Shown: positions 1-64,000, numbered from the stretch's first letter. The stretch: DNA of 64,000 nucleotides from Bacilli bacterium (GCA_050953065.1 JBMNLZ010000003.1:64001-128000); one strand, 5' to 3'. A program made the numbers and translations. The notes: generated by a model from the sequence alone, not told the origin.

Positions 1-1043
1 GAGGCACCTATTTTCTCTAAATTTTCAACCATTGCTAAAACTCTATCAGATTCTTTTAATTTTAGTCTGCTAATATCATAAATTTTTGATTCACCTGCTA
101 TGACTGAAGCTAAAACAAATAAGATGGGCCCCAAATCTGGACAATCTTTAAGACTTATTTCAAATGGTTTTAAATTGCTTTTTTCAATAATATAGCCTGT
201 GTTGATTTCTTGCACTCTAACATTAGCTTTTTTTAAAATATCAATAATAACCTTATCACCTTGTTTTGAATCATGTCTTAAATTAAAGATTTCTAAATTA
301 TTATTAATAGCAGCTAAAACTCCAAAAAATGCCATTTGAGAGTAATCGCCCTCAACTGTAAAGTTTGAATTTTTATATCTTTGTTTACCTTTAATTAAAT
401 ACACATTATTTTTTTCTTCAATAATCTTTATTCCAAAACTATCCAAAACATGAATTGTTAAGTCTACATAAGATTTTGATTCATAACTTCCTGTTATAAT
501 AATTTTTGAATCCTCTTCTAATAAAGGCAGTGCAAATAACAATCCAGAAATAAACTGACTTGAGATATTCCCCTTTATTTCAAAAACTCCATTTTTTAAG
601 CCTTTAGAAAAAGACACACTATCAAAATGTCTTTCAAACTTAACATTTTGGCTTTCAAATATTTCTTCATAAATGTTTAAAGGTCTTTCAAACAGTTTTT
701 TCGTACCTGTAATTTTAGTTTCATCAAAAATAAGCGAACAAATAGGTATTAACATTCTCAAACTAGAACCAGACTCATTAACTGAAAAACTAACAGTTTT
801 TTCAAAAGTTTTAAAACCATTTGATTTAACTATTATTTTATTATCAAATATCTCAAAACTTGCTTCTAAGTTTTTTAACCCTTCTAGTGTTGCATAAATA
901 TCTTCGCTTAAAGAAGAAGAATAATAAATACAACTTTCTCCATTTGCTAGAGCAGCACAAATTAAAGCTCTATGAAATAAGCTTTTAGAAGATGGTATCA
1001 TAATACTTCCACTAGGAATAGAAGGGAAAATTTTTACTTTCAT
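1..1043 (-). CDS. aroA: 3-phosphoshikimate 1-carboxyvinyltransferase (EPSP synthase), 3' end runs off window
   Basis: Manual translation from ATG at 1043: MKVKIFPSIPSGSIMIPSSKSLFHRALICAALA..ESGSSLR..ISSQFISGLL..EGDYS..DCPDL..KESDR; follows aroE/K. Confidence 0.93.
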   Translation of the reverse strand, partial: MKVKIFPSIPSGSIMIPSSKSLFHRALICAALANGESCIYYSSSLSEDIYATLEGLKNLEASFEIFDNKIIVKSNGFKTFEKTVSFSVNESGSSLRMLIPICSLIFDETKITGTKKLFERPLNIYEEIFESQNVKFERHFDSVSFSKGLKNGVFEIKGNISSQFISGLLFALPLLEEDSKIIITGSYESKSYVDLTIHVLDSFGIKIIEEKNNVYLIKGKQRYKNSNFTVEGDYSQMAFFGVLAAINNNLEIFNLRHDSKQGDKVIIDILKKANVRVQEINTGYIIEKSNLKPFEISLKDCPDLGPILFVLASVIAGESKIYDISRLKLKESDRVLAMVENLEKIGA

Positions 1044-1061
1044 TTTTTTAAAAAAACTTTC

Positions 1062-2291
1062 TTAAGTAATATTATTTAAAACTGCATCTACAACATCAGA
1101 AAACCCATTATTATTTTTCACAATAAAATCAGCATATTTTTCATAAAGATCTTTTCTTTCGTTATAAATTCTTTTCAAATCTTCTTTTGTTTGAGATAAC
1201 GGTCTTTTATCATCTAAAATTATATTCTCAATATCACGATCTACATAAATTAATAATCCGTTAGCTTTTAATGCATCCATATTTTCTTCTTTCAAAACTG
1301 CTCCGCCACCTGTAGCAATAATGATTCCAGATGAAGTTGATTGTTCTTTAATAATTTTAGTTTCTAAATCTCTAAAATATTTTTCACCTTTTTTATTAAA
1401 GACATCAGTTATAGTTGATGATTCTGCTTCAGTTATTTCAAAATCGATATCTACAATTCTTTTACCTGTTTTTAAAGCAAGTTGATTTGCAAGAGTAGTT
1501 TTTCCACTTCCAGGCATTCCTATTAAAACCAAATTTAAAACATCAAACTTTAGTTTTTTAGTTATTCTTTCAACATCATTTTTATCATAACGTTTATTTA
1601 AAAATAACTCTATTGAAGATAACGCTTGATATACTAACATTGATAAGCCATTTACAGCCTTAATCTTTCTTTTTTTAGCTTCTAACATTAATTGAGTGTT
1701 ATAAGGATTATAAATTACATCTACTACAGTTTTTAATCCTTTTAGTTGATCTAAAGAAATAGCCATTTTCCCAACATTTGGGAACATGCCAACTGGTGTT
1801 GCATTAACTAAAATATCAACTTCTAAATCTTTAATTTCTTCATATAAAAACGCATTTTCTTTTTTCATTCTAGATGCAAAATATACTTTCTTTGCACCTA
1901 AATCATCTAAAACACAAGCAATTGTTTTTGATGTGCCACCAGTTCCTAAAACTAACACTTTCTTATTTTCAACTTCAATTTTCTCATGAATAAGTAAATA
2001 TCTAAATCCTTCATAATCAGTATTATACCCTCTTAGTTGACCATTATCATTAATAACTGTATTAACTGCTTGTATTCTACTAGCCTTATGATCACAAAAC
2101 GACAAATAAGGAATCACCTTTTCCTTATAAGGAATTGTTACATTAATTCCAACAAACTCTTTTCTCTCCATAAAATCTTTGAATTCATAATTATTCAAAG
2201 AAATTAAACTATACTCAAGCCCTAAATAATTATGAATCATTTTAGAGTATGAGTGCGTAAGCTTCTCTCCTATTAATCCTAACTTTATCAT
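1062..2291 (-). CDS. aroE: Fused shikimate dehydrogenase / shikimate kinase (AroE-AroK)
   Basis: N-terminal HSYS, NVTIPYK, AVNT, GYNTD, GTGG, NATPVGM motifs; C-terminal P-loop LIGMPGSGKTT, FRDLE, TGGG, RPL. Confidence 0.92.
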   Translation of the reverse strand: MIKLGLIGEKLTHSYSKMIHNYLGLEYSLISLNNYEFKDFMERKEFVGINVTIPYKEKVIPYLSFCDHKASRIQAVNTVINDNGQLRGYNTDYEGFRYLLIHEKIEVENKKVLVLGTGGTSKTIACVLDDLGAKKVYFASRMKKENAFLYEEIKDLEVDILVNATPVGMFPNVGKMAISLDQLKGLKTVVDVIYNPYNTQLMLEAKKRKIKAVNGLSMLVYQALSSIELFLNKRYDKNDVERITKKLKFDVLNLVLIGMPGSGKTTLANQLALKTGKRIVDIDFEITEAESSTITDVFNKKGEKYFRDLETKIIKEQSTSSGIIIATGGGAVLKEENMDALKANGLLIYVDRDIENIILDDKRPLSQTKEDLKRIYNERKDLYEKYADFIVKNNNGFSDVVDAVLNNIT

Positions 2292-2294
2292 ATT

Positions 2295-3374
2295 TTACCC
2301 CCATTTATAACCATATCTAGAAAAATGTAAATCAACCAAACCAATAGCAATCATACTTTCAATTACGACTCTTGCTCTATGTACAATACATGGATCATGC
2401 CTTCCTGAAATAGTTAGCACTTCTTCTTTCATGGTATTTAAATTAATTGTTTTTTGAGGTTTGCTGATTGATGGCGTTGGTTTAACAGCAACCCTTAAAA
2501 CTATTGGCATCCCATTACTAATTCCGCCATTAATTCCACCGTTATTATTGGTTTTTGTTTTAATTTCATTTTCATAGTAGTATTGGTCATTAACCTCACT
2601 TCCGAAAAACTTGGTTATTTCAAAACCTTTACCAAACTCTATACCTTTAATTCCAGGAATAGAAAAAATCAATTTGCTAAGATTTGATTCAATAGAATCA
2701 AAGAACGGTTCTCCAATTCCACCTTCTACCCCTAAAATGCAAGTCTCAATTACACCACCTACTGAATCGCCTTCTTTTTTAGCATTTGAAATTAAATCTA
2801 TCATTTTTCCTTTGACTGAAGCATTTATTACTGGAAAATAGTCCTTATTAAGTTTTAAAATAAGATTTTCATTTAACTCGCTTAAATTATCATCTTCAAT
2901 ATCTTTTATACTCTTAATGTGACTTACAATATCAATAGCTTTTTTCTTTAAAATTTGCTTACAAATACTACCTGCTACAACTAACGCTGCAGTAATTCTA
3001 CCTGAAAAATGTCCTCCTCCACGATAATCTTGAAAACCTTGATACTTTAACTGAGCCGTATAATCAGCATGTGAGGGCCTAATTACAGTAGCATTATAAT
3101 CTTTACTTTTAACATCCATGTTATCAATCGTAATACAAAGTGGAGTACCTGTAGTATAGCCATTAAAAAAACCACTTAAAATATTTAATTCATCCGCCTC
3201 ATTTCTTGAAGTTGAAATTTTATCAATAGACTTTCTTTTTTTTAATTCTTCATAAATCATTTCAAAATCAATTTTGATCCCTGAATTTAATCCATCAATT
3301 ACAACTCCAATAGCTTTCCCGTGAGACTCGCCAAATAATGAGATTTTTAGATTATTCCCGATTATAGAACTCAT
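2295..3374 (-). CDS. aroC: Chorismate synthase
   Basis: FGESHG, RPSHAD, RGGGHFSGR, KPTPSI, GRHDPC motifs. Confidence 0.96.
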   Translation of the reverse strand: MSSIIGNNLKISLFGESHGKAIGVVIDGLNSGIKIDFEMIYEELKKRKSIDKISTSRNEADELNILSGFFNGYTTGTPLCITIDNMDVKSKDYNATVIRPSHADYTAQLKYQGFQDYRGGGHFSGRITAALVVAGSICKQILKKKAIDIVSHIKSIKDIEDDNLSELNENLILKLNKDYFPVINASVKGKMIDLISNAKKEGDSVGGVIETCILGVEGGIGEPFFDSIESNLSKLIFSIPGIKGIEFGKGFEITKFFGSEVNDQYYYENEIKTKTNNNGGINGGISNGMPIVLRVAVKPTPSISKPQKTINLNTMKEEVLTISGRHDPCIVHRARVVIESMIAIGLVDLHFSRYGYKWG

Positions 3375-3377
3375 AAG

Positions 3378-4382
3378 CTATTCCCCCATCAATTTATTTT
3401 TTAATTCCTCTAAAGTTATTTTTTTAATTATATATTTTCCCGGTAAATTAACTTTAACAATATCTATATATCCATTAGAAGTTTTTTTATCATTTAATAC
3501 AAGTTTATAAATTTGTTTTTTATCAAACTCTATATTATAATTTATATTCATCTTTTTTAAGATATTTATAACATTTGATTTTAAAGTAGGACAATCTATC
3601 ATATAAAGCATCCCACAAGCAACTGCCTCACCATGTAATAAACCTTCCATTTTATAATAACTTTCAAATGCATGACCAAAAGTATGACCGAAATTTAAGA
3701 TTTTTCTTAAATTTTCTTCTTTAAAATCTTTTTCAACTACTTTTTTCTTTACCATTAAAGATAAATAAATAATTTTTTCTAAATCATCTAAATAATTATC
3801 TTTTAAAAAGATTTCATATAACTTCTTATCCATAATTAAACCAGATTTTAAAGCTTCAACTAATCCATTATAAAAGTGACGTTTAGGTAGACTTTCTAAA
3901 ACACTTACATCAATTAAAACTTTTTTAGGATTATAAAAAGAACCAACAGCATTTTTTACATCCCCTAAATTAAGAGCAACTTTACCACCAATTGAACTAT
4001 CAACCATTGCAAGAGTTGTTGTTGGAATATTGTAAAAATTTAATCCCCTTTTAAAAGTGCTAGCCACAAAGCCAGTTAAATCTCCAACTACTCCACCGCC
4101 TAGTGCAATAACATGGTCTTTTCTTGAAAATTCATGTTCCAATAAATATTTAAGCATTGTTTCATAGGTACTTAAACTTTTACTAGCCTCTCCTGCTTTA
4201 ACTTCAAACAAATATATATTAACAAACTGTTTTTTTACCTTTTCAACTAACTCTTTTGATAAATTGCTATCATAAGAAAGTAAAACTTTACCATAAAGAG
4301 ATAAATGTTTTCCTAAATTATCTAGCAAATTTTTTTCAATTACTATATTATATTTATTTTCATTCTTTACTTTAATTATCAT
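3378..4382 (-). CDS. aroB: 3-dehydroquinate synthase
   Basis: GEASKS, GGGVVGDL, PTTTLAMVDSSIGGK, LNFGHTFGHA, LHGEAV. Confidence 0.96.
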   Translation of the reverse strand: MIIKVKNENKYNIVIEKNLLDNLGKHLSLYGKVLLSYDSNLSKELVEKVKKQFVNIYLFEVKAGEASKSLSTYETMLKYLLEHEFSRKDHVIALGGGVVGDLTGFVASTFKRGLNFYNIPTTTLAMVDSSIGGKVALNLGDVKNAVGSFYNPKKVLIDVSVLESLPKRHFYNGLVEALKSGLIMDKKLYEIFLKDNYLDDLEKIIYLSLMVKKKVVEKDFKEENLRKILNFGHTFGHAFESYYKMEGLLHGEAVACGMLYMIDCPTLKSNVINILKKMNINYNIEFDKKQIYKLVLNDKKTSNGYIDIVKVNLPGKYIIKKITLEELKNKLMGE

Positions 4383-4392
4383 AACAATAAGT

Positions 4393-5172
4393 TTATTTCT
4401 TTATTTCTTCAGCTGGGCCTTCCATAAAAACATTGTCTTCTTTATCTGCTGAAAGATAAATTTCTCCTCCTAAAAATTTTACTAACACTTTATCATCTAG
4501 CTTTTTTTTAAGTCTTCCCAAAACAAAAGCACTACTTGCTCCTGTGCCACAAGCTAAAGTCCAACCAACTCCCCTTTCATAAGTTCTTACCTCAATTGTT
4601 TTGGAATCGATTATCTTTACAAAATTAACATTAGTTTTTTCTAAATAAATTTCATGATTACAAATTGCTTCACCAAAAAAATCAATTTCACTAAAATCAT
4701 CTACAAACACCACTGTATGAACAGTATTCATAAATATCGTAGATAGAACGACTTTTCTTTTTTTAATAACCAACTCTTGATCAAGAAAATCCTTTTTATT
4801 TGTATTAACAGATGATGCTTTAGGATCAAAAATAGCTTTTCCCATTTTTACTTTAACTAAAAAAGGATCAAAACTAGCAATTTCTACATCTAAAATACCA
4901 GCTAAAGTTAAAACTTGATATTTTTTATCCTTAATTATCGCCTCATCAAAACAATATCTTGCAAGGCATCTAATTCCATTTCCACACATTGTTCCTCTAG
5001 AACCATCAGCATTATAAAATATCATTTCTAAAGGATTCGTTTTAACTGCAATAAAACCATCAGTTTGATGTTTTTTACACAAACTAATAGCTAGAGAAGT
5101 ATAATCTCTTTCCTCTTCTGTTTTAATTATCGCAAAAGTATTCATACAACCATGATATAATTTTTCTTCCAT
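4393..5172 (-). CDS. dapF: Diaminopimelate epimerase
   Basis: YNADGS, MCGNG and YERGVGWTLACGTGA with both catalytic Cys; N-terminus divergent (HGCMNTF). Confidence 0.9.
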   Translation of the reverse strand: MEEKLYHGCMNTFAIIKTEEERDYTSLAISLCKKHQTDGFIAVKTNPLEMIFYNADGSRGTMCGNGIRCLARYCFDEAIIKDKKYQVLTLAGILDVEIASFDPFLVKVKMGKAIFDPKASSVNTNKKDFLDQELVIKKRKVVLSTIFMNTVHTVVFVDDFSEIDFFGEAICNHEIYLEKTNVNFVKIIDSKTIEVRTYERGVGWTLACGTGASSAFVLGRLKKKLDDKVLVKFLGGEIYLSADKEDNVFMEGPAEEIKK

Positions 5173-5280
5173 ATAATATTCCTTGTTATATTTATTATTA
5201 TATCAAATTTTATTTTTTAAAGCAATTAGCAGAAAACATATTCATTGATTAATTTAAATAAAAAAACTTAAGATTTTTTC

Positions 5281-5670
5281 TTAAGCTTTTTTTGAGGAAT
5301 ATGCAATAACTTCAATTTCAATCAAAGCATCTTTAGGCAATCTACTTACTTCTACACATGACCTTGCGGGCTTATGGTTTTCAAAAAAATCTTGATAAAG
5401 AGTATTAACAAAAGCAAAATTATTTAAATCAGTTAAAAAAATTGTTGTTTTAACTACATCATTAATAGAAAAACAAGCCTCATTTAAAATCTCTTTTATA
5501 TTCTTTAAAACCATTTTAGTCTGAAGAGTTATATCCTTTTCAACTAAAGCATTGCTTTTTGGATCAATTGCAATTTGACCAGAAAGAAATAAAAAACCGT
5601 TTTCTAAATATATACCTTGAGAATAAGGCCCCAATGCATTTGGAGCCTTGTTTGAATTTATTATTTTCAT
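5281..5670 (-). CDS. ridA: RidA/YjgF family enamine-imine deaminase
   Basis: APNALGPYSQ, SGQI, PARSCVEVSRLP, IEIE. Confidence 0.92.
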   Translation of the reverse strand: MKIINSNKAPNALGPYSQGIYLENGFLFLSGQIAIDPKSNALVEKDITLQTKMVLKNIKEILNEACFSINDVVKTTIFLTDLNNFAFVNTLYQDFFENHKPARSCVEVSRLPKDALIEIEVIAYSSKKA

Positions 5671-7002
5671 TTAGAAATACCTATCAATTTCCCATTGATG
5701 AATTAGTTTTCTATATTCATCCCATTCAAGACGTTTAGCAGCGATGTATTTATTAAAAATATGTTCTCCTAATGTCTCTTTCATTAAAGTGCTTTTTTGT
5801 AGTTCTTTTATAGCATCTTTTAAATTTTCAGGTAAATTCATAATTCCACAAGCTTCACGTTGTTCTCTTGTATATTCAAAAATATTATCATATACTGGTG
5901 GAACTTCTTCTAAATTGTTTTTTATACCATCAAGACCTGCTGCTAAAATAGCCGCAAATGCCAAATATGGGTTAGCACTTGGGTCAACATTTCTTACTTC
6001 TGTTCTAGTACCAAGACCTCTTACAGCAGGAATTCTAACCATTGAACTGCGATTAGCATCTGACCAACAAATATAACAAGGCGCCTCATATCCTAAAACA
6101 AGTCTTTTATATGAATTTACTGTAGGATTAGTAATAGCAGAAAATGCTCTTGCATGTTTTAAGATTCCACTAATCCATTTAATACAAATATCACTTAAAC
6201 CATTTTCTTTTTTCGGATCATAAAAAACATTATTTCCATCTTTATCAGTTAAAGAACAATTAACATGCATTCCATTACCAGCTTTACCTACAACAGGTTT
6301 AGGCATAAATGAAGCATATAAATTATATTTTCTAGCAATTTGCTTTACTACTTGCATAAATGTTTGAACATTATCACAAGTTTTAATAGCTGATTCATAT
6401 TTAAAATTAATTTCATTTTGACCTGGACCTACCTCATGATGAGATGCTTCAACTGAAAAACCTAATTTTTCTAATTCTAATACGATATCATGTCTACATC
6501 TTTCAGAACCATCCAAAGGTGCTAAATCAAAATAACTTCCCTTATCATTAAATACTAAAACAGGATCTCCATTTTCATCTTGCCTAAACAAGTAAAATTC
6601 AGGTTCAACGCCTACTAGAAAGTCTTTAAAGCCCATCTTTTCCATTTCTTTTAAAACTCTTTTTAAATTACTCCTTGGATCACCAGAAAAATACTCACCA
6701 TTAGGTAATTTAACATCACAAATAAAGCGTGCTACTTTTCCATATTCATTACTTTCAAGAGGTAAAATTAACCATGTAGAAAGGTCTGGTTCTAAATACA
6801 TATCAGCTTCTTTAATTCTAATAAATCCTTCAATACTAGAACCATCAAACATTACCTTACCATCTAAAACTCTTTCAAGTTGTGAAATAGGAACTTCAAC
6901 ACTTTTAATTGTACCAAGCATATCAGTAAATTGCATTTTTATATATTTAACATTTTCCTCGATTGCATTGGTTCTAATATAGTCTTTAGTAATTTTTTTC
7001 AT
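5671..7002 (-). CDS. glnA: Glutamine synthetase type I
   Basis: [46 protein letters not shown]; ATG at 7002 preferred over GTG at 7011 because of GGGTGA RBS spacing. Confidence 0.96.
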
Positions 7003-7065
7003 TTTTATCACCCTTTTTATACTTATGCTTATATTATATCTTCTTTAGCAAATTTTTACTAGAGA

Positions 7066-7308
7066 TTATTTTATTTTAATTTTTTGTTTTGTTTTACAAT
7101 TAGGACATTTTCTATTAATTTCATTATTGTTTGGAACAACAAAGATTAATTTAATCCAAAAAATCTTTATTATCTCTTTACAATTTTCACATTCTAAAGT
7201 TTTTTTAGATAATTTATTTGCTCTAACAATTAAGACTGTAAAAAAATAAATTAAACAAATACTGATAATTATTATGGTGTCTAAACCAATTCTAAAATAT
7301 AAAGACAT
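7066..7308 (-). CDS. Small membrane protein with CxxC...CxxC zinc ribbon
   Basis: N-terminal hydrophobic helix; CENC and CPNC motifs; AAGGG RBS. Confidence 0.6.
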   Translation of the reverse strand: MSLYFRIGLDTIIIISICLIYFFTVLIVRANKLSKKTLECENCKEIIKIFWIKLIFVVPNNNEINRKCPNCKTKQKIKIK

Positions 7309-7328
7309 TATTTTCCCTTTTTTATTAT

Positions 7329-8000
7329 TTATTTTTTATTTTTATTGCCACCCACAAACTGGTCAAATTTCATAATTTTACTATGTTCACCAATTGCTAC
7401 TATTGTATCATTTGGCATAATGAAATCTGCCCCACGTGGTATAAAAAATTTTTCATTGCGCATAATACCTACTACATTTATATCAAATTTATTTCTTAAG
7501 TCCATTTCAATTAAACTTACCTGTTCAAAATCATCAGCCACTAAAATTTTTACAAGTCCAAAATCCTGCAGTATCTTATAATAATCAACAATACTATCAC
7601 TTACTATCTGATTAGCTAAACTAACCGCCGCAGCTTGAGCAGGTAGGACTACATCAGTTGCTCCAATTTTATACATTACAGGTGTAAAATAATCATCATC
7701 AACTCTTACTGTAATTCTTTCAATGCCCATTTCTTTTAAAATTATAGTTGTAAGAATAGTTGATTGCATATTACCACCAATTGCAATAATTGCATGATCA
7801 ATATTTTTAACACCTAATTCTTTTAGATTTCCTTCCTTAGTAGAATCACAAATAAAACAATGTTCAATAAATTCTCCTGCTTTAATTACCCTAGTCTCAT
7901 CAACATCAATTGCCATCACATCAGCTTTTAAGGCACTCAATGTTTCAACAATTCCCATTCCAAATCTACCTAAACCTACTACTAAAAAACTTTTTTTCAT
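7329..8000 (-). CDS. ktrA: KtrA/TrkA potassium uptake NAD-binding subunit
   Basis: VVGLGRFG Rossmann motif, RCK N- and C-domain pattern, next to ktrB. Confidence 0.9.
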   Translation of the reverse strand: MKKSFLVVGLGRFGMGIVETLSALKADVMAIDVDETRVIKAGEFIEHCFICDSTKEGNLKELGVKNIDHAIIAIGGNMQSTILTTIILKEMGIERITVRVDDDYFTPVMYKIGATDVVLPAQAAAVSLANQIVSDSIVDYYKILQDFGLVKILVADDFEQVSLIEMDLRNKFDINVVGIMRNEKFFIPRGADFIMPNDTIVAIGEHSKIMKFDQFVGGNKNKK

Positions 8001-8007
8001 TTTTCAC

Positions 8008-9327
8008 CTAACCAATTATTATTTTTTCTTCAATATATTTAATATCTTCGTCTAACTCTCTTAGGCGATTTTGATTCCAAATACTAATTACTGTTAAAGG
8101 TCCAAGTCTACCAAAAAGCATCGTTATACAAATTAATACTTTACTTATTACAGACAAACTATTAGTAATCCCCAAACTCAAACCTACGGTACTAAAAGCA
8201 CTAACTACTTCAAAAACAGTTTCACTTACCCCTAAATCTTTTTCAATTAATAAAATTATAAAAGATATAGCCATTATATATAACATTGCAAAAACCACCA
8301 ATGAAAATGCTTTTAAAATTGAATGTTGTGAAATTCGCCTTGAAAATATCTTAGGAGATTTTCCCCTTGCATAACTTATAATTGTAGCAATCAAAACAAA
8401 AAGTGTCGTTGTTTTAATCCCACCACCAGTTGAGGTTGGAGATGCTCCAATAAACATCAAAAAGATTAAAATAACATATGCAGGAGCACTTATTTTAGAA
8501 ATATCAATTATAAAAAAACCTGCACTTCTTGCATTAACACTTTGAAATAAAGCTTCTAACCAAGTTATATCTTTATACATTGAGACTTTAAATAAAATCA
8601 TTCCAAATAAAATCAAACTAAAAGACATAATCAAAACTATTTTAGTGTGCCTAGGTAGCTTTTTAAAATCTTTTTTTCTAATTGCATCTAAAATATCATG
8701 AATTACAATAAAACCAATACCACCTAAAATTACCAATAACATTGTATTTATATTAAGTAAAATATTAGCACCATAATTAATCATACTATTATCAAAACCA
8801 AAGATATCAAACCCAGCATTATTAAAAGATGATATTGAATGAAAGGCACTTAAACCTAAAGCTTTAAAAAATGAATTATCATTTATAAAAACTATTAAAT
8901 TAATTAACATTCCAAAAAACTGGATTGTTAGGGTTGTTATAATAATGACTTTGATTAATCTAATAACTCCTTTAGCTGTATTTTGATTTAATGCTTCTTT
9001 CATCAAAAATCTTTCAGCCATTCCAATTTTTAGTCCAAGTAATATAAACATAAAAACAGCTAGTGTTAGAAAGCCAAGCCCACCTATTTCAATTAAAACA
9101 GCCAAAACTATTTTTCCAAACAAAGATAAAGTAGCACCTAAATTAGGAACAAATGGCAACCCCGTCACACAAATAGCTGAAGTTGCTGTAAAAATTGAGT
9201 TAAAAACTCCTAAACCTTTGTTATCAACAGTTGAAATGGGTAACAAAAATAGACAAGCACCTATTAATATAATAAATAAATAACTTAACAAAATTATTAA
9301 ATATGGAGATGTTTTACGTTTTGTCAT
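8008..9327 (-). CDS. ktrB: KtrB/TrkH potassium uptake membrane subunit
   Basis: FTATSAICVTGL, FNNAGF, RSAGF, STGGGIK, SAFSTVGL, GRLGPLT pore-loop motifs. Confidence 0.92.
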   Translation of the reverse strand: MTKRKTSPYLIILLSYLFIILIGACLFLLPISTVDNKGLGVFNSIFTATSAICVTGLPFVPNLGATLSLFGKIVLAVLIEIGGLGFLTLAVFMFILLGLKIGMAERFLMKEALNQNTAKGVIRLIKVIIITTLTIQFFGMLINLIVFINDNSFFKALGLSAFHSISSFNNAGFDIFGFDNSMINYGANILLNINTMLLVILGGIGFIVIHDILDAIRKKDFKKLPRHTKIVLIMSFSLILFGMILFKVSMYKDITWLEALFQSVNARSAGFFIIDISKISAPAYVILIFLMFIGASPTSTGGGIKTTTLFVLIATIISYARGKSPKIFSRRISQHSILKAFSLVVFAMLYIMAISFIILLIEKDLGVSETVFEVVSAFSTVGLSLGITNSLSVISKVLICITMLFGRLGPLTVISIWNQNRLRELDEDIKYIEEKIIIG

Positions 9328-9448
9328 ATAAATTTCTCTTTATTTTTTAGATTTCTCTACTTAATTTTTTAACATTATAACATAAAAAGCATTAATTGTC
9401 TATACAGCACAATCAACAAAACTCATCATAAAAACAATAAAAATTTTT

Positions 9449-9877
9449 TTAATTAGTCGTTGCAAAAGTCATTTCTGCTTCGCACACTAATTTTTCTCCT
9501 ACATAGGCTTTTCCTTGTCCAATTCCTACATTATTTTTTAATTTAATTACTTCAAATTCTAAATTCATTACATCACCAGGTACTACCTTTTGTCTAAATT
9601 TAGCATTTCTTATTCCAGCAAAATACGCTATTTTTCCCTTTTGATGTTCAAGCGATAATACAATTATAGCTCCAAGCTGAGCTAGAGCCTCAATAATTAA
9701 AACTCCTGGCATTACATGTTCTTCTGGAAAATGTCCTAAAAACTGCATTTCATTGGCAGAGACTGCTTTAATACCCTTAGCTTTTTCACCTGGTATCAAT
9801 TCAGTAACTTTATCTAACATCAAAAAAGGATATCTATGCGGGAGAATTTTTTGAATCTCATTGCTTGATAAAACCAT
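9449..9877 (-). CDS. fabZ: 3-hydroxyacyl-ACP dehydratase
   Basis: LPHRYPFLMLD, GHFP, MPGVLIIEALAQ; ATG at 9877 with GGAGG RBS. Confidence 0.96.
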   Translation of the reverse strand: MVLSSNEIQKILPHRYPFLMLDKVTELIPGEKAKGIKAVSANEMQFLGHFPEEHVMPGVLIIEALAQLGAIIVLSLEHQKGKIAYFAGIRNAKFRQKVVPGDVMNLEFEVIKLKNNVGIGQGKAYVGEKLVCEAEMTFATTN

Positions 9878-9878
9878 T

Positions 9879-11120
9879 TTATTTACCTCCAATATTTTTA
9901 AAAACTAAAGTTGCGTTTTGACCTCCAAACCCTAAACTATTGCTTAAAGCATATCTTATATGTCTTTTTACAAATTTATCAGGTGTGTAATTCAAATCAC
10001 AATCTGAATCTTTTTCTTTATAGTTAATAGTAGGAGGAATTATGCCTTCTTCAATTGCTTTGACAGTAATTACTGCCTCAATTCCACCTACTGCTCCTAA
10101 GCAATGCCCATGCATTGATTTTGTTGCTCCAATATTTATTTTGTATGCATAATCTTTAAAAACTTTTTTAATTCCCAAAGTTTCATATTTATCATTATAA
10201 ATAGTTGATGTTCCATGTGGATTAATATAATCTATTTCATCATTTCTAACTTCTCCTTCAGCCAAAGCAAGTTCCATACAATTAGAAATCCCTTCAGCTA
10301 AAGCATCGGGTGCTGTAACATGAGAAGCATCACAAGTTGCTCCATAGCCAACAATTTCTGCATAAATATGAGCACCTCTTTTTATTGCATGTTCATATTC
10401 TTCTAAAATTAAAACTCCAGCACCTTCTCCCATAACAAAACCACTTCTCCTAGCATCAAAAGGAATAGATGCTTCATCTTTATTATTAGAAAAACATAAA
10501 GCTTTCATAGAAGTAAAACTTCCAATACCTATATCATTAATTGATGCTTCGCTACCACCAGCAAAAGCTAAATCTAAATAACCATGTTTAATATATCTAA
10601 AAGCCTCACCAATTGAATTAGTAGCTGAAGAACAAGCCGTTACAACAGGAATTGCTGCTCCTTTTGCTTTAAATTTAATTGCTACTTGTCCACCAACTAA
10701 ATTAATTAATGCATTTGGAATGAAGAAAGCTGATACCCTATCAGCGCCTTTTTCAACTGATTTTTTAATTTCATCATTTATTGTTCCAAGCCCACCAATT
10801 CCACTTCCAATAAAAGTGCCAAATCTTCTTTCATCAATCATCTCTGGCTTAAGAGATGCATCTTCATAAGCTTGAATTGCTGCAATCAAACCAAACATAA
10901 TTGTTCTATCCATTCTTTTAATTTCTTTTGGTTCTAAATAAAGTTCTGGTTTTAACCCCTTAACTTCAGCTGCAATCTTTACTTTCATATTTGAAGTATC
11001 AAACAAGGTAATATCATCAATCCCATTTTTACCTTCTAAAAGTGCCTTCCACATTTCTTCAACATTATTACCAATTGGAGTTACAGCTCCAAGTCCTGTA
11101 ATTACTACACGTCTTTTCAT
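9879..11120 (-). CDS. fabF: Beta-ketoacyl-ACP synthase II
   Basis: RRVVITGLG, TACSS, HGTST, KSMHGHCLGA, NSLGFGG. Confidence 0.96.
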   Translation of the reverse strand: MKRRVVITGLGAVTPIGNNVEEMWKALLEGKNGIDDITLFDTSNMKVKIAAEVKGLKPELYLEPKEIKRMDRTIMFGLIAAIQAYEDASLKPEMIDERRFGTFIGSGIGGLGTINDEIKKSVEKGADRVSAFFIPNALINLVGGQVAIKFKAKGAAIPVVTACSSATNSIGEAFRYIKHGYLDLAFAGGSEASINDIGIGSFTSMKALCFSNNKDEASIPFDARRSGFVMGEGAGVLILEEYEHAIKRGAHIYAEIVGYGATCDASHVTAPDALAEGISNCMELALAEGEVRNDEIDYINPHGTSTIYNDKYETLGIKKVFKDYAYKINIGATKSMHGHCLGAVGGIEAVITVKAIEEGIIPPTINYKEKDSDCDLNYTPDKFVKRHIRYALSNSLGFGGQNATLVFKNIGGK

Positions 11121-11128
11121 ATTGCCCC

Positions 11129-11875
11129 CTACATTACCATTCCGCCATCAACATTGATAACCTGACCAGTTATATAATCACTTAATGATGAAGCTAAAAA
11201 GCATACTATATTAGCAACATCTTCTACAGTTCCAAATTTATTTAGTGGAATATTTTCTAAATATTGATTAATTATTGCTTCTGGCAATACTTTAGTCATT
11301 TCTGTTTCAATAAATCCAGGAGCTATCGCATTAACTAAAACATTCCTTTTTGATAATTCTTTAGCTAATGCTTTAGTAAGACCAATAACTCCAGCCTTTG
11401 AAGCTGCATAATTAGATTGCCCAGCATTACCTACCAACCCAACAATTGAAGAAATATTAATAATTCTTCCAAAGCGTTGTTTGCTCATATATTTAGCAGC
11501 TTGTTTACTACAATTCCATGTTCCTTTTAAATTAGTCGCAAGTACTTTATCAAAATCCTCTTCTGACATTCTCAAAATAAAATTATCTGCTGTAATTCCT
11601 GCATTATTTACTAAAATATCAATTTTTTCATATTTTGAAAAAACTTGATCAACTAAATTAGTTGCTTCTAGAAAATTAGAAACATTGGCTTTTATTGCAA
11701 TAGCTTCTTTTCCCATTGCCATAATCTCATCTACTAAAGCATTCGCTTTAGCCTCACTTGAATTATAGTTAATAATAACTGTTGCTCCTGCCTCGGCTAG
11801 TTTTTTTGAAATAGCATTTCCAATTCCACTAGCCCCACCTGTAACAAGAGCGATTTTACCATTTAAATTTATCAT
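11129..11875 (-). CDS. fabG: 3-oxoacyl-ACP reductase
   Basis: TGGASGIG, NNAGIT, YAASK, PGFIET, VDGG; located in fab cluster. Confidence 0.95.
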   Translation of the reverse strand: MINLNGKIALVTGGASGIGNAISKKLAEAGATVIINYNSSEAKANALVDEIMAMGKEAIAIKANVSNFLEATNLVDQVFSKYEKIDILVNNAGITADNFILRMSEEDFDKVLATNLKGTWNCSKQAAKYMSKQRFGRIINISSIVGLVGNAGQSNYAASKAGVIGLTKALAKELSKRNVLVNAIAPGFIETEMTKVLPEAIINQYLENIPLNKFGTVEDVANIVCFLASSLSDYITGQVINVDGGMVM

Positions 11876-12801
11876 AATATCCCCCTTAATTTTTCAATAT
11901 CCTCTAAAGAGTTTATAGATACAGTCTCTACATTTTCATCAATTTTCTTTACTAAGTTCTTTAACACCTGTCCTGGACCAATTTCAACAAACAAATCAAA
12001 TTTATCATCAATCAATTTTTTTATAGAGTCTTCGAAATAAACAGATGATTCTACTTGCATTTTCATCTTCAAAGGCAATTCTTCAATTTTTAAATATTTA
12101 GCATCACAATTCATAATAACTGGAGTATGAAAATTATTATACTTAATTTTTTTAAGTTCTTCTTCAATTCCTAAAGCAGCACTATTCATTAATGGAGTAT
12201 GAAAAGCTCCGCTAACTTTTAATTTTATAAACTTTTTTATAAAAGCTTCTTCTTTTCTTTCTATTACTTCATCTACTGCGTTATTAACCCCAGATATCAC
12301 ATACTGAGTCTTGCAATTATAATTAGCTATTTTTACTAAACCAACTTTAGAAGTTACATCATCACATAACATTTCTAATTTCTCTTTTTCGCTTGTAAAA
12401 ACAGCTGCCATAGTTCCATGATTTTCATAAGTGGCTTTATCCATATAATATGCTCTTTTTCTAATTAACTCAACAATTTGTTTAAAATCAAAGATTCCAG
12501 CAGCATATAAAGCACTATATTCACCCAAACTAAAACCTAAGAATGCTTGAGATTTTATCTTTATTTCTTCTTTTAAAATTTCATAAATTGCCAAAGAAGT
12601 AACTAATATGGCTGGTTGAGTATATAGAGTTTGATTAATCATTTCATTTTCTTCAAAACAAATTTTAGATAAATTATATCCTAAAATTTCATTAGCATTT
12701 AAATATAAATTTTTTGCAGTTAAAGTATTATCATAAAACTCTTTTCCCATGCCAATAGTTTGCGCACCTTGCCCAGCAAACATTATTGCTATTTTTTTCA
12801 T
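11872..12801 (-). CDS. fabD: Malonyl-CoA:ACP transacylase
   Basis: FAGQGAQ, TQPAI, GFSLGEY, VSGAFHT, EIGPG. Confidence 0.95.
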   Translation of the reverse strand: MKKIAIMFAGQGAQTIGMGKEFYDNTLTAKNLYLNANEILGYNLSKICFEENEMINQTLYTQPAILVTSLAIYEILKEEIKIKSQAFLGFSLGEYSALYAAGIFDFKQIVELIRKRAYYMDKATYENHGTMAAVFTSEKEKLEMLCDDVTSKVGLVKIANYNCKTQYVISGVNNAVDEVIERKEEAFIKKFIKLKVSGAFHTPLMNSAALGIEEELKKIKYNNFHTPVIMNCDAKYLKIEELPLKMKMQVESSVYFEDSIKKLIDDKFDLFVEIGPGQVLKNLVKKIDENVETVSINSLEDIEKLRGIL

Positions 12802-13730
12802 AGTATTTCTAATTTCTCCTTGTATTCTTTAACTGGCAAAAACAAGTCCTTAATAATATCTTCAACAGATTTTATTTCTTTAATCATTCCTGATACTTGG
12901 CCCGCCATAAATGAACCATTATCTATATCACCATCAATGACTGCCAGTCTTAAAGAACCTAAAGTTAATTTTTCTAATTCTTTAATATCAACATTTTGAG
13001 CTGATAATTGTAAGTATTCTCTAGCCATTTTATTTTTTAAAACCCTAACTGGGGCATTAGTAAAGCGACCAGTTACTACAGTATCAGTATCTTTAGCATT
13101 AATAATCATTTGTTTGTAATTATCATGAATAGGGCATTCTTTACTGGCAAGAAAAAGAGTTCCTATTTGGATTCCTTTAGCACCTAATGAAAAAGCTGCC
13201 AAAACTTGACGGTAATCAGCAATTCCACCAGCCGCAATCACAGGAATTGATACAGCATCTACTACTTGAGGAACTAAAGCCATAGTAGTTAACTCACCGA
13301 TATGACCTCCTGCTTCAGTCCCTTCTACAATTACTGCATCAACTCCAAGTCTTTCCATTCTTACTGCTAAGGCTACACTTGGTACAACAGGAATTACCGT
13401 AATCCCAGCCTCTTTCCATTCTTTAATATATATACCTGGACTTCCTGCTCCAGTAGTCACAACTTTAACTCCTTCTTCAATAATCATTTTTGCAATATCA
13501 CCAGCAAAAGGACTTAGAAGCATAATGTTAACTCCAAAAGGTTTATCAGTCAATTTTTTGCATAATCTAATTTCTTTTCTAATAACTTCAGCATTTTCAC
13601 CACCTGATGCAATTAAGCCTAATCCACCTGCATTACTCACACTTGAAGCTAAAATATGGTTAGCAATATTAGCCATCCCACCTTGAATTATCGGATATTT
13701 TATATTTAAAAGTTCACAAATGTTTTTCAT
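12798..13730 (-). CDS. fabK: Enoyl-ACP reductase II (FMN-dependent)
   Basis: YPIIQGGM, EGTEAGGHIG, AAGGIAD, FMAGQVSG. Confidence 0.93.
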   Translation of the reverse strand: MKNICELLNIKYPIIQGGMANIANHILASSVSNAGGLGLIASGGENAEVIRKEIRLCKKLTDKPFGVNIMLLSPFAGDIAKMIIEEGVKVVTTGAGSPGIYIKEWKEAGITVIPVVPSVALAVRMERLGVDAVIVEGTEAGGHIGELTTMALVPQVVDAVSIPVIAAGGIADYRQVLAAFSLGAKGIQIGTLFLASKECPIHDNYKQMIINAKDTDTVVTGRFTNAPVRVLKNKMAREYLQLSAQNVDIKELEKLTLGSLRLAVIDGDIDNGSFMAGQVSGMIKEIKSVEDIIKDLFLPVKEYKEKLEIL

Positions 13731-13765
13731 AGTTTTCTCCTAATGTTTATTTTAAAAAAATAAAA

Positions 13766-13841
13766 CCCAGTAACGCAAGCAAAAAATAAAACCATTAATT
13801 TTTTTAAATTTTGTTTTAATTTTTTACATTTATTTACTGGG
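13766..13841 (-). promoter_or_regulatory. Long imperfect hairpin between accA and fabK (possible attenuator or mRNA stabiliser)
   Basis: CCCAGTAA/TTACTGGG outer stem and GTAAAAAATTAAAAC/GTTTTATTTTTTGC inner stem, followed by a T-run on the minus strand. Confidence 0.5.
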
Positions 13842-13869
13842 AAAATAATAACTTAATATATTGTTTAAA

Positions 13870-14682
13870 TTATATATCTTGGAATTGCCCTATAAGACGA
13901 TATCTTTTATATCTTTTTTCCAACAACTCATGAATTGGCACCTTCTTTAAATCTTTAAAAGCTTTTTCTAAAGATTTTTTAAAATCATTAAAAATTTCTT
14001 GATAATTATTATGCAAACCTCCATTTGGTTCTTTAATAATTTTATCAATAATTTTAAATTCATATAAATCATCAGCCGTAAGTTTCATTACTTCTGCCGC
14101 TTCACTTGTTTTACTAGAATCTTTGTATAAAATTGAAGCAAACCCTTCAGGTGATAAAATTGAGTAAACTGCATTTTCAAACATCCAAACTTGATCACTT
14201 ACTCCAATCGCTAAAGCTCCACCACTTCCACCTTCGCTTAGCACTACTGAAATCATTGGAACCTCAACAGTAATTAATTCAGTTAAATTTTGAGCAATTG
14301 CAGTTGCTTGACCACGCTCTTCTGCTTGTATCCCAGGATAGGCTCCTGGAGTGTCAATAATAAAACAAATTGGTCTTCCAAATTTTTCTGCTTGTTTTAC
14401 AAGTCTGATTGCTTTTCTATAGCCTTCAGGATGTGGCATTCCAAAATTCTTTTTTATTTTCTCTTCAATTGTTCTTCCTTTTTCTTGAGCAATAATCGTA
14501 ATAGGAAAACCACTTAAAGTAGTAATCCCACAAATAAATGATTCATCATCAGCAAATAGCCTATCGCCATGTATTTCAAGAAAATCAGGGAAAATATAAT
14601 CAATTAATGTTTTAGAGGTCGGTCTTTTTGAATGACGTGCTAAAAGCACCCTATCCCAAGCGCTGATATTTTTAGACTCCAT
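13870..14682 (-). CDS. accA: Acetyl-CoA carboxylase carboxyltransferase alpha subunit
   Basis: HGDRLFADD, FGMPHPEGYRKA, DTPGAYPG, EGGSGGAL, SPEGFASIL. Confidence 0.96.
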   Translation of the reverse strand: MESKNISAWDRVLLARHSKRPTSKTLIDYIFPDFLEIHGDRLFADDESFICGITTLSGFPITIIAQEKGRTIEEKIKKNFGMPHPEGYRKAIRLVKQAEKFGRPICFIIDTPGAYPGIQAEERGQATAIAQNLTELITVEVPMISVVLSEGGSGGALAIGVSDQVWMFENAVYSILSPEGFASILYKDSSKTSEAAEVMKLTADDLYEFKIIDKIIKEPNGGLHNNYQEIFNDFKKSLEKAFKDLKKVPIHELLEKRYKRYRLIGQFQDI

Positions 14683-14683
14683 A

Positions 14684-15556
14684 TTAAACCTCTTTTTTAT
14701 GTAATTTTAAAATTAAAGCAATTGTATCTCGCATCTTATGTCTTTCAACAACCAAATCAACAAAACCATTTTCTAATTGAAATTCAGCTGTTTGAAAGCC
14801 ATCCGGTAATTCTTCATTGATCGTTTGTTTAATAACACGAGGTCCTGCAAAGCCTATTAAGGCTTTAGCCTCAGCAATATTAATATCACCCAATGATGCA
14901 AAACTTGCTGCAACTCCACCAGTAGTCGGATTTGTTAAAACACTTATATATAATAATTTTGCAAGACTATGGTATTTTAAAGCTGCACTAGTTTTAACCA
15001 TTTGCATCAAAGAAAAAATCCCTTCTTGCATTCTAGCACCACCGGAAGCTGAAAAAATTATTAATGGTAATTTTTCTTTGGTTGCGAATTCTATTAGTCT
15101 TGTAACTTTTTCACCTACAGCACAACCCATACTCCCCATCATAAAATTACTATCTAAAGCACCGATTGCAACATCAATACCTTTAATAGATGCTTTTCCA
15201 CACACAAAAGCATCGCTTTCTTGACTTGACTCTTGGTATTGACTGATTTTATCTAAATAGCCAGGGAAATTAATGGGATTAGTTGTTTTAACATCTAAAA
15301 ACATTTCTTCTAAAATCCCCTTGTCAACAACACTTTGAATTCTTTCTCTAGCTGATAGTCTAAAATAATAATTACAATGAGGACATACATTCAAATTAGC
15401 TAATAATTCTTCATGAAAAATTAATTCATTACAATTTTCACATTTAATGAATAACCCCTCTGCAATATCAATCTTTTTTTTAACAACAACTTTTTTTCTT
15501 ATATTTTTATTAAATACATCTAATTTAGACTTTCTAACATCAAAAAAATTATCCAT
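14684..15556 (-). CDS. accD: Acetyl-CoA carboxylase carboxyltransferase beta subunit
   Basis: CENC..CPHC Zn finger, MGSMG, SGGARMQEG, PTTGGVAAS, GFAGPRVI. Confidence 0.96.
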   Translation of the reverse strand: MDNFFDVRKSKLDVFNKNIRKKVVVKKKIDIAEGLFIKCENCNELIFHEELLANLNVCPHCNYYFRLSARERIQSVVDKGILEEMFLDVKTTNPINFPGYLDKISQYQESSQESDAFVCGKASIKGIDVAIGALDSNFMMGSMGCAVGEKVTRLIEFATKEKLPLIIFSASGGARMQEGIFSLMQMVKTSAALKYHSLAKLLYISVLTNPTTGGVAASFASLGDINIAEAKALIGFAGPRVIKQTINEELPDGFQTAEFQLENGFVDLVVERHKMRDTIALILKLHKKEV

Positions 15557-16904
15557 TTCTTTGTACCTCTAGTGCTCTTTTTACAAATGAAGTATTGTAA
15601 AGCCCTTTTACAAATTCAGGATTATGGATAATTACATATAAAAAATCTATATTTGTAATAATTCCATCAATAATGAATTGTTCTAAAGCCACTCTCATTT
15701 TTTTAATTGCTTCTCTTCTAGTAGGTGCATGAACAATTAATTTTGCTAGTAATGAATCATAAAAAGGTGGAACTTCATAACCATTATAAATGTGTGAATC
15801 TACTCTAACCCCATTACCACCAGGGAATACTATATTATTAATTATTCCAGGTGAAGGTCTAAAATTATTTAAAACATCCTCAGCATTTATACGACATTCA
15901 ATTGCATGACCTTTTATCTTGACTCCATATTGCTTAAATGATAATTCACTACCATAAGTAATATTTAATTGTTCTTTTACTAAATCAATCCCAGTTACAG
16001 CTTCAGTTATAGGATGTTCAACTTGAATACGAGTATTCATTTCTATAAAATAAAACTTCCCATCTTTGTCTACAAGAAATTCTACCGTTCCTATATTAGT
16101 GTATTTTACAGCTTTTGCTAATCTCACAGCAGCAAACCCGATACTACGTCTAACCATAGGATTAAGAGATACACATGGTGATTCTTCAATAACTTTTTGA
16201 TTGTTTCTTTGCATAGAACAATCTCTTTCGCCAAGTTGAACTACATTACCAAAATTATCAGCTATAATTTGAACTTCAATATGTTTTGGATTTTCAAGAT
16301 ATTTTTCAATATATACTCCAGAATCTCCAAAAGCAGATTTTGCTTCTATTAACGTTTTTTCAAACATCTTTCTAAATTCAATTTCTGAATATACAACAGT
16401 AATGCCTCGGCCACCGCCTCCATTACTAGCTTTAATCATTGCAGGAAAGCCAATTTTATTTAAAACTGCTATCCCTTCTTCTAAACTATTTACAACACCA
16501 TCAGATCCTTCAATTATTGGAACTCTAGCCTGCTTTGCTATTGTTCTAGCATTTGATTTGTTCCCTAATTTAGCAATAACTTCACTATTAGGTCCGACAA
16601 ATTTTAAGCCACATTTTTCAATAATTGAAACAAATCTTTCATTTTCAGCTAAAAAACCATACCCTGGATGTATTGCATTACAACCTGTTGCTAAAGCTGC
16701 ACTGATAATACGATTAATATTTAAATAACTATCACTTGCTCTAGAATCACCAACACAAATAGCTTCATCAGCAAATTTTACATGTAAACTATTTTTATCA
16801 GCCTTTGAATAAACTGCTACAGTTGCGATACCTAATTCTTTACATGCTCTAATGATTCTTAAAGCAATTTCACCGCGATTAGCGATCAATACTTTATTTT
16901 GCAT
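15549..16904 (-). CDS. accC: Biotin carboxylase
   Basis: KVLIANRGEIA, HPGYGFLAEN, ERDCS, EMNTRIQVEH, YDSLLAKL. Confidence 0.97.
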   Translation of the reverse strand: MQNKVLIANRGEIALRIIRACKELGIATVAVYSKADKNSLHVKFADEAICVGDSRASDSYLNINRIISAALATGCNAIHPGYGFLAENERFVSIIEKCGLKFVGPNSEVIAKLGNKSNARTIAKQARVPIIEGSDGVVNSLEEGIAVLNKIGFPAMIKASNGGGGRGITVVYSEIEFRKMFEKTLIEAKSAFGDSGVYIEKYLENPKHIEVQIIADNFGNVVQLGERDCSMQRNNQKVIEESPCVSLNPMVRRSIGFAAVRLAKAVKYTNIGTVEFLVDKDGKFYFIEMNTRIQVEHPITEAVTGIDLVKEQLNITYGSELSFKQYGVKIKGHAIECRINAEDVLNNFRPSPGIINNIVFPGGNGVRVDSHIYNGYEVPPFYDSLLAKLIVHAPTRREAIKKMRVALEQFIIDGIITNIDFLYVIIHNPEFVKGLYNTSFVKRALEVQRNG

Positions 16905-17319
16905 CGTCAATTAACATTAATACTTGTTCAAAGCCAACAGCCTCTCCGTTTGCAACATCAATTGCTATAATTTTACCAGAAACTGGCGCAGTAATTTCAT
17001 TAATTATTTTCATAGCCTCAATTATACATAAAGTATCCCCTTTTTTTACGTGTTTACCAATCTTTACGAAAGGTTCAGCATCAGGAGAACTTGAAGCAAA
17101 ATAAGTTCCAACTAATGGTGATTTTACTTCATATCCTATTTTATTTTTTTCTTCTTTAATAGGTTTTTCAATTTTTGGTATATTTACTTGAGTTATCGGC
17201 TGAACATTGGTATTATTTTTACCCAATTTTATTTTTACATTATCAAATTCTAATTCCATAGATGTTAAACTAGATTTTTCAAAATCTTTTATAATGACTT
17301 GGATTTGTTTGTAGTCCAT
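16894..17319 (-). CDS. accB: Biotin carboxyl carrier protein
   Basis: SPLVGT and EAMKI biotinylation motif. Confidence 0.95.
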   Translation of the reverse strand: MDYKQIQVIIKDFEKSSLTSMELEFDNVKIKLGKNNTNVQPITQVNIPKIEKPIKEEKNKIGYEVKSPLVGTYFASSSPDAEPFVKIGKHVKKGDTLCIIEAMKIINEITAPVSGKIIAIDVANGEAVGFEQVLMLIDDAK

Positions 17320-17364
17320 AACTCCCCCCTGTAAATATTTTAAACAAGTATTTTCTTTCTTTTA

Positions 17365-17589
17365 TTATTTATTATTTTCCAAATATTTTAAAATATCTCC
17401 AACTGTTTTTAATTCTGTAACTGCTTCATCAGAAATAGAAACTTCAAAAGCATCTTCAATACTCATAATTAATTCAACAGCATCTAAAGAATCAGCTCCT
17501 AAATCATCTTGTAAGTTAGTTTCTTTCGTAATTGATTCTTTTGATACACTTAATTCTTTTGCTATTAAATCTACTAATTTTTCAAACAT
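17365..17589 (-). CDS. acpP: Acyl carrier protein
   Basis: DLGADSLDAVEL phosphopantetheine motif; GGAGG RBS. Confidence 0.96.
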   Translation of the reverse strand: MFEKLVDLIAKELSVSKESITKETNLQDDLGADSLDAVELIMSIEDAFEVSISDEAVTELKTVGDILKYLENNK

Positions 17590-17657
17590 ATTTATTCCTC
17601 CAGTTTTATATTTGCATTTTTATTTTAATAGTAATTGCAGAAAACGCAACTACATTT

Positions 17658-17685
17658 AGTTTACCATATTCATTCAACTTGTCAA
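17658..17685 (-). promoter_or_regulatory. Sigma70/SigA-type promoter of the acpP-acc-fab operon
   Basis: Minus strand TTGACA-16 nt-TAAACT with TGn extended -10. Confidence 0.6.
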
Positions 17686-17719
17686 TATTTTTGTATTAAT
17701 AAACACTAATATTTAACTA

Positions 17720-19066
17720 TTATAAGCAAATAGTCATATAAATTGGTAAAAAAATTATACCATCTTTAATATTTAAATCTTTTGTATGTATTAAATACTT
17801 TTTACCAAGTCTATCTTTAAATTTAGTATTAAATTTTTTTAAAGATGATAGGGTATATTTTTTCCCAGATTTCACTTCTATCGGTGAAATTTTAGTTGGA
17901 TCTTCTCTGTCTGTTATCAAAAAATCAATTTCCATAGTATTTGAATGATCTTGATTGTCAATTCTTGAATAAAAATATAATTTTTTATTTTTTACTGAAA
18001 ACATTTGAGAAACAATATTTTCAAAAATCATACCATTATTTACTTCAAGTTTATCTTGAATAATTTTTTTTGCTACTTCTTGATGCATTTCAGAGTTTTC
18101 ACTAAATGCATGGCTTATCAACAAGCCTGTATCTGCCATGTACACTTTTAAAGTCAGTCTATCTTGATTCATAGTTAATCCAACATTTGGATCAGAAGCA
18201 TTAAAACACAAGTTAGATATCATTGCTTCGTCTAGCCATAAAAACGATTCTTCATAATCTCTAAACCTTGCATCTTTTGCAAGAGAACTAAAAGTAAATT
18301 TTTTTTCATGCTTAGATAATTGTGATGGAATTTCATCAAATATACTTAAAACTTTATATTCATATCCTTTAGCATACTTAGCTATATCATTTTTATAAAG
18401 TTTTAAAATATCTCTTTTTATTAAATCAACCTTTGTATAATCAGAGGTTTTTAAATATTCTATTATGGCTTGAGGCATACCTCCAATTAATATATATTGT
18501 CTAAATAATTTCATAATTGTAGAATGAAGTTCAGCTAATGGTTTCAAATCATTGAAACGTTGCTCTATAATGGGAATTATGTCTTTCCTACCTAATGCCC
18601 AACAAAATTCTTCAAAATCAAAAGGATACATTTTAATCGCTCTTTCTTCAGATGGAAGCAAAATATTTTCAACATTTCTTTTAATTGAAAGCAACGATCC
18701 TGTTTCAATATAATCATAACGATTATCTTTAACTAAATGTTTTATTAATTGTCTAGCAATTGGAAACAATTGTATTTCGTCAAAAATAATCAATGAATTT
18801 CTTTCATATAATGTTACACCAGTGATAGATGTTAAAAAAAAGAAAAAATTATTAAGATCAGATGCATATTTCTTAAACAATGACTTTATATCTTCACCTG
18901 CTATACTAAAATCAATCATTATATATGATTTATATTCGTTTTTAGCAAATTCTTCAACTATTGTGCTTTTCCCTATACGCCTTGCTCCCTCAATTAAAAG
19001 TGCTGTTTTTCCATTTTCTTTTTTCCAAACTAATAACTTATCATAGATTTTACGTTTTAACATCAT
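17720..19066 (-). CDS. AAA_14 ATPase with DUF4143 domain
   Basis: Walker A GARRIGKS, Walker B IIFDEIQ, TGS, GGMP, DTGLL, C-terminal EIDFL..PIEVKS PD-(D/E)XK-like motif. Confidence 0.85.
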   Translation of the reverse strand: MMLKRKIYDKLLVWKKENGKTALLIEGARRIGKSTIVEEFAKNEYKSYIMIDFSIAGEDIKSLFKKYASDLNNFFFFLTSITGVTLYERNSLIIFDEIQLFPIARQLIKHLVKDNRYDYIETGSLLSIKRNVENILLPSEERAIKMYPFDFEEFCWALGRKDIIPIIEQRFNDLKPLAELHSTIMKLFRQYILIGGMPQAIIEYLKTSDYTKVDLIKRDILKLYKNDIAKYAKGYEYKVLSIFDEIPSQLSKHEKKFTFSSLAKDARFRDYEESFLWLDEAMISNLCFNASDPNVGLTMNQDRLTLKVYMADTGLLISHAFSENSEMHQEVAKKIIQDKLEVNNGMIFENIVSQMFSVKNKKLYFYSRIDNQDHSNTMEIDFLITDREDPTKISPIEVKSGKKYTLSSLKKFNTKFKDRLGKKYLIHTKDLNIKDGIIFLPIYMTICL

Positions 19067-19088
19067 ACTTTTTACCTCTTCTATATGT

Positions 19089-19117
19089 ATTATACCTAAT
19101 TTTTATTTTTTTATCAA
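19089..19117 (-). promoter_or_regulatory. Promoter of the AAA/DUF4143 gene
   Basis: Minus strand TTGATA-17 nt-TATAAT. Confidence 0.65.
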
Positions 19118-19121
19118 GAAT

Positions 19122-19214
19122 TTTTACACGTTTTTTACTTTTTCAAAACCACCATTTTACACGTTTTTTGCTTTTTTAAAACGTTATTTTGCACGTTTTT
19201 TATGTTTTCAAAAT
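19122..19214. repeat. Three 28-bp direct repeats with 32-33 bp period
   Basis: ttttacacgttttttactttttcaaaac (19122), ttttacacgttttttgcttttttaaaac (19155), ttttgcacgttttttatgttttcaaaat (19187). Confidence 0.85.
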
Positions 19215-19246
19215 AATTTTTTCTACATAAATCAAAATATAAAAAT

Positions 19247-19271
19247 AAAAACCACTTTTAAAAAGTGGTTT
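19247..19271 (-). terminator. Rho-independent terminator after tRNA-Pro/tRNA-Gly
   Basis: aaaccactttt-a-aaaagtggttt inverted repeat with adjacent A-run (U-tail on minus strand). Confidence 0.7.
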
Positions 19272-19281
19272 GATTTGTAAA

Positions 19282-19355
19282 TGGAGCAGGTAACGAGAAT
19301 CGAACTCGCATAGTCAGCTTGGAAGGCTGAAGTTCTACCATTGAACTATACCTGC
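19282..19355 (-). tRNA. tRNA-Gly(TCC)
   Basis: Reverse complement GCAGGTATAGTTCAATGGTAGAAC...CCTTCCAAG...GTTCGATTC...CCTGCTCCA; CCA encoded. Confidence 0.96.
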
Positions 19356-19359
19356 AAAA

Positions 19360-19436
19360 TGGTCGGGAAAACAGGATTTGAACCCGCGACATCTTGGTCC
19401 CAAACCAAGCGCTCTACCAAACTGAGCTATTTCCCG
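19360..19436 (-). tRNA. tRNA-Pro(TGG)
   Basis: Reverse complement CGGGAAATAGCTCAGTTTGGTAGAGC...TTTGGGA...GGTTCAAATCC...CCCGACCA. Confidence 0.96.
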
Positions 19437-19475
19437 AAAAGTTTATGATTAAACATAAACCTATAGTGCTTTTAC

Positions 19476-19504
19476 ATTATAAACTATATTAACTAAAAAG
19501 ACAA
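19476..19504 (-). promoter_or_regulatory. Promoter of tRNA-Pro/tRNA-Gly
   Basis: Minus strand TTGTCT-17 nt-TATAAT. Confidence 0.6.
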
Positions 19505-19527
19505 GCATTTTATTTAAAAATCATTTT

Positions 19528-20220
19528 TTATGATAACATTATTTTTTCTAAATCAAGAGGATCTACTCTTTTACCATCCTTATAGGCTCTCATATTTCCA
19601 CCACTAATTTCATCAATTAATGCAATATGTTTATCCTCACCAACTCTTCCAAATTCAAATTTTATATCGTAAAGTTCCAAACCTTTTTTTAATAATTCTT
19701 CTTTTATGATTCCAGCAATTTTTTGAGTTAAAATTTTTAAAATTTTATATTCCTCTTTAGTTAAAATTCCAAGCATTGCTAAAGCATCTTCTGTAATTGG
19801 TGGATCGTTTCTATCATCATCTTTTAATGTTACTTCCACAAAAGCATCTAAATCTTGACCTTCTTTTGCATATTTACCATATCTCTTCAAAAAACTACCT
19901 ACTGCTTTATACCTACAAATCACTTCTAATCCTTCTCCAAATGCAGTAGCTTTTTTTACTATCATTGAATTATTATTAAGATCAGATGAAATATAATGCG
20001 TTGGAATTCCTAAAGCATTAATTTTTTCAAAGAAAAACTTTGTTAGTTTAAGTCCTGCAAGTCCCACGCCTTCAATAGATAAACCAACAGTGTTTGCACC
20101 TGGATCAAATACACCATTTTCTCCAGTTACATCATCTTTAAATTTAAGTAAACAATTACCATCTTCTAATTCATAAACATCTTTAGTTTTACCAGTATAG
20201 ATTTTTTTCACTTTTTTCAC
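19528..20220 (-). CDS. purC: Phosphoribosylaminoimidazole-succinocarboxamide synthase
   Basis: YTGKTKDVY, FKDDVT, LEVICR..AVGSF, KDDDRNDP, DIKFEFG, DEIS. Confidence 0.92.
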   Translation of the reverse strand: MKKVKKIYTGKTKDVYELEDGNCLLKFKDDVTGENGVFDPGANTVGLSIEGVGLAGLKLTKFFFEKINALGIPTHYISSDLNNNSMIVKKATAFGEGLEVICRYKAVGSFLKRYGKYAKEGQDLDAFVEVTLKDDDRNDPPITEDALAMLGILTKEEYKILKILTQKIAGIIKEELLKKGLELYDIKFEFGRVGEDKHIALIDEISGGNMRAYKDGKRVDPLDLEKIMLS

Positions 20221-20233
20221 CCTTTATAAAAAA

Positions 20234-20310
20234 TGGCGCGCCCAAGAGGATTCGAACCCCTGGCCTTTTGGTCCGTAGCCAAACGCTCTATCCAGCTGAG
20301 CTATGGGCGC
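20234..20310 (-). tRNA. tRNA-Arg(ACG)
   Basis: Reverse complement GCGCCCATAGCTCAGCTGGATAGAGC...CTACGGA...GGTTCGAATCC...GCGCGCCA. Confidence 0.96.
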
Positions 20311-20324
20311 ATTTATACTATAAT

Positions 20325-20353
20325 ATTATACTTAAATTAGGAGTTAAAGTCAA
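20325..20353 (-). promoter_or_regulatory. Promoter of tRNA-Arg (and probably purC)
   Basis: Minus strand TTGACT-17 nt-TATAAT. Confidence 0.65.
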
Positions 20354-20374
20354 GATTTTTATATTTTGAAAAAT

Positions 20375-20397
20375 AAAAAAAGGCTATAGCCTTTTTT
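20375..20397. terminator. Terminator-like palindrome after the Big_2/NAGPA gene
   Basis: aaaaaaaggctatagcctttttt. Confidence 0.6.
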
Positions 20398-20426
20398 AAA
20401 ATGACCATAGCCTAAATATCTCTTAA

Positions 20427-23400
20427 TTATCTAGGAGCAACAACCAATACTACAGATGTTACACTTCTATTTTCAGAAGGAGAGTTTGCAGCTGTAAACG
20501 AAGCAGTTGTTCCATATGATGAACCAGTTCTAATCATAAGTCTAGTAGAACCACCACCATCCATATTATGAGCTTGAACGCAACCATATTTCGCCATTAT
20601 TGCTTGCATTTCTTCAACTCTAACACCACTCATATTAGTTTGTCTACCATCAGCAGCAACTATTACAATCGTACCATCTGCTCTTCTTCCAATCATTGAT
20701 CTTGGATGACGAGCACCCATATCACTTCTTGAATTAATACATGTTTGAGCATCAACTGCAGCAGCATTTAAAATAAATCCACGAGTTGCATTTGTTGCTT
20801 CTCTTATGCCTGCAAAAGCACCTGAAAATTCATATTGAACTTTTAATGTATAACCATTTGCAACTAGATTATTTAAAGTAGCATTGTTACTAGCAATTGC
20901 AAATTGATTTTCACCAAGTGATGCTGAAGATGCATTAGCATTACTAACTGGACCTCTTCCATAGAAATCAGTTCCACTATTTGCAAGTACTCTTACACCA
21001 GTTCCAACAACAAACAATTTACCAGAGCTTGGTTTTGAAACTGACCTTGCAACCGCAGCATGACTTGAGTTATATGTAGCATAAAATACACTAACTGCAC
21101 CAGTTCCAGGATTTGAATTTCTACCTGTAACATCAAAGATTCCAACTTGAGTACCACTAGAATTATAAACTCTAAGTTTTAATGCTTTTGTTGGAGTACC
21201 TTGAATAATTGAATTAGCAGTTCCGTCATTTGGAAATCCTAATGTTTTATAATTAGTATCGCTTCCTTCTGATACAAAGTCAGTCGTACTTGTAACAGTT
21301 GATTTATAAACATGAGTATCAATCATTATAGTACCCATTGTTTGATAAGCTAAAGCTCCTCTTGGCCAAATATCATAAAAGTCAGCATTTATTGCAGCTA
21401 ATACTTTCCAGCTACTATGATTAGATTCATAGTTAGCAGCTAAAGTAGCAACTTGATTCATACTCCATCTTGAAGCACTTGAAAATCTAGTCCATACTAC
21501 AACTTTAGCTCTTCTTGAAGTATCTACAGTTAACACACTTACTCTTTGACTAACTAGTGAGCCTGATGAAGTATATTTTGTAGTTCCACTATATCTACTA
21601 TGCTCTACACCATAGCCTAAAGAATTATATGCAAGTCTTGATCCTTCATTATATGTTCCAACTAATCCAGTAACTGTAGTTGAACTAACAACAGCTATTG
21701 CAATAGTTCCTTTCCCTTTACTGTGAATTGCAGTAATTACAACATTTCCAACTTTTAAAGCTGAAATTGTTCCATATGCTGAAACTGTTGCAACTGATGC
21801 ATCTGAAGTTATAAAAGTACATTCAAGTCTACTTAAGGCAGTTCCTGCAGTATCTCTTACATATATTTGATAGCCTGTTGCTCCAACTTTTAATGAAGCC
21901 CCCGGTTCAGCTGATAGAATAATAGTTCCAGATGGTACAGCTTTTACTGTAATAGCAACTGTCTTTTTAACTGATGTATTAGCAACTGATGTTACTGTGA
22001 TAGTTGCACTACCTGCAGCCTTACCAGTTACCACACCAGTACTTGACACTGTTGCAATTCCTGTATTACTAGAAGTCCACGTAACTGCAGTATTACTAAC
22101 ATTAGTAACAGTTGCAGTTATTTGAAGTGGTTCACCTACATAAATTGAACCACTAGTAGGAGACACTGTCAATTCAGGCATAAGTTGAGCTGTAACTGTT
22201 ATTGCACATGTTGCACTTACAGAATTGTTAGCAACTGAAGTTGCTGTAATTACAGCAGAACCAGCTGCAACACCTGAAACAACACCACTAGAATTTACTG
22301 TAGCAACACTTGTATTACTAGAAGTCCAAGTAACTGCAGTATTTGTAGTATTAGTAACTGTTGCAGTTAAAGTTTTAGTAGTTCCTGCAGCAATACTTGC
22401 TGAAGAAGCAGATATTGTTATAACAGGAAGTGGAGCTTCAGTTACAGTAACTGTAGCTTGAGCTTGCGTTGAATTATCAGCATTAAGTTTAGCAATAATA
22501 GTAGTTGAACCAACTGCAACTGCTGTTACTTTACCATTTGCATCAACTGTTGCAACTGCTGGATTTCCACTTGACCATACAACAGATTTATCTGTTAGTG
22601 ACGCCGCAACTACTGTTGCTATAATCGTTTGATTAGAACCAACACCTAATGCTAAAGAACTTGGATTCAAAGTGATAGATTTTGGATCCGTTACTGTTAT
22701 ATTATGTGTTGCTTTAATACTTGCACTTACAATTGAAGTTGCAGTAATTGTAGCAGTTCCTTCTGCAATACCTGTTACTCGGCCATTTACATCAACTGTT
22801 GCAACACTTGCATTATTTGTTGACCAAATAACTGTGCTATTTGCACCAAGCGGTGAAACAACTGCAGTTAATAATATATTTTGACCATATCCAACATTTG
22901 CTGCACCAGTAATTGCTATACTTGCAGGAAGCGGAATTACTGTTACATTAAAAATAGCTTTTTTATCAGGATCTCCAATTAATGATGCTGTAATTTGTAC
23001 AGAACCACCAGCAACACCTGTTACCCAACCATTCGCATCAACTGTTGCAATTGAAGCATTGCTTGATGTAAATTTAAATGATGCAGGTTCATCAGCTGGA
23101 GTATAACTAACATTTAATTTTGCTTTATTTCCAACTAACACTTCACTAGCACCAGAAAGAGTAATTGAAGTAATAGGACTAGCTGAAGTTTCAAGTTCTT
23201 TTACAAATAATGTGAATGTTCCAAAAACAGTTAAATCATCAGATAAAGATGCTGTAATAGTAACAATCCCAGTTGAAACACCTGTTACAATTCCAAAATT
23301 ATTAACTGTTGCTTTTGTATCATCACTACTTTTCCAAGTAAGACCACCTACAATAGCACCTTGATTTGGAGTTGCTGTTAATATAATTGAATCAGTTGTA

Positions 23401-24098
23401 TTAACAAAGTTACTCCCATTAATAATTAATGATGTTGGTGAAATTGTAACAACACTTTTAACTCTAACAACAACATCAATTGACATAGGTTTTCCATTAA
23501 TTACAGCGATTATTTTAGCATTTCCAGCTTCAACACCTCTTACTGTTCCATTAGCATCAACTGTTGCTGCAGCAGCATTATTTGAAAGCCATGTAATAGC
23601 ACCAGTATATAAACTGCTTCCCTTTAACACTTGCAATACAACTTCTTGCCCAACTTCAATATTTATATCTCCATTAGCAATCGTATATGTATCTTCTGTT
23701 GGATTATCTTCAATTGGATTATCTTCACCACCTGAAGTTGCATCTTCTTCAACAACTTCTACTGTTAATTTTAATTGAGGAGCAGTCCCATTTAATAAAT
23801 TAATATTTAAAAAACCTATTCCAGGACCAACAGCAATAATTAAACCGTTACTACTAACCGTAAAAACAGTTGTATCGCTTGAAACAAAACTAAACTGTGG
23901 TGCAACATTTAATCCTTCCACCCTTGGAATCAAATTAAATTCATCACCAACCTCTAAAACTAAATTGGCATTTTCAACACTTATTGTTGCATCAGTCGTA
24001 GTTACAAATTCTTGGCAGCCCGCAACTGTTATAAGTCCAAAAATAACAACAAACAAAAGCATTATCTTTTTCATACCTTTTTTTGCATAATCTTCCAA
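20427..24098 (-). CDS. Lipoprotein with tandem Ig-like group 2 (Big_2) repeats and a C-terminal NAGPA-family phosphodiester glycosidase domain
   Basis: Lipobox VAGC; repeated W.SSN..VATV...G.V.G...G...ITA units; AINADFY, HPRSMIG, DGRQ, NMDGGGST motifs. Confidence 0.85.
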   Translation of the reverse strand: MEDYAKKGMKKIMLLFVVIFGLITVAGCQEFVTTTDATISVENANLVLEVGDEFNLIPRVEGLNVAPQFSFVSSDTTVFTVSSNGLIIAVGPGIGFLNINLLNGTAPQLKLTVEVVEEDATSGGEDNPIEDNPTEDTYTIANGDINIEVGQEVVLQVLKGSSLYTGAITWLSNNAAAATVDANGTVRGVEAGNAKIIAVINGKPMSIDVVVRVKSVVTISPTSLIINGSNFVNTTDSIILTATPNQGAIVGGLTWKSSDDTKATVNNFGIVTGVSTGIVTITASLSDDLTVFGTFTLFVKELETSASPITSITLSGASEVLVGNKAKLNVSYTPADEPASFKFTSSNASIATVDANGWVTGVAGGSVQITASLIGDPDKKAIFNVTVIPLPASIAITGAANVGYGQNILLTAVVSPLGANSTVIWSTNNASVATVDVNGRVTGIAEGTATITATSIVSASIKATHNITVTDPKSITLNPSSLALGVGSNQTIIATVVAASLTDKSVVWSSGNPAVATVDANGKVTAVAVGSTTIIAKLNADNSTQAQATVTVTEAPLPVITISASSASIAAGTTKTLTATVTNTTNTAVTWTSSNTSVATVNSSGVVSGVAAGSAVITATSVANNSVSATCAITVTAQLMPELTVSPTSGSIYVGEPLQITATVTNVSNTAVTWTSSNTGIATVSSTGVVTGKAAGSATITVTSVANTSVKKTVAITVKAVPSGTIILSAEPGASLKVGATGYQIYVRDTAGTALSRLECTFITSDASVATVSAYGTISALKVGNVVITAIHSKGKGTIAIAVVSSTTVTGLVGTYNEGSRLAYNSLGYGVEHSRYSGTTKYTSSGSLVSQRVSVLTVDTSRRAKVVVWTRFSSASRWSMNQVATLAANYESNHSSWKVLAAINADFYDIWPRGALAYQTMGTIMIDTHVYKSTVTSTTDFVSEGSDTNYKTLGFPNDGTANSIIQGTPTKALKLRVYNSSGTQVGIFDVTGRNSNPGTGAVSVFYATYNSSHAAVARSVSKPSSGKLFVVGTGVRVLANSGTDFYGRGPVSNANASSASLGENQFAIASNNATLNNLVANGYTLKVQYEFSGAFAGIREATNATRGFILNAAAVDAQTCINSRSDMGARHPRSMIGRRADGTIVIVAADGRQTNMSGVRVEEMQAIMAKYGCVQAHNMDGGGSTRLMIRTGSSYGTTASFTAANSPSENRSVTSVVLVVAPR

Positions 24099-24233
24099 AT
24101 TATGCAGTCCCCTTTCTTAAAAATAATCTATTCTTATAATGCACACAAAACTCCACCATACATACTTATTATACTACTTAAAAAAACGATTGTCTATTTA
24201 AGAAAAAGTAGGTTTAATCTATATTTAAGATTT

Positions 24234-24269
24234 AAAAAAAGGCCATTCTCAATTTCTTGAGAATAGCCC
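24234..24269 (-). terminator. Rho-independent terminator
   Basis: ggccattctcaa/ttgagaatagcc stem with A7 run (U-tail on minus strand). Confidence 0.7.
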
Positions 24270-24289
24270 AAAACTATATCAATTGATTA

Positions 24290-27200
24290 TTATTCAGTTG
24301 AAAATCTTGCATATAAAGTAGTTGTTGTTGAAGCTGAAGTTACTTTATTTCCACCTGTTTCAGCATCATACCAACCATCAAATGTATAACCATCTTTATA
24401 TAAAGTAGGTAATTCAGTTAATGGATTATTATAATTAAATACTGTTTGTTGGAAATGAGCTGCCCAGAATCCGTTGGCAATAGTTGCATCTGTATAATCA
24501 GCAATAGTTATACCACCATCTTTTCTTCCAGCTAAGAAGCCCCATGTTTCCCATCTAGTTGCACCAACAGTTGAAGTAGTACTATGAGTATTATTTAATA
24601 TTTTTTGGAATTCAGCAACGTTTCCTGCACTAGCAACAGTAATTAAATACTCAACCATCCACATCCATTTATCTTTATAATTAGCATGATTAAAGAAGTT
24701 TCCTACGTTTCCGTTATTTGAATAGTTTCTACCAATAAAAGCTTTACTACCATCATAACCAGGATCTCCAGATTTTAGTAAAGTCATACGGCCTAAACTA
24801 GAACTTGCATTTGCATTATAGAATGCAGTAAAGTCATCTAGGAAATCATTTACCATTGCTTCTCTTGTTGCATATTTCCAATGTCCACCATCTAAATTAT
24901 AAGTAAGTGTAAATGGAGAAATCCAACCAGCCCATAATTCAACATCTCCAGTATGTCCAACAGGAATAGTTGTAATAGGATCTCCAGTAAGAGCTGCATT
25001 ATTATACCATCCTGTAAAGATAGAACCATCTTTTGTAATAGCTTGTAATACTAAAGCTGTACCATTTGAATGACTCGCAGGGTTGTCTTCATGATTTGCT
25101 AAAGCACCGTTTAGATTGTAAGTAATATTGTAAGTTGAAATGATTTGCCATTGTGCAAATAGATTTACTTCACCAATTGAACCTTTTTCAATCTTAGTAA
25201 CTTTAGTACCACCTTCAGCAGCAGTAAACCAACCTAAGAAGATATATCCTTCTTTTGTTGCTGGAGCAAAAGTAATAGTTTCTGTAATTACTGTATATTT
25301 AGTAGGGTTAGAAGCAGGATTTGTCGCACCTTCACCTTCTGTATAATTAATATTATATTCAATGATAGTGAATTTAGCATATACAGTGATGTCATCTAAT
25401 TTATTTATTTGAGTTATTTGATTAGCAAATGTAGCTTCTGTAAACCAACCATCAAATGTGTAACCTAACTTACTTGCATTTTCTAAAGTAACAGGCATAT
25501 CACTTTCTTTAAATGAAGCAGGATTGTTTGCATGATTATCCCCACCATCTAATACATAAGTAATATAAGCATCAACAATTAATTCCCAATTAGCATGGAA
25601 TGTTTTATTTTCAGTTGATCCAGTTGCAATTTCAGTTACTTTATTATCAAAAGTAGCTTCAGTATACCAACCTAAGAATCTATAAGCATCTCTTGTAGGG
25701 TTAGCTAATGTAATAGTAGGATCCGTAACTTTATAAGTTGCAGGGTTAGAAGGAGAGTTTGTTCCTTCATTTAATACATAAGTAATATCATAATTAATGA
25801 TAGTAAATTGAGCATATAAAATGATATCTGCAAATTCAGTAATTTGAGTTATTTCATTATCAAAAGTAGCTTCTGTAAACCAACCTTCAAATGTATAACC
25901 TGCTTTACTTGCATCTTTTAAAACAACAGGTAAATCTGCTTCTACAAAATATGCAGGGTTATCCTTATCATTATTTCCGCCATCTAATACATAAGTAATA
26001 TCTCTAGCTGCAATCCATTTTGCATAATATGTAACTTCTTTTCCACCATAACCAGTTGAATAAACTTTAATAGGATCATCTGATGTATCCGGTTGTAGAC
26101 ACCAACCTAAGAATTTATATCCTGGGCGAACAACATGTTCTACTCCACCACAACTTAACATAGATGAATAAGGAGCTGTTAAAATATTAGTTACATCATC
26201 AGTTGCAACACCCGGAAGTGTGCCATTTAAGAAATTAAGTTCAATATTTGCAGTTTTAGTTGGTTCTGCAGGTATATTTTGAACAGCAAGCAATGCACCT
26301 ACTGCAATACTATTATATATTTCAATTAAAGTATCTTTATATTGTGAAGTACAATCACCATGATAACTAATATAGAATGTAGCTGCATCATCTTGGAAGC
26401 CAGTGCCCTTACCAACTAACTCATAAACGCCATCAATTGAAGTTGCTTTGAAGCCCATTACACTCCAATATAAACCAGCACGAGCTGTACTTACAAAAAT
26501 TTGATGTCCTGTCCAGTCATGTATTTTATATGCATCAGCATAAATACGTGTCTTTTCACTTCTTCCTGCTATACCAGCAACAGTAAGTTGACCACCGTTT
26601 AGATTATATGTAATATTTGCTCTATTATCCCATTTAGCATATAATTTAACATCTGCTGTATTTCCAATTTCAATTTCAGTAATTGCATTACCTGTCAATT
26701 CAGCATTATCAAACCATCCCACAAATGCAGCATCTGCTTTAGTAGCTTCTTTTAATACTAACGCAGTAGTATTTTTGTGAGTTGCAGGGTTATCACCATT
26801 AGTTCCACCATTTAATTCATAAGTAATTGCATATGTTACAGCTGCATTAAATTTAGCAGTAATAGTAATATCACCTGTAACAGGAGCCGCAAAGTTATAA
26901 ACTTCTTCTCCTAAATACCAATCATCAAAAAGAAAATCTTCTTTTGTAGGATCTGCAGGTCTACTAACTGTAGTGTTAATTGCAATTGTTTCAGTTACTA
27001 AATTTCCATCAATATTAAATGTAACTACAACAGCCTCAGCAAATAAAGCCTTTAATTCAATATTAGCTCTAACTGGAGCACCAAAGTTATAAGTAGCTCC
27101 ATTTAATTGCCATTCTACAAATACGTATCCTTCTTTAGTTGGATTATCAGGACGAGCTACTGGATCACCATCATTAACTTCTGTTCCAGTAATACTGCCA

Positions 27201-27775
27201 TCAACATTGAATGAAACTTCCCAAACTGCAGCAACAATTTCTTCAAATTTTGCAGTAAGTGTAAGATCAGCAGTAACAGGTTCATCAAAATCATATGCAA
27301 CTTCTGAACCTTCTTCTCCTACAAACCAGTCAGTAAATGTATAACCATCTTTAACTGGATCTTCAGGTCTTTCAACCTTTTGGCCATCTTCTACTTCTAC
27401 TTCAACATCATCTTCACCTTCTACAACAAAAGTTACAATGAACTTTTCAGATTCTACAGCATCTTGCTCAAAGATTGCTATCAAAGTGATGTTAGCAGTT
27501 AGTGCAGTAGCCATATTATATTTAGTAGTTGCACCATCTAAAGCCCAATGTTTGAATGTATATCCAGCTTTAGTAGGATTTGCAGGTACTACCAAATCAC
27601 TAGCTTTTTCAACAGTTTTTGTTGAAACAACAACACCATCTACTTTAAAAGTAACAGTGTACTTAACCGGTTCTTCTCCAGGTTTGTCACAACCTGCAGC
27701 AACAACCGCTACGAACATAAAAACAACTAATAAAAACAAAATTTTAAACAATTTAAATTGTTTTCTTTTTTCCAT
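24290..27775 (-). CDS. Lipoprotein with many InlB B-repeat (Listeria-Bacteroides/Flg_new) domains
   Basis: ATG at 27775 with AGGAGG RBS; lipobox AAGC; more than ten P.K.GY.F.GW...L.A.(W/F) repeats. Confidence 0.85.
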   Translation of the reverse strand: MEKRKQFKLFKILFLLVVFMFVAVVAAGCDKPGEEPVKYTVTFKVDGVVVSTKTVEKASDLVVPANPTKAGYTFKHWALDGATTKYNMATALTANITLIAIFEQDAVESEKFIVTFVVEGEDDVEVEVEDGQKVERPEDPVKDGYTFTDWFVGEEGSEVAYDFDEPVTADLTLTAKFEEIVAAVWEVSFNVDGSITGTEVNDGDPVARPDNPTKEGYVFVEWQLNGATYNFGAPVRANIELKALFAEAVVVTFNIDGNLVTETIAINTTVSRPADPTKEDFLFDDWYLGEEVYNFAAPVTGDITITAKFNAAVTYAITYELNGGTNGDNPATHKNTTALVLKEATKADAAFVGWFDNAELTGNAITEIEIGNTADVKLYAKWDNRANITYNLNGGQLTVAGIAGRSEKTRIYADAYKIHDWTGHQIFVSTARAGLYWSVMGFKATSIDGVYELVGKGTGFQDDAATFYISYHGDCTSQYKDTLIEIYNSIAVGALLAVQNIPAEPTKTANIELNFLNGTLPGVATDDVTNILTAPYSSMLSCGGVEHVVRPGYKFLGWCLQPDTSDDPIKVYSTGYGGKEVTYYAKWIAARDITYVLDGGNNDKDNPAYFVEADLPVVLKDASKAGYTFEGWFTEATFDNEITQITEFADIILYAQFTIINYDITYVLNEGTNSPSNPATYKVTDPTITLANPTRDAYRFLGWYTEATFDNKVTEIATGSTENKTFHANWELIVDAYITYVLDGGDNHANNPASFKESDMPVTLENASKLGYTFDGWFTEATFANQITQINKLDDITVYAKFTIIEYNINYTEGEGATNPASNPTKYTVITETITFAPATKEGYIFLGWFTAAEGGTKVTKIEKGSIGEVNLFAQWQIISTYNITYNLNGALANHEDNPASHSNGTALVLQAITKDGSIFTGWYNNAALTGDPITTIPVGHTGDVELWAGWISPFTLTYNLDGGHWKYATREAMVNDFLDDFTAFYNANASSSLGRMTLLKSGDPGYDGSKAFIGRNYSNNGNVGNFFNHANYKDKWMWMVEYLITVASAGNVAEFQKILNNTHSTTSTVGATRWETWGFLAGRKDGGITIADYTDATIANGFWAAHFQQTVFNYNNPLTELPTLYKDGYTFDGWYDAETGGNKVTSASTTTTLYARFSTE

Positions 27776-27871
27776 ACATACCTCCTTGTATAATGATATT
27801 TTACCATATTTAAAACAATAATGCAAGTTTTTGCACTACAAATAAGCCATATTTTAATGTTTTTTAAAAAT

Positions 27872-29218
27872 TTAAACCTCTTCAGTTTCAATCATTTTAA
27901 TTTCAGGTTTTTTCTTTCTATTATATAAAAACGCACAAACAAAAGTAGAAACCGGAACTGTTAATATTAAAGTAAAACAACCAATTAATGTTTGAACTAG
28001 TTCAATAATCACATCTTCTCTACTAAACAACTCTACTGTTCTAACATGAGACATCAAATAAATTGATGTTCCAAGCGCTGTGCCAATATATGCTAAAATC
28101 AAAGTATTAGCCATTGTTCCAATAATATCACGACCTATTACCATACCAGATTTAACTGTTTGTTTAAAACTTGGATTAACTGCTGTATCATTTAATTCTT
28201 GTAAAGCAGAACACATTGATATAGCAACATCCATTACAGCCCCCAAAGCTCCTATTGTAATGGTTCCAAACAAGACTGCTCTTAAGTCAATAGGTCCTCT
28301 CGGAATATCAAGCATCAATAATAACTGATATTCTTCAATATTTTGAAATCCTGTCAAATGAGTTGCTTTTCTTATAATTACCGTTAAAATTGCTCCTAGG
28401 GCAATTCCACATAAACACGCAAAAGCCGATGCTAGGCCCTTTTTAGTGGCTCCAACAACAAATAAAATGGTAATCGTCACGGTAAATAAGCAAGTTATCA
28501 AAGTCCATAAATAAATATTTCTTCCTGATAAAGCTGCAGGAATATATACAAAAAAAATTCCTAAACAAGTAAATCCTAAAGAACAAGCTGCAGTTATTCC
28601 TCTAAAGCCACCAAACACAATAATTAAAACAAGGAATAATATAGCTAACCAAATTACTTTATCAATTCTATGGTATCTATAAAAAGTCCAAGGAATCTCG
28701 CCTGATAAGGATTCTTCAAGTTCTGGATTAGGTATTTCTGAATTGTATTCATGCAAGTTGACCTTATCACCAACACTTATCTCATCCTCAGGCCATGAAT
28801 CGTAAGTATAGTTTAATACTTGAACTGCTCTAGTAGTTTCACCTTTATTTTCTCCCCAAATAATAACACCTTCAAAAACAAGATAATGTCTATGTGAAGG
28901 AATATATTCATAATATACTTCTTCACTATCTGGAGATACTTGGTGCTCCCTAAAATAACTTAAATCCTCAATCGATCTACCACAAACTTCAGTAACCTTT
29001 ATTCTAACTAAGGGTTGGCTTTGAATCTCACCCCAAAAATTACTTCTTACATAATCAAAATTACAGATTACTAAGAAAAGAATGGCAAAAATTACTGTTC
29101 CAATAAAAACTAAAACTTCTTTTAAATTAAATTTTGCTATGATATGATTTTTTGTTTTATTAAATCCTAATTTTATATATTCCCAAATTGCAGCAAAAAA
29201 TTTTTTAACCTTTTCCAT
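27872..29218 (-). CDS. YibE/F-family multi-pass membrane protein
   Basis: Multiple TM helices; IGALGAVMDVAIS, GRDIIGTMANTLILAYIG motifs. Confidence 0.85.
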   Translation of the reverse strand: MEKVKKFFAAIWEYIKLGFNKTKNHIIAKFNLKEVLVFIGTVIFAILFLVICNFDYVRSNFWGEIQSQPLVRIKVTEVCGRSIEDLSYFREHQVSPDSEEVYYEYIPSHRHYLVFEGVIIWGENKGETTRAVQVLNYTYDSWPEDEISVGDKVNLHEYNSEIPNPELEESLSGEIPWTFYRYHRIDKVIWLAILFLVLIIVFGGFRGITAACSLGFTCLGIFFVYIPAALSGRNIYLWTLITCLFTVTITILFVVGATKKGLASAFACLCGIALGAILTVIIRKATHLTGFQNIEEYQLLLMLDIPRGPIDLRAVLFGTITIGALGAVMDVAISMCSALQELNDTAVNPSFKQTVKSGMVIGRDIIGTMANTLILAYIGTALGTSIYLMSHVRTVELFSREDVIIELVQTLIGCFTLILTVPVSTFVCAFLYNRKKKPEIKMIETEEV

Positions 29219-29243
29219 CTAAAATCATCCTTTCCTTTATTTT

Positions 29244-30563
29244 TTATAAAGCTAGTTTATAAGAGGCTGCCATAACCTCACTTAAAGTTGGATGAGCATA
29301 AATATAATTATTTAACTCACTTAATTTTATTTTTTTGTTCATTATTATAACAGCCTCATGAATCAAAGTACTAGCTTGAGGTCCTATTATATGAACTCCT
29401 AATATCAAGTCATCTTTACTAATTACCTTTACAAAGCCATCAACCTCACCCATTGAAAAAGCTTTTCCATTAGCTCTAAATGGAAATTTTACAACCTTAC
29501 AATCTTCTTCTATCATTTCTTTTGTTAAACCAACACTAGCAACTTCTGGGAAAGAAAAAACACAAGCAGGAATTAACGAAAAGTTAATTTCTGATTTTTT
29601 TCCCGTTAAATGATCAAATAAATAAAATGCATTGTATGCTGCATAATGAGCAAGCATTACTTTACCTATTACATCTCCTATAGCATAGATATTTTCAACA
29701 TTAGTTTGAAAATTATCATTTACTATAATACCTTTTTTTGTATATTTTACTAAAGCATTATCTAAAGCTAAACTGTTAAGATTAGGAATTCTACCTACAC
29801 TTACTAAAACGTTTGTTGCTGAAAATGTTCTGCCATCTTCTAATGTTACCTTTAGGTTATCTTCTTTTGTAATCTTAGTTACTTTAGCACTAGTATTGAT
29901 ATCTATTCCTATTTGTTTTAAGTATACTTGAAGTCTTTTAGAAATCTCTTCATCAAAATTAGCAATGATATTAGGTAAGGCTTCTATTACAGTAACATTA
30001 CTACCAAAAAGTTTAAAAATAGATGCCATTTCAATTCCAATTACTCCACCACCTATTATCACTAAATCCTTTGGTATACTAGTTAATTCTAAAATCTCAT
30101 CAGATGTGATAACACCTTCTAAATTAATTCCTTCAATGGGTGGTATAAAAGGTTTAGAACCAGTTGCTATAACTATTTTTTTAGCCTTATAAGTAACATT
30201 ATTTACTAAAATAGTATTCTTATCAACAAAACTTGCTTCTCCATAAACTACTTCAACATCTCTTTTTTTTAATGCATTTTCTAAATTAGAAGTTAAAGAA
30301 GAAACAATTTTTTCTTTTCTTTCATATGCTTTTAAAAATTCAAAACTAAAACTCGCATCAATTCCAAACTCATTTAAAGATTTTAAATCCTTTAATAGAC
30401 TTGCATTCTTATGATATGTTTTAGTAGGAATACAGCCCTTTTGTAAGCAAACTCCACCTAATTTTTCTTTTTCAACTAATAAAACATCCATTCCTTCTTT
30501 TTTAGCCGCTAAAGCTATTTCAAGTCCACCAGCTCCAGCTCCTATTACAATTATATCTTTCAT
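29244..30563 (-). CDS. lpdA: Dihydrolipoyl dehydrogenase (glycine cleavage L protein)
   Basis: GAGAGG, GGVCLQKGCIPTK, GGGVIG.E, AHPTLSE. Confidence 0.94.
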   Translation of the reverse strand: MKDIIVIGAGAGGLEIALAAKKEGMDVLLVEKEKLGGVCLQKGCIPTKTYHKNASLLKDLKSLNEFGIDASFSFEFLKAYERKEKIVSSLTSNLENALKKRDVEVVYGEASFVDKNTILVNNVTYKAKKIVIATGSKPFIPPIEGINLEGVITSDEILELTSIPKDLVIIGGGVIGIEMASIFKLFGSNVTVIEALPNIIANFDEEISKRLQVYLKQIGIDINTSAKVTKITKEDNLKVTLEDGRTFSATNVLVSVGRIPNLNSLALDNALVKYTKKGIIVNDNFQTNVENIYAIGDVIGKVMLAHYAAYNAFYLFDHLTGKKSEINFSLIPACVFSFPEVASVGLTKEMIEEDCKVVKFPFRANGKAFSMGEVDGFVKVISKDDLILGVHIIGPQASTLIHEAVIIMNKKIKLSELNNYIYAHPTLSEVMAASYKLAL

Positions 30564-31984
30564 TATTCTATATCCTTATATTTTAAAATTGGATTTCTAG
30601 CAGCCTTAACTTCATCAAGCCTTCTTACACAAGTATTATGTGGAGCACCTTTTAATAAATCACTAGATTCTCTTGCTTCTTTAGCAATTTTTTTCATTAC
30701 AGCAATAAATGAATCCAGTGTATCTTTACTTTCAGCCTCAGTTGGTTCAATCATCATTGCTTGATGGAATAATAGTGGGAAATAAATTGTCGGTGGATGA
30801 TAGCCATAATCAAGTAATCTTTTAGCTACCTCTAATGTAGTAGCAGTCTTATCTTTTAGGCCATCAAATACAACCTCATGCATACAAATATCATCAACTG
30901 CTAATAAATAATCATCTTTCAAAGATTCTTTTATATAGTTAGCATTTAAAACTGACAGTTTCCCAACATTCATTATATTTTCTTTTCCTAACGCTAGAAT
31001 ATAAGAATAAGCTTTAATAACTACTAAAAAGTTACCATAAAAACTACTAATACTACCAATTGAATCCTTTGTTTTTAAAAATTCATATTTCCCGTTATTA
31101 TATGTAACTCTTGGATTAGGTAAGAATTTTCTTAATTCTTCTACTACTCCAACAGGCCCACTGCCTGGTCCTCCTCCACCATGTGGAGTTGAGAATGTTT
31201 TATGTAAATTAATATGCATGACATCAAATCCCATATCAGCAGGACGAGCTACTCCTAAAATTGCATTTAAATTAGCTCCATCATAATATAAAAGACTTCC
31301 ATTAGCATGAACTAACTTAGATATTTCTAAAATATCTTTTTCAAAAATTCCAACTGTATTTGGATTTGTGAGCATAATAGCTGCTACTTCATCATTTAAT
31401 ACATTCTTTAAACTCTCTAAATCAACTAATCCCTTATCATTAGATTTAATTTCAACTGTTTCAAAGCCTACAACATTACAACTAGCTGGGTTAGTCCCAT
31501 GCGCACTATCTGGAATAATAACCTTAGTTCTTTTAAAATCTTTTTTACTTAAAAAATATTCTTTGATAATCATCAATCCAACTGCTTCTCCATGTGCTCC
31601 TGCGAAGGGATTAAAACTAAATTCACTCATTCCAGTTAGACTAGATAACATCTTAGAAGTTTCATAATATATTTTTAATGCGCCTTGAGTAGTTGAGGTA
31701 GGTTGAAGTGGATGAAGGCAAGTAAAATTAGACATGCTTGCTGCTACTTCATTAATTTTAGGATTATATTTCATTGTACAAGACCCAAGCGGATATAATC
31801 CTTGATCAACACCATAATTTTTAAGTGATAAATTAGTGTAATGCCTTACAACATCAACTTCACTTAAATTAGGTAAATCTAAAAAGTTTCTTAAATATTT
31901 CTTATCTATTTCATAAGTTTCACTAAAATTGCTTTTCTCGCAAATATCTTTATCTTTAATTTCAAATATTAATTTATCATACAT
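30563..31984 (-). CDS. gcvPB: Glycine dehydrogenase subunit 2
   Basis: PLGSCTMKYNP, SAHGTNPAS, YDGANLNA, NLHKTFSTPHGGGGPG. Confidence 0.96.
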   Translation of the reverse strand: MYDKLIFEIKDKDICEKSNFSETYEIDKKYLRNFLDLPNLSEVDVVRHYTNLSLKNYGVDQGLYPLGSCTMKYNPKINEVAASMSNFTCLHPLQPTSTTQGALKIYYETSKMLSSLTGMSEFSFNPFAGAHGEAVGLMIIKEYFLSKKDFKRTKVIIPDSAHGTNPASCNVVGFETVEIKSNDKGLVDLESLKNVLNDEVAAIMLTNPNTVGIFEKDILEISKLVHANGSLLYYDGANLNAILGVARPADMGFDVMHINLHKTFSTPHGGGGPGSGPVGVVEELRKFLPNPRVTYNNGKYEFLKTKDSIGSISSFYGNFLVVIKAYSYILALGKENIMNVGKLSVLNANYIKESLKDDYLLAVDDICMHEVVFDGLKDKTATTLEVAKRLLDYGYHPPTIYFPLLFHQAMMIEPTEAESKDTLDSFIAVMKKIAKEARESSDLLKGAPHNTCVRRLDEVKAARNPILKYKDIE

Positions 31985-33324
31985 TATTTTATACCTCTTA
32001 CAACTTTTAAAAAGTTATCTAATTCTTCTTTAGTTTTAGTATAAGTTACACAAAGAAGCAAATGATTTTTTAATTCATTTGAAACCTTAGAAAGATTTAG
32101 TCCACCTAAGATATCATTTTTTAATAATTCGCTATTTAATTTTTCAATATCACCATCATAATAAATAACAAACTCATTAAAGAATTCATGATTAGTTACC
32201 TTTTTAAATCCTTTTATCTTTAGTAATTCATTATATAAATAATGTGCTTTAGATAAAGATTCTAAATTAGAATTTACTAAGCCATTTTTTCCCATTAACA
32301 TCGCATATAATAAAACTTGTAAAGCCATCAAAGATTGATTAGAACAAATATTAGAACTAGCTTTTTCTCTCCTAATATGTTGCTCACGAGCCTGCAATGT
32401 TAAAACAAAGGCACGATGTCCTTCGATGTCATTTGTTAGGCCTACAATACGTCCAGGTAGTTTTCTTACTAGGTAAGATTTACATGCTAAATACCCCAAA
32501 TATGGCCCTCCAAAAGCAAGTGACAGTCCCATACTTTGAGCCTCTCCGCAGGCAATATCAGCCTTCATTTCACCTGGAGATTTTAGAATACTTAAACTAT
32601 TTAGAGGCGAGTTAACAATAAACAAACTTTTATATTGATCTAATAATTCTCTTACTTCAACATCTTCTAAAAGACCAAAAAAGTTAGGAGTTTGAAGCAC
32701 AAAAGCGGCTACATCACTATCTAACTTTTCTTTTAAATCATTTAAGCATACTAAAAAGTTATTGTTTTTAACTAAAACAATCTCAATGTTTCTATATTTT
32801 AAATAAGTCCTAATAACCTCTAATGTATTAGGATTAATAGTATCTGCAATTAAAACTTTATTTCTTTTAGTGTGAACAACAGCCATAAAAATAGCTTCAA
32901 CTGTAGCAGTTGCTCCATCATACATTGAAGCATTACTTGCATCCATTTCAGTTAACTCACAAACTAAAGATTGAAACTCAAAGATATATTGTAAAGTTCC
33001 TTGTGAGATTTCTGCTTGATAAGGTGTATAAGATGTTAAAAACTCTTGACGTGAAGCAATAGTTTTTACTGCTGCAGGAGTATATGCCTCATATGCACCC
33101 GCACCTAAAAATGAAACTAATTTTTTATTTAAATTAGAATCATTTTCTATTCTTTTATATAATTCTCTTTCACTTAATGCAGATGGTAAGTCAAGTTCAC
33201 CTTTAATTAATTTGTCTTTTGGGATAGTTTTAAATAAATCTTCAACTTTTTCTTTACCAATTAAAGATAACATTTCCTCAATATCTTTTTTAGTATGCGG
33301 AAAATACCTATGGTTTACTTGCAT
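31984..33324 (-). CDS. gcvPA: Glycine dehydrogenase subunit 1
   Basis: FLGAGAY, YTPYQAEISQG, NASMYDGATA, REQHIRREKASSNICSN. Confidence 0.96.
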   Translation of the reverse strand: MQVNHRYFPHTKKDIEEMLSLIGKEKVEDLFKTIPKDKLIKGELDLPSALSERELYKRIENDSNLNKKLVSFLGAGAYEAYTPAAVKTIASRQEFLTSYTPYQAEISQGTLQYIFEFQSLVCELTEMDASNASMYDGATATVEAIFMAVVHTKRNKVLIADTINPNTLEVIRTYLKYRNIEIVLVKNNNFLVCLNDLKEKLDSDVAAFVLQTPNFFGLLEDVEVRELLDQYKSLFIVNSPLNSLSILKSPGEMKADIACGEAQSMGLSLAFGGPYLGYLACKSYLVRKLPGRIVGLTNDIEGHRAFVLTLQAREQHIRREKASSNICSNQSLMALQVLLYAMLMGKNGLVNSNLESLSKAHYLYNELLKIKGFKKVTNHEFFNEFVIYYDGDIEKLNSELLKNDILGGLNLSKVSNELKNHLLLCVTYTKTKEELDNFLKVVRGIK

Positions 33325-33692
33325 AATAAAAGATATTCCTCTGAATCTAATAGTTCATCTAAAGTAGCCTCATCAGTAATTTCTACTTTAATTAACCACG
33401 CACTATAAGCATCTTCATTAATAGCCTCAGGTGCATCAACTAAAGCATCATTTACTTCTACTACAACTCCAGTTACAGGAGAATTAATATCAGAAGCTGC
33501 TTTTACTGATTCGATTGCTGCAAAACTTTCTTTATAAGTTACCTTATCTCCAACTTGGTTTAATTCTAAATAAACAATGTCTCCAAGACTGTCTTGTGCA
33601 TAATCAGTAATGCCGATTGTTGCAATGCTACCATCAATTTTTACCCATTCATGTGAATCTAAATACTTTAATTCTTTTTTAACTTTACTCAT
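33315..33692 (-). CDS. gcvH: Glycine cleavage system H protein
   Basis: HEWV, GITDYAQDSLGDIV, IESVKAASD lipoyl-Lys motif. Confidence 0.96.
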   Translation of the reverse strand: MSKVKKELKYLDSHEWVKIDGSIATIGITDYAQDSLGDIVYLELNQVGDKVTYKESFAAIESVKAASDINSPVTGVVVEVNDALVDAPEAINEDAYSAWLIKVEITDEATLDELLDSEEYLLLCK

Positions 33693-33719
33693 TTTTTAAA
33701 ATTACCTTTCTTTTATCTA

Positions 33720-34796
33720 TTATTTCTTTTTATTTAAAAATCTCTTATCTCTAATTAATGCTCTTACAAACGAATTTCTAATTTTAACTAATACTTCACT
33801 TCCAACAATAGCATGTTCAGACTTAATAAATGCTTGAGCATAAACTTTATTTGAATTTGGAATCATATAACCAGTTGTTATAACACCTATTTCTTTATCT
33901 TTTAAATATATAGGATAAGAATGTCTTGCAATTCCTCTTTCAAGAAGCTCTAATCCAACTAACTTTCTACTTACTCCTACTTCTCTTAATTCTAACAAAG
34001 CCTTTTTACCAATAAAGTCTTTGTTATAGCCAATTGCATAATTAAGACCAGCTTCAAGCGGAGAGATATCTTCTCCTAATTCGTTTCCATAAAGCGGCAT
34101 TCCCGCCTCAAAGCGCAAAGTATCTCTTGAACCTAAACCACACATTGTAACATTTTTATCTTTACTTAATTTTAAAAACAAAGCATAAATATCATCGTTT
34201 TTACCATAAATTTCAAAACCATCTTCTCCAGTATAACCACTCCTTGAAACTAAAAATTTTTTATCAATAATAGTCATACTATCAAAACGAAAGAATTTTA
34301 AATTGTCTAATTCATAATCAGTATACTTTTCTAAAACTATACTTGCATTAGGGCCTTGCAAAGCAAGCAAGCCTATCTCATTAGACCTATCAATGACGCT
34401 ACAATTAAAATTACCAACTTGACTTAAAATCCATTCATAATCTTTATCTTTATTTGAAGCATTTACTACTAATAAAATATTATCATTAGCTAACTTATAA
34501 ACCATTAAATCATCAATCACACAACCTCTTTCATTTAAAAGTAATCCGTAAAGCATTTTAGAGTCTTCAACACTTTCTACATCACTTGAAATTATGTAGT
34601 TAGCAAACTTTAAAGCATTCGCTCCTTTAATATAGATCTCTCCCATATGACAAACATCAAACAATCCACATTCTTCTCTTACAGCTTTATGTTCTATAGA
34701 AATTGATGAGTATTCTAAAGGCATCAAAAAGCCTCCAAATTCTACCATTTTAGCATTTAATTTTAAATGTTCTTCGTATAAAATAGTTTTTTTCAT
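33720..34796 (-). CDS. gcvT: Glycine cleavage aminomethyltransferase T
   Basis: FDVCHMGE, ALQGP, SRSGYTGEDGFE, RDTLRFEAG. Confidence 0.96.
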   Translation of the reverse strand: MKKTILYEEHLKLNAKMVEFGGFLMPLEYSSISIEHKAVREECGLFDVCHMGEIYIKGANALKFANYIISSDVESVEDSKMLYGLLLNERGCVIDDLMVYKLANDNILLVVNASNKDKDYEWILSQVGNFNCSVIDRSNEIGLLALQGPNASIVLEKYTDYELDNLKFFRFDSMTIIDKKFLVSRSGYTGEDGFEIYGKNDDIYALFLKLSKDKNVTMCGLGSRDTLRFEAGMPLYGNELGEDISPLEAGLNYAIGYNKDFIGKKALLELREVGVSRKLVGLELLERGIARHSYPIYLKDKEIGVITTGYMIPNSNKVYAQAFIKSEHAIVGSEVLVKIRNSFVRALIRDKRFLNKKK

Positions 34797-34807
34797 ATTT
34801 CCCTTCC

Positions 34808-35767
34808 TTAAAATAATAATTTAATAAAATCTTCATTTTTGGCTTCTATGATATAGAAAGAGATATCAATCTCTTTTAATTTTTTTAAAAAAGCATCTTT
34901 ACTAAAATCAAGACCTTTAAAATAATTTAAAAATTCATTTAGTTCTAAAAGAGTAAAAAAATCACCTTTTAAATCAATTGTTTTTACTTTTCCTTTATAT
35001 ACATCAACAAACACTTCTAATGTGCCATAACTAAAGGTTATCTTATTTCTATATATAAAGGGTGGTTCTTTTTCTAAAAGCCAATCTTTACTTAAAAAAT
35101 TTTTTTCAATTTTTAAAATTTCTTTTAAATCTTTTTTTGTTAAGATTTGTTTTTCTTTAGCAATAAAATTATTCAAATGATTCATAACTTCTTGTTTGGA
35201 AAGGTTAAGATATTCTTTTAAATTAATAACTCTTTCTTTAACACTTTTAATTCCTTTAGAAATTAACTTTTCATTATTAGGAGTAATTGATTTTACTAAA
35301 GCTTCTATATTAGTATCATAAAGAAACGTCCCATGTAAAATAGAACCTTCGCTAGTTTGATAATAAGAATTTCCTGAAAATTTCTTTTCTTTATATAATA
35401 AATCATTTCTTCCAGAAAAATAAACATCCAATCCTATATCTTTTAATGCTAAAGCAATTAACTCTAATCTTTTAAAAACTCTTTTCTTGTTTTTGATTCT
35501 ACTTAAGAAAGTAAACATAAAGCAACCATCATCAGCATAAATTGCACCACCTCCTGATGGTCTTCTGTAAACAAACAAATTATTTTTCTTAACATAGTCC
35601 ATATTAACTTCTGCTTCCATTAGTTGGTGTTTTCCAATTACAATTGATGCATCAATATCCCATAAAAAGAAAAACTCTTCTTTTGAACTAATTAATAAAT
35701 ATTCTTCTAATGCTAAATAAAAAGAAACTCTTTGTTTGCCTAAACTACTTAAATCAATTACTTTCAT
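34808..35767 (-). CDS. lplA: Lipoate-protein ligase A
   Basis: RRPSGGGAIY, GRNDL, KFSGN, HGTFL, KGIKSV; upstream of gcv genes. Confidence 0.9.
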   Translation of the reverse strand: MKVIDLSSLGKQRVSFYLALEEYLLISSKEEFFFLWDIDASIVIGKHQLMEAEVNMDYVKKNNLFVYRRPSGGGAIYADDGCFMFTFLSRIKNKKRVFKRLELIALALKDIGLDVYFSGRNDLLYKEKKFSGNSYYQTSEGSILHGTFLYDTNIEALVKSITPNNEKLISKGIKSVKERVINLKEYLNLSKQEVMNHLNNFIAKEKQILTKKDLKEILKIEKNFLSKDWLLEKEPPFIYRNKITFSYGTLEVFVDVYKGKVKTIDLKGDFFTLLELNEFLNYFKGLDFSKDAFLKKLKEIDISFYIIEAKNEDFIKLLF

Positions 35768-35914
35768 TTCATTTCCTCAAATATCTATTATATAATAACA
35801 TAATTCAGATATTTTTTAAAGATAAAAAAATGATTATATAATTAAGTTTATGCTTTAAATATGATTAAACTTAAAAACTTTTTCCCTTTTAATTTTTTCT
35901 TAAACGCATTCATT

Positions 35915-35951
35915 AAAAACACTTCCTACCGATTGGTAGAAAGTGTTTTTT
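35915..35951 (-). terminator. Rho-independent terminator closing the large surface-protein operon
   Basis: aaaaacacttcctacc-gatt-ggtagaaagtgttttt. Confidence 0.75.
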
Positions 35952-36006
35952 AAATAATAATATTAGAAAAAGTCAATATTACTATCAATTAAAATTTGAA
36001 AAAACT

Positions 36007-39000
36007 TTAGTACGAAGCTGTAACTGCTATAGACTTGCCTATGTTAATTGATGCACCAGTATTTACAGCAGTCAGTGTAGCACTTCCAGAGCCTCCAGAA
36101 GTTACACTTATACCAACCTCATAGCTACCATTACTTACAATTTGAATTGGTGGATCACCACTTGTAGTCAAACTTGCCCAAGCTGGATTTGCATAAATTC
36201 CCATATTCATAGCAGTACCTGCCAAATTATAAACTTGAATTCTAAACATTCTAGCACTAGAACTTGTTCTTCTAGCTGAATATTCACCTGTTATTGTTGC
36301 TTGACTAGTAGATGCAACAGTATCTTGAGCACCAGAAATATAATTCCACAATGCTATTCTAAATAACACTTCAGGTACAACATGCATACAAATTCTAACC
36401 TTTATACCATCCCATCCAGCTTGATTTTTAAATGCTATTGTAATCCAACTCCAACCAGCACCAGTAGGATCTAATATATTAGCACTTCCACCTCTTAATA
36501 CAATTGCACTTGTATTAGATGATGTAATATTTGTATTATTTCCAAATGTAAATCCACTAAACGGAATAGTAGAAACTTGAAGTGAAATACGGTCAACGTT
36601 ATGTAAATTTCTAATTTTCCATTTTGTAGCAGCATTAGCTGTATATGTAATCAAAGGAGCTGCTGGTGCATTAATTCTTTGGTCATATAAATAACTTACA
36701 AAATTAGTTGCATTTGTACTGCCGTTATGGAATGTAGTACCTAAAGGTGCTTTCATTTTAGCATAGAATGTTTTATTACCAGTTTGACCTGCTGGAATAG
36801 AAGTTACTGCAGAGCCAGAGAAAGCATATGTATCATAATTTGGAGCATCTGCATACCATCCTTCATGATCCCAAGTAGAGCCACTCCATGCAGCAGGTAG
36901 TGAAGTCGCACTTGCTACAGTATATGTACTTGGAGTAAGAGCTCTTGTATTATATGCAAATAGTTGAGTTGAAGAATTATAAGCATCAACAGAACGATAA
37001 GTTATACTATAAGTTATAACAGTCCATTGAGCATAAAGTGTAGTATCAGCTGAAACATTATAAACAGTTGTTTCTGTATAAGTTGTACCACTTCCGTTTA
37101 CAGCAGTATTCCAGCCATTAAATGTATAACCTGTTCTAGATGTGGTTGCTAAAGTACCTACTGCAGCACCAACTGTTACTTGTTTACTAGTTGGGCTAGG
37201 AGTTGAACCACCATTACCATCAAAATACAGTGTATAAGCATCGCCAACCCAAGAAGCATATAAAGTAATACTTTCAAATTTATCCCAATTTCTAGCACTT
37301 GTCATCGAAGCAGTATAGTATTGCGTTCCGCTACCATTTGTACCTGTCCAATAGCCATTAAATGTCCACCCTGTTCTTGTAGGAGCAGTTGCTGCTGGCA
37401 TTGGTTGGCCATAAGTAGCTTGAACGCTATCGCTTCCACCAGTTCCACTTTGTTTATTAAAAGTAATATTAAATTGAGTCGCAAAAGTTCCATTATAAGT
37501 AGAGACTTGAGTCCATAATGCATAATATTTTTCAGCAGGAACAACTCCAGCAGCAACGCTAGTTATAGCACCACCTGTAAAGCTTGGGTTATTATACCAA
37601 CCACCAAACAAATATCCTTCTCTATATGGTGCTCTTAATGGAGCCACAGTTCCATCGCGATAAGATGTAATTTGATAAGTTACAGTTTGTTGAGCTCTTG
37701 ACGATCCACTTACGTAATATCTTAAAGTTGGAGTAGGAATTGAACCACGCAATTGTGTAAACAAAGTATCATTAAGTGTTCCAGTTACTCCTTGAGTTCC
37801 ATAGAAATATCCATCTAAAATAAAGCCAAATCCAGCAATTCCATATCCATCTGTTGAGTTCATCGATTCAATCACAGGATATTGATTTCTCTTTAATTGA
37901 TATAATTCATAAACAAGTTCAAATACATTAGCATATTTACTCTTATAAGGTTCTGTTCCTAAAAATCCACCTGATACGTTTTTACCTGAAATCGAACTCC
38001 AGAAGAATTGCGAATATCCATCATTACTAAAAAATGATACAGAACCCAAACCGCCATATCTATCAGAGGTATGGTTATACCACGCTCTTGGGTCAACAGC
38101 ATCGGCACTAAAAGCTGCCCAAGTTGTTTTTCTAAATTCAGCTCTTACCAAACTAGAACTTAACAAGTTATTATCATATAAATAATGATAAAAATCTTGC
38201 ATAAACATTTCTGGTAAATTCGATACGCTATCTATTCCATTGGCAGGATTGCTTACAGTACCTGTTGTCCAAGTCCATGAACCACCATTTAATTCATATG
38301 TAAGATTGAAATTCCAGATAGCATAAAGCGTTATATTATTAGCAACTTGATATACAGTTGTAGCTGTATATGCTTGACCACTTCCGTTTGCAGCAGTATT
38401 CCATTCTACAAAAGTAGCTCTTGTTCTACTAGTAGTTGCTAAAGCACCTACTTGAGCATCATAAGTTACTTGTTTTGTTGCAGGATTTGGATCTGTTGCA
38501 TCTGAACAGTTTTTATTGAAAGTAATAGTATATACATTAGGAGTCCATTTTGACCAATATTGAATATCTTTTGTTACTGTAATATTCATAGCATCTTGAG
38601 CTTTATTAATCAAACCTGGTTCAGTATACCAGCCACCAAAAGAATAACCCGTTTTTGTATAACCTGGAGTTATAACAGCGTTATATTGATAAATGCCAAA
38701 AACCTTATTTTCTCCTTGATCTGTTAAACTTACTAAGTATAGATCTTGTACCCAAACAGCGTAAAGCGTATAAACTCCACCTACTCCTGCTGCTTCAATC
38801 TCTAATAATTCTTCATTAGTAATCACTTGCTTATCAAAGAATTTAATATATAATCCATTTGAATTAAGTGACCAACCTCTAAATGTATGTCCTGCTTTTG
38901 TTAGAGTATTAGTTGACAAAGCAACAGTTGATAAATATGTTTGGTTTTGATTAGGCATTGAGCCTGCCCCACCATTACTATTAAAAGCAATTGAATATGT

Positions 39001-42000
39001 AGTTACTCCCCATTGAGCATAAAGTACTATACTTGCTCCATGAGTTAATGAAATTGGATTAGCTGAACTTATTAAAGCTTGATTACTATAACTTGTACCA
39101 GTGCCATTGGCTTGAGTATTCCAGCCTAAGAATGAATACCCAGCTTTTACAAAAGTATTTGCACATAAATTTTCACTAACATTATATACAAAATCTTGAT
39201 ACGCTGGATTCATTATTCCAGATCCACCATTGGCATCAAAAACTACAGTATATTCTATTGGTATCCAGACAGCTTTTAATAAAGCATCGTGCGGTAAATA
39301 TGCTTGATAAGTATAAGGTACTCCACATTCAAATGTTTCATTAGCTGAGATTTCATATTCCCAACCAACTAATCTATATCCTGTTTTCTTAATTGTTGCA
39401 TCAACCATTCTAACAGTTGATAATTCACCAAAATAGACATCATCTGTTGCATCGGCTGTTACTCCTTCAATAGAGTAACTTATTGTATCTTTAAACCATG
39501 CAACTAAAACCGTACTTTCATTAATTGCAGTTGAAAAATTAAATGCTGCACCTGCTTTTGTCACTGAAGATCCAACATATAAGTATCCATTATGTGAAGG
39601 AATTAAGTTTCCTCCACTGTATTTATTCCAACCCATAAATGTCCAACCTGACATTGTTGGATTTGCTGGTGCAGTAACTGTAGCACCTTGATTTACAACT
39701 GCAACACTATTAACCTTTAATACTAAATCGCTTGTTATGCTATTAGTTGTATTTCCATCTGCCCAATACATAAAGATTACTTGACGTTTATTAGTAGTCC
39801 AAGTACCACTTGAAGCCGTATATACAATATCTAAAACTCTTTCTCCACCTATTACAAACTCACTAATTGGATTCCCTGCAACACTCCAAGGCCTAACTCC
39901 TTCTTCTATTATTACAGAGTTATCAATAGTTAAAATAGAACCATTTGTTCCAGCTAAAATATATGCTTTTGAACCTTTTAGACTACCAGTTGAAACAGTA
40001 AAATTAGCATTTATTGTTAAATAATAAATTCCTAAGTCTATATTTATATTTTGATTGATTGTTTTAGCTGAATCTAGACTTGTATTCATTAAAAGTGTCA
40101 CAGTAGACCCAACAGAAAGTAAAGCTCTATCAATTGCTGATTCTATACTATTATAATAAATTTCTGACTTATCTGGTAAAGTTACTTTAGCAACACCAGG
40201 TGTCCACTTAGCATAAATCGTAGCAGTTGTTCCAGCACCAACTAATGTTAGTAATTCTGCTCTAGTAATGCTTGCACCAAGTGCTTGAGTAAGTGCCTCA
40301 TCTTTATACCAACCAGCAAAAATGTATCCATAAGCTGCTCCACCAACCATATACGTTCCACGCTTGAAAGGAGTTGGTAACGTATAAGGAAATGATGTTG
40401 TATCAGTTTGTGCAAAAGATTTATTAGCAATTCTATATGGATATGATGAGAAAAAGATATAATCTAAACCATTAGAAACATTTGAGTAATCCATCGTAAT
40501 AGGCCATGTTGTACGTTGTCTATCCGCTAAAAATGCCCAAATTTCATTCTTAACAATATTATGTCCATCACCTGTTTGACCTAAAGTACCATCAAGTAAA
40601 TTTTCAAAATATGTGTTATCTAATCCAGCAGCTTCTCTAATGGACATAATATATTCTATCATCCATAACCAACTAGCTCTTATTGTATTATCATCGAAAA
40701 AAGCAGTTGGTGTACAATTAAATACATCCATTCTTGCAATTAACGCAGTAGCTTCATTATAACCTAAATCACCACTAATCTTCAAATCAACATTACTTGC
40801 AAGAGCTTCTCTTGAGCCACCATCATCATTTCTATGAATATTATAATATTCAGTATAATCAGTTAAAAATTCATTAACCATATCTGTTTTAGTTTCATAA
40901 CTATCTATGACACCTGCATCAAGATTAAATTGTAATAAATAATCCACTGATATCATTTTTTCTTCTAAAACTAAATCTTTTGTTACGGCTTGGTTTCTAA
41001 CAAATTCATTTTCACCTTCATACCAACCATCAAAAATAACATACGCAGTAGTTTCAGGCTCAAAATCATATACACCACCTACACCATTATCTGCAAAGAA
41101 ACTTGCAATAGTACCGTATTTTAATACTTTCAAAACCTTTCCGCCTGTTGTATCAAACTTAACCCAATAATAAGGTTTTGAAATAGAATCATTTGTAAAG
41201 GTAGTTGAACCTGTAATTGAGAATTTATTAATTGTATTTACTTCAGTAACCACATTATTAAATACTTTAATATATTCTGTAATACTACTTACACTACTAA
41301 TTAAAACATCCATATCCATTGATATTTCTAGATAAGTATTATTTGTATTTGCTAGAGTTGGTACTTTTATTTGATTAGTTGATGCAGTACTTACTCCATC
41401 AAAATAAATATCAATCATATATTTTGATGGACTTGCTACTACTGAAACATTTGTTAGATCAATATAACCAACTGTTCCTAAGTTAACCACCTGAACAGTA
41501 CTTACCTTATTAGTTCCATCAGCAGCTTCTGCTGTAATAGTTCCTACAACACTTTTTTCAGAAATAAAGATTCTTGATTTATTGCCTTCTGAAGGCTGTT
41601 TTGAAATAAGAATACTAGCAGCCGTAGATGCACCTTTTTTCGTTTTTAAATCATAAAAACTCAAGCCACTACTTGAATTTAATCTTTGTTCGTCAGCCTC
41701 ATCATATGAAACATTTGCTTTTATATTTCCAGTAACTGATAATTGATCAGCACTAGTATCACCAAATAAAGCAACACTTAGGTTAGGAGCATTTATATTC
41801 AAATCATTTGAAACAACAGTTTTCCCCCCATCTCCCATATCAATATAAATTCTACCAGTAGCATTTGTTGTTATATTTAAATTAACAACATTAAGATTAC
41901 TTCCACTTGGAATATGTAAAAAAACACTATTACTAGCAACTGGTGCTTGGTAACTAAGGTTTCCTGAAATTGTTAAATTAAAACCATTTAAGTCTAAAGT

Positions 42001-43092
42001 TATTCCCTTATAAACTGTTAAATTTTGACTAGTTGAAATATTAGCTGTTAATCTAATAGTATGTTTATTACTAGCTCCCGTTGTTTCATTTAAAGCAGCT
42101 AATAATTCAGTCTCATTACTAACAAGCCAAATTGGACCTTCTTTTTCATTAACTGTATAAACTTGACCAAAAGTAATATGTGATCTTGGCTTTAAATATA
42201 AACTATTACTTGAACCAACATTTTGAGAAGTAACAGTTCCAGTAATAATATTATATTCAAATCTCCAAAATGTAAATCCACCATCTTTATAACCAGGACC
42301 TGTTATTCCATCTAAAAAACACCCTCTATTAGGATTTGCTAAATCACCAATTAAAAGATTTGCTAAATCAGATAAGTCACCTGAAGAAACTAATGCTTCT
42401 GTTCCAAATCTAACTTCCTCATTTAAATATAAGTCAAGTGGAGTTGCCAAATCATCGTATGCAATAACTTCCCACTCATTATTAATATATTGATACATCA
42501 CATAATAACTAGGAGATTTATATAAATAAATTACTCCAGCTGAACCAGTCCCACTTGGTTTTGAAGTTGTATAAGTTTTTGTTATAGGACTTCCCCAACC
42601 AGAGGAAGTTTTTTTATATAAATCATTATTAACAGTATTAACATAATAATTAGAAATTACTCCTAACTCAGAACTAGGAGCACCACTTCCTTTTAAAATC
42701 CTATCCATTCTTAAATTATCTAAAGTATATATCTCATAAATACTATAAGAAAATCTATTTAAATAAAAATCATAACTTAAATCATATGTATCAAAAGATA
42801 ACATTCCATATAAACTAGCAACACCTTTATTTTCCATTGAAAGATATCTAGTACAAGTTTCATCATATTTTTCAATGTAGTCTACAGTATTTTTAGGAAT
42901 TACTTTTCCTGTTTCATCATACCACTGAACATCCATTTGGAAATCATTAACAACTTTAATAGATGCTCCTTGCTCTTTTGAATCATATTTAATTGAATAC
43001 CAAGCATGAGTATTTGAAAGGTAAGCGAATGCTATAAATAACGTCAAAACAACAATCACAATTGATTGTATTCTATAAACTCTCGTTTTCAT
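36007..43092 (-). CDS. Giant secreted adhesin-like protein (~2360 aa) with SipW-type signal peptide and InlB B-repeats
   Basis: N-terminal hydrophobic stretch ending NTHA-WY; ENKG TasA-like motif; many GY.F.GW repeats; no C-terminal anchor; ATG at 43092 after GGGGGTG RBS. Confidence 0.8.
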   Translation of the reverse strand: MKTRVYRIQSIVIVVLTLFIAFAYLSNTHAWYSIKYDSKEQGASIKVVNDFQMDVQWYDETGKVIPKNTVDYIEKYDETCTRYLSMENKGVASLYGMLSFDTYDLSYDFYLNRFSYSIYEIYTLDNLRMDRILKGSGAPSSELGVISNYYVNTVNNDLYKKTSSGWGSPITKTYTTSKPSGTGSAGVIYLYKSPSYYVMYQYINNEWEVIAYDDLATPLDLYLNEEVRFGTEALVSSGDLSDLANLLIGDLANPNRGCFLDGITGPGYKDGGFTFWRFEYNIITGTVTSQNVGSSNSLYLKPRSHITFGQVYTVNEKEGPIWLVSNETELLAALNETTGASNKHTIRLTANISTSQNLTVYKGITLDLNGFNLTISGNLSYQAPVASNSVFLHIPSGSNLNVVNLNITTNATGRIYIDMGDGGKTVVSNDLNINAPNLSVALFGDTSADQLSVTGNIKANVSYDEADEQRLNSSSGLSFYDLKTKKGASTAASILISKQPSEGNKSRIFISEKSVVGTITAEAADGTNKVSTVQVVNLGTVGYIDLTNVSVVASPSKYMIDIYFDGVSTASTNQIKVPTLANTNNTYLEISMDMDVLISSVSSITEYIKVFNNVVTEVNTINKFSITGSTTFTNDSISKPYYWVKFDTTGGKVLKVLKYGTIASFFADNGVGGVYDFEPETTAYVIFDGWYEGENEFVRNQAVTKDLVLEEKMISVDYLLQFNLDAGVIDSYETKTDMVNEFLTDYTEYYNIHRNDDGGSREALASNVDLKISGDLGYNEATALIARMDVFNCTPTAFFDDNTIRASWLWMIEYIMSIREAAGLDNTYFENLLDGTLGQTGDGHNIVKNEIWAFLADRQRTTWPITMDYSNVSNGLDYIFFSSYPYRIANKSFAQTDTTSFPYTLPTPFKRGTYMVGGAAYGYIFAGWYKDEALTQALGASITRAELLTLVGAGTTATIYAKWTPGVAKVTLPDKSEIYYNSIESAIDRALLSVGSTVTLLMNTSLDSAKTINQNINIDLGIYYLTINANFTVSTGSLKGSKAYILAGTNGSILTIDNSVIIEEGVRPWSVAGNPISEFVIGGERVLDIVYTASSGTWTTNKRQVIFMYWADGNTTNSITSDLVLKVNSVAVVNQGATVTAPANPTMSGWTFMGWNKYSGGNLIPSHNGYLYVGSSVTKAGAAFNFSTAINESTVLVAWFKDTISYSIEGVTADATDDVYFGELSTVRMVDATIKKTGYRLVGWEYEISANETFECGVPYTYQAYLPHDALLKAVWIPIEYTVVFDANGGSGIMNPAYQDFVYNVSENLCANTFVKAGYSFLGWNTQANGTGTSYSNQALISSANPISLTHGASIVLYAQWGVTTYSIAFNSNGGAGSMPNQNQTYLSTVALSTNTLTKAGHTFRGWSLNSNGLYIKFFDKQVITNEELLEIEAAGVGGVYTLYAVWVQDLYLVSLTDQGENKVFGIYQYNAVITPGYTKTGYSFGGWYTEPGLINKAQDAMNITVTKDIQYWSKWTPNVYTITFNKNCSDATDPNPATKQVTYDAQVGALATTSRTRATFVEWNTAANGSGQAYTATTVYQVANNITLYAIWNFNLTYELNGGSWTWTTGTVSNPANGIDSVSNLPEMFMQDFYHYLYDNNLLSSSLVRAEFRKTTWAAFSADAVDPRAWYNHTSDRYGGLGSVSFFSNDGYSQFFWSSISGKNVSGGFLGTEPYKSKYANVFELVYELYQLKRNQYPVIESMNSTDGYGIAGFGFILDGYFYGTQGVTGTLNDTLFTQLRGSIPTPTLRYYVSGSSRAQQTVTYQITSYRDGTVAPLRAPYREGYLFGGWYNNPSFTGGAITSVAAGVVPAEKYYALWTQVSTYNGTFATQFNITFNKQSGTGGSDSVQATYGQPMPAATAPTRTGWTFNGYWTGTNGSGTQYYTASMTSARNWDKFESITLYASWVGDAYTLYFDGNGGSTPSPTSKQVTVGAAVGTLATTSRTGYTFNGWNTAVNGSGTTYTETTVYNVSADTTLYAQWTVITYSITYRSVDAYNSSTQLFAYNTRALTPSTYTVASATSLPAAWSGSTWDHEGWYADAPNYDTYAFSGSAVTSIPAGQTGNKTFYAKMKAPLGTTFHNGSTNATNFVSYLYDQRINAPAAPLITYTANAATKWKIRNLHNVDRISLQVSTIPFSGFTFGNNTNITSSNTSAIVLRGGSANILDPTGAGWSWITIAFKNQAGWDGIKVRICMHVVPEVLFRIALWNYISGAQDTVASTSQATITGEYSARRTSSSARMFRIQVYNLAGTAMNMGIYANPAWASLTTSGDPPIQIVSNGSYEVGISVTSGGSGSATLTAVNTGASINIGKSIAVTASY
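39233..39520. repeat. Near-identical 288-bp block, copy 1 (copy 2 at 46805-47092)
   Basis: Visual alignment shows only 2 mismatches at offset 7572. Confidence 0.85.
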
Positions 43093-43143
43093 AGCATTCA
43101 CCCCCTTTTATTTAAATTTTTAATTAAAAATTACAAACTATCT

Positions 43144-46100
43144 TTAAGCAACACTCATAGGCAAAAATAACCAATAACTATATCTAGCAACTATTCCAGT
43201 ATAATCACTTGAAAAACCAGAGTAGTTTCCATACCCTCTCAAAAACGCCCAAGACTCTCTATTAGCAGATGCTCCAGGATCCGCTGTACTACCATTCATA
43301 ATATTTAATAAACTCGTTACTGATTGATTATTTTTAACTTTAACAGCCATCCAATAATTTAATATCCAGCGCCATTTAGGACCATATGTTGAATGATTTA
43401 AAAATTTTGATAAATACGCATTAGCATTTCCAAGACGTCCAATATAAGCAGTTGAAGCATTGTAAGGTGGAGTTCCATCTGGAACATGCGAAAGCAAGGT
43501 TAACTCTGCCAAAGAAGCACCGTTAACAGCATTATAAAACAGCCTATAATCATTAACAAAATAATAAACTATACCATAAGTAGTATCATATGTATACCCA
43601 TCTCCATCAACACCTGCTCCATATCTTCTTTTAAGATTAGATACTGGATAAAGTGTAACAGTTGCACCATTAACAGTAGTGATATTGGCAGTAGATTCTT
43701 GAGAAAAATCATTTCCTGTTAGTGTTGGATCAAAATTCCAATATGAGAACAAAGCATAATTGTTACTAGTATCAGGATAATCAACTCTCATTAGGGCTTG
43801 CCCATCATCATATGTCCTATTAAACGTAAATTCTCTATATATATAATAATCTTTTGAAGCATATCCTGTACCGTATGTAGAAGTAAAATCAGCACTTGTA
43901 TAACTACCATATTGATAAGTTATGCCATTTAAAAACGCATGTATATTAAGTCTATAATATGTTTGATTTGGATTAGTAGTTAAATATTGTAAATCAGGAT
44001 AATTTTGTGCAGTTGCAACTTCAATTATATACCTCAACATCCAGCCCCATTTAATATTACCTCTAGAACTATTAAACATAGTAACTATCATAGCTGAATG
44101 AGTATAAGAAGTCGTAAAGAAAGTAGATGGTGTTGTAGGAGGACTAGTTCTACTAGCATAAGTGTTAAAATCATCACAAAAATCTTGAGCCAACAAAGTC
44201 TTATTATAATATACATATCCCGCAGAATTCATTCTTAATTTTAAAGTATAAGTAATTGGAGTCCACTTAGCATAGAAATCTTTATTACCATAATCTAGTG
44301 TTCCTATTGCTGTATAAGGGCTTCCACTAAAGCTTGAGTTATCATACCAACCATCAAAAATATAACCAGTTCTTGTAATATTACTTGATGTAGGTAAAGT
44401 TAATCCTGTAAAGCAAGTATATTCTGTATAAGATCCAGATAACGTACCACCATTTAAAGTAAGAGTAACAGTATATGTTTTTGGTTTCCATTTAGCATAG
44501 AACGTTTTATCTCCAGTTGTACCAGCAGAAATAGCAGATACTTTAGCACCAGAATGATCAGGTGCATTATACCATCCTTCTAATTCTAGATAATTTGGAT
44601 GATTACTAATTGCTTGATTTACATTTGGTAAAGAGAATGTATCTTCAATTGTGTATGTAGTACGAGTGTAGCCACTTAAAGAACCATTAAGTGATTGATA
44701 TCCAGTTGGATATGAATTATTAGTATAATCAAAATCCCAAGTCAAATTATAATTAATCGGTATCCAATAAGCATATAAAGTTGCAGGTCCAAAAATATTC
44801 CAATTTGTAGCACTGCTTAAATTAGCATTATAATATTTTGTTCCAGCACCACCAGTTTGAGAGTAATATCCAGCAAATGTGTAACCTGTTTTTGTTGGTG
44901 GAGTTGAAGGATTAGGAAGTGGCATCGCCTGACCATATGTTGCTACAACTGAATCAGCACCACCAGTTCCGCCTTGCTTATTAAATGTGATATTTGAATT
45001 CATAGAAAAACTACCACTATAAGTAGAAACATCCCCCCACAATGCATCATATACATCAGCTGGAATTACACCTGCTGGTATAGAACCCACCGCAACTGTA
45101 GTTGATGTAGCAACATCATACCAACCACCAAAAAGATATCCATCTCTAAACGGCTCTTTTAAATACGCAATAGTTCCATCACGATAAGATGTAACTTGAT
45201 AAGGTGTTGTAGAACTATATTTTGTTGAGCCACTTACATAATATCTTGTAGTTGGAGTTGGAATTGTTGAACGCAAATCAGTCCACAAAGTATTATTAGT
45301 TGTACCTGTAAGTCCTTGTGTACCATAGAAATATCCGTCCAAAATGAAACCAAATCCCGCAATTCCATATCCATTTGTTGAATCATGAGATGTAATAGGT
45401 GGGTATATTGGAACAGATGGTGTCGCAGTTTTTAGTTGATATAATTCATAAACTAAATCATATACATTAGAATATTTACTCTTATAAGGTTCAGTTCCAA
45501 AGAATCCTCCAACTGGTTTATAAATATTAAGGTTATTATCAAATGTAAGCGAATTCCAGAAAAATTGTGAATATCCATCATTAGAAAAATATGATACATA
45601 ACCTATATTACCATATCTATCAGATGTCCAGTTATACCACGCTCTTGGGTCATTAGCATCGGCACTAAAAGTTGCCCAAGTTGTTTTTCTAAACTCTGCT
45701 CTTACTAAACTAGAATTTAGCAAAGTTTCATCATATAAATATTTATAAAAGTCTTGCATAAATATTTCTGGTAATGTAGAGGCACTATCAATTCCATTGG
45801 CTGGAGTAACAGTACCAGTTGACCAACTCCATGCACCACCATTTAAACTATAATTAATATTAAAATCCCATATCGCATAAAGTGTTAAATCTCCAGCAAC
45901 TTGATATACAGTTGTAGATGTATAAGTTGTACCACTTCCGTTTGCAGCAGTATTCCATTCAACAAGAGTTGAATTTCTTCTTGTAATTGAAGAACCTGAT
46001 AAAGCTGGTGGTAAAGGACCTACTGCACTATCATATGTTACTATTTTACTTGTAGGAGAAACTAACGCCTCAGATCCATTAGCATTAAAATACAAAGTAT

Positions 46101-49100
46101 ATGTATTTGCAACAAACTGGCCAAAATAATTCATATCTCTATCCATAGAAAACGACCCAGCATATGAAACTGGTGAACCTAGCATTGCAGCATTATCATA
46201 CCAACCACTAAAAGTATAACCTGTTTTAGTAATATTAATAGTTACAGAGTCTTGATGTAAATAAATTCCTGATCTTACTAAAGTTCCATCAATTGTCCAA
46301 CGAGCAACATAAATATCTTGGACCCAAACAGCGTAAAGTGTATAAACTCCACCTACTCCTGCATTAAAAATTTCTAGCAATTCTTCATTAGTAATAACTT
46401 GTTTATCAAAGAATTTAATATATTGAGCACTTGAATTAAGTGACCAACCTCTAAATGTATGACCTGCTTTTGTAAAAGCATTAGTCGGTAAAGCAACTGT
46501 TGATAAATATGTTTGGTTTTGATTAGGCATTGAACCTGCTCCACCACTACTATTAAATGTAATTGAATATGTTGCCACACCCCATTGAGCATAAAGCACG
46601 ATACTTGCTCCGTGAGTTAAAGAAATTGGATTGACTGAATTTACTAATGCTTGATTACTATAATTTGTTCCAGTACCATCAGCCTTTGTATTCCATCTTA
46701 AGAATGAATACCCAGCCTTTACAAAAGTATTAGCATATAAATTACTTGGAACATTATATACAAAATTTTGATAAGCTGGATTCATTATTCCAGATCCGCC
46801 ATTAGCATCAAAAACTACAGTATATTCTATTGGTATCCAGACAGCTTTTAATAAAGCATCGTGCGGTAAATATGCTTGATAAGTATAAGGTACTCCACAT
46901 TCAAATGTTTCATTAGCTGAGATTTCATATTCCCAACCAACTAGTCTATATCCTGTTTTCTTAATTGTTGCATCAACCATTCTAACAGTTGATAATTCAC
47001 CAAAATAGACATCATCTGTTGCATCAGCTGTTACTCCTTCAATAGAGTAACTTATTGTATCTTTAAACCATGCAACTAAAACCGTACTTTCAGTAATTGC
47101 AGTTGAGAAATTAAATGCTGCATTAGCTTTTGTCACTGAAGGTCCAACATATAAGTATCCATTATGTGAAGGAATTAAGTTTCCTCCACTATATTTATTC
47201 CACCCTGCAAATGTCCAACCTGACATTGTTGGAGCAGTTGGAGCAGTAACTGTTGCACCTTGATTTACAACTGCAACACTATATACCTTTAGTACTAAGT
47301 CACTTGTTACATTATTAGTTATATCTCCATCAGCCCAATACATAAAGATTACTTGACGTTTATTTGTTGTCCAAGATCCATTTGAAGCCGTATATACAAT
47401 GTCTAAAACTCTTTCCCCACCTATTACAAACTCACTAATTGGGTTACCTACTACACTCCAAGGTCTAACCCCTGCCTCAATTGGTACTAAGTTATCAATA
47501 GTTAAAATAGAGCCATTTGTTCCTGCTAAAAGATAAGCACTAGAACCTTTTAGGCTACCGTTTGAAATAGTAAAATTAGCATTTATTGTTAAATAATAAA
47601 TTCCTAAATCTAAGGTAATATTTTGGTTAATTGTTCTAGCAGAGTCTAGGCTTGTATTCATTAAAAGAGTTATAGTAGAACCTACATCAAGAAGCGAAGC
47701 ATCAATTGCAGCTTCTATACTATTATAATAAGTTTCTGATTTATCAGTAAAAGTCACCTTAGCAACACCTGGTACCCATTTAGCATAAATGGTAGCAGTT
47801 GTACTGCCTGAAGGTATTAAAGATACTAGCGTTGCATAATCAATAGTAGGTCCACTAATAAGTTGAGTATATGCAGCATCTTTATACCAACCACCAAAAA
47901 TGTATCCATAAGTTGCACCACCAACAATATGAGAACCTCTTCTTTGAGGAGTTGGAAGTGTATATACAAAACTAGTTCCACCTTGTGCAAAAGGTACACT
48001 TGAAAGTCTATAAGGATATGATGGGAAGAATATATAATCATATCCATTACCAAAATTTGTATAATCAGATGTTGTAACACCACTCACATCATATTTTTTA
48101 TCCGATAAAAAAGCCCAAATTTCATACTTTAATAATAATCTCGCTCCTGCAGTTTCTTCTTCATTGTCTAAAAGTCCAAAGAACGCAGTAGTTGGAAGCC
48201 CTTTAGCTTCCCTAATTAAAATCATATATTCTATCATCCATAACCAACGTGCTCTTACAATATCATCATTAAAAAACGCAGTTGGCGTACAACCTACCTC
48301 ATCCATCAAAGCAACTAGTGCAGTATCAGCATTGTATCCTGCATCTCCTGGAACAAGCAAATTAACACCAGTTAAACTTGTACCATTAACAGTGTTATAA
48401 AAGTATGTATAGTCATCTAAAAAGTCATCAACCATATCACTTTTAGTATCATAATCATCTATAACACCAGAATCAAGTTCAAGTTGTAATAAATAGTCAA
48501 CTGTTAACATTCTTTCAGTTAACACAACATCTTTTGTTACTGCTTGGTTTCTAACAAACTCAAGCCCGTTTTCATACCAACCATCAAAATAAATATATTC
48601 ATCACTAACAGGCTCAAAGTCATAAACTCCACCAGTACCATTATCTTCAAAGAAACTTGCAATAGTACCATATTTTAAAACTTGTAAAACTTTTCCGCCA
48701 GTTGTATCAAACTTAACCCAATAATAAGGTTTTGAAATAGAATCATTTGTAAAAGTAGTTGAACCTGTAATTGAGAATTTATTAAGTGTATTTACTTCAG
48801 TAATTTCATTATTAAATACTCGTATATAACTTGTAATAGTACTGACACTACTAATCAATACATCCATATTCATTGATATTTCTAGATAAGTATTATCAGT
48901 GTTTGCTAGAGCTGGTACTTTTATTTGATTAGTTGAAGCAGTACTCACTCCATCAAAATAAATGTCAACCATATATTTTGAAGGACTTGCTGCTACTGCT
49001 ACATTACTTAGATCAATATAACCAACTGTTCCTAAGTTTACAAGTTGAACAGTATTAACTTCACTTGAAGCATCAGCAGCTTCAGCTGTAACAGTACCTA

Positions 49101-50631
49101 TCAAACTATTATCAGAAATAAAGATTCTTGATTTGTTTCCTGCTTCTTGTTTAGTAACAAGCAAGTTAGCAGTATTTGTCTTTAAATCATAAAAACTCAA
49201 GCCATTACTTGAATTTAATCTTTGCTCATCAGCCTCATCATATGAGACATTTACATTTATTAGTCCTGTTACTTTTAATTGATCAACACTAGTATCTCCA
49301 AATATTGCTACACTTAAGTTCGGTGAATTTAAATTTAAATTATTAGAAACAACAGTCTTACCGCCGCCTCCCATATCAATATAGATTCTACCAGTAGCAT
49401 TAGTATTTATATTTAGATTAACAACACTCAAGTCACTTCCACTTGGAATATTTAAAAATACACTATTACTAGCAATTGGTGCTTGATAATTAAGATTTCC
49501 TGCTACTGTCAAATCATAACCATTTAAATCTAAAGTTATACCTTTATATATTGTAAGGTTTTGACTAGTTGAAATATTAGCCTTTAATCTAACAGTATGT
49601 TTATTAGCAGCACCCGTTTCTTCATTTAAAGCAGCTAGTAACTGTGTTTCATTTTCAACAAGCCATACTGGTCCTTCAATTGGATCGATTTCGTAAACAT
49701 CACCAAAAGAAATATGTAATCTTGGTTTAAGATATAAAATATTTTCAGTAGCTTGGTTAGGCGAAGTGATTGATGAAGAAATTATAGTGTATTCAATTTT
49801 CCAAAAGAAAGTTCCACCATCCTCATATCCAGAACCACTTGTTCCTGCTAAATAACGACCAATATTAGGATGATTAGAATCCCCCAATAACAGTTTAGCT
49901 AAATCCGCTAAATCACCACTTGATACAACAGTCTCTTCTCCTAAAGAAATACCTTCCACTAAATATAAATCAAGCGGAGTTGCTAAAGCATCAAATGCAA
50001 CAACATTCCAAGATGTAGTTGCAGTTGAATATTGATAAAGCACAGCATAAGATGCTGAAGTATAAAGATAAAAATCATCATTACTTCCAGGGCTACTTGG
50101 TTTAGAAGTTGATTTTGTGACTCCTGTAAATTCAAACCAACCACTTGATGTTTTTTTGTAAAATTTATCATTTGTAGTATCTAGATAGTAGCTTCCATTC
50201 TTACCTAAATCTCCAGATGGCACTCCACTACCTTTAAAAATCTTAGCTTTTCCTGCATTATTAATCGCTTTAATCTCTGATACAGTATAAGTAAATCGAT
50301 TCAAATAAAATTCATAACTTATATCCATAGTATCAAAAGATACAAAACTATATACTTCGATACCACCTTTATTTTCTAAAGATATATATTTTGTTTGAAC
50401 TTGGTCATAACAATCTATATATTCAACTTCTCCTTCAATTACCTTACCATCCTCATCATACCATTCAATATCTACTTCATAATCATTAATCAGTTCTACT
50501 TGAGCATGATCAACTGATGCTTGAGGAAAAACATCAAACCAACTATACGCAACCGAAATAAAGGCGAATATAACTAATAAGTATAAAATCGCCAGCATTA
50601 CAGTTTGGACGCTTTTTCTTCTCATTAACAC
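43144..50631 (-). CDS. Giant secreted adhesin-like protein (2495 aa), paralog of 36007-43092
   Basis: Signal ending VAYS-WF; collinear similarity with neighbour over most of its length; different C-terminus; AGGAGG RBS before GTG. Confidence 0.8.
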   Translation of the reverse strand: MLMRRKSVQTVMLAILYLLVIFAFISVAYSWFDVFPQASVDHAQVELINDYEVDIEWYDEDGKVIEGEVEYIDCYDQVQTKYISLENKGGIEVYSFVSFDTMDISYEFYLNRFTYTVSEIKAINNAGKAKIFKGSGVPSGDLGKNGSYYLDTTNDKFYKKTSSGWFEFTGVTKSTSKPSSPGSNDDFYLYTSASYAVLYQYSTATTSWNVVAFDALATPLDLYLVEGISLGEETVVSSGDLADLAKLLLGDSNHPNIGRYLAGTSGSGYEDGGTFFWKIEYTIISSSITSPNQATENILYLKPRLHISFGDVYEIDPIEGPVWLVENETQLLAALNEETGAANKHTVRLKANISTSQNLTIYKGITLDLNGYDLTVAGNLNYQAPIASNSVFLNIPSGSDLSVVNLNINTNATGRIYIDMGGGGKTVVSNNLNLNSPNLSVAIFGDTSVDQLKVTGLINVNVSYDEADEQRLNSSNGLSFYDLKTNTANLLVTKQEAGNKSRIFISDNSLIGTVTAEAADASSEVNTVQLVNLGTVGYIDLSNVAVAASPSKYMVDIYFDGVSTASTNQIKVPALANTDNTYLEISMNMDVLISSVSTITSYIRVFNNEITEVNTLNKFSITGSTTFTNDSISKPYYWVKFDTTGGKVLQVLKYGTIASFFEDNGTGGVYDFEPVSDEYIYFDGWYENGLEFVRNQAVTKDVVLTERMLTVDYLLQLELDSGVIDDYDTKSDMVDDFLDDYTYFYNTVNGTSLTGVNLLVPGDAGYNADTALVALMDEVGCTPTAFFNDDIVRARWLWMIEYMILIREAKGLPTTAFFGLLDNEEETAGARLLLKYEIWAFLSDKKYDVSGVTTSDYTNFGNGYDYIFFPSYPYRLSSVPFAQGGTSFVYTLPTPQRRGSHIVGGATYGYIFGGWYKDAAYTQLISGPTIDYATLVSLIPSGSTTATIYAKWVPGVAKVTFTDKSETYYNSIEAAIDASLLDVGSTITLLMNTSLDSARTINQNITLDLGIYYLTINANFTISNGSLKGSSAYLLAGTNGSILTIDNLVPIEAGVRPWSVVGNPISEFVIGGERVLDIVYTASNGSWTTNKRQVIFMYWADGDITNNVTSDLVLKVYSVAVVNQGATVTAPTAPTMSGWTFAGWNKYSGGNLIPSHNGYLYVGPSVTKANAAFNFSTAITESTVLVAWFKDTISYSIEGVTADATDDVYFGELSTVRMVDATIKKTGYRLVGWEYEISANETFECGVPYTYQAYLPHDALLKAVWIPIEYTVVFDANGGSGIMNPAYQNFVYNVPSNLYANTFVKAGYSFLRWNTKADGTGTNYSNQALVNSVNPISLTHGASIVLYAQWGVATYSITFNSSGGAGSMPNQNQTYLSTVALPTNAFTKAGHTFRGWSLNSSAQYIKFFDKQVITNEELLEIFNAGVGGVYTLYAVWVQDIYVARWTIDGTLVRSGIYLHQDSVTINITKTGYTFSGWYDNAAMLGSPVSYAGSFSMDRDMNYFGQFVANTYTLYFNANGSEALVSPTSKIVTYDSAVGPLPPALSGSSITRRNSTLVEWNTAANGSGTTYTSTTVYQVAGDLTLYAIWDFNINYSLNGGAWSWSTGTVTPANGIDSASTLPEIFMQDFYKYLYDETLLNSSLVRAEFRKTTWATFSADANDPRAWYNWTSDRYGNIGYVSYFSNDGYSQFFWNSLTFDNNLNIYKPVGGFFGTEPYKSKYSNVYDLVYELYQLKTATPSVPIYPPITSHDSTNGYGIAGFGFILDGYFYGTQGLTGTTNNTLWTDLRSTIPTPTTRYYVSGSTKYSSTTPYQVTSYRDGTIAYLKEPFRDGYLFGGWYDVATSTTVAVGSIPAGVIPADVYDALWGDVSTYSGSFSMNSNITFNKQGGTGGADSVVATYGQAMPLPNPSTPPTKTGYTFAGYYSQTGGAGTKYYNANLSSATNWNIFGPATLYAYWIPINYNLTWDFDYTNNSYPTGYQSLNGSLSGYTRTTYTIEDTFSLPNVNQAISNHPNYLELEGWYNAPDHSGAKVSAISAGTTGDKTFYAKWKPKTYTVTLTLNGGTLSGSYTEYTCFTGLTLPTSSNITRTGYIFDGWYDNSSFSGSPYTAIGTLDYGNKDFYAKWTPITYTLKLRMNSAGYVYYNKTLLAQDFCDDFNTYASRTSPPTTPSTFFTTSYTHSAMIVTMFNSSRGNIKWGWMLRYIIEVATAQNYPDLQYLTTNPNQTYYRLNIHAFLNGITYQYGSYTSADFTSTYGTGYASKDYYIYREFTFNRTYDDGQALMRVDYPDTSNNYALFSYWNFDPTLTGNDFSQESTANITTVNGATVTLYPVSNLKRRYGAGVDGDGYTYDTTYGIVYYFVNDYRLFYNAVNGASLAELTLLSHVPDGTPPYNASTAYIGRLGNANAYLSKFLNHSTYGPKWRWILNYWMAVKVKNNQSVTSLLNIMNGSTADPGASANRESWAFLRGYGNYSGFSSDYTGIVARYSYWLFLPMSVA
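46805..47092. repeat. Near-identical 288-bp block, copy 2
   Basis: Matches 39233-39520 with 2 mismatches. Confidence 0.85.
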
Positions 50632-50681
50632 GTTATATTCGCCTCCTTCCTTTAATTTTTAGGTTTTAAAATTTTTCTCCT

Positions 50682-53600
50682 TTATCTTTCCCAAATTTTT
50701 TCACCAACACGCGATGATAATTTATATATAGGATATAAATCATCATCAGCAGTAATTGTTTCAGGGAAATTACCATTAACATATCCATCACAAACTGAAC
50801 AAAGTTTACCAGGGTCAGATGCATGTCTTGGAACATTTGAGAAAGAATACCCAGAAACTGGAGCAACTGTACTCCACCCAATAAATGAATATAGTGTATT
50901 TCCACCAGCACTAGTTTTAATTGGCGTTGCATTATTTACAGTGCTACTATAACCAGTAATTAAATCATACATAAACGCTGCAGAATTTGTATGATATCCT
51001 AGGGTTTTTACTCCAGGTCCTCCTCTTTGAGTATAGTCTCCTGTAGGATAAACACTAGAGAAAACTTGATTAATCGTCCAACCAGTAGTTTCATTACCAG
51101 TAAATGTATACTCAACATTTGTATTTGGAATAGTTCTTCTAATATCTCTAATCAATTTAGTTCTATTATAAACATTAGTTGTTTGTTCTCCATTTATATT
51201 ATCCAGTGTTTGAAGTCCAAAGAAGTAAGCCTCTATGTTCCAAGCAAAAATTCTTCTAATCCGTTTGTTTACAAGAGGGTCTGTTCCATTATTTGTAGCA
51301 TTTACCCACTTACCTAGGCCGTAAGTTCCGTTACGATACTTTGCCCAATAAAGGGCTACCATCAAATCAACTAAACCTTTATATTTAGTTTTATATGGTT
51401 CAGTTCCTAAAAATCCACCAGATATAGTATATTCCATTGTATTAACATTCGTAGAAACAATATTTTGGAATAAAAAGTTTCCATAACCATCAGTTGCAGA
51501 TGTAGTTGATGTAGCAGCCCATTGAGTATGATATACTTCGCTATCTAGTACTGACCATGGAATTATGGTACCATTAGATTCTCTTCTTGAGAAAATAGCA
51601 CCAAATGCTGTTTGAATATCTTTATCACTTATATAAGCACCACTTTCCCTATAAAGCAATCCTTTACGACCATCAGCAGGATTACCATGAATATGACCAG
51701 TTAGTAATTTTTGAATCCTAAAATCATAATAATCTCTACCTGAAACTTGTGTTTTATAAAGGTCAAATTCAGGATATCTTTGATTATCAAGATAATGATA
51801 AAAGTCTGCTGCAAAAATTTCAGGTAAATCTGTAGCTGAGTCAATACTGTATCCAGGTTTCCCTTGATAAACTCCAATCGCAGCTGTTCCTACTTCCCAT
51901 TGCCACTTTCCACCAAATTCAGGATCACTAATTCTATAGGTAACCTCAGGATACCTAACAAGAGCTGTCCAAGTTCCTTGAACTGAAGATTGTCCATTTA
52001 TTGAAATTGCTGCACTAGTTTGTGGGTCTATTAAATTATATGTTACAGTAACTATACCAATTCCTTCTGTAGTATCACTTACAAGAGAAAGACGCTTTGT
52101 TGTAGCATTGAAATCTGAATTTGACTTCCATGCATTTCCACCTAAAGTTGCACTAAAGACTGTATTTTGAATATTAAGTGGAGCGTCAGCAGCTGCAATC
52201 GTAAAATCAACAGTGTTTTTTAAAACCATTGTTTCAGTTTTTGTTGTTCCGTTTGAAGTTCCGTTTAAACTAATTGCAGCCATTGCATTAACTTTGAAAT
52301 ATAAGTCCATATCTCTTGTCAAATACGACAATCTTTCAGGTGGTACTCTATTACCTAAATTATCTTGCCATTCACTAAAGATAGTAGCAAGTGGTACCCA
52401 ACAAGTAGCTCCACCTGTTTCATAAACTGCTAAATTACTTGTAATTGAAGCACTATAATATGTTGAAAAAGTAGCTTCAGGTAAATCTGTAGGAGATTGA
52501 ACTAACCATGGTTTATATAAATTAATAGTAAAATATTCGCACCATGAAATATCAACATTTGCTGAAGGATCTATATCCTTAGCAATATATTTAGTTGTTT
52601 CAGTTCTATAGAATGATTGTTTTTCAATACCATTAATATAAGAACCAATCTTAGATGCATCAGCTGCAGCATAAATTTCAATAGTTGTATTTTCATAACT
52701 TGTTGTAAAACAATCATCGTTTCCTAAAACATAACCTTGTTTAACAATTAAATCTACTCCAGATCCTAGTGCTAATTGATATGCTCCTAAATCAAAAGTA
52801 ATATTTTTATCGATTGTAAAATCTGCTAATAAGTGATAGTCATTTAATAACTCTATTCTATCTCCTGCTTGTGCAGCGTTGTAAGGTTCAGCAAATGTAT
52901 TATAACTACCAATAATTTCATCATTTCTAATAAGCCTAATTACATAAGGATCCCAATAAGAATAAAGTGATAAAGCATAAGTACCAGTTCTAGAATCCCA
53001 ACTACCATGTGATAAAATATCAGATGTAGATACAAAATAACCTTGTTTTGTATTATCATATGGTATGAAATTTGAAGGATTATAAGCTAAATTACTAGCA
53101 AATGCCCAACCTTCAAATCTATAGTTTTCTTTAGAAGGTTCTGCAAAAGAAATTCCGTCAAATCCAGCATAAACATCCCCTGCATCAAAATAAATCTGAT
53201 TATTACTAGAAAAGTTTGGAGCACTAAAGCTAAATCCCGCTTTATCCTTATCAGCTAATTCATAATTAATAGTAAAAGCGATTATTTCATATAAATAAAT
53301 ATCAGATGATATTACAAACGTATTTAAATCAACTAATCCATCAAGTGGAGTTGAGATATAAGATGAAGATGCACTATCCCAAGTTCTCGAATACCATGTA
53401 GCACCTTCTTTTGGAATATAAGTTGGGTTGATTCGTTCAGCATAGTTTACAACAGCAGTTGAAGTTTGTTCTACACCAAATTCATCCCAATAAATAAAGT
53501 GAACTGTACTATAAATTTGTAAGACATGTTGTGTTTGAAATGATGTATCTGCTATTGATTCATTATCAACTAATATTTTTCTAGCGTAGAATTCAACACC

Positions 53601-55085
53601 TTTTCTATAATTTGTTCTATATAGATTGGAATTTAAACCAACTTCCATATAAGTATTACCTTGAGTTAATACTTCACGATTAGCATCAAAAGTTGAATAA
53701 GTTGCAGTATTTGGTATTGTAACGTGATACTTAGTTTCATCACCTGTTGTGTATCTACCAAAAATTTCACCATCATTATAAATTTCAATTAAATGATCTG
53801 CAAAAGCATAATTTAAATTTACTTGTTTAAAATCAATATAACCTATTTGTCCATAATTTATAACTTCAACATTTGAAACATATGAGATTGGAGTTCCTCC
53901 ATGAAACATTTGTTTTTCAGAAGCAACAAGCCCTACAAATGATGACTTATCAATAAACACTCTTGATCCAGCTCCACTAGACCCCCCTGCAATAATTAAA
54001 TCAGCTCCTAAATATTCAGCTTCTTTTTGTAAACTAATCATATGAATATTTTTTACATAAAGTCCTGCTGCTGAATGTTTTAAATTATATGCTAAATTTG
54101 AAACTGGTTTAGCAACATCTACATAAATCTTGCCATTTACCTTTAATTGAGCATATGAAGATGTTAAATAATTTCCTTCAAGCCTAAACTTAGCGTATGG
54201 CATTTTAATAATCAAATCTCCATTAACAGTTAAAATACCTCCACCTGTTAAATCAAGGAAACTATCTGTAGCCCCACCATATTCAAAAATTAAATCTCCA
54301 TCAACAGTTAAGTTATAATTATTTAATTTAACAGCTGTGTTATTAGCAAAATCCGTAACAAACAATGTTTTTGGATATGAAATATCGGCAGTTAAATTTA
54401 GTGTGCTTCCGTTCTTTTTAGCTGTTAAGTAATTATCAATATTAGCAACTGTTCCAACATTTACAACTCCCCCACCAGTTGCTAAAGTGGCTTCATTTTC
54501 ATAAAAGGCAGCAATTCTTGGATTTAAAACCATCTGAGAACCAACTGCATTTTCACCTATACCTGTAACTGAATAAGCTAAAGTATACCTATATTCAATT
54601 CTTTCAGTTTCATCAACAGTATATCTTGGCAAAACTGTCAAATCAGAAATATAACTTTCTAAATATGTAAAGTCTTTATTAGAAAATAATGTTTCTACTG
54701 CCCCAGTTGGAATAGTGTCTACTTCTTTTTGACGTGTCAAAGTAGCACTAAATGTAACATTATCTTTAATACTTACATAATTATCTTCAAATTGAAAACC
54801 AACAGTATATGCAATATTGTCTGGTCCAATACTATGATAATGACCAACTAAAAATTTAAATTCTTTATTTGTAATATTATTAGTATTTAAAATTGAAATC
54901 GTTTGATCTCCACTCTTAGCTACAGCTACACCATTTTCTGGGAACCTTACATCTAGTGGTTCATAGATATATGTAATACTACCAAACCAACCAAATACAT
55001 TACCAATTAAAAAGGTGCTAAAAAATATAACAAAAAATACTAGCAACAAGAATCTACTCTTGTTTTGCATCGCCATTTTCGTCAT
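50682..55085 (-). CDS. Large secreted protein (1467 aa) with SipW-type signal, distant paralog of the two giant proteins
   Basis: Signal ending NVFG-WF; shares LN.Y.LTV.G, SR.FI, G.IGYID and GGFLGTEPYK.KY blocks with the neighbours. Confidence 0.75.
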   Translation of the reverse strand: MTKMAMQNKSRFLLLVFFVIFFSTFLIGNVFGWFGSITYIYEPLDVRFPENGVAVAKSGDQTISILNTNNITNKEFKFLVGHYHSIGPDNIAYTVGFQFEDNYVSIKDNVTFSATLTRQKEVDTIPTGAVETLFSNKDFTYLESYISDLTVLPRYTVDETERIEYRYTLAYSVTGIGENAVGSQMVLNPRIAAFYENEATLATGGGVVNVGTVANIDNYLTAKKNGSTLNLTADISYPKTLFVTDFANNTAVKLNNYNLTVDGDLIFEYGGATDSFLDLTGGGILTVNGDLIIKMPYAKFRLEGNYLTSSYAQLKVNGKIYVDVAKPVSNLAYNLKHSAAGLYVKNIHMISLQKEAEYLGADLIIAGGSSGAGSRVFIDKSSFVGLVASEKQMFHGGTPISYVSNVEVINYGQIGYIDFKQVNLNYAFADHLIEIYNDGEIFGRYTTGDETKYHVTIPNTATYSTFDANREVLTQGNTYMEVGLNSNLYRTNYRKGVEFYARKILVDNESIADTSFQTQHVLQIYSTVHFIYWDEFGVEQTSTAVVNYAERINPTYIPKEGATWYSRTWDSASSSYISTPLDGLVDLNTFVISSDIYLYEIIAFTINYELADKDKAGFSFSAPNFSSNNQIYFDAGDVYAGFDGISFAEPSKENYRFEGWAFASNLAYNPSNFIPYDNTKQGYFVSTSDILSHGSWDSRTGTYALSLYSYWDPYVIRLIRNDEIIGSYNTFAEPYNAAQAGDRIELLNDYHLLADFTIDKNITFDLGAYQLALGSGVDLIVKQGYVLGNDDCFTTSYENTTIEIYAAADASKIGSYINGIEKQSFYRTETTKYIAKDIDPSANVDISWCEYFTINLYKPWLVQSPTDLPEATFSTYYSASITSNLAVYETGGATCWVPLATIFSEWQDNLGNRVPPERLSYLTRDMDLYFKVNAMAAISLNGTSNGTTKTETMVLKNTVDFTIAAADAPLNIQNTVFSATLGGNAWKSNSDFNATTKRLSLVSDTTEGIGIVTVTYNLIDPQTSAAISINGQSSVQGTWTALVRYPEVTYRISDPEFGGKWQWEVGTAAIGVYQGKPGYSIDSATDLPEIFAADFYHYLDNQRYPEFDLYKTQVSGRDYYDFRIQKLLTGHIHGNPADGRKGLLYRESGAYISDKDIQTAFGAIFSRRESNGTIIPWSVLDSEVYHTQWAATSTTSATDGYGNFLFQNIVSTNVNTMEYTISGGFLGTEPYKTKYKGLVDLMVALYWAKYRNGTYGLGKWVNATNNGTDPLVNKRIRRIFAWNIEAYFFGLQTLDNINGEQTTNVYNRTKLIRDIRRTIPNTNVEYTFTGNETTGWTINQVFSSVYPTGDYTQRGGPGVKTLGYHTNSAAFMYDLITGYSSTVNNATPIKTSAGGNTLYSFIGWSTVAPVSGYSFSNVPRHASDPGKLCSVCDGYVNGNFPETITADDDLYPIYKLSSRVGEKIWER

Positions 55086-55611
55086 TTTTTCTCACCTCCT
55101 TTACAATGCAATATACTTGGTAATATATTACAAGCACTAAAGGAACAAGTACCAATGCTAAAAAGATATACTTGTTCGATATAAAAGAATAAATAACAGT
55201 AATAAATGATAATTTTTTTATAATTTTACCCTTAATTTGACTTCCATTTACTAATGGATCAAGTTCAACATTTTTATCTCCCTTAAGAGTAAAGATATAA
55301 TCACCATTATTTTCTTCTATATTTACGATTCTGTGCGTAACTATCTTACCATTGTAAGTGCCAACTTCACCTAAATAAGCAACAACATCATCTACTTCTA
55401 AAGTATCTAAAGACACTTTTTTACTAACAATGATATCTCCAACATCATAAGTACCACTCATACTATCAGTAACAACTACATACATTTGGTACCCAAAAAC
55501 TTGTGGAGTTTCACCTTTTACAGTTTGAACAAACGAAAAGCCTAGGATTATAAATAAGAATATAAACACTACATATACTATTATCATCATAAAGGCCTTG
55601 AATCTTTTCAT
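55054..55611 (-). CDS. sipW: Signal peptidase I, SipW (ER/archaeal Ser-His) type, copy 2
   Basis: N-terminal TM, VVTDSM...GD, VTHRI, KGD.N..D, C-terminal TM. Confidence 0.88.
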   Translation of the reverse strand: MKRFKAFMMIIVYVVFIFLFIILGFSFVQTVKGETPQVFGYQMYVVVTDSMSGTYDVGDIIVSKKVSLDTLEVDDVVAYLGEVGTYNGKIVTHRIVNIEENNGDYIFTLKGDKNVELDPLVNGSQIKGKIIKKLSFITVIYSFISNKYIFLALVLVPLVLVIYYQVYCIVKEVRKNDENGDAKQE

Positions 55612-55636
55612 TTTATTCTCACTTTTTATTTATAAA

Positions 55637-56869
55637 TTATTTCTCTTGTAATGATTCTCTCTTCTTTTCTAGTTTTTCTTGTTGCTTAATAATCTTTCTA
55701 ATAGTTTCTTGTTTTTCTCTAATTTTCTTTTCAATTTCTAATTCTTTTTCATAACTCTTCAAAACTCTATCAATTGAGGCTAAAACATCTTTTTCATTAA
55801 CCTTTTTAATTCTACCACTTACAAGATTAGTAGAACCTACCTTTTCTAATTCTAAGACATTTTCATCTTCTACATATCTATTAACAAAAGATTTAACAAA
55901 AGTAGGTCTAAGTTTAGTTACTCTATCGTTTTGTTTGACAACTAAATCTTTATCAACATATTCTTTGAATAGCAAGAAGTTAGAAAACATTGAATAACCC
56001 AATTGATCGACAAACTTTTGATCTACCTTACCTAATGATTCATTTACCTCAACTGAAAAACCAATCTTATCGTATGTTTCAATAAACTGCCATAATTTTA
56101 AAGCTTTCTTAAAGTCAGGGTTTTTTAAGATAACATTCGTTCTAACAATAGGAGGTCTAACCATCGCAGAACCTGCCATTTGTTTTGAAAATGGACTGTG
56201 ATATAATCCGTCAATTATCTTAGCAAGTCTTGCAACACGCTGAATCCCGCTCATACCTTGAGGATTTTGTTGCATTAAATCATCAAGAGTTGATTCTGAT
56301 TCAATTTTAAGCTCATATCTAAATCTCTTTCCTTCAACTTTAAAGTTTGATTTTATTGAAACTTCATTTAAATCACCTTCAGCTAAAGCTCCCTTAATAA
56401 TCTGCAGACGTTTTTCAATAAATATTCTTAAGTTAAAGATTAAAGTATAGATAAATCTGTTTTCATAAATCTCATAACTTTCTTCTTTATAAACATTTAA
56501 GATTCGATCAGGAATAACCTCATCCCCTCTAACCTCACTAATAAGGTTAGTGTTTTGAGCAAGATGTCTAATAGATTCTTGTGTAACTTTCTTGGCTAAA
56601 GAAACTGGGATAATATCTTCTTCTTGAACGATAAACTTTCTTGGATTTCTTACAATCGTATCAAGCGAAGGAGTCGCTTCTTCAATTGCTTCTAACCAGT
56701 CTTCATCAACATTTTTAATTTTCATTCTAGTATAGAGATTCATTTCATTTTCGCCATTTGCGACCATCTCTATAAAGTCTTTATAAAAATTATCGTTACC
56801 TATAGTAGCCATTACATTTTTAACTGTATTTAGATAACTTTTATCTGGAGTTTTATCATCTTTTGCCAT
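55637..56869 (-). CDS. DUF2357-like McrB partner protein with no recognisable nuclease domain and a C-terminal coiled coil
   Basis: YEIYENRF and PPIVRTNVILKNPDFKKALKLW blocks typical of DUF2357; directly downstream of McrB-like gene; K/E-rich tail. Confidence 0.65.
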   Translation of the reverse strand: MAKDDKTPDKSYLNTVKNVMATIGNDNFYKDFIEMVANGENEMNLYTRMKIKNVDEDWLEAIEEATPSLDTIVRNPRKFIVQEEDIIPVSLAKKVTQESIRHLAQNTNLISEVRGDEVIPDRILNVYKEESYEIYENRFIYTLIFNLRIFIEKRLQIIKGALAEGDLNEVSIKSNFKVEGKRFRYELKIESESTLDDLMQQNPQGMSGIQRVARLAKIIDGLYHSPFSKQMAGSAMVRPPIVRTNVILKNPDFKKALKLWQFIETYDKIGFSVEVNESLGKVDQKFVDQLGYSMFSNFLLFKEYVDKDLVVKQNDRVTKLRPTFVKSFVNRYVEDENVLELEKVGSTNLVSGRIKKVNEKDVLASIDRVLKSYEKELEIEKKIREKQETIRKIIKQQEKLEKKRESLQEK

Positions 56870-56897
56870 AACGGCCACCTTTCTTTTTTCTTAATTA

Positions 56898-58415
56898 TTA
56901 GAATAGTTTCTTTAATCTCTTTAGATAATCTTTACATTCTTCCATGTTTTGAGAACCAAATAATTTATCCAAGTAAGCAATTAAACCATCAATTTCATCT
57001 CTGATATAAGATAAGTTCAAACTTTCAAACTTTCTTAAGATTTTGTTTGCTAAAACATAATCAAGTCCATCTAATTCAGTTCCACCTGTAGCAATATATG
57101 TTGGAATAAATTCAGTTAATTGTTTTAAAATACGGTTACCAAACGCTAACCTAAAGTGTTTAATAACATAGTCATCTAGTAATTCTAATTTATCTAAAAC
57201 TTCTTGACTTACCTTATGATTTTCCTTAGCTTCTTTATATAAATTCTCTAAATGATCAAATCCAATTTTTACTGGATCTGTATCTGGTGCTGGGAAAAAC
57301 TTACCTTTTTGGTTAATATTAATTGGCATACCACGGTCATAAACTTTATCCGAAATCGCGAAAGTCGAGTCGTCCATGTTAACAGTACCAACATAGTACA
57401 TATTTTGAGGAAGTTTAAATCTACCCTTTACAATATGTTTAGGGTCATTTGGCCAACCACTGGCAACTAAGTCAACAATCCATAAGTCCCTAATCGGCAT
57501 TTCTAGGATTGATAACATCTCAGCGAAGTAGTACTCAACTCTGGCGATGTTCATTTCATCCAGGATAATAACTGAAACTTCGTTAGTATAAGTTGCTTCA
57601 TATAAAGCTTTTAAAACTTCTGTTTCATTAAATCTTTTTGTAAATTCGTTAAAGTAACCAAATAACTCAGTTCTATCACGCCATGATGGTTGAACTGAAG
57701 CTAGTGTTACTGGGTTTTGTAAGAACTTACCGAAGGCATACGGTAAGGAAGTCTTACCAGTACCAGAAATACCTTGTAAGATAACAAGTCTAGCACTTGA
57801 AAAAGCTGAAATAAATAATCTAATTGTTTTGATATCATAGAATAACTTTAATCTTGAACAAGCAAAGTTTCTAAATCTTTCACATAGATCATCTAATCTA
57901 ATAGTATTATCATATTCAGGTGCTACATAGTTTTCATATTTTTGGTCAATTTCAGTTAACTTATAGAAACGACTATTACTAGTATCAACTTTCTTCTCTC
58001 CTACTGCTCCCTCTTCTGCTCCAGTTCCATCCGCAGCAAAAGCAGGGCCTCCAATTTGAGAAACCTTTAAAGCTAGAATTCTATCTTTTTCTTGGTTAAC
58101 TCTCATAACCTCTCTTTTTAGAGAAGTTATTTCATCAATCAAGTCCTCAGAGCTTACCTTACTTCTTCTAATTCTGATATATCTTCTTAAGAAATATAAG
58201 AATAACCAAAGAATCGCTCCAACAACAGCAATAACGCACAGTAAAAGTAGGATACCTACTACCCATTGCCACCAAACAAATCCTCCTGAATGTCCTTCAA
58301 ATACTTTATAGTATTCAAAGACGTTTAGCATTTCATAAATGCTAATCCAAATGCCTGAGAATCCCTTCCAAAATACTAGTAGAAAATCTTTCAAAAAATT
58401 AATTATAGTTTCCAT
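56898..58415 (-). CDS. Membrane-anchored McrB-family AAA+ NTPase
   Basis: N-terminal TM (WWQWVVGILLLLCVIAVVGAILWLFLYFL) plus coiled coil; Walker A GISGTGKT, VQPSW.D, Walker B ILDEMN, ARVEYYF, McrB signature GTVNMDDS, DR. Confidence 0.82.
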   Translation of the reverse strand: METIINFLKDFLLVFWKGFSGIWISIYEMLNVFEYYKVFEGHSGGFVWWQWVVGILLLLCVIAVVGAILWLFLYFLRRYIRIRRSKVSSEDLIDEITSLKREVMRVNQEKDRILALKVSQIGGPAFAADGTGAEEGAVGEKKVDTSNSRFYKLTEIDQKYENYVAPEYDNTIRLDDLCERFRNFACSRLKLFYDIKTIRLFISAFSSARLVILQGISGTGKTSLPYAFGKFLQNPVTLASVQPSWRDRTELFGYFNEFTKRFNETEVLKALYEATYTNEVSVIILDEMNIARVEYYFAEMLSILEMPIRDLWIVDLVASGWPNDPKHIVKGRFKLPQNMYYVGTVNMDDSTFAISDKVYDRGMPININQKGKFFPAPDTDPVKIGFDHLENLYKEAKENHKVSQEVLDKLELLDDYVIKHFRLAFGNRILKQLTEFIPTYIATGGTELDGLDYVLANKILRKFESLNLSYIRDEIDGLIAYLDKLFGSQNMEECKDYLKRLKKLF

Positions 58416-58459
58416 ATTTTCATGCCTTTCTTATTTTTTAGGTTTTCTAAAAACACAAC

Positions 58460-58534
58460 AATTTTAAACTAATTATTAATAAAATAATTAGTTTAAAATT
58501 ATCGTCCGTCTTTTTTAAGAAGACGATAATTTTT
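58460..58534. promoter_or_regulatory. Tandem overlapping hairpins between sipW #1 and the McrB-like gene
   Basis: aattttaaactaattatt/aataattagtttaaaatt (58460-58500) and aaaattatcgtc...gacgataatttt (58495-58533). Confidence 0.65.
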
Positions 58535-58537
58535 AGT

Positions 58538-59338
58538 TTATTCTTTCTTTTCTTCTTTTGAACTTTCTTTTTCTTCCTCTTTAGCTTTTTCTTTAGCCGC
58601 TAATTCTTCTTTTTGTTTCTTTAAGAATTCTTGAATTGCTAGCTCTTTTAATTCATCCGATAACTCACCGGTTTCAGCTGCTTTAGCAAGTTCAGTCTTT
58701 CTCTTTAAATCAACAAAGAATTTAATAAAAGCAAATAAGTTCCAAACAAACAAACCAAGCATTGGTAAGAAGACAGCAACTAAGAAGACAGTTGGATCTT
58801 TAATCCAATCTAGGACTTTTCCAAGCCCACCAATTTTTCCGCGATATACCGCCACAATATCATTTGTTAAAAAGGGATCGTCTTCTAAAAACTCATTATC
58901 ACCTTTTGTAGTACACCAAACTAAAGGTTTCCCAGTCTCAGAATCAATTAAATGAGGATCTTCACGCATTTCAACAAGTCTATGAATTCGTAAATACTTA
59001 TCTCTTCCTGCTCCAACCCAAATAGCTACAATATCACCTGGTGTATCAGAGTCTTTATAACCAGCTACTAACTCTTTTGATTCATCATATGCACCCATAA
59101 TAGTTAAGTCACCAACTTTAATAGTCGGTTCCATTGAATCAGTTTGAATAGCCAAAAATGATACATCAATCACAGGAAGTCTACTTACTCCTCCTGTTTT
59201 ATTACTAATAGAAGCAATAATAACAAAAAAAGCAAAAACTATTAATATTATTTCTAAAATATTTATAATATTAGAAATAATTTCTTTTTTTCCTAATTTC
59301 TTTTTTTCTTTTGTTTGAGTATTAGTTTCTTTTTCCAC
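58538..59338 (-). CDS. sipW: Signal peptidase I, SipW type, copy 1
   Basis: N-terminal TM, IQTDSMEPTIKVGD, RIHRL, TKGDN..D, C-terminal TM and charged tail. Confidence 0.82.
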   Translation of the reverse strand: MEKETNTQTKEKKKLGKKEIISNIINILEIILIVFAFFVIIASISNKTGGVSRLPVIDVSFLAIQTDSMEPTIKVGDLTIMGAYDESKELVAGYKDSDTPGDIVAIWVGAGRDKYLRIHRLVEMREDPHLIDSETGKPLVWCTTKGDNEFLEDDPFLTNDIVAVYRGKIGGLGKVLDWIKDPTVFLVAVFLPMLGLFVWNLFAFIKFFVDLKRKTELAKAAETGELSDELKELAIQEFLKKQKEELAAKEKAKEEEKESSKEEKKE

Positions 59339-59347
59339 TATTGTCTC

Positions 59348-60202
59348 CTATCCTAATTCTTCTTCACTTGCATTTCTTACCGCAAAAACTAAGTTTATCT
59401 CTACGTTTTGACCTAAATATGCATCCACACAATTTTCATCAGTTCCTTCAAACCAAACAACTAAAGTTACAACATCTTTTCCTTCTTCATCAAATTTACT
59501 AGCATCTATAAGAAAAAGTGGTGTAGCCATCGCTGCATATCCAGCTTTTATTAATAAAACTTCATTTTCCCCCTCTGGATTTTCTTTAATTCTTCCACTT
59601 GTAGCACCACCTATTGGATTATCAAAGTCTGCACTAGTAACAAAAGTCAATTCATCACTTATAGCATTTGGAGCCCAAATACCAATTAACTTATTATCTT
59701 TTATAAAAGCAACTCTTGTAGCTCTTGATATTTCTTGGTCTGCAGTTAAATTAGCATCCCCAGTTAAATAAACTATCTTATCAGTATCCTCTGGTTCATC
59801 TTCATCCATATTGTACGCAGAAAACCAAAAACTAATTACTAAAGCATCTCCATAACCATTAACTTTTTTATAATTGGTTGGACTTGCTTCATTTATTGCA
59901 TAGAAACTAAGTCCATTCCCTGACTGATCGCCCATTAAATGATCAATTACACTTGTAGAGTAAAATGGGTCAAATTCATCATCAAAGAATATTTCTCTAC
60001 GATAATTTTCAAAAATCCTTGGATAAGTTTCGCTATCAGCAGTATTAGCATAAATTCTTAATTTTCCCGAAGTACTTGCTTGAATAAGAGAGCTTTGATA
60101 AGAAGCACGCTTTGAAAGAGATATCCAAGCATAAGCGGCAGATGTTGCTACTAAAAGCGAAACTATGAGCATTAAAAATAATAGCACAAATCTTCTTCTC
60201 AT
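59348..60202 (-). CDS. TasA/camelysin-like secreted protein with SipW-cognate signal peptide
   Basis: MRRRFVLL..SAAYA-WIS; DQSGNG, ATRVAF, VWFEGTD.NC motifs. Confidence 0.7.
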   Translation of the reverse strand: MRRRFVLLFLMLIVSLLVATSAAYAWISLSKRASYQSSLIQASTSGKLRIYANTADSETYPRIFENYRREIFFDDEFDPFYSTSVIDHLMGDQSGNGLSFYAINEASPTNYKKVNGYGDALVISFWFSAYNMDEDEPEDTDKIVYLTGDANLTADQEISRATRVAFIKDNKLIGIWAPNAISDELTFVTSADFDNPIGGATSGRIKENPEGENEVLLIKAGYAAMATPLFLIDASKFDEEGKDVVTLVVWFEGTDENCVDAYLGQNVEINLVFAVRNASEEELG

Positions 60203-60236
60203 AAGCTTTCCTTTCCTTTAAAATTTATTTATTTCC

Positions 60237-61418
60237 TTAGTCCCATCTAGCATAAAGATTGAAAGTATTATTCGGATTAGCAGTGCCAAGTCTTAATTCC
60301 CATTTATTAGTTCCACCATCATTATAGATTGGTAAAACATCTGTATAAAAAGCATCTCTATACCAACCAGCAAAAGTAAAACCAGCTTTTGTTGGAGCAG
60401 TTAACAAATAGGCATCTGAATTGGCACCTTTATTAAACTCAGTAACATCTATAATTTTAGGGTTTGAATTTACTCCACCATTTAAATTATAAATTGGTGA
60501 ATATTTATTTGCAGGCATTCTTCCTGAAAATATCATACTAATATTAACACTTTGACCTATTAAAGCATCTGTTGTATTAGGGTCACTTCCCTCAAACCAA
60601 ATTACAACCTTTACCAAAGGACCTGTGATTTGAGATGCATCAACTTGAGCAATTGATGTCCCTGCATAAATTCTTCTAACAACAGTAGCACTATATGAAG
60701 CAGGGTTTATATAATAATTATTAGGTATAGACTCACTATAAACAGTGCCTTCAAAATCTTGGAAATTTGTAGTCCCAAAACTAGTACTTGGAATAATTGA
60801 CCCACTCAAATTACCATCCCCTGGCCTACCATTACCATCATTATAATCTGCATTAGTAACAAACCTATTATCAGCAGTATTAGAATATACTCCAAAAACA
60901 TTGTCATTGACATCTAAAAACGCGATACGAACAGAATATGCTAAATCTTTTAAATGTGGTCCGGCAGCTGCATTTTCTACCACGATACTTTCTAAATAAA
61001 TATCTCTCATATCAGTTTCAGTACTACCAGTATATGATGTAAAATACAAATCATAAGCTAATGCAACTCCTGTACCACTTATAGCACCATATTTATAATT
61101 ACTACTATCAGGTACTGCTTCATAAAACCGGCTACCATTTCCTGATTGGTCTTTCATAATATGATTTGCATAGCCTGGATTATAAAAATCATCTTCAGGA
61201 TCACTAAAATCAATATAAGTTGTATAGTTAGAAAATATATTAGGAATATCATTTTGATTATGTGTCCATACTTTTAAATAACCTTTTGTTTCAGCTTTAA
61301 CGTTAACACCTCTTACTTCTGCTTCTTTTGAAGCTGTAAACCAAGCATAACCAGCTAAAGTAACTAAAAATACAGAAACTAGTAATAAAAATATTAGTAA
61401 AATTAAATTTTTTCTCAT
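60237..61418 (-). CDS. TasA/camelysin-like secreted protein with SipW-cognate signal and one C-terminal B-repeat
   Basis: LAGYA-WFTAS; MKDQSGNG, SVRIAF, IWFEGSDPN; APTKAGFTFAGWY. Confidence 0.72.
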   Translation of the reverse strand: MRKNLILLIFLLLVSVFLVTLAGYAWFTASKEAEVRGVNVKAETKGYLKVWTHNQNDIPNIFSNYTTYIDFSDPEDDFYNPGYANHIMKDQSGNGSRFYEAVPDSSNYKYGAISGTGVALAYDLYFTSYTGSTETDMRDIYLESIVVENAAAGPHLKDLAYSVRIAFLDVNDNVFGVYSNTADNRFVTNADYNDGNGRPGDGNLSGSIIPSTSFGTTNFQDFEGTVYSESIPNNYYINPASYSATVVRRIYAGTSIAQVDASQITGPLVKVVIWFEGSDPNTTDALIGQSVNISMIFSGRMPANKYSPIYNLNGGVNSNPKIIDVTEFNKGANSDAYLLTAPTKAGFTFAGWYRDAFYTDVLPIYNDGGTNKWELRLGTANPNNTFNLYARWD

Positions 61419-61442
61419 ATTTTTTCTCCATTACCATAAAAC

Positions 61443-61586
61443 AATTTTTAATCAACTTTTATATTTTAAAGTTGATTAAAAATTATTCTCTATTCTTATC
61501 TTAAGAATAGAAGATAATTTAAAATTGATGGAACTTAAGAAGGAGATACTTGGAAATGATGATATCTCCTTCTTTATTTTAAGTTC
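61443..61586. promoter_or_regulatory. Three consecutive hairpins in intergenic region
   Basis: aatttttaatcaacttt/aaagttgattaaaaatt; ctattctta/taagaatag; gaaggagata/tatctccttc enclosed by gaacttaa/ttaagttc. Confidence 0.65.
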
Positions 61587-61624
61587 TTTTATTTTTTAAA
61601 ATCTATAAACTGTTTTAGATATTA

Positions 61625-62845
61625 TTAAGACCATTTTGCATAAATCTTAATAGTTCTATCAGCAGCAAAGTCGCTTGGTCTTAGATACCACGTAGTTCCA
61701 GCATCATTTGTCATGATTGCATCACCTTCATTCATTCCAGGATCATCAAACCAACCACCAAATGTAAATCCAGGTTTAGTTGGAACGCCTATTGTACGCA
61801 AGTCTGTATATGATTGTCCGCCAATAGTTTCTGATTCATTAAATTGAGCTGCTGTAAATGTTGGTGCGTTTGCTGCGTTGTTAGCACCACCATTAGTATA
61901 ATAAGTAATAGCATATGTGTCAGCAGGCATTCTAGATTGGAATATCATATCAATTGATACTTGATGGCTTAATCTTGAGTCATCAGTATTTGGATCTGAT
62001 CCTTCAATCCATACAACTACTTTAATAGTTGGGTTAAGAGCCTTAATAACAGATGAATCGATTTGACAAATACTAGTTCCTGAAGAAGCAGTACCAGTAG
62101 CTGAAGGAATAATTCTACGAACTACTGAAGCAGCAGGTCCAGCTGGTTTAACATACTTAAGTTCAGATGTAGATTCAGTAATTGATCCCGCTTCAAAATC
62201 TGTATAGTTAGTAGTATCAAAAGCTGTACTTGAAACAACACTGCCGTCTAAGTCAGCTGCAGCTGTAGAAACTGGATCACCAGCTTGACTTTGAAGTGCG
62301 TATTTTGGTTGCCCTGAAGAATGCGCCCAAATACCATAAATATTATTATTGCTGTCTAGGAAACCAATTCTTACAGATGGTAATAAAGTACCAGAAGCGT
62401 TTGTAACAGTTAAACTACTTAAGAAAATATCTCTCATTTGGCTAGTAGCATTACCTGTATAAGCACTGAAATATAGGTTGTAAACTAAAGCTACACCAAA
62501 ACCAGATGCTACACCATAGTTTGCGCTTGCCCCAGCAGCTACAGCTTCAACAAATTGAGAACCATTTCCAGATTGGTCTTTCATGGCATAATCTGTATAA
62601 GCTATATTGTAGAATGGGTCAGTAGGCTCAGCAAAATTAATTGCAGTAGTATAATTTTCATAATCATTAGTAACGCCATTTGCGTTTTCTGTCCAAACTT
62701 TTAATACACCTTGAGTTTCGGCTTTGATTTGTGTTCCTTCAATTTCAGCTTGAGCTGAAGCAGTAAACCATGCATAACCGGCAGCAGTAACAACTAAAGC
62801 CGACAATAACAACATCATAAATAACATTAAAAATCTTTTTTTCAT
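61625..62845 (-). CDS. TasA/camelysin-like secreted protein with SipW-cognate signal (candidate major subunit) and one C-terminal B-repeat
   Basis: AAGYA-WFTAS; MKDQSGNG, SVRIGF, VWIEGSDPN; PTKPGFTFGGWF; AAGGAG RBS. Confidence 0.72.
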   Translation of the reverse strand: MKKRFLMLFMMLLLSALVVTAAGYAWFTASAQAEIEGTQIKAETQGVLKVWTENANGVTNDYENYTTAINFAEPTDPFYNIAYTDYAMKDQSGNGSQFVEAVAAGASANYGVASGFGVALVYNLYFSAYTGNATSQMRDIFLSSLTVTNASGTLLPSVRIGFLDSNNNIYGIWAHSSGQPKYALQSQAGDPVSTAAADLDGSVVSSTAFDTTNYTDFEAGSITESTSELKYVKPAGPAASVVRRIIPSATGTASSGTSICQIDSSVIKALNPTIKVVVWIEGSDPNTDDSRLSHQVSIDMIFQSRMPADTYAITYYTNGGANNAANAPTFTAAQFNESETIGGQSYTDLRTIGVPTKPGFTFGGWFDDPGMNEGDAIMTNDAGTTWYLRPSDFAADRTIKIYAKWS

Positions 62846-62974
62846 AATTGTTTGTTTCTTTCTCCTTTTTTCATATTTTTTTAAAAATTTATCCTTTTAA
62901 TATGTTGATGAATTCCATTTTTTAAATTTCTAACAAATTAGTAGAAAGATTTTAAAAATCTTCAAGAATTAGAT

Positions 62975-63754
62975 TTATCCTAAATCTTCTTCTTCTAAAC
63001 TAATAATATTAAAAACCATTTCCAATTTTAAAGTTCCATCAATACGTTCATCAACACATTCGGGATCAGTTCCTTCAAGCCATAAGACTATAACATATCT
63101 ATCGGCTTGTCCTACCTCTAAAGAATTTCTCACTTCTTTAGTTACTAAAGTATCACTTAAGAAAACTAGTGCATCATCTTCTTCTTCAATGCCATAATTT
63201 AAATCTTCATAAGCAATCTTTTCAGGAACGGTAGTAGTTCCCTCTCTTGCTTTCGCAAAAACTTTACGACTCGTCTCATTATTTTCGCTATCAAATGTTA
63301 ATAGCATTACCCTCACAGCGCTGTTTAAATCTTTTGTAACAACGGGAAAAGAAATCATATACTCATAATCTAGTACCTCAATACCAGAATTCTTAATGTA
63401 AAATGAATAGGCAACATAGTTAAAGCCATTGCTTGACCCTTCCATGTTATGATATTCTCTATATTTAACATCTTTATAAGAACAATCCGTTAATTTTAAA
63501 ATTCCATCTCCACTAATCGCAGATTTTGCTTTTTCAAAACTTGACTCTTCTGATAAGACAATTGATTTACCAACCATCTTAGTATCATCAACTTTAACTG
63601 TTATCATTCCATCAGTTGTCATTCCTACCATTAAAATAATATATAAAAGTGCTAACAATAATGGAATTGCAATAATAACAGCAATAGCAACTTTCTTAGC
63701 GAAACTTCGCCTAAACCTACCTCTGACTCTTTTACTAATACTTACATTAGTCAT
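62975..63754 (-). CDS. Membrane-anchored member of the same pilin-like family
   Basis: Arg-rich N-terminus plus TM with no A-W(F) cleavage motif; IKNSG, SAVRVM, LWLEGTDPEC; ATG at 63754 after AGGAGGTG RBS. Confidence 0.68.
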   Translation of the reverse strand: MTNVSISKRVRGRFRRSFAKKVAIAVIIAIPLLLALLYIILMVGMTTDGMITVKVDDTKMVGKSIVLSEESSFEKAKSAISGDGILKLTDCSYKDVKYREYHNMEGSSNGFNYVAYSFYIKNSGIEVLDYEYMISFPVVTKDLNSAVRVMLLTFDSENNETSRKVFAKAREGTTTVPEKIAYEDLNYGIEEEDDALVFLSDTLVTKEVRNSLEVGQADRYVIVLWLEGTDPECVDERIDGTLKLEMVFNIISLEEEDLG

Positions 63755-63998
63755 CCGAAGTTTCACCTCCTATCTTTCTTGTAATCTTGAAAGTACGAGA
63801 TGCTAACTTAACATGCGGTTTACATATGAAGTTTCCTTCAAGTCTAGTCATCCCTAACTCTTGGAAGAACATAGCTTCTTTTCTATTATTAACATGAGTA
63901 ATAATTAATCTTCCTCTACAAGATCTAATATATTCATCAAGTTTTTTTAACATGTTTTGTTTTCTTTCATCCTCAAATAAACCAATAAAGTAGTTATG
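63747..63998 (-). CDS. C-terminal end of a degenerate EAL-domain protein (5' part outside window)
   Basis: Frame open to window edge; LIITHVNNRKEAMFFQELGMTRLEGNFICKP aligns by eye with EAL tail (AEGVET.EQ...L..LG....QGY...KP). Confidence 0.6.
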   Translation of the reverse strand, partial: HNYFIGLFEDERKQNMLKKLDEYIRSCRGRLIITHVNNRKEAMFFQELGMTRLEGNFICKPHVKLASRTFKITRKIGGETSDD

Positions 63999-64000
63999 GT

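Follow-up and report, generated by a model that had tools for sequence, protein, structure and literature searches.

The last part of a 64,000-nucleotide stretch of DNA from a Bacilli bacterium, hereafter the window, carries a locus that probably encodes a Sec- and SipW-dependent machine for building surface fibres and displaying adhesins, organised around a nuclease-less, membrane-anchored GTPase of the McrBC type. The locus is most likely of the CoCoPALM type, a class which was named in 2024 and is still uncharacterised experimentally. In the ORF listing of the window, 12 co-oriented minus-strand ORFs span positions 36007-63998. In order they encode an 83-residue open-ended fragment and proteins of 263, 406, 393, 284, 266, 505, 413, 185, 1467, 2495 and 2364 residues, with intergenic gaps of -32 to +206 nt. 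An intrinsic-terminator hairpin (35911..35950, minus strand), seen both in the RNA fold and as a palindrome in the pattern scan, closes the operon with a 16-bp stem followed by a U-run; none of 200 shuffles was as stable (ΔG -21.5 kcal/mol, z -8.5). ORF listing and RNA fold therefore agree with an earlier note on this DNA, made from the sequence alone, which described 12 co-oriented genes with short gaps or overlaps and a closing terminator.

That note also placed the whole system in one operon of ~28 kb inside the window, but the locus runs past the edge. The 83-residue fragment (63747..64000, minus strand) is the C-terminus of a 488-residue HD-GYP and EAL protein whose gene extends beyond the window, and upstream of this gene lie two further subunit paralogs of 288 and 300 residues with the leaders VFA-WF and AFA-WF. 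HD-GYP/EAL-like genes are found upstream in 11 of the 80 related loci described below. An exopolysaccharide (EPS) gene cluster lies nearby, beyond the HD-GYP/EAL gene, and a separate ORF encodes a surface protein with 11 Flg_new repeats. Of sampled words from a 7.8-kb stretch, 21-32% were present in six metatranscriptome runs, a figure that does not amount to transcription.

The fibre subunits, a transmembrane (TM) paralog of them, two signal peptidases, the GTPase and its McrC-like partner travel together, in fixed order, in hundreds of Bacillota genomes. Related loci were collected via the GTPase alone, giving 80; in 38 of these both flanks extend for 5 kb or more. All 38 encode SipW and a DUF2357 protein, the family of the McrC-like partner, and 37 a subunit or TM paralog, in every case on the same strand. 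Gene order is kept in 10 of 10 family-level loci with the close GTPase type (41-54% identical): TM paralog, subunits, SipW, GTPase, McrC-like protein, SipW and then more subunit-like or large ORFs. The gene set is thus conserved together in relatives, and since its order is conserved too, the synteny test put forward in the earlier note does not refute the reading of the locus as a single system. Most loci keep two to five small paralogs without other domains. In many Ruminococcus loci small subunits are few, and the subunit-like proteins are large and carry CBM26. Among species-level genomes at least 576 stretches bearing the GTPase were confirmed. Where the source records are named, they are almost all uncultured gut, rumen or digester Bacillota, and all proteins of these loci are annotated as hypothetical. 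The host of the window looks wall-less, in keeping with the Mollicutes-like organism that had been suggested: neither a PBP transpeptidase nor a sortase was found in its 94%-complete genome.

Six exported proteins of the window share a hydrophobic leader ending in [A/S/G]-W-[F/Y/I], and the translations show these leaders as they were first described. A census of the entire genome (1.55 Mb) covered the 1376 ORFs with 100 residues or more and found ten in which [AGS]-W-[FYIL] comes after a hydrophobic run. Seven of these ten belong to this locus, five within the window and two just upstream, and the others are one 674-residue candidate and two multi-TM false positives. The 2364-residue protein, with THA-WY, lies outside the polarity rule of the census and its motif was recognised by eye. 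The concentration of the motif in the locus is far beyond chance. Each of the six substrates has one hydrophobic segment, at its N-terminus; as claimed, none has a lipobox, a second TM segment or a C-terminal LPXTG motif; the sole LPx[TSA][GAN] match is internal, at residue 812 of the 2495-residue protein. Of 225 subunit-type ORFs scanned in related loci, 195 have [AGSC]-W after a hydrophobic run, with Ala at the predicted P1 in 153 and Phe at the predicted P2' in 157. The family consensus, T-[F/Y]-A-W-F, resembles the TasA/SipW site T-W-A↓A-F; in TasA the longer sequence is GGGTWA↓AF, where P2 is aromatic and P2' is Phe (PMC10269814). The TIGR04088 model for SipW-cognate signals, proposed as a check, matched none of nine window proteins at E ≤ 0.1; among 101 family members it matched three (E ≤ 0.01).

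The small subunits form one paralog family, absent from Pfam, for which 536 representatives were matched at E ≤ 1e-3. In the window, all on the minus strand, these are a 284-residue protein with leader AAYA-WI (59348..60202), a 393-residue protein with leader AGYA-WF and one C-terminal Flg_new repeat (60237..61418), and a 406-residue protein, again with AGYA-WF, bearing one C-terminal Flg_new-like repeat (61625..62845). Nearly invariant residues are A25, W26, G97, R163, W250, E252, G253, D255 and F273. The 263-residue TM paralog (62975..63766, minus strand), which has a basic cytoplasmic N-tail, one TM helix and a subunit-like ectodomain, matches the A3 profile at 7e-27. Judged by its sequence it is an uncleaved member of the subunit family: the A-W motif occurs in 1 of 30 TM-type ORFs of relatives, against the 195 of 225 for the subunit type. 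The suggestion that it forms the base is consistent with this, its role as anchor being a proposal.

For the fold of the subunits we modelled the 284-residue protein with AF2 from a 101-sequence alignment, an 8-sequence run (pLDDT 48) having been set aside. The model, of pLDDT 88.4, has residues 2-30 as a single confident helix. In a structural search with VIA-align over 48,161 PDB representative chains, the TasA fibre (8aur) ranked first, with Z 6.2 and an rmsd of 3.9 over 138 residues, which is below the typical best chance score of 7-8 quoted for the tool. AbpA (7ueg, rank 4), cannulae (9h8b, rank 5), the thread 7pnb (rank 12) and Tafi (9p0a, rank 19) followed at Z 4.0-4.8, also below chance level. 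Archaeal donor-strand filaments thus stand near TasA in rank, and several chaperone-usher pilins are among the structural neighbours. Because the TasA match lies under the chance score, the fold assignment rests on the identity of the top-ranked chains, not on the score. Foldseek, which had been recommended for comparison with TasA, CalY and AbpA, returned nothing from the PDB at E ≤ 1e-3. Profiles of the subunit sequences did not find TasA in the PDB either, the top rows, all at E > 0.1, being viral proteins and a pilin helix from an archaeon. Another suggested check, PF12389 (TasA/CalY, Peptidase_M73), matched none of four window subunits at E ≤ 0.1, and one of 101 family members, at 0.0042. 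Of the idea that the 284-, 393- and 406-residue proteins make up a shaft, the family relationship stands and the best structural match is a TasA fibre, but that match is weak.

The three largest proteins, all on the minus strand, are a 1467-residue exported protein with leader NVFG-WF and no Pfam domain (50682..55085) and two giants, of 2495 residues with leader VAYS-WF (43144..50631) and 2364 residues with leader NTHA-WY (36007..43101), each bearing eight Flg_new (List_Bact_rpt) repeats. The two giants are proposed to be tip or decorating adhesins. The first ~100 residues of the 2495-residue protein align to the subunit profile, and the giants resemble the subunit family no further than the leader and about 70 residues into the mature chain; with hhalign, the alignment of their N-termini to the subunit profile is limited to the leader. 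The 1467-residue protein has a C-terminal region common to both giants, and its ESM Atlas leads, which are sub-threshold (0.75-0.87), are to Flg_new, 'TasA family' and 'SipW-cognate' clusters.

Both signal peptidases, on the minus strand, match TIGR02228, the archaeal/ER-type signal peptidase I. The short form of 185 residues (55054..55611), with TM segments at both ends, scores 70.1 bits against a cut-off of 51.85; the long form of 266 residues (58538..59338), which has a charged cytoplasmic tail, scores 38.9 bits and so falls under it. Both have the catalytic residues, and an alignment of 14 peptidases from this and related loci shows Ser50, His93 and Gly111 without exception and Asp112 in nearly every sequence, in agreement with the two Ser-His SipW-type peptidases first reported. 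Since neither reaches the cut-off (190 bits) of the Bacillus SipW equivalog NF046067, they are members of the family, not SipW orthologs. They are presumably dedicated to this locus, and we count in support the LepB-type SPase I encoded elsewhere in the genome.

Between the two peptidase genes lies the pair that sets the locus apart. The 505-residue protein (56898..58415, minus strand) is identified as a membrane-anchored McrB GTPase of the NxD type. It bears a Walker A GTGKT, a Walker B DEMN and N346-x-D348, and the PDB sequences closest to it are those of E. coli McrB (9e-9) and Thermococcus McrB. Among 28 homologs no change is seen in Walker A, DEMN, N346 or D348, and hardly any in D349. 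Ahead of the AAA core the protein has a hydrophobic segment, at about residues 43-80, followed by a heptad-like stretch, read by eye as coiled coil; the FtsB/DivIC Pfam domain was not matched at E ≤ 0.1. The GTPase has at least 8000 homologs, and no other protein of the locus is as conserved (56-63% identity across classes); the ESM Atlas returned only its own kind. The neighbouring 413-residue protein (55637..56878, minus strand) comprises a DUF2357 N-domain (PF09823, 3.6e-9) and a C-terminal coiled coil and is its nuclease-less McrC-like partner. A profile of 14 homologs found only coiled-coil matches in the PDB; neither Pfam nor the PDB profile revealed a nuclease, and there is no TM segment. 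Pfam shows no DNA-binding N-domain on the McrB-like protein and no PD-(D/E)xK nuclease domain on the McrC-like one. What had been called an AAA+ motor does have an AAA core, but is better described as a McrB-family NxD GTPase, and its 413-residue McrC-like partner had gone unrecognised.

Contrary to what had been supposed, the system is not undescribed: Bell et al. (eLife 2024; PMC11090510) gave the architecture the name CoCoPALM in a single paragraph, which deferred analysis to a later paper; a search for such a paper found only that article and its preprint. As outlined there, CoCoPALM has in common with the locus an NxD-clade McrB-like GTPase (motif definition PMC11090510), an adjacent McrC (DUF2357) homolog with a coiled coil, and signal-peptidase-family genes, of which the operon has two and which are of SipW type in all the well-flanked loci. 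The CoCoPALM GTPase is given an FtsB-like N-module of TM segment and coiled coil, to which the hydrophobic segment and heptads read by eye may correspond here, with the FtsB Pfam domain unmatched. The main-text account of CoCoPALM does not include the subunit family, the leader motif, the TM anchor paralog, the giant adhesins, the second peptidase or the HD-GYP/EAL neighbour. A literature search found no paper that names both DUF2357 and SipW, and another, on TasA-like proteins, Clostridia, signal peptidase and AAA together, found nothing relevant.

Better studied fibres provide further comparisons. In Bacteroidota type V pili, subunits stay tethered to the membrane until a protease frees an end competent for strand exchange, and there are anchor, shaft and tip classes. 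Those subunits are lipoproteins cut by Arg-specific proteases, with no NTPase involved, and fold, exchanged strand and cell envelope all differ from those of the locus. In the TasA fibre the accessory paralog TapA serves in nucleation or anchoring, and to our knowledge no TasA-type fibre needs an NTPase. The tapA-sipW-tasA operon of B. subtilis, the source of TasA fibres (PMC9674648, PMC10151520), likewise has a dedicated Ser/His SipW, and TasA shares a leader with small P1, aromatic P2 and Phe at P2', its β-sandwich subunit (8aur) being the best structural match, albeit at a weak Z. The locus differs from it in that PF12389 is unmatched, P1' is Trp, the paralogs are many, the proposed anchor is a TM helix, the adhesins have 1467-2495 residues, and there are two peptidases as well as the GTPase pair that TasA systems are without. 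Archaeal Tafi/AbpX loci are described as encoding subunits of major and minor type, a protein predicted to form the tip, an anchor combining a single TM with a jelly roll, and a dedicated SPase I, often with HD-GYP or c-di-GMP genes in the AbpX neighbourhoods (PMC12337348; bioRxiv 10.64898/2026.01.04.697558). The same logic is seen in the gene set here. As described, however, Tafi/AbpX systems have DUF5305 as a peptidase accessory, Tafi can use Tat, and the hosts are archaea and walled bacteria; their descriptions mention no ATPase, whereas the McrBC-type GTPase is a fixed component here. With McrBC (E. coli McrB, PDB 6hz4/6ut6) the locus shares the AAA+ GTPase core, Walker A and B, the asparagine-aspartate signature and the McrC N-domain partner, which in McrBC is described as plugging the hexamer and stimulating GTP hydrolysis (PMC11090510). 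Unlike McrBC, it is without the DNA-binding N-domain and the PD-(D/E)xK nuclease, has NxD for NxxD, and has its GTPase membrane-anchored and embedded in an export operon.

These comparisons suggest how the machine may work. Sec would export the substrates, each tethered by its leader until SipW cuts between Ala and Trp. The freed N-terminal strand would then enter the β-sandwich of the next, still tethered subunit in a TasA-like donor-strand complementation, and since that subunit is still tethered the fibre would grow from its base. The giant Flg_new proteins, with leader and N-terminal strand but no subunit fold, could only donate and so would take the tip; the TM paralog, with the fold but no cleavage site, could only accept and so would end the fibre and anchor it in the membrane, which would be the only possible anchor in an apparently wall-less host. 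The GTPase, as a cytoplasmic hexamer, and the McrC-like protein that activates it would stay at the membrane through the N-terminal anchor of the GTPase and perhaps also touch the charged tail of the long SipW; they would gate or power cleavage and hand-over, or subunit delivery, although the link to cleavage is pure inference. The upstream HD-GYP/EAL protein and exopolysaccharide genes may indicate control tied to matrix formation. That a GTP-driven, McrBC-derived hexamer controls SipW cleavage while donor-strand fibres grow from the base, giant adhesin first and TM paralog last, is a tentative proposal, possible rather than probable in this full form. The fibre model leaves the need for a GTPase unexplained, and the Ruminococcus CBM26 loci fit display as well as they fit a long shaft.

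It is rather unlikely, though to be taken seriously, that there is no polymeric shaft at all, and that the locus serves surface display or matrix secretion, SipW maturing adhesins that are released or docked singly on the TM paralog while the GTPase pair regulates export. Shaft polymerisation is, after all, an inference, an EPS cluster is nearby, and the Ruminococcus-type loci fuse the subunit-like domain to large cargo, for example three CBM26 modules, with few small subunits. The domain-free small paralogs of most loci speak for a shaft, as do the filament subunits that are the best structural neighbours of the model and the pairing of a cleaved paralog and an uncleaved TM paralog that the published outlines of Tafi-type pili also present. 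A second arrangement, like that of type IV pili, would retain the N-terminal helix as the fibre core, with the GTPase extracting subunits from the bilayer and SipW processing the giants only. It would explain the otherwise puzzling NTPase and accords with the confident helix of residues 2-30, with the best, insignificant PDB match of the family profile (8fk7, an archaeal pilin of flagellin-like type, in its N-terminal helix; E 0.16) and with PF01917 being touched by one of 101 family members. We consider it very unlikely, given that the locus has no prepilin-peptidase-type site, peptidase, platform protein or PilB-type ATPase, that A25-W26 is nearly invariant in the exact register of the TasA cleavage site, and that SipW never fails among the well-flanked loci.

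The GTPase pair might instead be a defence module, a McrBC/CoCoNuT relative merely sitting in a surface-protein locus. Its McrB ancestry would fit, as would the second, different McrB/DUF2357 pair elsewhere in the genome and a PADLOC match to the candidate defence family PDC-M26A at 1.7e-34, which is however limited to the AAA core. The 56-63% identity across classes is unlike that of fast-evolving defence genes, no DNA- or RNA-binding domain was detected, and the pair has a fixed place between two SipW genes. This reading is highly improbable, and as a defence island the pair was rejected because SipW is linked in 38 of 38 loci and the nuclease is missing.

If the fibre reading is correct, adhesive fibres are built by an unstudied route in a large part of the Christensenellales, Oscillospiraceae/Ruminococcus and wall-less Bacilli, and the window would be a compact example of it in a host with the membrane as sole possible anchor. 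The choice of substrate for attachment could lie with the cargo domains, which are Flg_new repeats here and, in Ruminococcus, starch-binding CBM26 modules. In the full form of the proposal, with a GTP-driven hexamer in control, this would be the first donor-strand fibre dependent on an NTPase, and no McrBC motor would have been seen before in work other than on nucleic acids. The system also raises the question of what a restriction-enzyme GTPase does in the assembly of a protein fibre.

The window (G000:C3:64001-128000) comes from a genome of 1.55 Mb in three contigs, 94% complete and low in GC, and carries 12 co-oriented minus-strand ORFs running from position 36007 to the window end, with intergenic gaps of -32 to +206 nt. 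An HD-GYP+EAL protein of 488 aa, of which the window holds only the 3' end, heads the order. It is followed by a 263-aa protein with a basic N-terminal tail and one TM helix, three exported paralogs of 406, 393 and 284 aa, a signal peptidase of 266 aa, an AAA+ protein of 505 aa (56898-58415), a 413-aa McrC-like protein, a signal peptidase of 185 aa and, last, three exported giants of 1467, 2495 and 2364 aa. RNA folding places a 16-bp hairpin and U-run 3' of the last gene (dG -21.5, z -8.5), beyond which lie the housekeeping genes for lipoate ligase and GcvT. Upstream of the window come the remainder of the HD-GYP+EAL gene, two further subunit genes and a polysaccharide-synthesis cluster. The region fetched to cover these (L035, G000:C3:127001-145000) holds the full 488-aa gene and two subunit paralogs of 288 and 300 aa, with leaders VFA-WF and AFA-WF, at 747-4471, and the co-oriented polysaccharide cluster at 4776-17999. 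Judged by eye from translations, the latter encodes epimerases, a UDP-sugar dehydrogenase, RmlA/B-like proteins, an aminotransferase, glycosyltransferases, a flippase and an O-antigen-ligase-like protein. HD/EAL genes similar to the window's lie upstream in 11 of 80 GTPase-anchored loci (the best 80 of at least 576).

The six exported operon proteins have leaders ending THA-WY, AYS-WF, VFG-WF, AYA-WI and, twice, GYA-WF; translations confirmed these as listed in the earlier note. No second hydrophobic segment, lipobox or C-terminal LPXTG was found in any of the six. Applied to the whole genome, a rule asking for [AGS]-W-[FYIL] behind a hydrophobic stretch close to the N-terminus was passed by just 10 of the 1376 ORFs that are 100 aa or longer. 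Seven of the 10 belong to the operon locus, five inside the window and two just upstream, and the others are two multi-TM proteins and one 674-aa candidate on another contig; the giant with leader THA-WY narrowly misses the polarity filter. The 674-aa ORF (G000:C2:470595-472619, minus strand), with a leader ending ESFG-WFT, may be another substrate for the operon's peptidases, encoded away from the locus. Two large surface proteins within the window and outside the operon, one with eight Big_2 repeats and NAGPA (1223 aa, 20427-24098, minus strand) and one with 11 Flg_new repeats (1178 aa, 24290-27826, minus strand), both fail the rule.

Across the 80 related loci, [AGSC]-W follows the hydrophobic run in 195 of 225 subunit-type ORFs, with Ala at P1 in 153, Ser in 39 and Phe at P2' in 157, the commonest contexts being TYAWFT and TFAWFS; only one of 30 TM-type paralogs has it. 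TasA is reported to be cut by an ER-type SipW at the site GGGTWA|AF, where Trp occupies P2 and Phe P2' (PMC10269814). Since the family leader aligns with it in register as T-[F/Y]-A|W-F, cleavage is predicted before the Trp, at Ala|Trp.

Candidates for this cleavage are the two operon peptidases. That of 185 aa passes TIGR02228 (70.1 bits against a cut-off of 51.85), while the 266-aa enzyme, at 38.9 bits, stays below it. In 14 peptidases drawn from six loci and including both kinds, Ser50, Met51, His93 and Gly111 never vary and Asp75 and Asp112 hardly do; in most of the long forms a charged tail follows the second TM helix and closes the protein. An ordinary LepB-type signal peptidase is encoded elsewhere in the genome (129 bits), so that the two operon peptidases are extra, dedicated enzymes. 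A weak third TIGR02228-like match (35.9 bits) falls in a 154-aa ORF of a different contig (G000:C1:284818-285066).

The four small operon proteins are paralogs of each other, the TM protein being a divergent member, and neither Pfam nor NCBIfam covers them. An exhaustive profile search gathered 536 representatives of the family at E<=1e-3, and in an alignment of 101 sequences A25, W26, G97, R163, W250, E252, G253, D255 and F273 are nearly invariant. PF12389 touches one of these 101 members and TIGR04088 three. With the same alignment AF2 produced a model of a leader helix followed by a β-sandwich (pLDDT 88.4), for which Foldseek returned no significant match. A Foldseek-independent scan of 48,161 PDB representatives ranked the TasA fibre 8aur first (Z 6.2, rmsd 3.9 over 138 residues), the Z lying below the tool's chance level. 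At similarly sub-chance scores it placed the Pyrobaculum bundling pilus fourth, Pyrodictium cannulae fifth, the Sulfolobus thread twelfth and the Natrinema Tafi pilus nineteenth, with chaperone-usher pilins ranking in between. We consider a TasA-like fold probable, going by the many strand-complemented filament subunits among the leading ranks and not by the scores. This rating does not extend to family membership: none in a TasA family was established at the sequence level.

The giants share with the subunit family only the leader and about 70 first mature residues; beyond this they consist of Flg_new repeats (eight each in the two largest) and unannotated regions. In Ruminococcus-type loci (L006 8156-11920; L001 2512-5787) the subunit-like domain forms part of large proteins that also contain three CBM26 starch-binding modules, and the cargo seems suited to the substrate of the host. 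A stray paralog, a 402-aa ORF with a Big_2 domain, lies elsewhere on the window's contig (L057, G000:C3:477000-496999, at 9204-10409), adjoining a 1041-aa Big_2/NAGPA protein (L057 11524-14646) and outside any peptidase or GTPase context.

The 'AAA+ motor' of the earlier note turns out to be a McrB-type GTPase. A hydrophobic N-terminus (approximately residues 43-80) precedes the AAA+ core, a segment of the protein reads by eye from translation as coiled coil, and the best solved relatives of the core in the PDB are E. coli McrB (9e-9) and Thermococcus McrB. Walker A (GTGKT), DEMN, N346 and D348 are invariant in 28 homologs, so by sequence the protein carries the NxD variant of the McrB signature. 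Its 413-aa partner combines the McrC N-domain DUF2357 (3.6e-9) with a C-terminal coiled coil, and no nuclease was found in its homologs of 370-1246 aa. No other protein of the locus is as well conserved as the GTPase, which has at least 8000 homologous proteins; among the matches listed, most share 56-63% identity with it and bear the annotation 'hypothetical' or 'AAA family ATPase'. A second, different pair in the genome (L056, G000:C3:457000-476999, at 8101-12418, minus strand) comprises a McrB-like 915-aa ORF, 35% identical over the core, and a DUF2357-like protein of 530 aa; queries for SipW and subunit genes gave no hit in its neighbourhood.

GTPase matches at E<=1e-20 were obtained in 23 of 40 relatives, 18 of 24 in family f1 and five of 16 in f2, and a same-genus genome (86% complete) has a match of 35% only. 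Ten regions were fetched from relatives. All eight from f1 show, as far as the contig reaches, the TM paralog, two to four subunits, SipW, GTPase, McrC-like protein, SipW, and more subunit-like and large ORFs; both f2 regions hold a shorter variant. A figure of 10 family-level syntenic loci is reached by also counting two subunit-anchored loci of the L047 type. More broadly, a GTPase-only query confirmed at least 576 stretches in species-level genomes. Of the best 80, 38 have at least 5 kb on each side, and in these, always on one strand, SipW and the McrC-like gene are present in 38 and a subunit or TM paralog in 37. The gene set is therefore conserved together, and the lack of synteny that the earlier note had named in advance as counting against it is not seen. 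DNA runs with at least half of the sampled words of a 7.8-kb stretch come from digesters, sludge and bioreactors (nine rows from six studies, two further rows that may be the source sample having been set aside).

The window GTPase is 57-63% identical to Christensenellales/Clostridia versions, against 41-54% to those of its own family. A quick maximum-likelihood tree joins it by a long branch to the base of a Christensenellales/Clostridia clade (SH-aLRT 98), separate from 10 of 11 same-family sequences. Constraining it to group with its family costs 45.9 log-likelihood units (AU test of family monophyly, p 0.026). This hints that the locus may have been acquired laterally. A few contigs that carry the locus bear the label Muribaculaceae, Bacteroidaceae or Bacteroides (L004, L014, L065, L111); their GTPases nest among Clostridia, and the cause is probably mis-binning, not a spread into Bacteroidota. 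MAGs of Bacilli, Mollicutes and Erysipelotrichia have a second type of locus (L008, L014, L017-L019, L021, L024-L026), with a TM paralog, two to four subunit-like genes (360-520 aa), conserved unannotated proteins of about 550 and 1200 aa and sometimes a SipW-like gene; a close McrB-like gene is absent from the fetched flanks.

The earlier note's observation stands and its interpretation as a SipW-dependent system with a putative donor-strand pilus is largely sound, but the system cannot be called undescribed. The article of Bell et al. (eLife 2024, PMC11090510) mentions a large McrB clade whose NxD-type GTPases are joined to a TM and coiled-coil domain resembling FtsB; it names this clade CoCoPALM and defers its treatment to a later paper. 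For archaeal Tafi and AbpX-type loci, published descriptions give an anchor of TM plus jelly-roll, a tip protein, minor subunits and a dedicated SPase I, with HD-GYP or c-di-GMP genes often neighbouring AbpX loci (PMC12337348; bioRxiv 10.64898/2026.01.04.697558). The word 'ATPase' is absent from both these texts, whereas the window locus has its McrB-type GTPase. Fibre logic and McrBC link are thus each already in print. The name CoCoPALM was found in the literature only in the article of Bell et al. and its preprint; as far as these texts go, and their supplements may tabulate more, nothing is in print on the subunit family, the leader motif, the asymmetry of anchor and tip, or any function.

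We propose that Sec would export the substrates, the leader keeping them tethered until SipW cuts at Ala|Trp. The freed strand would then complement the sandwich of the next subunit; as this acceptor would itself still be tethered, the fibre would grow at its base. Giants, having leader and strand without the subunit fold, could only donate and would therefore sit distally, while the TM paralog, having the fold without a cleavage site, could only accept and would therefore terminate and anchor the fibre. Neither PBP transpeptidase nor sortase was found in the 94%-complete genome, leaving a membrane anchor as the only option. A GTPase hexamer with its McrC-like activator, cytoplasmic and membrane-bound, may gate or power cleavage, hand-over or delivery, the coiled coils and charged SipW tail suggesting a GTPase-peptidase complex. 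To our knowledge TasA-type fibres need no NTPase, which makes the GTPase step the weakest and most interesting link of the model. The window locus is a genuine and complete instance of CoCoPALM, a system so far named but not studied, with putative polymerisation and a putative role for its GTPase.
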